Assembly: GCF_026571515.1 (NCBI RefSeq)
Contig: NW_026859932.1
Span: 186,001 to 245,795 of the forward strand
Reading direction: 5' to 3'
From: Ruditapes philippinarum
Taxonomy: Eukaryota
Length of the DNA stretch: 59,795 bases
The notes beneath the pieces were generated by a model. The model searched no databases and was not told where the DNA came from. It saw only the letters and a program-made list of their open reading frames with translations. This document shows, piece by piece, positions 1 to 59,795 of this stretch. Within the stretch, counting starts at the first letter, position 1; every line of letters begins with the position of its first letter. Made by a program: the position numbers and the translations under genes.

Positions 1-320
1 ACTTGTATTGATTTGTTTACTATTGATTAGAATTAAAAGCTAAATCTCAAGATATATGGTGTTTAGGTGTCTAATATTTTATGTATATTTTTTTATCTGA
101 GATAGGAAATATTAATTTCGAGCGGCATTGATATCAAACTATCTTATAGTCTTGTTCGCAGTTAAACATAAGTCATTATTCAACTTATAGTAATAAATCT
201 TGTTTTTATTATCATAGTTATTTCTTCAAACCTCGTTTCGAGAGGACGGGAAATAATACATTATTTTTATGTTTAGTTAATACAAATTTTATTTTAGTTC
301 GATTGTGTTGGCAGCTATAA

Positions 321-494
321 GGTTATTACAACACTCTAGAATCCGTTCCTGGAACCAACCAGTACTAAGCAATGAATGTAAAGTATCTTGCTCAAGGAAC
401 CAACGGCTTGCCCCTGACAGGGTTTGAACCCACACCGTAACCAATCCTTTGATTACTAGTCCGACGCGTTAACCACTCGTCCACGCCGTCACCT
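321..494 (-). mobile_element. tRNA-derived CORE-type SINE
   Basis: The reverse complement reads A-box-like TGGACGAGTGG, B-box-like GGTTCAAACC, then CCTTGAGCAAGATACTTTAC (resembles the CORE domain) and a 3' tail. Confidence 0.8.
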
Positions 495-2396
495 ACTTCT
501 TATGATTAATTCTCTTATAGGGGCTTCAGATGTCGAAAGTCTAAAAAAGTGTTAACCTTTCCAAAATAAGCATTTACAATTTTATGGTTGTTTTAAAAGA
601 TAAGTCTACATAGTAAGAAATATCATATTCTTGTATTACATGTTTATTTACGTACACGTATGTAGTGAAAGGAGTACTAGAATAGAGTCGTCTGTATAAA
701 TATTGGTTTAAGACATCCTTTGGACCAAAAGGCTTTATTAGCGTTCTAACATGCGCATAGAAACATGCTGGGATATTTTAGCTACAGCTAAAAGACGTCA
801 TAATTGATGTCAATGATGGTGTCTAAATCCATTTCGCATCAATTGATCATTCATTTCAATTTCCGTGTGTTTAACAAAGAAACGAAATATCAACGTGACA
901 ATTGTTCATTGGTTTCAAATAACATGCGTGAATAAATTGTAAGGAACCCTTTTACCAGCTTCGAAAAGTTGAGTTTTGTCCGTTATAATTGATTCTATTT
1001 TTTACGAATTTATACTTCATACTGTTTTGTCACGCAATAGTTGATGTCATGAATTCATATGCCTTTGAGAATATTCATTTTCTCTTATTTAGTAATGTGG
1101 AAATAACTGATTGTCTTTCCATGTTAAATAAAACGAAGATCAATTGAGACTTGTAAAAAATTTCAAATTGTAGAAGAGAGGAAGGACATGCTTTAAATAA
1201 AGAATTCAAATTTCTAATAAAAAATATTAAAACAAAGTATAGAAATAACTGAAAGCAACTTAGTTTAACTTTCTTAAAGCTTTTATGATACGATGGTATG
1301 ATGTTTCGATTACAACATTGTCAAAAAAAAAGGTTTTCTCCCATCTCGTGTTGCATTCAGATTTTTTAGCAAACAATAAAGTAAGTAAAAAATATTAAAA
1401 CCTTAAAGGTTTTGATAATGTTCACTTTCTATTTTAACATTGGACGGTGGGGAAGTAAAGAAAGGAAAGCAACCCAATGGTTCAAATCTTTGTACCCCTT
1501 TCTGTACTTACAAGTTTGACATTCTGACCTGTTTTCCTTTTTTCATTATTATTATTTTGTATCAGGAAATAAGAACTTTACATGAGATTTTGTAAATAAA
1601 TATAAGTGTTGTCTCTTAGGATCAATGATACAAGAATGAAACAAGTAATACAATCAACGTAAAATGCTGATAACTTTTTATAGTATTCAGTGATTAAATG
1701 TTTTACTACCTCAAAGAAATACATGGTGAACACGGAACTTCATGCTGTGCTCGGTGAACAGAAAATATCAATTTTTGTAAACCATTTAGTAAATAATAAA
1801 AATGATTGTATTCTTTCTATTTATTATGCCAATATTGCTTATACAGACAATAGAAAAGCCAAAACATATGACTTTAATAATATCCTCGCTATAATAGTAT
1901 AATAAATGTAAAGTAATATTTAGTCAGAGTCGAGATATAAACATAAATTGGATATCATATTAAAAATGCAGTTTTGTGAAAGGAATATATATCAATAATA
2001 TTTTTGAAATCTACATCAAATAATGTCAATATTAGCATTTTCCTCTGAATAGGGCCTCATGTCAAAATTAAATAATTTCATAAAGCGAAGACATAAAGCT
2101 AAGATCTGAAAGACACTTGAGTGTCACAATCTCTAACATTATCTTACGTGAAATTAAATAACTAAGGCTTTGGAGTAATTGATCTCCTGTTTTAAGAAGA
2201 AAAAAATCTCAAACAATTACATACAAGCAATGCTATGTACACACTCATATCTGCTTTAACTTCGATATCTAACAACAAATATAAACTTTAAATATCTCGG
2301 AGGTACGTTAAAAAAGCTCTAAAACAAACTTGTCTGCATTTTATGTAAAACGACAAGATATACATAACCCATTGCTTGACTAATTAAATGATATTT

Positions 2397-2465
2397 TATT
2401 GTTTGTTTGTTTTTTGTTTGGGTTAAACGGCACATAATGACACATAACTGGCCACATCGCACCAA
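2397..2465 (-). mobile_element. Decayed SINE 3' tail fragment (copies at ~10,588, ~19,620, ~32,520)
   Basis: GTTT repeats followed by GGGTTAAACGGCAC...GACACA...GGCCACATCGC, resembling the tail of the fuller SINE at 46,183. Confidence 0.5.
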
Positions 2466-2799
2466 TAACATTAAATGGTAAATACAAGGGTATAAAATGA
2501 GTTAGTGAAATCAGAAAAACACAGATTCATTTCTTTTACCTAGTCAATCAATGTTTTGGAAGAAACTGAGTAAAAAAAAAACATTTGGAGGTGAATTTAC
2601 TCGGTCCTATCACAAACCTGTGCAAGATCATGACATTTAAGGAGAAATGTTTGACACTGAATTTTTCATTGAAATCTATACAAAAATGAGCACCATTGCC
2701 TGTTAATAGATGAGATTATGTAACTCTAGTGTGTCCTATTCGACATCTAAGGAAACCATCTGGTCATTACGGTTTAGAAAAAATAGAGATAGCGACACG

Positions 2800-3110
2800 T
2801 TAAGGCAGGAATATTATTGATTACAAGAAAAGGAATCTTATTATTTGTGAGATTATTTAGTATCAGGTCAATGTAAAATCATTGTCAGATCAATAAACTG
2901 ATGTTCCTAATCTGTTTTGAGTCCTTAGGTCAATGGCTAAAGTGAGCTGTGACACATGATAGGAAATTATGAAATAATCTATAACTGGAAACGGGATAAA
3001 CCAGTTTTAATGTTACCTGGGAGGGACGTTGCTAATTAGAAACAAATGGGACCTATTTCTTTTTGGTCCTTAGGTTAATTGTCAATGTCACAATAGCCAT
3101 GAATGTAAAA
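2800..3110. mobile_element. Heavily decayed Helentron-associated satellite-like fragment (copies at ~11,020-11,310 and ~26,830-27,100)
   Basis: Two loosely repeated CCTA..TTTTG..GTCCTTAGGT(C/T)AAT..TGTGAC/GTCAC units, resembling 29,690-30,030. Confidence 0.35.
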
Positions 3111-5863
3111 TAATTGTTCGTTAAATAACTTAAGTCAAGACATTTTAATGAAACGCGACATTAATACACAAACCCTTAATAATTGCTTTGCCTTGTGCTT
3201 ATGATCAAATGGTCTCTCTTTCCATATATTTAATACTGCAAACAATAAGCGCTGTTGTCTTCGCATCGTTTCATAACACTTAGTGACATGCCCTATTAAA
3301 GCCTCTACATAAGGTGACAAAATCGATGAAGAACACTTTACTCATTTTATTTTGAAATCCGAACATGCTGATAACCTATTAGAGTCGTTATTACAAATGC
3401 TGGTATACGCTTTGAAACCAATGCAGCTACCAGTTTCAATTTCCTGTTGTATAATTATCAACACTGTATTTGACAAACAAAAAATAGAAATGACAATCGC
3501 ATTTATATTTCTTCATATTGTATTCTTTTCCCTAAAAGACACAATAGTAATTAGCTAATGGTTACGTCATTAACATACTCAATAAAGTTGTTCTTTAAAA
3601 AGAATTTGACCCGATCTGTCTCAAATTCAGATATTTGTTGTCTTTTGTTGTTTTTTGTCTGAATATTTGTTTCTATTTCGATTATTTTCTCAGTTACTTC
3701 TGATATACCAAATCAATTAATAAGCAGTCGTAAACTAGTATAAAAAAGAGCGGATTATATATTTTCAAGAGATTCCCAATCAATTCGATAACTTAAATGA
3801 CATTTTATATACATGTAGATATATATATTAATTCTGCAAGACGGTTAACTCACTTATTGTAACTTAACTTTGACATTTCCATTGCTTTTAAAAATTCATT
3901 TGCTCTGAGGGATTAGAATTTAGACGTTTGCTCATTTCAATAAACATTGCCGACACTGTTCTGAATATAAATTAGAAAGAAGAAACGTTTATTCCAATGA
4001 AGAGACAAGTTAGATCTTGTTTAACATCGCACTTAGTTTCTCGTCAATTTTCATTAAGAAATATTGAAGAAAATATTAAAGAAAACACGCCCCGGAGGTT
4101 CAATAACGCCGCAATGCTCTGCACGCAAAATATATTGTTTAGTTTTAATTTCAATCAAACACGGGCTAGTTCTAGAGAACAATGTTTGCAGTATATAGCA
4201 AATCAGGATACATGAGGTATATTTCTGTAATTAATGAGAAAATATCACCAAAAAGTCGTGCATTCAATGCAGATATCATGATTGCAAATGAATAAACAAA
4301 AAGTTTCAACTCATAACAAAAAGGACAATCATGATTTATGTTTTGTATTTAATTTCTAAAACATGAAATTGTTAACTTGACCTCAGTATAGTGAGCGCAT
4401 ACTTTAAATACATATATTAGTATTTTTATATTCTTTACATCATTTAAACTAGGCAATGAAAGATATTCTATTTTGAATACGACGGCAAAGCACACCATGC
4501 TGAATTTGATCAGCAAAGCAAGTTGAACAAAATCAAGGGTATTACACGTCCAAACATAACATCTTCAAGTAAAAGTAGAGACTTAATATAGCATCTGTCG
4601 TCAAAGTTGCAAGTCAACAATAAATTTCTGGTGTAATGCAGTGTAACTAAGTTATTATTCGTTATTTATCGAGGATAAAAGTACTTTATAAGATTATTTT
4701 GAATCAAGGCTCTGTTTGTTCTTAATATAAAAAAGGGACTAAATCTAAAACAATCGACCTGATCAACGCGTTATATAGAATTTGTTTGGTTCGATAATGA
4801 AACAAGAAATCAACTTGAATAAAAAAAAGCCTGATGCAGATTTCTAATAATATATTACAAAAAATATAAATTTACGAAACACAAAACAGTTTCGTATCTA
4901 ATTTAACATTTAATCGCATTTATCCATTTCAGAATGGAAAGGTAAACTTAAAAAATCATTGGTCTGGTATTAATATATTTTTAGTGTTGTAACTTTCCAA
5001 ATAAGTGTTACTGTTATTGTATGGTTGTTTTAAAAAATAAGTTTACATAGTATGGGATATAATATTCTTGTGTTTATATAGTGTCAGTCATACAGCAATT
5101 GAGAAGTCTGTTTAAATATTGGTTTAATTTCTGAAGAAACAAAATCAGTTTTCTTACATGCTCACATGAAAACGTGTTTATTATGTCGGATATATGAAAC
5201 CGAGGCTAAAACATTGTTATATATAATCATTCATTTCATGCTACTACGTGTTAAAAATAGAAACGGAATAAAAACGTAATAGAAACGGAATAAAAACGTG
5301 ATAATTATTCAATGTTTTCAAAACAATAAATACAATCTGTTTTATTTTCTAATAACATGCTTGCGTGAACAGTGAGAAAGCATTTTAGCAGCATCATAGA
5401 GTAAAGATTGAATTTCACTGCGGAGTTTTGTCCTTTTTCATTGACTCCAATGATTCACGAAATGCTGTTTGATACATTCTTCTCACGCGATATTGGATGT
5501 CATGAATATAGAAATATGAAAGACCTTTGAGGATACTCACTTTTTGTTAATTAATAATATTAAAATAAATGATTGTCCGAGTTAAAAATTGAGTCGTGTT
5601 AATAATTTCAAAAAGGTAGAAAGACACGCTTTGCATAAACAATTAACAATCTGTCATATGATAATGATTTTTGATTGAAAAGTCAACTGCGTCGTATCAT
5701 ATTTTATTTTCAACTGCGTCGTATCATTTCGTACAAATTATTATTTTCCTAGCAAATAAACATTTCTTTTTAATGAAATTTTAGTAAATGATGCAAAATG
5801 TTGAAGTTAATGATGTACTCTGAAATGAGTCTATGATTAATTTGAAGGAAAAAACGATGGATT

Positions 5864-6119
5864 AAGCAATCTGCGTCGTATCCACAAAATTTCATAGAAA
5901 TTCTGGCCCGCTTCGAGTTGCAAGTTCGCTATAACTTTTGTTATACAAAATAGTTGTGCAAGCTACATATACCGAACGAAGCGGAAAATAGTGGAGCGTG
6001 TTAATATATATATTTGGTTGTCAGTAATTTCCAACAAAAAGAGTTATTAACAAAAACATACCTTTCTCGTTCCAAAATGGCGGCGTTTACATTTTGAAGG
6101 ATACGACGCAGTTTTGATT
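5864..6119. mobile_element. MITE-like element with imperfect terminal inverted repeats
   Basis: CTGCGTCGTATCC (5871-5883) and GGATACGACGCAG (6099-6111) form a perfect 13-bp inverted core with flanking CAAAAT/ATTTTG. Extra core copies lie at 5684-5700 and 5711-5727. Confidence 0.65.
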
Positions 6120-6175
6120 CCCAGCCCTGATATTGGGAAATGTGCAAAATGCCATATAAGTCTGCATAAAATATA

Positions 6176-7070
6176 ATAAAGTTTCCTTTTAAAAGGAAAG
6201 GCTTGCACATTTGTGCCTTCATCCCAACCCTTTAAAATTGTGTGTTTTTTTGGTCTCAATTTATTATCACATTTTTTTTTTGAATTACGGTATTTGTATA
6301 TCATAAAGGGTTTAGTTGGATTTTTTTTTTGGAAAACCGAATTTTTTTTTGTCAAAACGATTTGAAATCTATTCTCTATTGTATAAAACTAATAAAGAAA
6401 ATGATCAATCGTAAAAATACTAACGTGATACTGAAGAGCTACAGTAATGTGTACACATAGTGTGCACATTTCATTTCCCCTTTTTCGCAGCGAAATCATT
6501 CCTTTGCTTTATAGACAAGTAAATGCACTAAAATACTTCGTTTCGTGGTACCAATTAATAAGCATGTATCAACTATGTTACACGATCACAAATAGACGAT
6601 ATCAGCACCAAACTCCTCACAGCTGTTACGTCACGCTTTGCTACTTTAACTGTACAGATCAGGGGAAGTAACCGCTGCGAGTAGTGGGAAGGTTAATGAT
6701 ATGTATGGGCTATTTTTAGATTACCTCACCATTACGGTTTAAACCGATAAATCAAGTAAAAATAGAAATCCTATTTATATAAACAAACTGGGATTACCGA
6801 AGTAACTAAAATAGCTTAGATTTCCGTAATATTACTTCGTCTGATTCCGCAGTATGACGGAATCGCCCGAATTGTCACGATTGCAATCGGAACTACATCG
6901 GCTATTATCATTAATCCGAAGAGTGACGGAAAAGGCCGAAAAGTTGCGATTGGCACAATTGGAGCTGGTTTCCCGTGTAATCATGCACCAACAGATGTAA
7001 GCAGGAAACCACCTAACCGGAACAAGTTTTCCATATGAAATGGCTTGCAGCCGTGGCTGCAAGCCAAAAA
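6176..7070 (-). mobile_element. Non-autonomous Helentron-type (HINE-like) insertion, ~0.9 kb
   Basis: Absent from the paralogous sites at ~31,040 and ~14,610. Perfect 12-bp stem TGGCTTGCAGCC-GT-GGCTGCAAGCCA at 7041-7066. A matching subterminal GGCTTGCA (6200-6207) sits next to the palindrome TTTCCTTTTAAAAGGAAA (6182-6199). Ends are A/T runs. Confidence 0.7.
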
Positions 7071-8620
7071 TACTGCCCCCACTTTCTTAATTAATTAAAC
7101 TTCACAGGTAAATTCTGGCGGATATTTACATAAAATTACCTAGGCCACTTGAGTTATCTTTCAAGGGAAGTAAATTATAAATTGAAAGGAATTCTGTCAA
7201 AATGTTAATTTATTTTTAAGTTGAACAACCTTTCCATTAAAACTATTTATATTCTCAATATCGATGTAAATAACTGAAAATAACAGACGTTCACATTTTG
7301 GTCTAAATGAGGCATCTATACAAGTTTAAACAAGTGAAAGATGTACATGAAAAAGTGTCAGAAAGATCAATCTAACGTTTTTCCTTAATCATCAATACGG
7401 TATATTCGACAGACAAATGCTATATAGATATGTTTAAAGTAAGAGAAATATTTCTTTAGATGTCTCCCATTCTTTTTGAAAAAGAAAGTGATATGATGTC
7501 ACCCATTCCTTTTGAGATAAGATAGCAATAAGAAAGTAGATTTGTCATGAAAACGACTTAAGAGAATGTTAATGGTACACATTCATTTAAATCATAATAA
7601 GTTAAGATCCTAACTACTGCACCACACTTATAAGATAGGCCTTCAAATTAAGATGATTCTTTTTTTCTTTTTTTTAATAATTGTTTCTTTTTCGATTTTT
7701 GCTTTTTATTATGTCGGTTTCTCCAAATTTATCGAAACATATAATAAGCAGTCTTATTATCGCATAAAACAGGACATAATATATATTGGTTGCTTTGAAG
7801 ATTCCTAGTCAATTCATTTAGTTTTATGACATTTCAAATAGAAATAGAAATTAATTCTTTTAGACGTTTTCCTCTTTACTCATAGCTAAACGTTCGCATT
7901 TCCTTTGTTTTATTCCTTTAGTTTGCTCTGTGGGTGATAGTGCACCTGATAGTGCCATTTTCTGTAAATAATTGTTTTTGACGTCATCAATAAATTAGTA
8001 ATGTAATATAATGCGCTTCCCTCTTACTCCTTGTTTATCCAAGAATAATTTTAAAACAAGTGTAAATAGGTTTTGTTTGTATTTCAGTTTGATAAAACAC
8101 TGTAATTAATCAGATCAATGAGCGACATGTATCTTTGACAACAATACATAATATAGAATTTGTTAGGTTTAATTCGTGAAAGTTAGAAGTCAACGGGAAT
8201 AAAGTAAAGGTCAATGCACAGCCTTAGTATTACACACAAAGAATCACATCTACGGTTATTTAGGAATGGAACTATAAAGTTAAAAAGGTTGTTGGTCTGG
8301 ACTTGTATTGATTTGTTTACTATTGATTAGAATTAAAAGCTAAATCTCAAGATATATGGTGTTTAGGTGTCTAATATTTTATGTATATTTTTTTATCTGA
8401 GATAGGAAATATTAATTTCGAGCGGCATTGATATCAAACTATCTTATAGTCTTGTTCGCAGTTAAACATAAGTCATTATTCAACTTATAGTAATAAATCT
8501 TGTTTTTATTATCATAGTTATTTCTTCAAACCTCGTTTCGAGAGGACGGGAAATTGTACATTATTTTTATGTTTAGTTTATACAAATTTTATTTTAGTTC
8601 GATTGTGTTGGAAGCTATAA

Positions 8621-8740
8621 GGTTATTACAACACTCTAGAATCCGTTCCTGGAACCAACCAGTACTAAGCAGAACCCACACCGTGTCCAATCCTTAGATT
8701 ACTAGTCCGACGCGTTAACCACTCGGCCACGCCGTCACCT
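8621..8740 (-). mobile_element. Duplicate of the CORE-type SINE with a 54-bp internal deletion
   Basis: Same flanks as 321-494; lacks the equivalent of 372-425. Confidence 0.8.
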
Positions 8741-11700
8741 ACTTCTTATGATTAATTCTCTTACAGGGGCTTCGAATGTCGAAAGTCTAAAAAAAGTGTT
8801 AACCTTTCCAAAATAAGCCTTTACAATTTTATGGTTGTTTTAAAAGATAAGTCTACATAGTAAGAAATATCATATTCTTGTATTACATGTTTATTTACGT
8901 ACATGTATGTAGTGAAAGACGTACTTGAATAGAGTCGTCTGCATAAATATTCGTTTAAGACATCCTTTGAACCAAAAAGCTTTATTAGCGTTCTAACATG
9001 TGCATAGAAACATGCTGGGATATTTTAGCTACAGCTAAAAGACGTCATAATTGATGTCAATGATGGTGTCTAAATCCATTTCGCATCAATTGATCATTCA
9101 CTTTAATTTCCGTGTGTTTAAAAAAGAAACGAAATAAGAACGTGACAATTGTTCATTGGTTTCAAATAACATGCGTGAATGAATTGTAAGGAACCTTTTA
9201 ACCAGCTTCGAAAAGTTGAGTTTTGTCCGTTATAATTTATTCTATTTTTTACGAATTTATACTTCATACTGTTTTATCACGCAATAGTTGATGTCATGAA
9301 TTCATATGCCTTTGAGAATATTCATTTTCTCTTATTTAATTATGTGGAAATAACTGATTGTCTGTCCATGTTAAATAAAACGGAGATCAATTGAGACTTG
9401 TAAATAATTTCAAATTGTAGAAACGGTAGAGGACATGCCTTTAAATAAACATTCAAGTTCCAGTGTCTAATAAAGTATTAAAACAAAGTATAGAAATAAC
9501 TAAAGCAATTTACGTGTAACTTTCTAAATTTTTTATGATATGATGGGTTCGATGTTTCGATACAAATATTTGCAAAACTAATATTTTCCTCCCATCTCAT
9601 ATTGCTTATCAGATTTATAAAGCATACAATAACGTAAGTCAAATGTTAAAACTCAAAAGTTTTTGAAATAAGGTTCACTTTATATTTAACAACTGGACCG
9701 GTGGAACAAGTAAAGAAAAGAAAGCAAGCCAATGGTTTCAAAATGTTTGTACAACATTTCTAATGAAAATAACTGTTTTCCCTTTTCATTTATTACTATT
9801 TGCATCAAGGAAAGAATAACAAAAAGATAGGAGCAAATGAGACAAGAAATGAAACAAGTAATATAATCAACGTTAAATATACCTTTTTATAGTATTCAGT
9901 GAGTTAGAATGTTTGAATACCACACATAAATATTGGTGAACACGGAACATTCAATACTACTGGGTGCTGGTGAAACAGAAAATACTATTTTTGTAAAAAC
10001 TTTTAGTAAATTAAATGATTCTAATCGTTTTAATTCATTATGCCAATAAATATTATGTTTTTTAGCCTGAAACATAATAACTTCAATAATCTCCGCTATT
10101 ATGTATAATTAATGTAAGGTTATATTTAGTCTGAAACGACATATAAACATTAAGTGGATATAATAAGTAACAATGTAGTTTTCTAATATCTTAAAATCTA
10201 CATCAAATAGACGTCAAAAGTAGTCATTTTCCCTCTGGATAGAGCGCAGTCAAATTAAATAATTTCAATAAAGCGAAGATATTAATCTAAGATCTGAAAG
10301 ACATTCGAGTGTCACAATCTTTAACATTATCTGACGTGAACTTAAATAACTAAGACTTAGGAGTAATTGATATCCTGTTTTAAGGAAAAAAAATCTCAAA
10401 CAATTACATACAAGCAATGCTATGCACACACTCATATAATTATGCTTTAACTTCGATATCTAACAACAAGTATAAACTTTAAGTATCTCGGAGGTACATT
10501 AAAAAAGCTCTAAAACAAACTTGTCTGCCTTTTATGTAAAACGACAAGATAAACATAACCCATTGCTTGACTAATTAAATGATATTTTATTGTTTGTTTG
10601 TTTTTTGTTTGGGTTAAACGGCACATACTGACACATAACTGGCCACATCGCGCCAAACACTGTAATTGTTAACACTAAATGGTAAATACAAGGGTATAAA
10701 ATGAGTTAGTAAATCAGAAAACACAGATTCATTTCTTTTACCTAGTCAATCAATGTTTTGGAAGAAACTGAGTAAAAAACATTTGGAGGTGAATTTACTC
10801 GGTCCTATCACAAACCTGTGCAAGATCATGACATTTAAGGAGAAATGTTTGACACTGTAATATTCATTGAAATCTATACAAAAATGAGCACCATTGCCTG
10901 TTAATAGATGAGACTATGTAACTCTAGTGTGTCCTATTCGACATCTAAGGAAACCATCTGGCCATTAAGGTTAAGAAGAAATAGAGATAGCGACACGTTA
11001 AGGCAGGAATATTATTGATTACAAGAAAAGGAATCTTATTATTTGTGAGATTATTTAGTATCAGGTCAATGTAAAATCATTGTCAGATCAATAAACTGAT
11101 GTTCCTAATCTGTTTTGAGTCCTTAGGTCAATGGCTAAAGTGAGCTGTGACACATGATAGGAAATTATGAAATAATCTATAACTGGAAACGGGATAAACC
11201 AGTTTTAATGTTACCTGGGAGGGACGTTGCTAATTAGAAACAAATGGGACCTATTTATTTTTGGTCCTTAGGTTAATTGTCAATGTCACAATAGCCATGA
11301 ATGTAAAATAATTGTTCGTTAAATAACTTAAGTCAAGACATTTTAATGAAACGCGACATTAATACACAAACCCTTAATAATTGCTTTGCCTTGTGCTTAT
11401 GATCAAATGGTCTCTCTTTCCATATATTTAATACTGCAAACAATAAGTGCTGTTGTCTTCGCATCGTTTCATAACACATAGTGACATGCCCTATTAAAGC
11501 CTCTACATAGGGTGACAAAATCGATGAAGAACACTGTACTCATTTTATTTTCCGAACATGCTGATAACCTATTAGAGTCGTTATTAAAAATGCTGGTATA
11601 CGCTTTGAAACCAATGCAGCTACCAGTTTCAATTTCCTGTTGTATAAGTTTCAACACTGTATTTGACAAACAAAAAATAGAAATGACAATCGCATTTATA

Positions 11701-14700
11701 TTTCTTCATATTGTATTCTTTTCCCTAAAAGACACAATAGTAATTAGCTAATGGTTACGTCATTTACATACTCAATAAAGTTGTACTTTAAAAATAATTT
11801 GACCCGATCTGTCTCAAATTCAGATATTTGTTGTCTTTTGTTGTTTTTTGTCTGAATATTTGTTTCTATTTCGATTATTTTCTCAGTTACTTCTGATATA
11901 CCAAATCAAATAATAAGCAGTCGTAAACTAGTATAAAAAAGAGCGGATTATATATTTTCAAGAGATTCCCAATCAATTCGATAAATTAAATGACATTTTA
12001 TATACATGTAGATATATAAATAAATTCTGCAAGACGGTTAACTCACTTATTGTAACTTAACTTTGACATTTCCATTGCTTTTAAAAATGCATTTGCTCTG
12101 AGGGATTAGAATTTAGACGTTTGCTCATTTCAATAAACATTGCCGACACTGTTCTGAATATAAATTAGAAAGAAGAAACGTTTATTCCCATGAAGGGACA
12201 AGTTAGATCTTGTTTTACATCGCACTTAGTTTCTCGTCAATTTTCATTAAGAAATATTGAAGAAAATATTAAAGAAAACACACCCCGGAGGTTCAATAAC
12301 GCAGCAATGCTCTGCACGCGAAATATATAATTCTAGAGAACAATGTTTGCAGTATATAGCAAATCAGGATACATGAGGTATATTTCTGTAATTAATGAGA
12401 AAATATCACCAAAAAGTCGTGCATTCAATGCAGATATCATGATTGCAAATGAATAAACAAAATGTTTCAACTCATAACAAAAAGGACAATCATGATTTAT
12501 GTTTTGTATTTAATTTCTAAAACATGAAATTGTTAACTTGATCTCAGTATAGTGAGCGCATACTTTAAATACATATATTAGTATTTTTATATTCTTTACA
12601 TCATTTAAACAAGGCAATGAAAGATATTCTATTTTGAATACGACGGCAACGAACACCATGCTAAATTTGATCAGCAAAGCAAGTTGAACAAAATCAAGGG
12701 TATTACACGTCCAAACATAATATCTTCAAGTAAAAGTAGAGACTTAATATAGCATCTGTCGTCAAAGTTGCAAGTCAACAATAAATTTCTGGTGTAATGC
12801 ATGTGTAACTAAGTTATTATTCGTTATTTTATCGAGGATAAAAAGTACTGTTATATAAGATTATTTGAATCAAGGCTCTGTTTGTTCTTAATATGAAAAA
12901 GGGACTAATATCTAAAACAATCAACTGATCCAACGGTGCAGCGTTATATAGAAATTTGTTTGGTCGAATAATGAAACAAGAAATCACTTGAATAAAAAAA
13001 GCGCAAGCAGATTTCTAATAATATATTAATAAAAAATATAAATTTAGAAACACAAACAGTTTCGTACTAATTTAACATTTAATCGCGTTTATCCATTTTC
13101 AGAATGGAAAGGTAAACTTAAAATCATTGGTCTGGTATTAAATATTTTAGTGTTGTAAACTTTCCCATATAAGTGTTACTGTTATTGTATGTTTGTTAAC
13201 ATAGTTATGGGAATATAATATTCTTGTGTTTATATAGTGGTCAGTCAACAGCAATTGAGAAGTATGTTTAAATATGGTTTAATTTCTGAAGAAAACAAAA
13301 ATAGTTTTCTTACATGCTCAAACATGAAACGTGTTTATTATGTTCGGATATATCCGAGTAAAACATTGGTTTATAAATTAATCAAAGTCCTTATATAATT
13401 CATTCATTTCATAGCTACTACGCATGTTGCATGCTTTGCTTAATCACGATAACGGAATAGGCAAGACCATGTAATTTAATAAACGAGGAAATACAGTTTT
13501 TTTGGTTTATATAACGATAAACTAATTCATGATAGTATTTTCAAAAATAATTTAACACATATTATCTTTCTCTGATTTCTAATTACCGTAGCATGCGTTA
13601 GAACCCGGAGAGTCACAAAGCTATTTTTAGCTAGCTATTTCTAAATACCGAAGTAAATAGGGCATATTTCATGGCATGGGATTATTATGTCCTTTTCTTG
13701 ACTTCCAATGATTTCATCGAAATAGCCTCTGTGTTTGTTTACTATCTTCAACGCGACACGATATATAAATATCTAGCGGATTGTTCATTGAACACATTTG
13801 ACTCGAAAGAACGCTTTGGGTAATAGCCACCTGGTTTTTGTTTCTTTTTGTTCTAGATTTTAATAACTCATCATTATTAATATATAAATTTTCAGATATC
13901 GTCTCCGTAAGTTTAATGAGCTGATTACTTGGAGCACAAGGAGGGTTTTATTCACATGTAGAATGCTTTTATTAATCCTAACAATCTGTCTCGTCATCCT
14001 GAGAGAAAAGATGAGGGGCATCTTCATATATTTTATTTGGTTTCACTAGCACGTCGTTATTACACCATTATATTTCGTTATTCTTGTTTATCACCAAATA
14101 ATGATTAATTCTTTTTTGTATTTAGTTAATGACTCGCATTATATATCATTGAAGTTACTGAGGAGCAACGAAGTTATTCTGTAGAATTATTATTTAGAAG
14201 TGCGTAAAAACGACCTGGATTATAGCATATGAACTTGGTCTGCGGAGTCCAATCTTATTTTTTTTTGTGCCTTATTATAATCATTGCTATAGATTCGATC
14301 TATGGACTTTTTGATGATTTAGTGTGTAGAGACATGTTTATTTTTTCATTTTAGAACCGAAAGCGAGAAATATACATATTTAGACAGCGTGTGGGTATTC
14401 AGTGATATGATTTGTTGTCAAGGATCACATCCCTTTTCCACAAAAATAGTAAGTTATACAAACAACGAAAAACATGACCTTGATTATTATCTTACAGTTT
14501 GATTTTGTTTTTTTACAGGCGTTACATTATTATTCTACACGTGCATAGTTGTTTGGATATTGATTAATTGGATTTGATGCCGTATATAGAGCTGTCATAA
14601 ATATATATAAAACTGTCCCCTACATCTTATTAATCTACTAGTGTGAAGATTTTCATCTGATGCGATATTCATATAAAATTTACTAGGCGCGATTGAGTAT

Positions 14701-15099
14701 CTTACAGTAGTATGTTATATTGATACAGGTGAACTTCTTCTGTGGGCGAATGGATTGTTTTAATTATTAATATTTATATAGTTAGATAACCATGTTTTTA
14801 TTCCTGTTCCATTAAAGCTTAATTGTTGGTATTATCTCAGTATCTGAATTAAATCACGAGTTTGGTAATGAGTGATCTATACAGTTTTAACAGTGAAGGT
14901 TATCATTGAATAAGTGTCAGAGAGTTCTCAATTTGAGCGTTTTCTCTAATTTTCATTTCGAGTTCGTGATTTTTCGATGCAGATTCTGTGAATTGCTATA
15001 ATAGATCTAGTGTAAGTAAGAGTAATATCTTTTAGATTGTCTCTTATTCTTTTTGAGAAAGAATATCTGTGTAGGAATTGATGATGATTGTCACCGTTG

Positions 15100-18000
15100 A
15101 ATTATTTCCGTTTTTATGTTTACGCGGGTTATTTATATTGATTTGGTACTTATGGAGACTAGACCTGGGAATATATCGAGCATTCTCTTACATTACAGGA
15201 GAAATTATTCCTGAATTTTGAGACGATCGGGTCATTCTTTTAAAGTACAAACTTAATGAGGTTATGTTTTATTAGTTATTGTTTTAGAGCGGTACTTAGG
15301 ATATGAATAGAGTGCGATTATCTTTATATTTTTTTTTTTGGTTGTCATAGTGGGTATACAATCTGGACTTAGAGAGAAAGTTGTATGTTGGGGTACTGTT
15401 TTTTGTTTGACTAGTTTCTATGGTTATAAGGTCATTCGTGTTAATAATGTCGTTGTATGTTATGTTGGGTAGGGCGCGTATTAGTTTGCTGGGATTAATA
15501 TGTTTGATTGCAAGGTAGAATTGTAGAGAGGCGACGGTAGTGTGTGATGGTTTTTTTGTTGTTAGTTATTAGGTTTTTATCTGGTTGTGATTGACTATAG
15601 AAAAAATAGTATTTGTTTAATTAAAGTTAGTACAATTAAGGTTAGAGTTAGTTTAATATTATATATGTGTAGATCATATTCTAGATTGAAAGACAGATTA
15701 GGAAAAAGTTTATTGCTGACAAGGTTTAATGATGATAATATTAAAATATAAGATCTTATTGATAATACATTGAATTCTAGCGTTGATTATTTTTAGTAAT
15801 GAAGAATGGTTTTTAATTCGAATAGGAAACAGATAATAGTTATTATTAACAGGAAGTGTAATTGTATAGATATGACTATATGGAAATTATTAATCGTATG
15901 ATATGAATATTGTGTATAGGCACGAGTAAATTCTATTTTTATAAGTTTTTAAAAAAATTGAGTATGCAAAGGGTTAAAGAAATGAAATCCTGTGTTTTCA
16001 TGATTAACCTAATCATTTTATAATTGATTAATTTAGTGTTAACAATACAGATGTTTGGCAGCGATGTGGCAGTTAGTTGTATATGTGCGTTTAAAAACAC
16101 AACAAACATAAATATCCATTTAAATTAGTCAGCATGGGTATGTTTATATTTGTCGTTTTCATAAAAGCGCCAGACAGTTTGTTTTAGAGCCTTTTTTTAA
16201 TGTTCGAGATTCTTGTTATGTGTGTATGAGTAAGATATTTAGTGTGGGATAAGCATTGCTGTTGTAATTGTTTTGAGATTCTTTCTTTAGTTCAATTTTA
16301 TTTAGTTTAAGTAGAAGTGATAATGTAGATGGAAGAAGCTTAATTGATAATATTGTTAGAAAATTATTTAAGTTTTGAGTGTGTTTAGAGAATTTTGACG
16401 TTTTGATGTAGATTTAAGAATATTTGATAAATAATTAACCAATTATACATCCCTAATGTTTATAGTGTTCAAATATAACTACATTATTATAATAAGTAGC
16501 CGGAGATATTGAGTTATTCGGCTAAAACATATATTTTGGCATATGATCAACGTACTGAATAGAATCATTTTAATTATAAAAAGTTAACAAAAATAGTATT
16601 TTCAGCACAGTATGAAGAAGATCACCAAGTATAGAATCAAAACTATCACTAAAAATAAAGTCTATTACCGTTGATTATATTATGTTCCATAAGGACATTT
16701 TTTGTTAATCTTTTCTTTGATTGCAATAAATAAAAATGAAAAGGTGAAATATTTATCAATAGAAAGTGTTAAAATCAATAACCATTGGCTTGCCTATTTT
16801 TCTATGTCCGGTCGGTGTTATAGTGACATTATCAACAAATTTAGATAATACGTAGTATGGTTTTAAATGTAAGGCATGAGATTGAAATAGTATTTTGCAA
16901 TATGTAAATAGAAGAATAATAAAAAATCTAGAAAGGTTAGACGTAATAATAATTTCACATATCTTTGTATTTTAACATTATAAAGATGTTTTTTTACACA
17001 TGAATATATATATAGTATTTATATATATATAAATGTTCTTATACTTATATATATTATATATATGAGTCTAAATATTTATATATCTCAAATTGATTCTTTC
17101 CGTTTATTACATGGACAAGACTAATGCAGTTTTTATATTTCCTAAGCAATTAATTTATTTGAGAAATTGAATTATTCTCTAAAGTGGCAGTATGAAATTC
17201 ATGACAATTCAAACTATTGCCGTGATAAAACAAGTATGGATTATTATATAAATTCGATTTAGATAGAATAGATGTAAACGGGACAAAACTCACTTGTTCG
17301 AAGCTGGTTAAAATGCGTGTCCGTTACAATTCATTCAGCGCATTGTTTGAAACCAATGAACTATCATGTACGTTGTCTTATTTCGTTTCTTTTTTAAAAC
17401 ACACGGAAATTAAGTCGTAATGATCTTGGATGTCGTAAATGGTAGACCCACATCATTGACATTCATTATGATCTGCTCTTTTAGGCTGTAGCTAAAATAT
17501 TCTCCTCAGCATGTTTTCTATGCACATCGTTTAGAACGGCTCAATTAAAGCTTTTTGTTCACAAGGATAGTCTTAACGCAATAATTTTGCAGACGAACCA
17601 TGATTCAATAGTAACGTCTTTCACTACATACATTACAGTATAATAATAAATGTAAATACAAAGAAATTAATGATATTTCTTGACTATGTGTAGACTTATC
17701 TTTTAAAACAACGCATAAAATTGTAAAGGTATTTTTGGACAAAGGTTAACAACGTTTTTTTAGACTTTACGACATTCCGAAGCCACTCTGTAAGACGAAT
17801 TAATCATAAAAAGTAGCGTGACGGCGTGGGCCGAGTGTTAAGCGATCGGACTAGTAATCTAAGGATGGACCACGTGTGGTTCAAGCTTAGTAACTGGTTG
17901 GTTCCAAGGATACGGATTTCGTAGAGTCACATGTATAACCTTTATAGCTTCCAACACAGATCGAACTTAAAATATAAATTTGTATAAACTAAACCATAAA

Positions 18001-18818
18001 AATTAATGAGTTATTTATTTCCGCGTTCTCATCGAAACGAGGTTTGAAGAAATAACTATGATAATAAAAACAAGAATTTATTATCTAAAGTTGAATAATG
18101 AACTTATGTTAACTGCGAACAAGAACTATAAGATAGTTTTGATTATCAATGGCCGCTCGAAATTAAATATTTTCCTATCTCAGAAAAAAAATATACATAA
18201 AAAAGTCAAGTATCTGCTATATGACATACCCTAAACACGCATAATAATACAGGTACATTTGAAAGTATATTATTAAAGTTGCTTTGTCTTTAAGAAAATA
18301 TTCTAATTCCAACCAGTTCAATATTAAGTTTGTTATAAGCAACAATATCAATAGCATAACATAAGTCCAGGAACACCTAACACCTTGTATTAAACATAAT
18401 AAAAAAATATCCATTTAACCTAAAAATAAACCAGTTATAATTGTCTTGATTATGTACCTGTTTTGTCGTCCGCCTTCTATATTACCTTCATAGAGCCTGT
18501 GACACTACGTGCATTGACGTCATTTTTACTTATTGATTTATTTCCTCTCTTAGTTTGTCGTCTACGTTGTGGTATTTCTGATGTACAGACATATTGCTAG
18601 CTTTCCAAATATATCTGAATTATTGCACCCTGAAAAGCATATACTGTAATATTACAATTAAAAGATAAGAATCAAATACGGTATTTATTTCCCTTTATGG
18701 AAGGATACAATAATCTTGAGATATCTAGAGTGCGCTTATCTCAAATATAGTGGATGATAGTCCAATTTGTATCTATATAAGTACAAGTGTTTATCAAAAC
18801 TGAAATCCAAACAAACCA
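15100..18818 (-). repeat. Degraded inverted copy of ~8,068-11,950 (probable fold-back/chimeric assembly artefact)
   Basis: 18,121-18,204 is the reverse complement of ~8,377-8,460. 17,810-17,930 carries the SINE with the copy-2-specific 54-bp deletion. 18,781-18,818 matches 8,068-8,102 in reverse. Dense indels throughout. Confidence 0.85.
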
Positions 18819-21600
18819 TATTGAAGAAAAACATACCACCCCTTGAGAAGATGCACACTATGTATATCATTCTACTGTTCTGCACCTGCGGAATACATTA
18901 ATACAGTTTTATTAGTTATCCATTTTCATGAATCATAAACACTCAAGGATAAGCCTTATCGTCACATGTTGAGGAGAGATTACTGCGCGAGTGTATACGT
19001 GTAATGCTTCAAAATTTTCTAGTCCCATCTTGTCAAAAAAACCTTAGCGAAGTCCCTTTAAAAGATAGTTATATTTTTTGTATCGCCATGTGAAACAAAA
19101 ATCACTGACAAAAGATAGACATCCTGCATTAAATTCAGATATCGAGATTTTAAATGAAACAACTCACAAAAAGTTGCTATTAATGTTATGTATTTGAAAT
19201 TCAAACATACAACTGCTTTATTATGTGTTCGTTTGAACTCAGTTGTCCAGATTGAAATATTATCGTGCTAACATTAGAAATACATATGTCAGTATATCTG
19301 TTTTCCTACTTCAGCTAAGCTAGGCAAGATCCAATTTTGTGGTTATTCTATTCCTAATTCGGATGGCAATACAAAACATACTGACTGCATTTTATAATAA
19401 ATTCTTGATAATTAATGTAAAATGTTATATATTCCAATGAAACACAATATTCAACTTCACATTGATGCGGTATGATGTAAACATTTTATGTGACGTCCGT
19501 AACATTTAGTCGAACATGATAATTCGTAATAACAGTAAAACTGCCAGTAGTATGATCTTCTAGTTTTTGTATTTTGAGGTTAAATAACTTATAAGAAGCA
19601 ATAGGTTTTATGCCCTATTATGATTGTTGTTCGGTTGTTATTGTTTATTGGGTTCGATCAAGGAATCAATTGACCACATAACACGGCCATTCCGCTCTAA
19701 ACACTTTAATTTTAACATAGGAGTTAGTACAAAAAAATTGTAATGAAATTCTTAGAATACAGGTTTACTTTTTTAGTAGTCGATCAAACGTTTTGGAAGG
19801 AACTGGATCAAAAGGTTCTGAAAGTGAATTTACTCGGTAACATCTATCACTAACATCTATATAGAATTTCTTTGGTTCAATACGTAATATTATAACCAAC
19901 TTAAATAAAAAAAAGTCCAATGTACAGACAAAATTATAAATTTTGATATATTGCTATCTTATAACAAACATTAAATCACATTTATCTACTTTAGAAAGGA
20001 TATAATTTGGTCTGGACTTGTATTAATACAATTATTTTTCTAATAATAAACATAGAATGTTATCTATTTAAGATTTACGGTCTGTACTTTTGTCTTGAAT
20101 GTATACGTTTTTTGGCTGAGACAGGAAATGAGCTAATATCATATTGAATATCAAATCGTCTTGTTTGTACTTATATATCACACATTTAATTTGATGTAAT
20201 AAATTATGTCTTTCTATTCTTTTTTTGCTATTGATCTTTCTCTAATTGAACTTTATTCTAATGATTTAATATCCCAAAGTCCCTCGATATCCCTTGTCAC
20301 GCTAAACTTTTATTTTTTATTTCTAGGAATAATTAAGTTTAAATATGGTTTACCTTTCCAAAATAAGTGTTGTTGCTATTGTGTAGATGTCTTGAACAAT
20401 AGGTGATATTCGTATGAACACACATGCGGATGTTTTTAAATGCAAAATTATGTTGAATTTGCTTAACTACCCGGCCTGGACGGTTGATTTGCACATTTTC
20501 ATTTTTAATTTTGCCTTTTTGAACCAATTTAATTACGGTTCTGTTTCACTTTGTATTATGTTCTACAATCATGTTAACGCATATAGTGAAAACCGTAATG
20601 CTATTGAACCGTCTGTACAAATATTGGTTTAAGTCATTTATTCCCTGATTTCGAAGTAACAAAAAGGTTAATCAATGCTCTTACATGCGCATAGGAACAA
20701 GTCTCTGAGATATTTTACGTAGCGACTAAAAGACGTCATTACTGATGCCAAAATGGGTGTCTAAAGTTTGTTCCTATCAATTTATCACTCATTTCATGAT
20801 ATCGCGTGTTTTAAAACATGAAATAAGAACGTGGCAATTGTTCATTAGTTTCAGAACAATGCATTTAAACTTTTTTATTCAAATTACATCTTGTATAGAT
20901 TGTAAAAAAAAACAACATTATTTTGCAGCTTCAAAGAACTGAAATCTAGTTTTACTACGCAGTTTTGATGTTTATAATTCATTCTAATTTTTATGCACTG
21001 TTGTTTGATACTTATTTTCACGAGATTTTGAATGTCATTAATATGGAAATATGGAATTCCCTTTCTTTTATTTTATTTTGTTGACATTAATGAGTGTCTG
21101 TTCATTTTAAATAATCTGGAAATCAATTAATAAATATTTTCAAATCGATAAATCGATTGAATTACGTTTGATAGAAAAATGTAATGATTGAATTTACGAT
21201 TTCAAAATAATCAAGTTAACATTATTGCCATTTTTTTTTAAAGTATAGCAATGATTGAAAGCACTTTTTCAATTTTCTGACAGCTTTTATAATTATTAAG
21301 AGTCTTGCTAAGATGTAACGATTACAATATTGCTTCCCCATATCATATTGCCATACAATAATGTAAATATAAAAGCTAGAAAGTTATTGTAAATATCAAC
21401 TTTCTTTTGTTAAAATAAGGCTGGCGATACTTGTTTAGGTTTCATGAGTTTTCATTTCTCATTCATTTTTGTACCATTTCCAGAGAAAATAACTTCGTTA
21501 TTTGGCATTTTCAAACAGGACAAAGAACTTGATATGGTATTTCTTTTGTAAATCAATATAAGTGTCAATGATACAAAAACAAAATAATAACATGTAATAT
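18819..21600 (+). repeat. Segmental duplicate of 31,797-34,800
   Basis: Collinear and highly similar from ATATTGAAGAAAA(A)CATACC onward. Lacks the SINE present at 33,105-33,312. Confidence 0.9.
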
Positions 21601-23002
21601 AATTACTTATTTTTCACAAGTATGAAAAAAAATATACTCTTTACAATCATATTTGCATATTAAAACCAACATATTCATGAAACTATTTAGGAATTTAATT
21701 TGGCATGGCATTACTATAAAATCTCTTTTTGTTTGTTGTCCTGGCGGATGCCTTACTGATGCTTTTGTGTGTCTGTATGAATGAAGCTCTCCATTTGTTA
21801 ATCTGAGCACATTGTTATGCTATAAAATAGTGAATATTCCATTGGCTTATTTCATTTTTTTCTTCTGTTTCTCATGTCATTTCAGCAATTATTATAATAA
21901 ACTAGAAAAAAATAATGTCGAATATATGCCTATTCGTATCAGAAGCTTTATGAATTCCCAATTTACGCTGATAAAAATCTATTGTTTTGCTTGTGCGTTT
22001 TATTGTGCTTACCTAATAACATATCAACTTCCTTAAATGAATACAAATTAAAACGAAATGCACTAAATGATACCGTTTTAACAAAATTATACTAAGATTA
22101 ATATATTGATGCTGATAGTAAAAACAAGTTAAACACTTAAGGTTACACACTTTATAATCAAAACTTGTTAAAGTGTATAAAGCTACATCCTTTGTTAAAG
22201 TGTATAAAACTATATTTTTGTTGCCTGTAGTATACAAAATGTTTGTTTTGAATTTAAAAAAAAAGATAATTGGGAAATGCGTGTATGAAGAACACATGTT
22301 CGTATATTTTTTTAGCAAAATGTGTATACACGAAATTATTGCTAAACGGTAAACGACCTAGTTTAATATTTCTGTTTTCGCAAAGTTTTCCTATGTGATA
22401 AATAACAGAAACAGTCTAACTTTTTTTAGAATCGACCATAAAGTTTTGGAAACAATATAATTTTATCGATTTAAACCTTTAAAAAATATTTAAAATATTT
22501 CATTAGATAAAGCTTTATACCGTTTAACATTCCGTATCCTTCATCATTGTTTCGTTAACGTTTTTCATTTCTATGTACTAAGTAAAATGTTTTACAAATG
22601 TATCACATACTCAAAACAAAACACGACTAGTTTTATTTCAGATGCTTGGCGCCGCTCTTTTTCTGGAAGTCATTATAGATATTGAAAGTGTCTGTTTAAA
22701 TACGATATACGTGTGCAACATATTAAACAGATGTCCAAATGTTATCGGTAATATTCTCTAACAACACAATGACAGTTTCTAAAACCAGGTCAATACCGCA
22801 TAACCTATATCCTGAAAACGTTTCTGTTTGGTGCCAATATATAGAGAATAGACTCGCTTACATTTTTTTTTTAATATTGCTGTGATCTCTTGTACAATTG
22901 TATGGTTAGACTTGCTTTTGCAGACAGGTGTTATAAAGTCCTAATGATATCGCACATTTCAAAATGACAGACAATAGTGAAAAATGTCTTCTTTCTTTAA
23001 AT

Positions 23003-23035
23003 CCCCCCCCCCAAAAAAAAAAAAAAAAAAAAAAA
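23003..23035. repeat. C10-A23 homopolymer tract
   Basis: Read directly from the sequence. Confidence 0.9.
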
Positions 23036-26000
23036 TTTTTCAAGTTTTAATAAGAAAATAATCGTCTTTTCTTAACAAAGTATTCCCATTATTTTTTATA
23101 AATATAAATGAAAAAAGCAAAGCTTTTGGAAGCCGAAAGTGGAAATGTCGGTCGTCAACAAAGACTCAAGACTGCACATTGCAAATGTCAAGATCGGTTA
23201 AGGATCGAATTTGCAACATTTTAAATTTTGTTGTTTTAAGCGTATAATAAGAGATTCCGTTGTTCTCTATTTCATGCTACCGTCCACGCCCCCAAGTACC
23301 TTCGTATGCATTTTTACATATGTTGATATCAATAATCAAGATGACATACATTGATTATTTTGCTTTATATTTTACCAATTTAACACTTTTTAACATACAT
23401 ATTAAAACACCCCAAAAGAATCTTCGTTATTGGATGTCTATTTGATGTATCGACAAATGGAGAAAAATATTTTGAGAATTGAAAGTCACTGTGTTATTTC
23501 CGCTCTGCGAACAAAAGGAAGTGATGTTGTCATCGTAAACAATAAAATGTGTTTTCTGTGCGCTGTGAAAGAGAACATTCTACGGACAAAGTACAAAAAA
23601 GACGATGCAAGTAATTACAGAGTAATTTCACTTTTTATATTGTACAAGCTACGATTAAAATAACATATTGTAATGGTAGTGATTACTACTTATTTTACGG
23701 AATTTCAATAAAAAATTCACTTTCCACAATTCATTTATTAATATGAAGATATTCTATTGATTTTCCAAGTCATGGCATTGGGTTAACAAGTTGGAATGGA
23801 TATTTTTGTGTATTAATTACGGAGCAGCATTAGTAAATGAAGTATGTGTTGCTTGTAATATACCATATCTCACTTTGTGTATCTACTGTTTATATTTATG
23901 TATTAAACGTTAATAATGTTTTGTCTGAGGCATGATTAATATAGTCAAAGTGTATTTAATATGTAAACGATATTCTTGATACCTTGAAATATACTTACAA
24001 ATAATTCAATGTGAGCATATCCTTTTGAATAGAACGATCTTTCTGTATTGTGACATCATGTCGCGTGACATTAAATTTTTAAAGTTACATGTATATTTGT
24101 ATTTCTCAATTGTCAAATATTCATGTAACAAAGTTTTTCTTAATTTCATACAAGCGTTGCTTTAGTAATGGTCTGTTTTGCTTTAAACTGTATTTCTAAC
24201 AGGTAAAACATATTTGCTTTTTAAAATGTCGTTAGGATGTTCTAGCTCCAGGACCATGATTTTTACGCCTTTCAGTTCTAAAGGTTACATGTATGTACAT
24301 GTCAATAGACAGAAGACGGATAAACTATTATTTTGCACACTGAATGAAATAAGCAATTCCAAAGAAGGTAATACCGCAAGTTCATAAATCCTTTACTTTC
24401 AATGCCTTTATCGCGTAATTCTGGCCAAAGCATTGCCTTTGACATATCTGAATTACAACTGGTCAGACAATAACTGTTTTTTAAGTCACATAATCTATGG
24501 TAACAAGTGAGTTAATTCAATAACAATTAAAATCGTAAATATTTTATTTCTGTACGCCTATTGTCACCGACACAAACTAAAGTATTCTTCGAATGGTCAG
24601 AGTGTAAAAAAAATAATTACTAATTAATTACTTGGTATTTTGAAGCATATTTTGAAATGTTTAACTCCAAAGACGTTTAAACGAAGCGAACCATTATTAC
24701 TTATATCTTTTTAGCCTATGTTCTGCCTATTGTCTATGCTAAAGTTTTGTTCTCAATTTCCGTATGTTTTATACTGCGCTGTTATCTTAACACCAAGAAC
24801 ATATTTCATTTTACAAATGACAGGTCCTGTTGAAACTCTAGTTAAGGTGACTTAATCAATAAAGAAGCACTTCACTCATTTGTTTGAAATCCGATCAAGC
24901 TGATAACCTATCAGAGTCGTATTACAATTGCTGATAAAAACTACTTAAATTATATTGCCTTCCAGCTTAATTAACTGTAGTAGTACAATAATTAACACTG
25001 CATGTGACAAAAATAAAATTAGAAATGCAAAACAAACACTCTGAGATTTCTCTTGAGTAATATTGGTGTTGTTTAAATTAGAATAACGTAGCCATTTAAG
25101 ACTTTAAAGATCTTAAACATATAACAATTTGTAGAAATAGCAGAAACTCACGTTGTGCAATGCAGCTTACATGGCCTGCAAAAGATTGTGTCAAAAAGGT
25201 GCTATTTAACAGAGCATTCAGCATTTTAAAGTATTTCAAGTAGAACAACCTTTCTACTTTTATTATTTTATATTGTCCATATTGATGAAAAGAGATGAAA
25301 CTTATAAATGCGTACGTTTTGTCTAAATGAAAAACATCAAAAGTCGAAAAACCTATTAACACAATTATTAAAGAGTCAGAAAGATCATTATCCTTCATTT
25401 TTATGTTATATTTGACATACAACAAGCTTGGATATATATATATAATGCTTTCTTAAGAATGTGTTACTTTGTAATTAGCTCGATATGACACATTCTGCAG
25501 GAGTTCGAAAATGATACTTAAATCGTTATATGTTATGATTCGACTGTACCCACCTATTGACAGGCCTTCAAATGTTCAGAATATTTTGGGATATTTTCGA
25601 TTATAGCTTTTATTATTTCTTAATTAAAAAATAGCAGTCTTATATTCGCGTAAAACAAGATATACAACACTTAGCTGTTCTTAGTTTTATGTTATGTTTC
25701 CTTTTTTATTATTTTGCTTGTTTGCTTGCTTGTTCGTTTTTCTTGTTTTTCTGTTTGCTTATTTGTTTGATTTTTTAGGTAAGGATTTCAAAATCATTTC
25801 ACTATCAACATTTTATATAAAAGATAAAGGTTTGCTTATTGTTACTAAACGTTTGCATTTCCATGATAGTTGTATGCGTGTTGCATTTGCTCCGTGAGGT
25901 TGGTGTTAGACATACAAATTAACATTGCCGACGCTGGTCTGAATATAAATCAAGAAGATGAAACGTTTATTCCCATGAAGGTACCAGCTTAATTATGTTT

Positions 26001-26489
26001 AACATTGCACTTATGCTTTGTAATAAGTTTCATTATAAAATATTGAAGAAAAGATGCCCACGAGATAAAATGTAACAACCTTTGTCTGCATGCGGAATAT
26101 GCTACTGAATATTAACTTAATACTAGCTTCCGCAATTTGCACATGGTACCTGTATTAGGACTTCCACGTGTATTGGCTTAAATATTCAGTATGTAAAGTT
26201 ATAAAGAATAATATTTGTCCGTTACAGAATACAAATTAATTATGATACATGAGGTATATTTTTGTAAGGCAACCTAACAGTTTGGAAATTCTGCGGTCAA
26301 TTAAATTCAGATAAACTCAAATCTAAACTAAAATATGAAATCATTAAACATAAGTCAGGCATAAAGACTTTAATAATTATGTTATACAGCTACCATACTG
26401 TATTTTTGAACTTAATTACCCAGATTTAAATATAAAATTTCTTTCATTAGAAATACAAACACATATCTGACCATACCGCGCAAAGCACT

Positions 26490-29400
26490 ATAATTGTTAA
26501 CATAACATGTTTAATACAAGCTTATAAAATGATTAAGTTAAATCAGAAAACATATTTATTTCTTTAAATGAGTCGCACAATGATTCGGAAGAAACTGAGT
26601 AAAAAAATGAAAGTGAATTTACTCGATCATATATATCGCAAACCTGTGCAAGATCATAACATTCACGGAGAAATGTTTGACAGTGAAATATTCATTGAAA
26701 TCTGTACAAAAATGAGCATCATTGCCTGTTAAAAGATGAGAATATGTAACTTTAGTGTGTCCTGTTCGACATCTAAGAAAACCACCTGGTCATTACGGTT
26801 TACAAGAAATAGAGATAGCGACACGTTAAGGCAAGAATATTATTGATCGCAAGGATAGAAAACATATTATTTTAGAAGGTCAATGTTAAATCATTGTTCA
26901 ATCAATAAACTGTTGTTCCTTATCTTTTTGAGTCTTTAGGTCAATGGCTAAAGTTACCTGTGACACATGATATAACTAGAAACGGGATTAACCATTGTTT
27001 ATGTTACGTAGCAGGGACGTTGCTAATTACAAACAAATGACACCTATTTGTTTTGTGCTCTTTGTATTAATTGTCAATGTCACAATAGCAATGAATGTAA
27101 AATAACTGTTCTTAAATAACTTAAGTCATAACGTGCCATTGATACACATACCCTTAATAATAGCTTTGCCTAGTGCTTATGGTTAAATGTTCTCTCTTTC
27201 AATATACTTTATACTGCAAACAAGTGTTGTTGTCTTCGCTTCCATAATTCATAGTGACGTGCCCTATTGAAGCTTCTAGATAACATGACAAAAACACTTC
27301 GCTCATTTTGATTTGAAATTCGAACATACTGATAACCTATTAGAGTCGTTATTACAAATGCTGGTATACGCTTTGAAACTAATGCAGCTACCAGTTTCAA
27401 TTTCCTGTTGTATAATTATTAACACTGTATGTGACAAACAAATAAAAAAATACAAATGACAATCGCATTTGGATTTCTTAAGATTGTATTCGTTTCCCCA
27501 AAAGACACAATAGTAATTAGTTAGTAGTTATGTCATTAACATACTCCAGGAAACAGTACTTTAATAACATTAACCCAATCTGTCTATCAAATTCAGATGT
27601 TTGTTTCTCTCCTGAATTTATGTTTTTAATTCGATTATATTCTCAATTATGTATTATATATAGTTATGTCTTATATATAACAAATCAGGTAATAAGCACT
27701 TGTAATGAAAGAACCGATTATATATTTGTTTCTATAAATGTAAGAATGTTCCAAATCAATCCGTTAAATTAATTGACATTTTATATACATGTAGATATTT
27801 AAATTAATTCTTTAGAAGGTTAACTCACTTATTGAAAAATTAACCTTGACATGTCCGTAGTTGTTTAAAGATGTATTTGCTCAGAGGGATTAGTATTTAG
27901 ACATATGCTCATTTCAATTAACATTGCCGATACCGTTCTGAATATAAATTAAGAAAGAAGAAACATTTATTCCCATGAAGGGACAAGTTTGATCGTGTTT
28001 AACATCGCACTTAGTTTCTCGTCAATTTTCATTAAGAAATATTGAAGAAAATATTGAAGAAAATATGCCCCGGAGATTCAATTACACAGCAATGCTCTGC
28101 ACGCGAAATTTATCATTTAGTTTTAATTTCAATCAAACACTAGCAAATAATAGAGAACAATATTTGCAGTATATAGAAAAATAGGATATCTGGGGTATAT
28201 TTCTGTATAGCCATGTGAGAAAAATATCACCAAAAAGTCGTGCATTCAATACAGATATCATAATTGCAAATAAATAAACCAAAAAAAAAGTCAACACATG
28301 AAAAAAAGACTATTATGATTTATGTTTTGTATTTAATTTCTAAAACATACAAACACCATATTGTTAACTTTATCACAGTATAGTGAGCGCATACTGTGAA
28401 ATACATTTGTCAGTATTTTTATATCCTTACATCAGCTAAACAAGGCAATGAACGGTTTTTTGAATACGACGGAAAAGCACACTATGCTGAATTTGATAAC
28501 AAAGCAAATTGAACAAAATCAAGGGTATAACATAGCATCTGCAGTTAATAAAGTATATTCGTCAAAGTTATGGGTAACAATAAATTCGTGATGTAATGCA
28601 GTGTAATTTGCCTAGTTATTATTCGTTATTTATCGAGGATAAAAGTACTTTATAAGATTATTTTGAATGTAGGTTATGTTTTTTCTCAAGATGAAAAAGA
28701 AAACTAAATCCAAAACAATCGACCAGATCAACACGCTATATTGAATTTGTCCGGTTCGATACGTGAAATAAGAAATGATCTTGAAAAAGTCTGATGTAGA
28801 TTTCTATTAATATATTAAAAACCAATATAAATTTGCAAATCACAAAATAATTTCTTATCTAATTTAACATTAAATCACATTAACCGTTACATAATGGAAA
28901 GGTAAAGTAAAAAATGTCATTGTTTTAGTATTAATTTATTTTTTAATAATTTTGAAAAGTATTTAACTTTAATAAGCGTTACTATAATTGTATGGTTGTT
29001 TTAAAAGTAAGGTATATAATATTGTTCAACTATATAGTAAAAGCCATACAGCAATTGAAAAAAGGTGTGTTAAAATATTGGTTTAAGTTCTGAAGAAGTA
29101 AATCATTATTCTTACATGCACAAAAAGCGTATAGTCTCTCGAATATATTAATTCACTGCTAAATAATCGGTTATATATAATCATTCATTTCATGCTAACA
29201 GGTGTTTTGAAAAAGAAAAGAAATAACAACGTGACAATTATTCATTGGTTTCAAAATAATAAATTAAAACTATTTTATTTTGTAATAACATGCTTTCTTA
29301 AACAGAAAGGAAGCATTTTAGCAGCTTCACAGAGTTAAGATAGAATTTCACTGCGGAGTTTTGTCCTTTATTATTGACTCCAGTGTTTCACGAAATGCTG

Positions 29401-31650
29401 TTTGATACATTCTTCTCACGCGATATTGGATGTCATAAATATAGAAATATGAAAGACCTTTGAGGATACTCACTTTTTGTTAATTAATAATATTGAAATA
29501 AATGATTGTCCAAGTTAAATAAAACGGAGATCAATTGAGTCATGTAAATCATTTCAAAATGCACAAATGTAGAAAGACACGCTTTGCATAAACAATTCAC
29601 AATCTATGTCATATAATAAAAGTATTTGATTGAAAAATGTTAATATTAAAGTTTAAGTAAATGCCGTTTATCTGAACAAAGTCACAATAAATATAAAATG
29701 TCGATCTGATACAAAATTGATAAGGAGTCAGCTATAGTTTATGTAACTTAATAGATAGATAAACAATGAGGGTAGATGACCAAGTACTGTGTTAGGTAAA
29801 AGGTTAAGGTCACGTTATATAAAATCTTGTTCGATCAATATACCGTATTTGAGAGACCTTGGTTTATGAAACTAAAAGGAAAATTGCACGTGGAATGTAG
29901 ATGACCCCTATTGATTTGAGGTCATTTTGTCAGTGATCAAATCAATGTGACAGTGATCTATGTGTAAACGCCTTGTCCCAACAATTAATTTAGAAGAATT
30001 AAGCCTTAATATATTTGACAGGGACTTTACCCATATCCAGCAAAATGAAGCTTACACTTTTAAACTCTACTCAGTTTACATTTCACGATAATTGTTTGCG
30101 TACTGCTGGTCTTACGTCTAATTAAAGCTTTGTTTATCATAAATTTAAATTAACAAATGACCAGACTGTATGAAATGTTTCATAATTTTGTCACATAACT
30201 TCAATCTGTAACAAATGAATTTAAGAAAAATGCCGAACATTGTATTTCTATAATTTCTCTGGCTTTTGTAATCTGCTTTTCGCCTATTGTCATGGACTTG
30301 AACTGTAATATTCTTCCAATCGTCAGAGTCAATCATTATTTTGAAGCATATTTTAAAATTGCAAACTTTAAGACGTTTAAATGGAACGAGCAAGCAAACC
30401 TTTTTAATTGTTCTGCCAATTGGTAATGATTGTTGTTCTATACTTCCATATGTTTTATACTGCAAACGGTAAGTGCTGTGTTCTTCATTTCAAGAACACA
30501 TTATATAACACAAAGTGACGTGCTCTATTGCAGCCTCGAGATAAAGATGACAAAATCGACGGGAAACACTTCATTTTTTTGTTTGAAATACGAGCATGCT
30601 GGTAACATGTTATAGTCGTTACGACCAATGCCGGTTGACGCTTTTTAACTAATGCAGCTGTCAGCTTTAATGTCCTGTATTGTAATAATCTGCACTGCAT
30701 GCAAATATAAAATTAGAAATGACAATCACATGTGATTTCTCTTGAGTACTTTTTGTGTAAAACGTGTTGTTTAAATTAGTATTACGCAAGCCATTTAGGA
30801 CTTTCAGGAACTTATCAAGAATCAATAGTAAATAACGAAGGTTCATTTGATTAACTTGCTGTAGAAATAGGATGCTGAACAGGAAAGGTGATCACTTTGT
30901 GCACCGTAGCATAATAGCATACGCCTACTAAAAGCAACAACAAAAATGCTCTGCACAAGATTATATAAACAACAGGCTAAGAACAACTGTTGATTTTGGA
31001 AAATGTGCAAAATACCATATAAGTATGCCTGAAATGTAAATTATACTGCCCCCACCTTCTTAATTAATTTAACGTTACAGGTAAATTCCGACGGATATTT
31101 ACATAATATTACCTAGACCACTTGAGTTATCTTTCATGCGAAGTAAATTATAAATTGAAAGGAATTCTGTTTAAATGTAACCTTATTTTGAAGTTGAACA
31201 ACTTTCCATTAGAACTATTTATATTCCTAATACCGATGAAAACGATAGTAATAAGAAAGTTGTTTTGTCATGAAAAAGACTTATTAATAAGCGAATGTTA
31301 ATGGTACTCATTCATTTAAATCATAATAAGTTATGATCCTAACTACTGCACCAACCTTATGAGATAGACATTCAAATAAGATGATTCTTTTTTCTGAATA
31401 TTTCTTTTTCAATTATTGTTTTTTATTAATTCGGTTTCTCTAAATTTATCGAATCCAATAACTAGCAGTCGCATAAAACAGGACATAACATGCATTTGTT
31501 GCTTTGAAGATAGATTCCTGGTCAATTCACTTAGTTTTATGATATTTCAAATAGAAATATAAATTAATTTCATTTAGAAGGTTTCCTCTTTTATCATAAC
31601 TAAACTTTCGCATTTCCTTTGTTTTATTCCTTTATTTTGCTCTGTGGGAT
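26490..31650 (+). repeat. Older paralogue of 2,440-7,934 (higher-order two-unit duplication)
   Basis: 26,500-29,640 is collinear with 2,440-5,680, and 30,990-31,648 with 6,130-6,175 plus 7,071-7,934. Roughly 85-90% similar by eye. Confidence 0.88.
29690..30030. mobile_element. Helentron-associated ~150-bp satellite-like fragment
   Basis: Two loosely repeated units containing GTAGATGACC(CCTATTGATTTG)AGGTCA..AAGGTCAC, a motif I recognise from abundant bivalve Helentron-associated repeats. Confidence 0.55.
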
Positions 31651-33104
31651 TCGTGTTAAGACATATGCTCCTTTCAATTATTATTGCCGACACTGTTCTG
31701 AATATAAATCAAGAAAGAACAAACGGTTATTCCCATGAAGGAACATTCTTGATAGTGTTTAACATCATATAGTATGTAGTCAATTTTCATTAAGAAATAT
31801 TGAAGAAAACATACCCCCGAGATGCAATAATACAGCAATGTTCTGCACGCGGAATACATTATTCAGTTTTAATTTCAATCAAACACTAGCTACCTCGTCT
31901 TTAACATGGTTCCTGCATTTCAACATTCACGTGTACGTGTAATGCTTCAAAATTTTCTAGCCCCATCATGTCAAAAAAAACCCTTAGCGAAGTCCCTTTA
32001 AAAGACAGTTATAATTTTGTATCGCCACGTGAAACAAAAATCACTGAAAAAAGATCATCCTGCATTAAACTCAGATATCGAGATTTTAAATGAAACAACT
32101 CAACAAAAGTTGCTATTTATATTACGTTTTTGAAATTCAAACATACAACTGCTTTATTATGCGTTCGTTTGAACTCATTAGTCCAGATTAAACTATTAGC
32201 GTATATTAGAAGTACATATGTCAGTATATCTATTTTCCTACTTCAGCTAAACTAGGCAAGATCCAATTTTGTGGTTATTCTATTTCTAATTCGGATGGCA
32301 ATACAAAACACACTGATGCATTTGATGTTGAACTTCATAATAATGTAAAATGTGTAATATAAAGAAACACAACAACTTCACATGGAAGCGGAGAGTAAAA
32401 CAATTTTATGTGACGTCAAAGTAACAAGTCAACAATGTTATACGTAATACAGTAAAATGCACATAGTATATTGTTTTTAATTTGTTAAAATATCTTACAA
32501 GAAGCAATTGTCATGCAAATGATTGTTTGTTTGTATGTTCGGGTTAAACGGAACATTGACACATAACACTGGCCATTCCGCTCTAAACACTTTAATTCTA
32601 ACATAGGAGTTAGTACAAGGTTATAAAAATGACTTTGTAATGAAATTATTAGAATACAGGTTTATTTTTTTTAGTAGTCTATCAAGCGTTTTCGAAGGAA
32701 CTGGATCAAAAGGTTCTGAAAGTGAATTTACTCGGTAACATCTATCACTAACATCTATATAGAATTTCTTTGGTTCGATACGTAATAATTATTATAACCA
32801 TCTTAAATAAAAAAAAGTCCAATGTACAGACAAAATTATAAATTTTGATTAATATATTAATTATATATTGCTATCTTATAACAAACATTAAATCACATTT
32901 ATCTACTTTAGAATGGATATAATTTGGTCTGGACTTGTATAAATATAACTATTTTTCTAATAATAAACATAGAATGTTATCTATTTAAGATTTACGGTCT
33001 GTACTTTTGTCTTGAATGTAGACGTGTTTTGGCTGAGACAGGAAATGAGCTGATATCATATTGAATATCAAATCGTCTTGTTTGTACTTATATATCACAC
33101 ATTT

Positions 33105-33312
33105 GTTTGTTTGTTTGTTTCATTTTACGCCTTTTTCCAACAGTATTTCAGTCATATAGGCGGGTAGTTTCCTAACCATCGTTCCTGGAGAGTTACACCA
33201 GTACTAGACTACCTTCCTCCGCGCTAAACTACCGAAGCATCTCCCGGGGATCGAACCCACGCCAGAGAGGTAACTGGATTAGAAGTCATCGACTCTAACC
33301 CCTCGACCACGG
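33105..33312 (-). mobile_element. tRNA-derived V-type SINE, near full length, with target-site duplication
   Basis: The reverse complement reads TGGTCGAGGGG (A-like), GGTTCGATCC (B box), ...ATATGACTGAAATACTGTTGGAAAAAGGCGTAAAA and an (AAAC)n tail. ACATTT is duplicated at 33,099-33,104 and 33,313-33,318. Empty site at 20,182-20,187. Confidence 0.85.
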
Positions 33313-33569
33313 ACATTTAATTTGATGTAATAAATTATGTCTTTCTATTCTTTTTTTGCTATTAATCTTTCTCTTATTGAACTTTATTCTAATGATTTAA
33401 TCCCCCGAAGTTCCCTCGATATCCCTTGTCACGCTAAACTTTTATGTTTTATTTCTAGAAATAACTAAGTTTAAATATGGTTTACCTTTCCAAAATAAGT
33501 GTTGTTGCTATTGTGTAGATGTCTAGAAGAATAGGTGATATACGTATGAACACACATGCGGATGTTTTT

Positions 33570-33690
33570 AAATTCAAAATTATGTTGAATTTGCTTAACC
33601 ATCCGGCCTGGACGGTAGCTTGCACTCTCAAGTACTGTCCATGAACTGGCTCAATCAAACCGAGCCGGCAGCATTTTCTACTTTGCCGTT
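33570..33690. mobile_element. Dispersed repeat/MITE fragment with an opposite-orientation relative at ~36,300-36,390
   Basis: CATGAACTGGCTCAATCAAACCGAGC is approximately the reverse complement of GCTTTGGTTTGATTGAGCCTGTTCATG. Confidence 0.5.
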
Positions 33691-34857
33691 TTGAACTAAT
33701 TGAATAGCGGTGCTGTTTCACACTGTATTATATTCTACAACCATGTTAACGCATATAGTGAAAACCGTAATGCTATTGACTCGTCTGTACAAATATTGGT
33801 TCAAGTCATTTATTCCTGATGTCGATGTAACAAAAAGGTTAATCAATGCTCTTACATGCACATAGAAACATGTTAAGTCTCTCGCGGCTAAAAGACGTTA
33901 TTATTGATGCTAAAATGGGTGTCTACTTTTTCCGATTAATTTATCACTCATTTCATGGTATCGCGTGTTTTAAAATAATAAAATAAGAACGTGACAATTG
34001 TTCATTAGGTTCAGAACATTGCATTTAAACTATTGCTTTTAAATTACATATTGTATAGAATTAAAAAAACATTTTGCAGCTTCAAAGAGCTGATACAATT
34101 TTTATAACGCAGTTTTGATCTTTATAATTGATTCTAATTTTTCACGCAATGCTGTTTGATACTTATCTACACGCGATATTGAATGTCATCTATATGGAAA
34201 TATGAAATTCACTTTTTATTAATTTGTTATGTTAACATTAATGAGTGTCTGCCCATTCTAATTAATACAGAAATCAATCAATAAATATTTTCAAATCGAT
34301 AAATAGATGGAATTGTATTTGATAGAAAAATGTTATGATTGAATTTATGATTTCAAAATAATCATGTTTACAGTATTGTCATTTATTTTTATAAACGTAA
34401 AGCAATTATTTAAATTAAAAGCACTATTTCAACTTTCTGACAGCTTTTATATAATTATTCAGAATCTTACTACGATGTTACGATATTGCCAAAGATAAAT
34501 GTTTTTCCTCATATCGCTATCTGAAAGTTTTATACCAAGTAAGAATATGAAAACCAGAAGGTGATTGTAAATATCAATTTTCTTTCATTTAAATTAGACA
34601 AGCGTTACTGGTTTAGATTTCATGAATATTCATTATTTATTCAAATATATCTTGCTGTACCATTTTCTGAGAACTTAATTCATCAATTTGAAATCAAGAC
34701 TTTTGGCTCTGTAAAACATTATTTGGTATATTCAAACAAGAAAGGGAACCTGAAATGGTATTTCTTTTGTAAATTAATAATAGTAAACAAGACAATCATG
34801 ATAAAAATGTAACACTTGTTGATCTTGTTTTATCCTATTTCATGAAATGAAGTTATT

Positions 34858-35244
34858 AACGAAAAGAGCCGATGGGAGTCCGACAAGATTTATGTTTAGT
34901 TATGTTAAAATTGTTGGACACTATCATGAACTTTGTATTTAAGTGTGACATTATGAAGTTATTAGTATAAATAGAACTTAAGATAAATATAACTTGTCAG
35001 TTTATTTAACCATAATTGTTTTCTGTGCTGAAAAAGGCAATAACTTGGCAAAAGTAGAAACCATAGTAACTGTTATGTAACTTGCCAATATCATGTACTT
35101 TGTGTTGATTAGTAAATCCGTAAATTATGAAGTCATCGGTACAGGAAAAACTTAAGAAAATTCCAACTTGCCGTTTTAGTTAACCTCTTACGGACAAACG
35201 GACGGACGGGCGGTTCAATTACTATATGCCCGGGTACATAAAAA
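34858..35244 (+). mobile_element. Decayed HINE/pearl-like non-autonomous element
   Basis: AAGGCAATAACT..GTTATG..AACTTG core, (GGAC)n tract, and ACTATATGCCC..GG..CATAAAAA end, typical of bivalve Helentron-associated elements. Confidence 0.65.
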
Positions 35245-38200
35245 GAGAAAGAAACAAACAAAACGGCACAATTGCAAATATTGCAGACTCGGTTTGATTT
35301 AATAAATGTCAGTGGATAAGTTAAATTAAATTCAATGTATTATAAACCACAAATATGTCGTCTTTGTCATGAAAATAATCTGAGGATTATGTTTATTGAT
35401 AAAAAGCCGCGGTATAATCATTATTGATACTTGAAACATGTATAAAGCTATTGAAATCTACTGAAAGAAATGTAACAAATGCTTTCTAAACTCACTTTTT
35501 CAATATTGTCGATCAGCAGGCTAAATGACACGGAACTTGCATTTTTCAAATCTCATTTATTTTCTTTTTTCTTGTGTTTGGGGGATGGAGGATACACTTT
35601 TTCACTTTTTGACTTAATGTACATCAGAATATAAAAGTATAGCTATTGAGTTTTCATATTAAATTTTGTAATACAGAGACACAAAGTATGTTGTAATTGT
35701 TCTGGTTTAGGTATATATTGTTGTTTACACTATGTTGTTTGCCAGCTGTAATCTTTAGAGAATAATAATACGAATTATCCATATTTATTTGCGATGTGCA
35801 AAGATCGACTGGGTCCTTACATGGCAATACTCCTTATGTTAAAACTTTGTCTAGACAAAAACGCATTCCAGTTTTTATAGTGCTTATGTTGCAAATTTAT
35901 ATTTATTCAAAACATTGCACAGTGATGTTGTTATCCCTTGTTTTAGCTTCTTTATTGCTTTATGTCCGAACAGACATAGCAATTAAATGTTAAAGATAAC
36001 GATAATAGATAATTTGACTTCAGCTTTTATAATTAACTGAGTAATATCTATCTGCTTCAGATGTATTTAACAACATTGTTGTCTGATATATTGACATAAT
36101 GTATTAGGAATGGCTATATGTTTGTATGAAAATCTGATTGGGAATTTGACAAAGCTTTGTTTTGAATTCTTAATTGAAATTTATTTCACAACGTACACAT
36201 TGTTTAGTTAATGGCAAATACTTTAATCGATTTGTGAAATTTCAAAAGGAAATAGATAGTGAAAAATGGAATCTCTAAACAACGATCAAAACGATAAAAT
36301 TAAAACTGCAGCAGCTTTGGTTTGATTGAGCCTGTTCATGAACGGTCTTGGAAACCGACTTAAGCATAATTTAACATTTAAACGCGAAAATGGCGAAGTT
36401 ATGTATTTAAAAATATTAATAACAGAGAATTACTGCTAGATATGTAATGGAAAACATATCACTTTAATGTACATATGAGAGTTAATACTGAATTGAAACA
36501 AATTGCCAACGATTAATGTCTACACAATTACGAAATTAATACGTTCTGAGAAATAAATCAAGGAGATTTAATCAGTTACCGATTTTGTTTCATTTAAGTA
36601 CAGCAATTAACTGCAATATGCTATTATAATTGTCTAGTGAAATTACATTAAACGTTATAATTACATATCTATACATTTTATAATCGTGAGTTGTTATACG
36701 AAGTTGAAAAAAATCTAGTCACCATATATTGTGCACTTCAGGACTGAGACACCAAGATATGACACCTTTCATTTAGATTATAATAATATACTTTCTTACG
36801 AGCTATAACAACGATGTGTTTCAATGTTTGATCGTGTCTGGTCAAAATGCGCAAACAATAAACATGGTAAATATACGAAATCAAGAATTAGGAAGAAATT
36901 AAAGTTTTTATCATTGAACTTATAATATACCAAAGAAGTCTTTGAGATGTGTCAGATGACCAATAAAACATTTATGTTGTCAACTTAACTAAAGGCTTCA
37001 TTTACAGTCAGCGTCAATAGAGTTTTGGGCTAATTGTATAGAGTGCGTAAAATGTCGTCCTGTTTTTTTATTATATTTTTTAATGAAATGAAAGAAATAA
37101 TGAAAATTCTTCACATTAAACAAAATATTTTTAAGTTTTACTCTCCGATAGGATGTTATCGAAACTATCAAAACATCTTTCCTTCATTGCTTATATCTAA
37201 TGATTAGGTTTGCTTAGGTATGATAAGGTATTAAGTACGATTTTACACAAGAAACTTATTTCATGAGTTAAAGTGACATGCCCTGTTTATGCCTCCCGAT
37301 AAGGTAATAAAATCGACAAGGAAGACTTCACATATTTGTTTGCAATCCTCACATGCTGATAACCTATTTGTGTCGGTATTAATGTGCTGGTAGAAACTTT
37401 TAAATTTTACGCAGTTGTCAGCTTAAATTTCCTATGGCATGATTATCGACACTGCGTGTGACAAATGTTAAATGAGAACAGACAATCACATTTTGTTGTA
37501 AGACTAGGAAAATTAGTCACAGTTAAAGGAACTTAAAATTCATAATATCAAATACAAATTATTTGTTTCGACGTATTGCTGTAGAATTGACAATATTTCA
37601 AAAATGGCCTTCAAAAGATTATTATCATGAACAGACTAATTTTAATTGACCGAAAACTTTTTAGTTACTGAGTGTTTTTGGTCTTCCCAGTTTGACTATT
37701 CTGTAGGCCAATACTTTATAAAAAAAAATGGGCAATGTTTAGTTTAACAAGCACATATTGACATTTCGAAACATGTACATAAATTTATTCAATGAGAAAA
37801 TGTAAGGAAGATAATGGAAAATATCATTCTTATTAAGGATATCATTAAATACGTCAAACCAGGATTGTTTACAATTTCCTAATACAAACAGACATAATTA
37901 TCTAAGTATTTAATCGAGTTGAAATATTTAGAGATTGAAAATGTAGCTTATTGTAATGGCAATCTAATTTACTTAATCTTACAGCACCCATTTCAAGCGA
38001 ACTCTATCAAATTCAAATATAATGTCTTTTTCTCTGAACATTTGATTTTATATTCAGTAATCCTTTTTCGTAATGTCTTGTTTTGAATCCTTTAAATTAA
38101 AATAAAATGTAATACCTTTTAATACTAAATATCGCACTGAATTGGTATTAAGATATATACTCCTTTCAATTTACATTTTAGACGCTGTTCTAAATACAAA

Positions 38201-38734
38201 TCAAGAAAAAAACAGAAGGGAAAGAAACGTTTATTTCCATAAAGGGAATATCTGTTTTGTGTTCAGCATCGCATTTAGTTAAACTAAATAAATATTTGAC
38301 GACAAAGAATCGGTATAGCATTCAACTTGTGATGTTAAGAATTATAATGTGCGTCGCTTTTATTCTTTATTGATTCAAGAACAAATTTACTATAAAATGC
38401 ATTTTGTATGCAAATGAATCACAAATGTATATCTTCAGGTTTGGTTTGTTCCAAGTTTCTTAGAAACAAACTAGGTTTTTAGACGACGAATAAGCTACTT
38501 ATTACCATACCTAGAGCATTTTCCTTAGATGAAAACCTTACGTACACAACAATAGTCCAATGAAGATTCTAAATTATTAGTTGAAAATAAACGTGTTATT
38601 GGATGTTAAATTTGACGGAATTTACATTTCAGTATTCATAGTTAAATCTAATTTGGTGTTATAAATCTTGCCGTGTTTTTTTTCAATGTATGTTATTTAT
38701 TCTGCTGATATATAGAATCACCAAATAGTTTTAA

Positions 38735-38980
38735 AACAAGTCACATGACTTGAACAAACCCTTGAAGTTACAACAACAGATATTGTGGATATTGTATGAT
38801 TGAAACAAGTATAAGTCATTCTTTTGACATGTTCTTTAACGTTTCAAGAGTTCACTGTGACAACTATCGTGAAATCCTTGAGCTCTAACCTGACCCACGA
38901 AACAACCATTTAATTCTTTAACCGGAGAAAAGTTTTGTTCTTTGACTGTCTAATATATTCATTAGTCGGGGCATTTAAAG
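38735..38980 (+). mobile_element. Possible very decayed HINE-like element
   Basis: AACAAG start within the hairpin CAAGTCA-CA-TGACTTG, and a GGGGCATTTAAA end. Confidence 0.3.
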
Positions 38981-39584
38981 AATAATGACTGAATAACTCA
39001 AAACTTAGAAATGAAAATTTTGCCTGTGTCTCCCTGTGTCTGAGAAATGTTTAACTTAAATCAGCATGACTCACCTAGATTCATGCTTATTTTCATGAAA
39101 ATTTTGAAAATGTAAGTAATTTGCAAAGTGAACAAAGAAAGTACTTTACACATTGCAAACGGCACTTACAATCCAAGTGAATTACTTGAAAGAAGTCAAA
39201 ATATTCGATGTAGCCCTTACTGCGTTAGTTGCGCAGAAGTAAAATTGCAAAATCAAGCTTTAATCGCACCTAACATTAATCATTACTTGAATTTTTAATC
39301 TCTGTACCTTTCACTAGATCTTAGCATATTTTTCTCCAGTGTTTGATTTTCTTTAAATATTCCGGTTTATCTGGAGGCACGCAGCATTCCTAATTGAATG
39401 TTTTTTATATTGAATAAATAGGTTTACAAGGTATGGCATATTAACGCTCTAATCTTATGTCGCAAAAAAACGTGCAACAATTAAATCGTCTGCATCAGTG
39501 GAATCATAAATATTTCAACGTTATTTCCCCTGATTATTTCGACGATAACTGTCTATGCATACTTTAGTTTGTTAGTTAAATAGT

Positions 39585-39626
39585 GAGTTAATAAGTAGGT
39601 TAGTTTGTTTGTAAGTTAGTTAGTTC

Positions 39627-39690
<64 letters not shown>

Positions 39691-39749
39691 TAATTAATAA
39701 GTTAGTAAGTAAGTCAGTCAGTCAGTCAGTCAATCAGTCAGTTAGTTAG
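39585..39749. repeat. Compound microsatellite (GTTA)n/(GTAA)n/(GTCA)n
   Basis: Read directly; the purest GTTA run is ~39,627-39,690. Confidence 0.95.
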
Positions 39750-42700
39750 AAACAAAGTACGAAGTGTTATTTAAAAAATGAAATAAAGACTGTGTTGAAA
39801 AGTTCTGGATTAATCTTTATTGTGAAAAAAAATGTGAAAAACCATTTAGCAACTTCTCGGGGTGGTGATAAAAATATACTACGAAGTTGTTTTCTTTTAT
39901 AATTGATTCTATTTTTCACAAACTTGAGTTTGATTCTTTCTTCTCACGCAATATTGTGTGCCATTAATATGGAAATATGGAAAGCCTTTGAGAATATTAA
40001 CTCTCTCTTATTGAATTAAATTGGAGTAAATTATTGTCTGTTCATGTAAAATAAAACGGAGATCAATTGCGGGATGTAAAATGCATTGCAAATGTTAAAA
40101 GGCAGGGAGACAAACAGTTCATTGTAAACAGTTCAATCGTTACAATGTTATTACAAGAATTATAACAAAAATGTTAGCAAATTATGCCTCAAAAATGCAT
40201 ATTTTTTAATTCTTTAGAAATGTCAAACGTGTTTCATAATGTTTGAATAATGGTTAAAGAACATGTAAGATGTTTTAAAACTCTGGAAGGTAACGTGCAG
40301 TAATATGTCGTAATGGTAGCAAAATGTAATTAAAGTAGTATTTTGAGGTCCATACAAAATACTGATTCACTATAATTATATCTATTGCCAACAGAACAAA
40401 ATAGCAGGAGAGTATTATAAGTACTATTTTTGAAAACTAATAAGATACCAAAAATTAAAAAAGATTTTTAAAAAATAAATAGAATATCATTTCAGAGGCA
40501 TAATGGGCCTTCAATACTAATTTTATGTTTTAAAAACAGGTCATGTCAAACAAATTGTAGATAGATTAGAAATATATCAAATTTATTGAAAATAACTTAT
40601 GTTATTATGTTAACATATCTTGCAAGCTTTTTTACTTATGAAGAAGTTTAATACGATACTTTTTATGAGTGTGTATGTAAGTCATAAATAATATAAAAAA
40701 AATGCTTCATTTAAATTATTAAAATTATTTCTTCTTAAACTTAGCGGTAAAGACTTAAATATTGGCAAGCAAACAAAACAAAAATATTAAATATAGCATT
40801 CAAAATTAATTCAACCTTTTCACTAGGGGTTTAATGTCCGAGTATGGTCGTAAACTTCAAACCATTTGCCGTTCATCATTGTCCTGTAGTTGTATGACGG
40901 GCAGTATCGAAAATTATACCACGTGTGCCAAACATGTAAGAAATATTAAGAGGGATATTTAAACATACTTTTACAGTTAACTTATGAGTGGAGGGATTGT
41001 CCATAAGAAAGGAATCACCTGATACGGTAATGGCTTTGTGCATATCAAATGTTATTACAGTATAACTGTATACTATACTATCTTTTCACACATTATTCTT
41101 ATATAATGAATGGATGATACAAATATTAAATGTTTTTATTGATTTAAGAAAATTTTGAAATAAACTGTTTATGATCCATTTTTCGTTGTTGTTTTAATGT
41201 TGTTTCTTTTAACACGTTGAGTCTTCTCTTTCTGAATGCATTCAAGGCTTATATACTCAAGGTGCTGTTTTATGTATTCATATTTTTACTAGCAAAAAAA
41301 CTAGTACCACGTTAGACAAAGAAGTTATTTTGTAAGCTAAAGTGACGTGCCGCCCTATTTACGAAACTCGATAATATGACAAAATCTATAAGGAAACACT
41401 TCAATCATTTGTTTAAAATCTTCACATGCTGATAGCCTATTTGAGTTGGAATCAAAAGTGCTGGTAAAAACTTTTAAACTAATGCAGTTGTCAGTTTAAA
41501 TTTCCTATAGCAAGATAATCGACGCTGCATGGGCAAATATTAAATTGGACATGACAAACTATCACAATGGGATTTCTCTTGAGAAGTATTGTTTTAAAAC
41601 GCGTCAATAGGACTAGAAATGTTTATAACATTAAAGGAACTTAAAATCCATAAAATATGATATATATAATGTATTAATTCTTTTGACGCATTGTTGTAGA
41701 ATTAATATGCTTAATAAAGATAAATGTACTGGTTGTTTTTACGTTTATCTATAAACCTCCCTTGCGTATTTTTTGTAGATGGCATGGCTCAAGATTATGA
41801 CTTAAATCAGGCTTGCAACATTTATGCGGCCTTCCTCGATTGACTATATGTTACGGTCAATATATATTAAAGATTAAAGTGGATAGCTCTGCAATTATTA
41901 GTTTTAAAAACACATGAGAGCGGTAAAAGACATATGAATTTTGATAAAATTCTTCAATGGAAAAGTGTCAGAACAAGGTCTCCTGTTTTGCAATATATTG
42001 ATTTTTCGACCGACCAATATGATTTTAGGCGGATAATCAATTGATCCACAAATCAAATAAAATTAGTATGAAATATAATATAATTGTATTATTATATAAT
42101 TATTTAACTAAGTGTTTAAACTGGATGAGTTCGTAAAGAAACATAAATCGAGAGAGCTTAAAATTGTGTAATTGAAATCAGAATGTCTAAGAAAACAAAG
42201 TTATTATCCGATTGTATTCTTTTAAACGATTGTATTCTTTTAAAGGATGCTTTACCAAATGTTAGTGTTTCTGTTATGAATATTTGTTAATATTTCGAGT
42301 TTTGTTTTCCATTTCTTTCAATTTATAAAATAATAATATATCTTGATAATTGAAAGTCTTATTTCTGCACTGAATGTGGCCGATTATATATATTCATTTG
42401 GTGATCCTAAAGAATTCCGTCCGATAACAACATTATGTGATACGGTGAATATAAATATTTGCTCATACAAAGTAATGTTATTAAGTGTATCTAAATATTT
42501 ACTTGTCCCTAGAGATTGATAAGTTAGGTGTCTTTGCTCGATTGGATTTGGTGTTTATATGCTCTTTTAAATTTACATTATGTTAGATGCTATTCTGAAA
42601 AGTGTCAAGAAATAACAAACGAAAAAGGAAGGTTTACTCCTATTAAAGTCTTTAACGTCGCATTTAGTAGAAGAAAATAAATGAGAACAAGATCAACAAG

Positions 42701-45387
42701 GAAAAGGAAACATGACATTTAATAGACGTTTTATGTACATAATATTATTTGGCGCAAACGTGGCGAGTTAACATTCAATTTGTGTCCTGACAAAGTATAA
42801 TGTCCGTTACTTTTATTTAATTGTTTTTTTTTCAAAAATAACATATCTTATACTTAAAAGAAACAAATGTGTGGTTTGATAACAACAACTCATCAAATCC
42901 AAGAGCTACTTATTGCTAACTAGAGCATTTACAATACAACTCGTTTGGTTCAGGAAGTTAAAATTAGCCACAAATCCAATAAAAATCTAAATTGTTAGTT
43001 GAAAAATATTTCAAAACAGGAATTGGTTCTTCCTTATTGCAAAAATAACTTAGCCGTTAGCTTTAAAAACAAGCAGTTATTTTCTTTGAAATAAAGATTA
43101 GTAAAAAGTCGTTTGTCTTAACTTGTTAAAAGGATGTATTCTATTCTAGCATTTATCGATAAATACTAAGATATATAGTGAGCATTATATTATGATTTTA
43201 GATAAGGTTTTTCATTGACAATCCATATTCAATTTAAACGGAGTTTATATTTTAAAACGATCACCTTATTTGATGTATTAAATCGTGCCTTCTTTTATTC
43301 CCATCTTTTATAGTTTGCTCAGATCACTTTTCCTGAAATATTTTATGATTTATGCTCCTATACAAGCTTGAGTTAACGCTAGTACTTTTCAAATAAGGAA
43401 CTAATTTAGACTCAGAATTGTTTTATGATAAAGTTTCCTAAATAAATGTTGTTATAATTATATAGATGATTGAAAAGATAAGTTTACAAGGTGATCATGG
43501 CCGTGAAACAATTGAATCGTCTACATCAAAGGAACCATAATTTATTCTGGTGTTATTTCAGGAGTTCCATCAAAGTTGTGACAAGCACAAAGACATTTTG
43601 GTCCAAAAAATTCATATGGATTTACCACGTATTATTCTAGAATTGAAATAAGAACGTGATAAATTTAAATTGCATGTGTGTAGAAATTGTAAGAACTCAG
43701 AACGGTAATAAAATTTACTACATTTATGTTAAAAAACTGCTGTTCGGTTCTTTCTATAAACGGGATTATTATACTATTGTGTGCCATCAATATTGCAATA
43801 TGAGGTCTTCGAGGATGTTTATTTCCTTCTATTAAATTACACTGAAGTAAACTATTGTCTCTTCACGTGAAATAAAAGGAGATCAATAACGGGTGAAAAA
43901 TACATTCGAAATGCTAAAAGCAAATATAAACAAGTAAATTGTAATTACAGCAAGATTTGAAAAAGAAATTATATGACTAAATTTGTGATTTATAATCATT
44001 TTATACAAACGAGAGAAAGCTTAAAACAATTTAAAAGATATTACATTTAAAGTGAATTGATTCATAATGGAAGGTATGCAAAACCATAAAAAAATATTTT
44101 GATAGTATTTAGTACAATATATCCGAACACACCGCAACATAATTCAATACGGATTGATATTTATAAGTATCCGATATTATATCGTTATATATAACCTTTA
44201 ATAAAGTGTTCCAGAACAAAACATAATTATTCATCATATAAATGTTCATACTATTATTACTTAGAATTATATCAACATTTTTCTCTGAAGTATCATAATG
44301 ATTCATTTGTATGTGCCCATTGTAGAAAATCCACTATATCTAAAAGAATTCTGATATAAAATTTTGAAAGGTATTTTTTGCTTTTTCATGTTGCTTTCCG
44401 AAAAATACTTATCTAACAATAATGTTAGTCATAGATAAAACAAATTATTTGCTAAACTTGGACTAAGACTTGTGAGCAAGTAAACAAAAGATAGAAATAA
44501 CATAACGGAATCACAATAATTCAAAAAGATCTCTTGTTTGGACAATATTTAATCATAACTATGTAAAATTGAAATCAATTTATAATTGACATTTACTACA
44601 AATGAAGCTGTTAGCTCAGTTATGTCCTAATGTCTTATGTTTCTAAAATATTTTAGGTAATTAATTTGATAATTTGTCTCTCAATTTTCCATTCACTTTA
44701 AAATCCCCACATTAATTTATAAAATACAAACTGGTATTGGGTACATTTGTGTGTATCATATAAAATTAAACAAAGTCATAGTTTCTTAAAGGGGCTTTGA
44801 TACAGTTTTATGTCAGTTAAAATCCTGTAAAACATCATATAAAAGATCAGAATTATCATATAAAAGATCAGGAACACACGCTCTGCCTTAACATACAAAC
44901 CACAATGCAACAGAATAATGACTTAACCAAGCAATCTCTACTTTACAAATTTGGGAAATATTCCAAAATCATTATCATGGATAAAATTACTTCTATTTTG
45001 AAGTATCCAGGAAACAAAGGATTGAACAACAATATATCACAGATTACTCTGCTATTCTCAGAAAACTGTTTCTCAGTAATTGCTTTATACCAGAACTAAT
45101 TTCTTGGAAAATAATATTTTTACCAAACACCCGTTTTTGCTCTAGAAGTTTTTGTTGAATTTAGATTAACTTTCGTCTTTATTTATGATACTTTGATTAT
45201 TTAGTTATGCACCTTACTCAATGGACGATAATTGTTCTATTAAAATAACACTGTAAGCAGGTTGTATAAAAAATTTGTACAAAGTCAAACTCGCTTATTT
45301 AAATGGTACCCAGTAAAGTTGAATAAACTTAAATCTTGTTCATTAAAATGAGAATTTTGATACTAAATAGTATTATCTAAAATATGA

Positions 45388-45546
45388 AAAACAAAATCAC
45401 CAAAGAAGGGCGGCGTTAATGAACGCAACCCCACACGATCCAGCAAAAAAGGACCACCGGCAAAGAGCCCAGCAGGTTCCCCGAGAAAAAAACAGGTCAG
45501 GGCACAAGGCAAAGTACGGACGTGTGGTTACTTTGATAATGTATAA
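45388..45546 (+). pseudogene. GC-rich island with an open frame for a basic SPKK/SPRK peptide (H1-tail/protamine-like), possible gene or relic
   Basis: Translates as KTKSPKKGGVNERNPTRSSKKGPPAKSPAGSPRKKQVRAQGKVRTCGYFDNV*. The ATG at 45,384 is out of frame by one base within an A5 run. A noisy duplicate lies at ~57,645-57,795. Confidence 0.3.
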
Positions 45547-46182
45547 GAGGAAATAATTAGAAACCGACAAGGAAATTAAAGATAAATTAATATACATGTT
45601 TTTTAAATAAATTTGATGTTTAAAAATAATTATGGTGAAAATGCCACAATACGCAGCATGTGGTTCGTTTATTTTCAATAATGCTCACCGTTGAAAGCAA
45701 GCTTATGTTGTTAAGAATAATTTGATCGCCCAATCAATAACATTTTATTTCATGCATTATTATCTGCAGATAAACAAAGACGCATTTCAAGCCCGAGCCC
45801 GTAGGGAAAGGAATTTAATAAGGCCGGGGGTTTCAGCAGATATTATGAGCATAAAGTATATTGCTATTCTTCGAAAAGTATTATATCAATACCACAAGAA
45901 ACGTTACCAGATTCAACATGCTCGGTCATTTCTAAACATTTTGATATTGTAATTACTAAGATTATATTTGCTTATTGTTTTCAACCCAACACAAGTATTT
46001 ATCTTATCAACTCTTGAAACTATTTTAAACATATATTTATTTAAATACATTTGCTTAAGATCGTGTCAATAAATGAGAATATTTAACGTAAAGTAATTTC
46101 GGATGAAGCTCAAACCGTACTTGGTTTTTTTTGTTTTTGTTTTTGCAAATGACATAAAAATAGGATTAATAAACATTTTAAA

Positions 46183-46446
46183 GTTTGTTTGTTTGCTTGA
46201 TTGGGTTTAATGTCGCACCGACACTGTATAGGTCATATGGCGACGTTCAAGCTTTACTAGTAAAAAAATACTTCAGGTGCCCTTTCGTGCATTATTTTAC
46301 CTGGGTAGAACCACCGACGTTCCGTAACCTAGCTGGATAGCTTCCTCACATGAAAGAATCCAAAGTCTCTGTCGAGATTCGAATCCATAGCGGTGAGGGG
46401 CAAATGGTTTGAAGTCAACGACCATAACCACTCGGCCACGAACGCC
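46183..46446 (-). mobile_element. tRNA-derived Meta-type SINE, near full length
   Basis: The reverse complement reads TGGCCGAGTGG (A box), GATTCGAATC (B-like), GGTGGTTCTACCCAGGT...GTCGCCATATGACCTATA..TGTCGGTGCGAC.TTAAACCC and an (AAAC)n tail. Confidence 0.85.
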
Positions 46447-46854
46447 TGTATATAATACAATATATACCATTCATTATACTAACTTATTTTGTAATTTGGT
46501 TCTACAACAGATAACATAATCCTATTTTCATTTGTTATTATTATTATTATGATACTTAATATTGAGAGACACAGAAAATCCCAAATAGAACCTTTTTAGT
46601 CTTGGCACTTCGCAATATCAATATAAATATCAGTTAAAGACGTTCCTTTCTTGTACTCGATCATCTTAATTGGCAAAATCTCTCTTTTAAACACTTGCAA
46701 TTTATCATTGTAGCTTTCTTTTACACACAGTATTGAAAATAATGCTTAATCGTATGCTATAAAAAGAAAAGAAATATTAAGAATGATACCTTTACATTCT
46801 TTGACAATAAACTACTGAGAAGAGGTATTTTCAATAAATAATTAGTCGCTTCTG

Positions 46855-47016
46855 TAAATGACGTTTTTGCACATATAAAGGGTATTCATTTTTTTATTTC
46901 TATAAATACAGGCAGTATTTTCATAGACTGGTATGAAAATACATATTTCATGAGTGACGTTTTCATTTGCAGTAGTACCTTTAGTTCCAATTCATCAATT
47001 TGCAGTAACAGTAAGT
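46855..47016 (+). promoter_or_regulatory. Candidate Pol II promoter and first exon ending at a GTAAGT donor
   Basis: TATAAATA at 46,901-46,908, TGACGT at ~46,859 and ~46,955, GTAAGT at 47,011-47,016. The donor is retained in the duplicate (ACG/GTAAGT at ~59,283). Confidence 0.25.
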
Positions 47017-47858
47017 GTCATATAAAGTCCCGAAACAAAATATTTTGCTCATACCATTCTCTTTACCAATCCCTCGTTATTTATTATCGCTTTGTGATAT
47101 TCTGACACATTGCATTCGAATAAGATTCTTGTTTTTATGCTAATTAGAAAAGAAAATAGTGAGATTCATATGTATTTATTGAAGACAAGACAAATTTCTC
47201 GGGATGATCTTCAAAAGCTTTTAGCTTTTAGTGACAATATAGCATTTGACATAACAAATCATGCGAGTTACAGAAAAGGGTCTGGTTTGTTATTATGTGC
47301 TTCCTCTACTGGCGAGGTCAATTTGACAGAAACAAAATCATTTGGCACAATAACCTTAATAGTGCACACAATAATTTGAGTCATATAAAGAGACATAAAA
47401 GTAATAGAGGTTAAACACCTTGCACTAATGTCTGGACACACATCTGTGTTGCTTCTCAAAATCAACAATTTCTATTCATACCTACTTGAGCTATTTGGAT
47501 TGCATAATGCTGTAAGCAAAACTTTGACATTTTTATTTTCGTGACGATATATCCATACAACACTTTCGTCACAGAATCGTCCTCAAATATGTAGTCATAT
47601 GATAGTGGCAAAATCGATTATCTCTCCAAAAAGTACCAAAGAATCGATGTGACTAGTCGTAACATCCTTTCAGTGTTACCTTTTTTTGTAACATGCGTAT
47701 GGTTTTGTTTTGAACCTATTCATATATTCATATTATCTTATGAGAAAAATAATGCAACACCACAAAGTTCATTACTCAATGACTTAGCAGGTGTCAAGCG
47801 CCGTGTGACAGCTGTAAACAGTTAACCCGTACTTGTTATATTTTTCTTGTACTTCCAG

Positions 47859-47962
47859 ATCATTGATTCCAGCACGTTTAAGTTTCTAAGTTGAAAATTG
47901 AGTACCGCTCAAACTGAAGCAAGGGGGCAAGAGAGATGCTGCACATCTTCATCAACCCTCAC
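47859..47962 (+). other. Candidate internal exon (non-coding or 5' UTR)
   Basis: TTTTTCTTGTACTTCCAG acceptor, GTAAGA donor and locally higher GC. There are stops in all three frames before the ATG at 47,936. Confidence 0.35.
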
Positions 47963-48196
47963 GTAAGACTTAATCAATCAGAGTATGCACTTTTCATGTA
48001 ATTTTGTTGTGATTAATGCTTCCGAGGGATCACTTTTGTCCAGATCTTTATTTTTTTAAAACTGACCATGAACTTAATCCGTTCAAACAGTTTTGTTTAA
48101 TGCAATGCAAGTCATTAGCTGCTTAGCCTTTAAACTTAAATGAGCCTTTTCAATCCGGATTACACATTTCATTTTTAAACATTACTCTAAAATTAG

Positions 48197-48251
48197 AACC
48201 GACTGAAAGTGCAGACAATGATCAGACGGCAAGCAGCAGGTGTACGCCAAA
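48197..48251 (+). other. Candidate 55-nt exon
   Basis: Weak acceptor (CTCTAAAATTAG), GTAAGA donor, GC-enriched relative to its flanks. Confidence 0.25.
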
Positions 48252-49729
48252 GTAAGATTTTTACTGATTTTTTATGTTATCTAAGATTTCCTCCATTCAA
48301 GATGTCCGTTATCTGAATTTTGTGTAATATGACGTGATTTCTGTTACGAAGGCGCTGGACGAAAATACACGTTACAATGTTAAGGGGCTAAATGACATGT
48401 GATAAGTGTTGAAACGTCCATGTGGTTCTTTGAGCAAAAGTAAAAGGAAAATACAATAAAAATTGAATCAAAATGGAGAGAAAGTCCCAGATTATTTTAG
48501 AAGAAAATGTTTAACGGGCGTTTCATAGACGATTATTATGTTTGCGGAATGGTAAAATAGTTTCCAGTTCCAACAGACCACTGTTACCGTGAAGATTCAC
48601 AATAAAGATGTACCAAAGTGCGAAATTCCGCTCCGGAATTTTTTCTTTGTTTGAAGAATAAAATAAACAAGTAAAAAATTTCATTTACATGGGAATATCC
48701 CATTTATACTCTGCATGGTAATATTCCAACCAAAATAATCTGTTTTCAAAATAATTTTGACTTCCATTAATATAAATTGGCTTTTTCTCAAGTATTCAAA
48801 CATTGTTAAGCATACAGCTCTTCAAATAAAATATTTACAGAAATAAATACCATCAGACATGTTTGAAGTTTTTTGAAAATCAATTTTGATAAGAAACACA
48901 CACAAAAAAAATTGTTTTAAATTGAATGCATGTAAAGGCTGCAGTGTCTTTCATTTCGGAAATGTATATGAAAAATCGATATAATACATGTAAAAGACGT
49001 TGATTTGCTGTTCTTGTTAAAAACAATTACATTATAATTGCCATGTTCTTATAGTTTGTAACTTGTTTTATCGTATTATTGACATTTATTGTATTTGCAA
49101 TGTATCTATGTTCGTTTTTAGTTGATTACATAAAATGACAAAATAAAGCTTAGAAGAACAAAACAAAATATGCTTGCCATGGAATACTAGTAATGCCTGT
49201 AAGAGCAACAAAGAAAAATAATAAAAAAAACCAAATGAGTGTCCGAATTCTGTCAACTTCTGCTTTTTACTAGTCAAATTGTTTAATTTCTCTTTTGCAG
49301 TAACAAGACGGCCACGTTAAAATTCATTTAATGCATTTAGTTTTTATGGTTAAAAATCAGCACAATACCTTTGACAAATGAAATATGTTTATAATATGTA
49401 TTGTTTGTCTATAAGCTGGGTGATTGCCTAGTAGCAAGAATGTATGTATCACACATAAACATTATTAATACGCGTCAAACTCTGGTTAAAAACAAAACGT
49501 CAGATCAAAACAAACTTAAAATATTTTATAATAGACAAAATTACTTTTCATTCATTTTATGTGAAATCACACAAAAGCATTAACAGCAAATTTGTATCAA
49601 TCACTTGTTGCGAAATAATTACTATCACAAGTCATTAAAACACCGATGTCATCAGATGACAAAATCTGAAAATCACGTTTTAAGCACAGAACACCCGCTT
49701 TGTTTGTTTGTCTGTTGTAAATAAACTAT

Positions 49730-49858
49730 CTGTGTTATGTGATATCTGATATCTGGAGTCAGGGCACATTACATTGACAGATGTATCATTTAAAAGGTTT
49801 CCATCAGCACGGTCTATACAAGCTCAATTATGCTATCAGTGTGCCCTGACAGATAACA
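49730..49858. mobile_element. Small MITE-like element
   Basis: Perfect 11-bp inverted repeat GTCAGGGCACA (49,758-49,768) / TGTGCCCTGAC (49,840-49,850), with a TATCTG/CAGATA extension. Confidence 0.5.
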
Positions 49859-50054
49859 AAGAATAATACATTACGCTATCGATTTTGTTATCTTAACTTT
49901 ATTACAACTGTCTAAAATGCTTGTAAAAATTATTTGTTTGGCAAAGATAGAAGAAAATGTCATTTTCAAAAACACCAAATCAAATATGACGTTTATTATT
50001 TAAAAAAAAAAACATTTTTAAATATTTCAAATGTATTTAAAGGGGAAAAATATG

Positions 50055-50155
50055 TATGTTTGTTTGTTTGTTTGTTTGTTTTACGCCATTTTAAATACAT
50101 TTGGGTCACATTTTCACGTCTCGTTGGTCAAAACAGCTAATCGGATTTCCTGGAA
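50055..50155 (-). mobile_element. Decayed V-type SINE tail
   Basis: (GTTT)n followed by TTTTACGCCATTTT..., similar to 33,105-33,190. Confidence 0.45.
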
Positions 50156-51269
50156 ATCTAACAAGTAATCACCAATTGACTTATAACTTAACACTCATTA
50201 ATCATAGAACTCTATACCAGATGCATTGTCAACAACATAATTTTCATTTAATACAAAAATACAGAATTGCTATCGATAAAATTTCTGCATGAATGTAAAT
50301 AATATTATAACAAAAAATGACTGTCTTAATAAAAGACCAAAACAACTGAAAATATGTTCAATTACATTGGTTATTGTCATTTCATTGATTTTTTTTTAAA
50401 AAGTTGTCACTTAAATTAGTATAAATATAATGAAACACCGGTATGATTGATTCGTATTTGCACACAATTGACGAACTAACAGATAATTTTCTACTATTTC
50501 ACAGGATCGAAATCAGTTCACTTAAGGATTAATAATTACGTAATTTGACATGAATTCATTTTCTAATTTAAGTAAAATGATTGTACACTTTACATGTTTA
50601 TGTATTTATATCAAATGTTATTATTAATTTTTCAAAGGTCAGTGTCGTTTAGTTTGTTGCATTATTTTCTTGAATTTATTTATCAGTAACTTATGAAATA
50701 TATCGCTAAATACATTACCTTGTATTTTTATTTCAATTTTCTAATTACACTTAAACCACATATAAGAATAGATTAATATAATAATTTTAAACAAAGCATT
50801 AATTCCTGTATGAACCACGTGCTTGTAGACCCTACTACCTCATTAGCGGGAACAATTAAGTATATATTAAGTGCATTTTGATTTTATAGTCGTTCAAAAC
50901 CTATTAAATAGTCTGGAATAAACGTTTTTAAATTCTTATGTTTCCGGCCTGAAATTGATAGAATTAGCAGTAAAAACCGTTCTTGTAGATATTGTTTTTA
51001 ATTATAACCGGAATTAAGAGATTGAAAGCGATTCAGTGCAATACCGCCGCAATATATCTTCTAAGCTTTTTAATACGGATTAATGTATTTCCATCATACA
51101 CATGTTATATACATTATATAATGAAATAGAGTATAAATACTAAGAATTACATGTCCATATATTGATAATTGATATAAGCATCACGTGAGATGTACTAGCT
51201 ACTGTTTGATCAAGATTTTATTGGCATGCTCTCGTTCATAACAATAAGACAATGTATATTTACAATAAG

Positions 51270-51535
51270 CCCCTTGTGGCTGATGGATTGCCTTTACGGA
51301 ATGAGGCATCTGAACTGCCACCGTTTAACCCTATATTATCGTAAGAGGCGACAAGATGGGTTCGATTTATTGGACACTATGCATCTTGCATCTCGTAGCT
51401 CCAGCAGGTGAGGTGGTTTTAACCCCTGGTGTTCCTTAAAAATGTTACACCCTAGGTTATCCAAAATAATATTTTCTGTGTCGGCGCCATATGACCTTAA
51501 CTGTGTTGGAGCGCCGTGAAACCAAACAAAACAAA
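51270..51535 (+). mobile_element. Degenerate SINE with Meta-type 3' end
   Basis: GGTTCGAT at ~51,359 and ...CGCCATATGACCTTAACTGTGTTGGAGCGCCGTGAAACCAAACAAAACAAA at the 3' end. Confidence 0.6.
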
Positions 51536-52724
51536 TGTAGTGAGAACAGTGAGAAATGAGCTATTTTGGCGTCTAAATGATTATTTTAACAGTGAAAAAT
51601 CCTGATATCGTTATAGTGCTGTTATATTTTTCTTGTCATTCGGGATCATTGATTGTAGCACATAAGTGTTGTAGATTAAGTCGGTGCTATGGGGGCGTGA
51701 GAAAGATTGCTTCATTTAGACACAGTAATATTAACAGCACATGTAGTTATGCAGAGCTACCGTTGTTTCATTGTACCACATAAAATTATTGAAAATGCTT
51801 CAAACAATATTTAAAGCAAAAGAATATAACTATCCGGACAATTTACATGTTAGAGTTCTTGTTTTCCTATGAACTATTGTCGGACTGTTGTTATGTAAAT
51901 ACAACGTGCTGTGAGAAATGAAGAGAATATCTAATCAATACAAGTTTTTATTTCAAGATTTGTTGTCATAATGGCGCCATTTAGATAAGGCAATTTGCAA
52001 TATCGATATAAATGTCAGTTTAAGACGCTATTTTGTTATCCTACAAGAATATGATTCACCATGAAATACGTTATGTTTCCCTGGTGAACGCTCATAATTG
52101 AATGTGTTCTGGTACAATGTATCGGCAATAAATCTTGTTAATTGTCGTACGTATGTAAATGAAGCACAATAAAATGTCGGAGATAGTTGGCAATTCTTTA
52201 CGAATGCAATATTCTTAGAGCAAGGAAACTTCGTTAATATTTTGTTATAAGCAGAACCTATGCAATGTTAATAGTATCCACTACTCTTTAACTATTTTCA
52301 ATATAAAGTGGACCATTAAGATACTTGAGAGGTTAGAAAATGTATGCAAATATGTTAGACACCAAAAGAACGTTATCCTTTGAAAAGTTAAAAAGTCAAG
52401 GTAGGAAACAGAGATATAGTTCATTTACGTAGTGTTCATTTGTTTTTGACTTTAAAAAAAAAGGTCAAAGTCAAAAAAAATTGTAGAAAAATTAGTTTTA
52501 ATAAAAAAAAAAATTATTTAAAATAATTTGCCCTTTTTATGTTAAAAATATCTGCAACTTTTTTTAATTTATAAAAAAGTTTAAAAGGGGTGGATGTTAG
52601 TCAAAAAAGCCCTTTTTAAAATTTGCGGTAAAACTTAAATAAAAGGGAACCCAAAAAAAACCAAAAAAAACAGGAATTTTAAAAAAAAGCATTTTAAATT
52701 AAAAACAAACCTTTTTTACTAGGG

Positions 52725-52815
52725 GGGGAATGCCGGGGTATGGTGTTCACTTTAAAACCCCTTTCCCCTCACCGCTATGGGTTTGAAACCCGCAGGGAGT
52801 GGGTTTTTTTTTGCA
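52725..52815 (+). mobile_element. Meta-type SINE head fragment (shorter remnant at ~40,826-40,870)
   Basis: ...CCCCTCACCGCTATGGGTTTGAAACC... matches the head of the SINE at 46,183-46,446. Confidence 0.5.
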
Positions 52816-55800
52816 GAAAAAATATCTAGCAAGCTTTCAAAAATTTTTTGGGTTTTAACTTGGTGCCCTTCATGCCTGAATAAATTTCGAAGGGCAGCCC
52901 AGATTCATTGCAAAATTTTAAATTATCTATTATCTGTTTAAGGGAAAACGCATCATTTACAGCAACAAAAAAAAATTCTTTCAATAAAGAATTTAAATTT
53001 CTGTTTGGGTTGACCAAAAAAAAACCGTTTTTTTTAGGCAATTTTCCCCAAAATAAACGAAATAAAAACCATTTTTGTCGGGGGAAAAAATTACTTTTTT
53101 TTTGCAAATCTCTTGTTGTAATTTTTTCATTTTTCCTGTATCTGCCCGACGGGTACGAGAATTATCCATGTGTGCCCAAAAATTTTAAAAATATTAAGAG
53201 GGATATTTAAAAATACTTTTCAGTTTAAATTATGGTGGAAAGGGGTTGTCCATAAAAAAGGGGAAACACCCGATACGGTAATGGCTTTGGGGCATAAATG
53301 TTATTTTAAAAATAACTGTATTAAAAAGATTCTAAACCTTTTTAAAACCATTTTTAAATAATGGGGTGGGGTTTCAAATATTAAAAAGTTTTTTGATTTT
53401 TAAAAAAAATTTTGAAAAAAAAACTGGGGGAGGACCCTTTTTTTGGGTTTTTTTTTTAAGTTGTTTCTTTTTAAAAACCCCCCGGGCCTTCTCTTTTTGA
53501 ATGCATTCAAGGGTTTTTATCAAGGGCTGTTTTTTTTTATTTTTACAGGCAAAAAAAAAGTACCCGTTAGACCAAAAAAGTTATTTTTTAAAACCCAAAG
53601 TGAACCCTGCCGCCCTTTTCGAAACTCGTAATTTGACAAAATCTATAAGGAAAAACCCTTCCAAACCCTTTGTTTAAAAAAATTTACATGTGATGCCTTT
53701 TTTTAGATGGAAATTTAAAAATGCTGGAAAAAAATTTTAAAATAAAAAGGGAGGGTTTTAGTTTTTAAAATTTTCCCAAAAAAGGGAAGAAAAACCCCTG
53801 CATGGGCAAAAATTTAAAATTTGGGCATTACAAAAATCACAAAGGGAAATTTTTCCCTTTAGAAAATATTGTTTTAAACCCTCAAAAGGAAAGAATTTTA
53901 AAAACAAATTAAAAGGAAATTTAAAAAACCATAAAAAATGATATATATTTAAAGTATTAAATTTTTTGACGCTTGTTTTAGAAATTTAATTTTGCCCTTA
54001 AAAAGATAAAAGACTGGTTTTTTACGTTTATCCCCTTTAAAAACCCTTGGGGGGTTTTTTGTAAGAAAGGAGGCTTTAAATTAAAGACTTAAATCGGCTT
54101 TTTTAAAAAAGCGGGCCTTTTCCCCGATTTTACTAATTTTTTACCCGGGCAATATTATTTAAAGGGTTAAAATGGTAGCTCTGCAAATTTAGTCTTAAAA
54201 AAAACATGAGAGGGGTAAAAAACAAATGAAATTTTTAAAAAAATTTCTTCATGGAAAAATGTCGAAAAAAGGCTTTCCCGTTTTGGGAATATATTGTTTT
54301 TTCGACCGACCAATAGATTTAATGCGGGATAACAAATTGATCCAACAAAATCAAATAAAATTAGTTGAAATATATATATTGTATTATTATATAATTATTT
54401 AACTAAGTGGTTTAAACTGGATGAGTTCTAAGAAACATAAATCGAACTTAAATGTGTTAATGAATCAGAATGTGCTAAGAAAAAAGTATTAATCCGAGAT
54501 TCTTGTTAAACGATTGATTCTTTAAAGGAATCTTACCCATGTAGTGTTTCTGTTATGAAATATTTTTTAAACTATTCGAGGTTTGTTTTACCATTCTTTC
54601 CAATAATTTATAAAATAATAAATATAGTTGATAATTGAAAGCTTAGTTCTGGCAATCTATATATATTCTCTATCCTAAAGCCGATAACAACATCAGTGAT
54701 ACGGTGATATAACAACACTAAACAAATGTAAGTTATTAAGTTATCTAAATATACTTGTCCCCATAGGAGATTGAGAAGTTAGGTGTCTTTGCTCGATTGG
54801 ATGTTTTATTCTCTTTTAAATTTTACATATTAGATGCTATCTGAAAAGTTCAAGAAATAACAAACGAAAAAAAGGAAAGGTTACTTCTATAAAATTCCTT
54901 TAAACGTCGCATTTAGTAAAAAAATAAAATGAGAACAAGATCAACATAAGGAAAAGGAACATGACATAATAGACGTAATTCTGTACATAATATTATATTG
55001 GCGCAAACGGTGCGAGTCCGAACAATTCATTTGTGTCCTGAACAAAGTTGAATGTCGTAATTACTTTTATTTAATGTTTTTTTTTTAAGATAACATACCT
55101 TAAACTTAAAAGAAACAAATGTGTGGTTTGATTAACAAACAACCATTATCAAGACGCAAGAGCTACTTATGCTAACTAGAGCATATTACAATAAACAACT
55201 CGTTTGTTCAGGAAGTTAAAATTAGCCACAAATCCAATAAAATCAAATTGTTAGTTGAAAAAATATTTCAAAAACAGGAATGGGTTCTCCTATTGCAAAA
55301 TAACTTAGCCGTTACTTAAAAAACAAGCAAGTATTTTCTTGAATAAAATAGAAAAAAGTCGTTGTCTTAACTGTTAAAAGGGTTATTTCTATTCTATATG
55401 CATTATCGATAAAGTACTAGAGGAGAGAGAGGAGAGATAGTTATGATTTTAGATAGAGGTTTTCATTGCAATCCATATCAATTTGAAACGGATTGTATAT
55501 TTTTAAACGATACACTTATTCTGATGTATTAAAATCGTTGCTTCTTTATTCCTCATTTTTATAGTTTGCTCAGATCACTTTTTCCTGAAATATTTTATGA
55601 TTTATGCTCCTATACAAGCTTGAGTTAACGCTAGTACTTTTCAAATAAGGAACTAATTTAGACTCAGAATTGTTTTATGATAAAGTTTCCTAAATAAATG
55701 TTGTTATAATTATATAGATGATTGAAAAGATAAGTTTACAAGGTGATCATGGCCGTGAAACAATTGAATCGTCTACATCAATGGAACTATAATATATTCT

Positions 55801-58380
55801 GGTGCCATGAGTTCAATCAAAGTTGTTACAGGCACAAACACATTTTGGTCCAAAAAATTCATATGGATTTACCACGTATTATTTTAGACGTGATAAAGTT
55901 CTAAGCGTTGAAATTGCATGGATGTAGAAATTGTAAGAACTTGGAACGTAATAAAATTTACTACTACTAACATTACTTTTTATGTTAAAACACTGCTGTT
56001 CGGTTCTTTCTATAAACGGGATTATTATACTATTGTGTGCCAATCAATAATTGCAATAATATCTCTGAGATGTTTATTCCTTTCTAATAAGATTACACTG
56101 AGTAAACGATTGTCGCTCTTCACGAAATAAAAGGAGATCAATAACCGGGTGAAAAAATACAATTCGAAATGATAAGAAGCAAATATAAACAAGTAATTTA
56201 ATTACAGCCAAGATTGAAAAAGAAATTATATTACAAATTTGTGATTTATTTAACATTTATACCAAACGAGGAGAAAAAGCTAAAAACAATTTAAAAGATA
56301 TTACATTAAATGAATTGATTCATAATGGAAGTATGCAAAACCATAAAAAATATTTGATAGCATTTAGTACAATAATCCGAACAATCCCGCACATAATTCC
56401 CCCCAACAAATTACGGAAAATTTTTTGAATATTTATAAGTAATCGCGAATTATGTTCGTTATATAATAAACCTAATAAAAGTGTTCCAGAACAAAACATA
56501 ATTATTCATCATATAAATGTTCATACTTTATTACTTAGAATTAGATCAACATTTTTCTCTCAAAAACTATTTTGAAGTATCATTATGATTCATTTGTATT
56601 GTTTTATTAATATTTGAAATACTATTGAAAATGTGCCCATTGTAGAAAAATCCACTTTATCTAAAAGAATTCTGTAATAAAATTAATTCTTGAAGGTATT
56701 TTTTTCTGTTTCATGTTGCTTTCCGAAAAGTACTTATCTAACAATAATGTTAGTCATTAATAAATCAAAGAGAAGGCTTTCGTAATTATTTGTTAAACTT
56801 ATACTAAGGCTTCCAGGCAAGTAAACAAAAGATGAAAGTTACATAACGAAATCACATCATTCAAATAGTTCTCTTGTTTGGACCACATTTGATAAAATTA
56901 ACCACGTAAAGTTGAAATCAATTTATAATAGTCATTAATATTTACTACAAATGAAAGTTAATTGCTCAATTATGTCTTATTGTCTTATGTTTCTAAAATA
57001 TTTAAGGTAATTAATCTGATAATTTGTCTCTTTATTTTTGATGAACTTTAAAATTCCTACATTAATTTATAAATTGCAAAATCGATAAACATGATTTGAG
57101 TATTGGGTACATTTGTGTGTATGATAAAATTAAACAAAGTCATATTTTCTTAAATAGGCTTTGGTACAGTTATCTGTCAGTTAAAATCTTGTTAAACATT
57201 ATAATAAAGAAACGTAACGACACGTTCTGCTTTAACAATAACAAACCACAAGCGAAGCAGAATAATGACTAATATCCTAAAATCATATCATGAGTTTTGT
57301 ATCTCAGGAAAACAAAGGATGACAACAATCCAACAGATTACTCTGCTATTCCAATTCTCAGTAATTGCTTTATACGCAGAAAACTAATTTCTTGAAATAA
57401 TATTTTACCAAACACATCGTTAGAAGTTTTGTCAAAGATTAACTTCGTCTTTATCTTGATTATTTAAGTATTCACCTGCTCATGAACGATAATTGTTCTA
57501 ATTAAGAACACTGTAAGCAGTGCTAAAAAATATTAGTACACGGAGGTCAGGATTCTCTGTTGTTTAAAAAGGTAACCGCAAGTAAAGTTATATTAAATAA
57601 TCTCTTGTTCATTAAAATGATATTAACTCAAGTATTATCTAAAAATTAAAAGCAAAATCACCAAGAAAGGGCGCGTTAGAACCACCCCCAGCGATCCAAG
57701 CAGACCAAAACCCGCCAATAGAAGCCAGCAGGTTCCCCGAGAAGTCAGGGCAACAAAGGCAAATTCGGACGGGGTGATTACTTGATAATGTATTAAGAGG
57801 AATAATTGAGAAACCGACAAGAGGAAATTAAAAGATAAAGTTAATAATACACGTTTTAAAATGAATTTCAGTTTAAAAATAATTATGGTGAAAATTGCCA
57901 ACAAACGAAGCAATGTGTTCGTAATTTTTAATAAATTCAATTTTTAAGAAGAAGCCTAATGTTTATTTGGTTTAAATTTAACACTTTTTCGCATATTATC
58001 TGCTAAACAAAGACGCAATTTAACGATCACGGGATTTACTTAAAGGCCGGGGTAGCAATATAATGAGCAAACGTGCATTGTTATTCACTCGAAAGTATCA
58101 TTTACCACATAAGACGTTAGAGATTCCAACATGCTCGGTCATTACTTAACATTTTGATATTGTAATTGCTAAGATTAAATTTGCTTATTGTTTACAACCC
58201 TACACAAGTTTTTATCTCATCAACTCGTGAAACCATTCCAAACATTCATTTATTTAAATACATTTGCCTCAGATCGTATCAACAAATAAGGATATTAAAC
58301 GTAAAATAATTTTAGATGAAGCCAAAACCGTACTTGTGTTTTTGCAAAGACATAACATTAGGATTAATAAGCATTTTAAA

Positions 58381-58572
58381 GTTTGTTTGTTGATTGGGTT
58401 TTATGTCGCACCGACACAGTATAGGTTATAGGCGACGTTCCAACTTTACTAGTAAAAGAATACTTCAGGTGCCCTGAATAGCTTCCTCACATGAAAGAAT
58501 CCAAAGTCCCTGTCGGGATTCGAATCCACACTTTGAGAGGAAAAAGGTTTAAGTCAACGATAAACCCCGCCC
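58381..58572 (-). mobile_element. Duplicate of the Meta-type SINE with an internal deletion
   Basis: Same flanks as 46,183. Jumps from CAGGTGCCCT to ATAGCTTCC, lacking ~55 bp. Confidence 0.8.
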
Positions 58573-59795
58573 AAACTTTTTAAAGTGTATATAATACAGT
58601 AAAATCATTATACAAAACCCAATTTTTTTTTAAAAAACAGATAAAATAATCTTTTTTCTTGTTTTTATTAAATACAAAATTTTGAGAGACATGTTTTTCA
58701 AACTATTTTTTAAAAATTTTTTTAAAAAATTGTTTTATCTTTAAAAAAATCCAAAAAAACTTTTTTAGTCTTGGCACTTGGCAATATCACTAAAAAACAT
58801 TGTTAAAGACGTTTCTTTTTGTACCGTCATCTTAATTGCAAATCTCTCTTTTAAACCCTTACAATTTATCATTTATTTTTCTTTGGCACACAGTATTAAA
58901 AATAAGCTTTTTTGAAAACCAAAAAAAAAAAATATTAAAGAATGAACCTTTTCATTTTTTGACAAAAAACTATTAAATGAGGTATTTTTAATAAATATTG
59001 TCGCTTTGTAAACGCGTTTTTTTACATATAAAAGGGTATTCATTTTTAATATGTCTATAATTCAGGAAGTATGTTTCATAGAAGCGGATGAAAATACATA
59101 TTCAAAGAAGTGGCGTTTTAATTTGCAGTAAGAACAATTCGTTTTTAATTCATCAATGGTTTTTATTCCCATAAATACAGGAAGTTTTTTTAACGAGTGG
59201 TAGAAAAATAACATATTTCATGAGTGGTGTTTTAATTTGCAGTAAGAACATTTCGTTTAAGATTCCACAATTTGCAGTAACGGTAAGTGTCCTATAAAGT
59301 CCCGAAAACATTCAAAATACAAATAAAAATTGCTGGGCATGAGACAATGTGATTGGCACGGCGGAAAAACTAAAAATGAAAGAGAAAACATAGCTCCGAC
59401 AAAATAACAAAAACAACAGTTAAAAGGGTAATGATAAAGGTACTCCAAATAAGCATTCGCGAATTGACTGTTTAAATTTTTTAGAAGGGTTTTTAAGTAT
59501 TTTAATTTAATTTTAAAGAGCAAGTAATGTAGTAAAGCAGTAATTTTTTCATTCTTTTTTTTTGCACACCTCTTGGTGAGATTTATCCAAGAAGTTTAAT
59601 GTTTTATATCTCAAAGGCTTTTTAGTTATGACCCGGCAAAAAAAAGTATGAAAAAAAAAATAGGACAATAACGAAAAAAAGGCACGATTGGGTTTATTCT
59701 ATATGCTGCTTTCCACCTAAATGAGATTACCATCTGGTTTCAAATTGTAAACCCCGAACACTTTTTAGATAAACTAGCAAAAACTATAAAAAACA

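What the first reader, a model, noticed from the sequence alone, without database searches (positions are those of the whole stretch)
1..56300. Higher-order array of ~10 old, co-oriented non-coding units with ordered, preferentially retained blocks
Seen: most of the window is built from one ~3-4.5 kb unit. Blocks A (~230 bp), B (~170 bp), C/D, E and F (~200 bp) stay alignable between the most distant copies (e.g. 3,280 vs 37,272 vs 41,340), while spacers vary in length (A-to-B ~600 to ~1,170 bp) and collect SINEs, HINEs and a microsatellite. No copy has an intact ORF, and I found no TIR/LTR ends on the unit. Inference: repeated local amplification over several time depths, on one strand, without coding capacity, fits a small-RNA-producing locus (unistrand piRNA cluster or a repeated lncRNA/miRNA/snoRNA host array). 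It also fits a cis-regulatory array or the graveyard of a tandem gene family. This is the best candidate for an undescribed system here, but neutral decay of segmental duplications is not excluded.
Basis: partly seen in the sequence, partly recalled or inferred. Interest (0 to 1): 0.7.

Follow-up and report, generated by a model that had tools for sequence, protein, structure and literature searches.

The report
Decaying array of non-coding gene-like units
This stretch of animal DNA holds about six old side-by-side copies of a 2-4 kb unit that codes for no protein and keeps three short blocks better than the DNA between them; the blocks are likely the promoter and splice signals of a mostly dead family of non-coding RNA genes, and several further copies are likely assembly errors.

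Summary
The array is real but smaller than reported. Six A-bearing units and three partial ones are credible; 7,943-13,384, 13,400-18,202 and probably 53,126-59,157 are likely haplotype or read-error copies. Blocks A and F, less so B, stay alignable across five old lineages while spacers do not, more than random loss gives in a crude simulation. The blocks occur only at this locus; one flagged block is a dispersed retroelement end. They show no codon signal, protein relative, Rfam match or shared fold. On the minus strand they carry an ordered donor (E), acceptor (B) and acceptor (A); no signal survives correction for 20 tests. The one clearly RNA-like run had almost no reads on them. Best reading (0.4): a decaying tandem family of spliced non-coding transcription units. 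Rivals: duplicated enhancers, neutral decay. A piRNA or small-RNA array is unsupported; small RNA was not tested. This scan noted similar arrays elsewhere in this genome (e1-9810235, e1-9925195).

The parts
629..1188 (.). Right end (blocks E and F) of a unit whose A and B lie 1.9 and 1.1 kb left of the window
2382..2810 (-). 3' end of a dispersed repeat, LINE-like by recalled motif; further copies at 10,573, 19,619, 26,405, 32,503. Not an array-specific block
   Evidence: 376 candidates, 40 scored, matches on many contigs at 71-82%
3227..5625 (-). Unit 3227: A 3,227-3,530, B 3,863-4,172, C 4,209-4,487, E 5,046-5,281, F 5,368-5,625; minus-strand donor 5,157, acceptor 3,960, donor 3,853, acceptor 3,463
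   Evidence: DNA support
7070..7934 (.). Orphan fragment of the A-B spacer (83-89% to 31,043-31,648)
7943..13384 (.). Likely false duplication (second haplotype with errors) of -358..5,229
   Evidence: 2.3-4.2% divergent over most of its length; run X1 depth 0.3-3 at 9,339-13,340 vs 5-15 at 668-5,336, with an unbroken 444-base contig at depth 12.6
13400..18202 (-). Likely fold-back artefact: degraded inverted copy of 8,377-13,300, centred near 13.3 kb
   Evidence: anti-diagonal matches; insertion-biased differences 22 vs 3; GC skew 0.48; X1 depth 0.1-2.6
18800..21560 (-). Partial unit: C 19,062, repeat end 19,619, E 20,550 (donor 20,684), F 20,907; real paralog of 31,931-34,779 (11% divergent)
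24765..26459 (-). Unit 24765: A, B (acceptors 24,997 and 25,938), C; E and F absent
27206..29579 (-). Unit 27206, best-kept signal set: donor 29,115, acceptor 27,937, donor 27,828, acceptor 27,424; spliced model has no ATG frame over 42 aa
30451..34312 (-). Unit 30451: A 30,451, B 31,600, C 32,002, E 33,723, F 34,058; TATAAA 34,126, donor 33,855, acceptors 31,697 and 30,694; repeat insertions fall between donor and acceptor
33096..33313 (-). Very high-copy short repeat (SINE-like by recalled shape)
37241..40112 (-). Unit 37241: A, B 38,133, F 39,833; acceptors 38,189 and 37,451 kept, E donor lost; carries a dispersed repeat (38,714-39,391) and (TTAG)47 (39,564-39,749)
41250..43923 (-). Unit 41250: A, weak B 42,491, F 43,651; acceptors 42,594 and 41,524 kept, E donor lost
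49704..49901 (-). Inverted, much older copy of the A core alone (62-65% identical), no B or F beside it
   Evidence: E 4e-9; 25.9 bits vs 3.7 on a reversed control
53126..59157 (.). Probable low-quality duplicate of 40,872-46,999 (homopolymer-smeared); not tested with reads

Best explanation
The locus is an old tandem array of a 2-4 kb non-coding unit that likely began as a spliced, minus-strand RNA polymerase II gene without a protein product, and whose copies are likely mostly dead now. Shown: the unit was copied locally at several depths (block divergence about 22-30% in the oldest pairs, 11-16% overall in younger pairs); the spacers lost different large pieces and took in repeats; A and F, less so B, survived in all old lineages; none of the blocks was under protein or RNA-fold constraint. 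Inferred: unequal crossing-over made the copies. F would be the promoter, F-left plus E a first exon ending at CAT|GTAAGA, B a branch point, pyrimidine tract and acceptor with an exon of about 105 nt, and A an acceptor with a further exon. Selection on these signals while copies were active would have protected the blocks from deletion, and repeats would have been tolerated in the introns. Signals were then lost copy by copy.
For: Retention: coverage across the deepest split A 83%, F 59%, B 24%, spacers and flanks 0-5%. Under position-independent loss, two 150-bp blocks survive in all five lineages in at most 13% of runs given one, three in under 1% (12 of 12 parameter sets). In three younger real pairs blocks differ by 9.7% vs 14.7% elsewhere, p=0.007; 5 of 6 block-pairs are below their pair's background. 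Minus-strand signals in gene order: B acceptor with pyrimidine tract in 7 of 8 copies, column-permutation p=0.005; E donor GTAAGA in 4 of 7 copies, p=0.025; A acceptor in 7 of 7; GTRAGT left of B in 3 of 8; TATAAA in F in 3 of 7. Units 37241 and 41250 keep the B acceptor with different letters (TTTAG, TTTCAG) and a pyrimidine-rich tract. In units 30451 and 37241 the dispersed repeats lie between the predicted donor and acceptor. Spliced models for 2 of 2 units built have no ATG frame over 43 aa.
Against: No transcript seen: run X24 gave depth 0-0.1 on nearly all low-copy bins of 1-19,999 and 24,000-43,999; X22 and X23 gave low, unstranded depth; no start or end peaks and no splice joint among the rows shown. 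Of 20 splice tests none survives Bonferroni correction; a plus-strand acceptor in C scores p=0.048 and the A acceptor only p=0.18. The splice matrices are my own generic ones. No shared AATAAA or donor ends exon A. Block edges do not match exon edges well: the B acceptor sits mid-block. The young-pair effect weakens when columns near gaps are dropped (p=0.03 at 10 nt, 0.14 at 20 nt), F is more diverged than background in one pair, and a repeat remnant differs by 10.6% vs 9.3% for A and B in the same pair. The old inverted A copy lacks the A acceptor and has no B or F. Site-rate variation inside A and F is not significant.
Confidence: 0.4

Rival explanations
1. The blocks are DNA-level cis-regulatory modules (enhancer-like, above all A) multiplied by segmental duplication; the splice-like words are chance.
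For: Block size 200-300 bp, no coding or fold signal. Invariant columns in A are clumped (p=0.006; neutral simulations z 0.18 +/- 1.05). CATGC and TGACA are 8.5- and 3.6-fold enriched in A. The A core alone survives in an older inverted copy, which has the lowest divergence of the four-contig windows, 0.070 vs 0.095-0.22. No RNA seen. A TMEM151 gene ends 32 kb left of the window.
Against: B and F show no clumping (p=0.47, 0.41). The dip at 49.7 kb is one of roughly 11 independent windows, and three-contig windows go lower. It does not explain the B acceptor in 7 of 8 copies. No chromatin data.
Confidence: 0.22
2. Neutral decay of tandem duplications: the blocks are what escaped deletion, sharpened by how units are recognised and by old gene conversion between indel-free stretches.
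For: Surviving spacer pieces are about as identical (71-77%) as blocks (75-79%) among the three closer lineages. Single units do lose A, B, E or F. Identity in young pairs is patchy. The young-pair effect is not significant away from gaps. Window vs contig C7575 shows A 5.1%, F 4.6%, non-block 5.0%.
Against: The simulation makes shared retention of two or three blocks unlikely (crude: star tree, no conversion, no regional rates). The block trees show no well-supported conflict that would mark conversion. The same core of A is what survives in an independent inverted copy.
Confidence: 0.2
3. Graveyard of a protein-coding tandem family; blocks are old exons, or the promoter and non-coding leader exons of a gene whose coding body is gone.
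For: Minus-strand frames in A (pN/pS 0.42-0.46, window p=0.01-0.03) and B (0.45, p=0.03), 3 of 17 windows, uncorrected. Acceptors as above.
Against: No synonymous excess; deletions a multiple of three in 24 of 121; codon positions equally variable in A (p=0.48-0.97). No relative in 1.84 billion representatives, three word-indexed searches, PDB, Pfam or elsewhere in the genome. Coding function lost before the radiation cannot explain retention during it.
Confidence: 0.11
4. A one-strand piRNA cluster or a host array for miRNA, snoRNA or another structured small RNA.
For: Co-oriented copies. piRNA loci overlap tandem duplications in chicken (PMC9925758, passages).
Against: No Rfam match at gathering score; 1 match at E 0.92. 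Mean folding z -0.34 to 0.37 and SCI 0.00-0.25 on both strands; 0 pairs for F and 3 for B. Array core 6% high-copy repeat vs 17% background. piRNA production gives no reason to keep blocks.
Confidence: 0.07

Closest known systems
Spliced lincRNA genes under promoter and splice-site constraint (PMC4245815, PMC3975061; abstracts and outlines read)
   Same: No coding or fold constraint, weak conservation in patches, constraint near splice signals, splice-site turnover between copies.
   Different: Those are expressed human single-copy genes. Here there is a tandem family with no transcript shown and no defined 3' end.
Regulatory element families made by segmental duplication (Weaver and Lowe, bioRxiv 10.64898/2025.12.03.692127; abstract and outline read)
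   Same: Families of similar non-coding elements confined to duplicated segments, not spread as transposons.
   Different: Defined there by open chromatin and reporter tests in human cells, in young duplications. Here copies are 11-30% diverged and no activity is tested.
Molluscan piRNA clusters (PMC6128900; passages read)
   Same: Intergenic, little coding sequence.
   Different: Most described clusters are enriched in young transposons; this array core is repeat-poor. No small-RNA data here.
Haplotig and chimeric duplication in heterozygous bivalve assemblies (bioRxiv 10.1101/2022.08.29.505626; abstract and outline read)
   Same: Both haplotypes of one locus assembled as separate copies.
   Different: Explains only the youngest copies, not the six old units.

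Membership tests
Spliced lncRNA gene family | No protein-coding signal | tested here: met
Spliced lncRNA gene family | Ordered donor and acceptor sites on one strand, kept across copies | tested here: inconclusive
   B acceptor 7 of 8 (p=0.005), E donor 4 of 7 (p=0.025), A acceptor 7 of 7 (p=0.18); 20 tests
Spliced lncRNA gene family | A transcript over 200 nt with these junctions | tested here: inconclusive
   None in 4-6% samples of three runs of unknown tissue, laid on 40 of 60 kb
Spliced lncRNA gene family | Promoter and polyadenylation signal | tested here: inconclusive
   TATAAA in 3 of 7 F copies; no shared AATAAA
Segmentally duplicated enhancer family | Copies confined to duplicated segments | tested here: met
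Segmentally duplicated enhancer family | Open chromatin or reporter activity | not testable with these tools
   no chromatin data
piRNA cluster | Dense 24-31 nt, 1U-biased reads from one strand | not testable with these tools
   no small-RNA run was offered
piRNA cluster | Enrichment in transposon sequence | tested here: not met
   6% vs 17%; the measure sees only high-copy repeats
miRNA / snoRNA / structured RNA array | Rfam match or conserved fold with covariation | tested here: not met
Dispersed transposon family | Dispersed copies and defined termini | tested here: not met
   A, B, C, E, F local only; no hit at E below 0.3 in 600 kb of random sequence; no shared inverted ends. Very old, low-copy families are not excluded
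Protein-coding pseudogene array | Codon-position bias, frame-keeping indels or a protein relative | tested here: not met
   and all protein searches; weak window-level signal

The most novel reading that the evidence does not exclude
A lineage-specific family of spliced non-coding genes that lives by birth and death like an immune gene cluster, with at least one copy still active in an unsampled tissue and transcribed towards the neighbouring TMEM151 gene. With the similar arrays noted elsewhere in this genome, it would be a recurring class of tandem lncRNA families in this animal group.
Probability: 0.12. Interest if true: 0.6.

Novelty: new member of a known kind. Interest (0 to 1): 0.3.

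Why it matters
If the gene reading holds, paralogous copies 11-30% apart are a natural experiment on which bases a non-coding gene must keep (promoter, donor, acceptor) without needing other species, in an animal group where tandem families are described mainly for proteins (listing). If it is neutral or enhancer-like it is ordinary genome turnover. Either way it warns that about a third of this window is likely duplicated assembly, which inflates copy counts.

Tried and rejected
Coding on the plus strand: an LRR-like look by eye; the profile found 0 of 1.84 billion proteins, no PDB match, and one 17-residue viral-contig match of 29 candidates judged chance. Coding on the minus strand: searches gave no outside relative; weak own-genome hits (C13291, C14658) did not match the DNA profiles. 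Pfam on 15 and 24 frames: nothing above cut-off in the array. tRNA: none. Rfam: none. Conserved fold: rejected. Transposon with kept ends: no shared inverted ends, and homology runs past A and F in closer pairs. Dispersed ancient repeat: a 17-base pattern gave 8 matches vs 6 for its control, 4 of them known copies, the other 4 chance; no A hit in 600 kb. Metagenome scan with an A pattern: 0. No RNA holder listed for 24,500-34,400; this blank is not evidence. The protein atlas could not be used, so a feature-based protein search is open. A weak A-like hit in C7105 (E 0.03, biased) is unresolved. Contigs C7575, C7105, C3826 and C7696 overlap the locus, but four versions cannot all be alleles of one diploid, so their divergence is weak evidence. 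Literature searches listed no description of this locus or of a tandem lncRNA array in bivalves; the library lacks most subscription papers, and no supplements were read.
Full report
Setting. The window is the last 59,795 bases of contig C8419 of a 1.41-Gb assembly in 15,874 contigs, 30% GC. Earlier scan notes call the organism Manila clam; I did not test that. A TMEM151 gene ends 32 kb to the left. The array starts about 12 kb left of the window. The ground to the right is repeat-rich and overlaps contigs C7575, C7105 and C3826.

The observation. Self-comparison and iterated profiles recover the unit and its order A-B-C-E-F on one strand. Five old lineages (units at -1,888, 27,206, 30,451, 37,241, 41,250) were compared in all 10 pairs. 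A, B and F align far above shuffled controls in all 10; spacers and flanks are near background in the 6 pairs across the deepest split, but partly alignable among the three closer lineages. Coverage across the deepest split is A 83%, F 59%, B 24%, spacers and flanks 0-5%; in the other pairs it is 94, 82, 82 and 7-21%, at similar identity in blocks and in surviving spacer pieces. The A-B spacer is homologous throughout, but each lineage lost different large pieces. The contrast is therefore mainly resistance to deletion. A simple simulation of position-independent loss keeps a second shared block in at most 13% of runs and a third in under 1%; it ignores shared ancestry, conversion and regional rates. 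In three younger real pairs, blocks differ by 9.7% and the rest by 14.7% (p=0.007). This falls to p=0.03 and 0.14 when 10 or 20 bases beside gaps are dropped. F runs the other way in one pair, and a repeat remnant is about as conserved as A and B.

Copy number. Run X1 matches 668-5,336 at depth 5-15 with long near-perfect contigs, one unbroken for 444 bases at double depth, but covers 9,339-18,676 at only 0.1-3. Run X5 lays one haplotype-depth contig set on each of the two young copies. I read 7,943-13,384 as the second haplotype assembled in tandem. The inverted copy at 15,970-18,202 lies on an anti-diagonal centred near 13.3 kb, has 22 short insertions against 3 deletions in one segment, and a further match lies near the same diagonal: a likely fold-back read. 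The copy at 53,126-59,157 has smeared homopolymers and many short indels but was not tested with reads. Units at 24-27 kb and 40.6-43.5 kb are supported by near-identical X1 contigs, unit 37241 by a 1,136-base contig with 16 differences. Six A-bearing units and three partial ones remain.

What the blocks are not. They are not dispersed: DNA searches of the genome with A, B+C and E+F return this locus and overlapping contigs only (8, 8 and 11 matches), and 600 kb of random sequence holds no A, E or F hit and one B and one C hit at E 0.3 or worse. These searches would miss copies below about 65-70% identity. The block at 2,382 and its four relatives is a dispersed repeat end. The blocks are not coding: no synonymous excess in six blocks, 24 of 121 deletions a multiple of three, no codon periodicity, and no relatives. 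Three of 17 windows gave low pN/pS in minus-strand frames, but every old lineage carries frameshifts or stops there. They are not structured RNA: no Rfam family, folding z near zero and SCI at most 0.25 on both strands.

What they may be. I first saw a conserved minus-strand acceptor at the right edge of A and scattered signals elsewhere and rated them weak. On the minus strand, in order: TATAAA in F in 3 of 7 copies; CAT|GTAAGA in E in 4 of 7 (lost in 37241 and 41250, changed in the 629 copy); a pyrimidine tract and TATATTCAG or a variant in B in 7 of 8; GTRAGT left of B in 3 of 8 (two lineages); a YAG acceptor in A in 7 of 7. Column permutation gives p=0.005 for the B acceptor, 0.025 for the E donor and 0.18 for the A acceptor; a plus-strand acceptor in C gives 0.048; 20 tests were run. 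Repeat insertions in units 30451 and 37241 fall inside the predicted first intron. Spliced models of the two units with all four sites encode at most 43 residues. No shared poly(A) signal was found. This is suggestive, not established.

Expression. Three runs labelled RNA were laid on 24,000-43,999 and two on 1-19,999, each sampled at 4-6%. X24 covers almost only dispersed repeats. X22 and X23 give low unstranded depth and look DNA-rich. There are no start or end peaks and no splice joints among the rows shown (many rows were cut).

The case for DNA-level control. A alone survives in a 62-65% identical inverted copy at 49.7-49.9 kb, without the acceptor. Its invariant columns are mildly clumped, and that copy is the least variable four-contig window of its neighbourhood (weak). 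This keeps the enhancer reading alive. A may be regulatory while B and E are splice-related.

Comparison with what is known. The pattern works like spliced lincRNA genes, whose constraint is largely splice- and promoter-related (PMC4245815, PMC3975061; abstracts), and like regulatory element families made by segmental duplication (10.64898/2025.12.03.692127; abstract). Membership in either needs a transcript or chromatin activity, which is not shown. Most molluscan piRNA clusters described in PMC6128900 (passages) are transposon-enriched; this core has 6% high-copy repeat against 17% in random stretches. Ten literature searches listed no account of this locus. The LINE, SINE and other element labels are recalled from motifs, not from a repeat library.

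Verdict. A real old tandem array with modestly constrained non-coding blocks; most likely a decaying family of minus-strand spliced non-coding units (0.4), else duplicated regulatory modules (0.22), neutral decay (0.2), coding remnants (0.11) or a small-RNA locus (0.07). New member of a known kind; interest 0.3.

Noticed in passing
L007:5697-7682 (window -34,303..-32,318, +): 662-aa single-frame TMEM151-family gene (PF14857, E 1.8e-152), the nearest clear gene left of the array.
   Followed up: partly
L010:1701-2879 (+) and L010:3899-4774 (-): Harbinger-type element (393-aa frame with DDE_Tnp_4 plus a facing 292-aa frame) inserted into a unit flank at about -9.3 to -3.4 kb; contig C7696 lacks it, so the insertion may be polymorphic.
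   Followed up: partly
window -100,000..-44,000 (L001-L006): A second nest of 1-2.5 kb duplications at about 75-86% identity in both orientations, without A-F blocks.
   Followed up: no
window 43,204-52,423: Segment shared at 81-91% with contigs C7105, C7575 and C3826, more versions than one diploid can hold as alleles.
   Followed up: partly
window 1,242-2,041 vs 9,490-10,230: A 24%-divergent patch inside an otherwise 96-98% identical pair; X1 supports the first copy over 863 bases with one difference.
   Followed up: partly
runs X22 and X23: Labelled RNA-Seq but with unstranded, near-identical, repeat-dominated profiles, like DNA-rich libraries (inference).
   Followed up: no
C7105:40,629-44,603; C7575:10,720-18,283; C8419:466-4,612, 48,347-50,007, 55,654-56,478: Long frames resembling a DIRS-like retroelement, a PIF1-like helicase, a transposase, a fucosyltransferase and a membrane protein; labels recalled from motifs, not searched.
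   Followed up: no
C7105:83,496-83,615: Weak A-like match (10.8 bits, E 0.03, high bias) that may be a third, older copy.
   Followed up: partly
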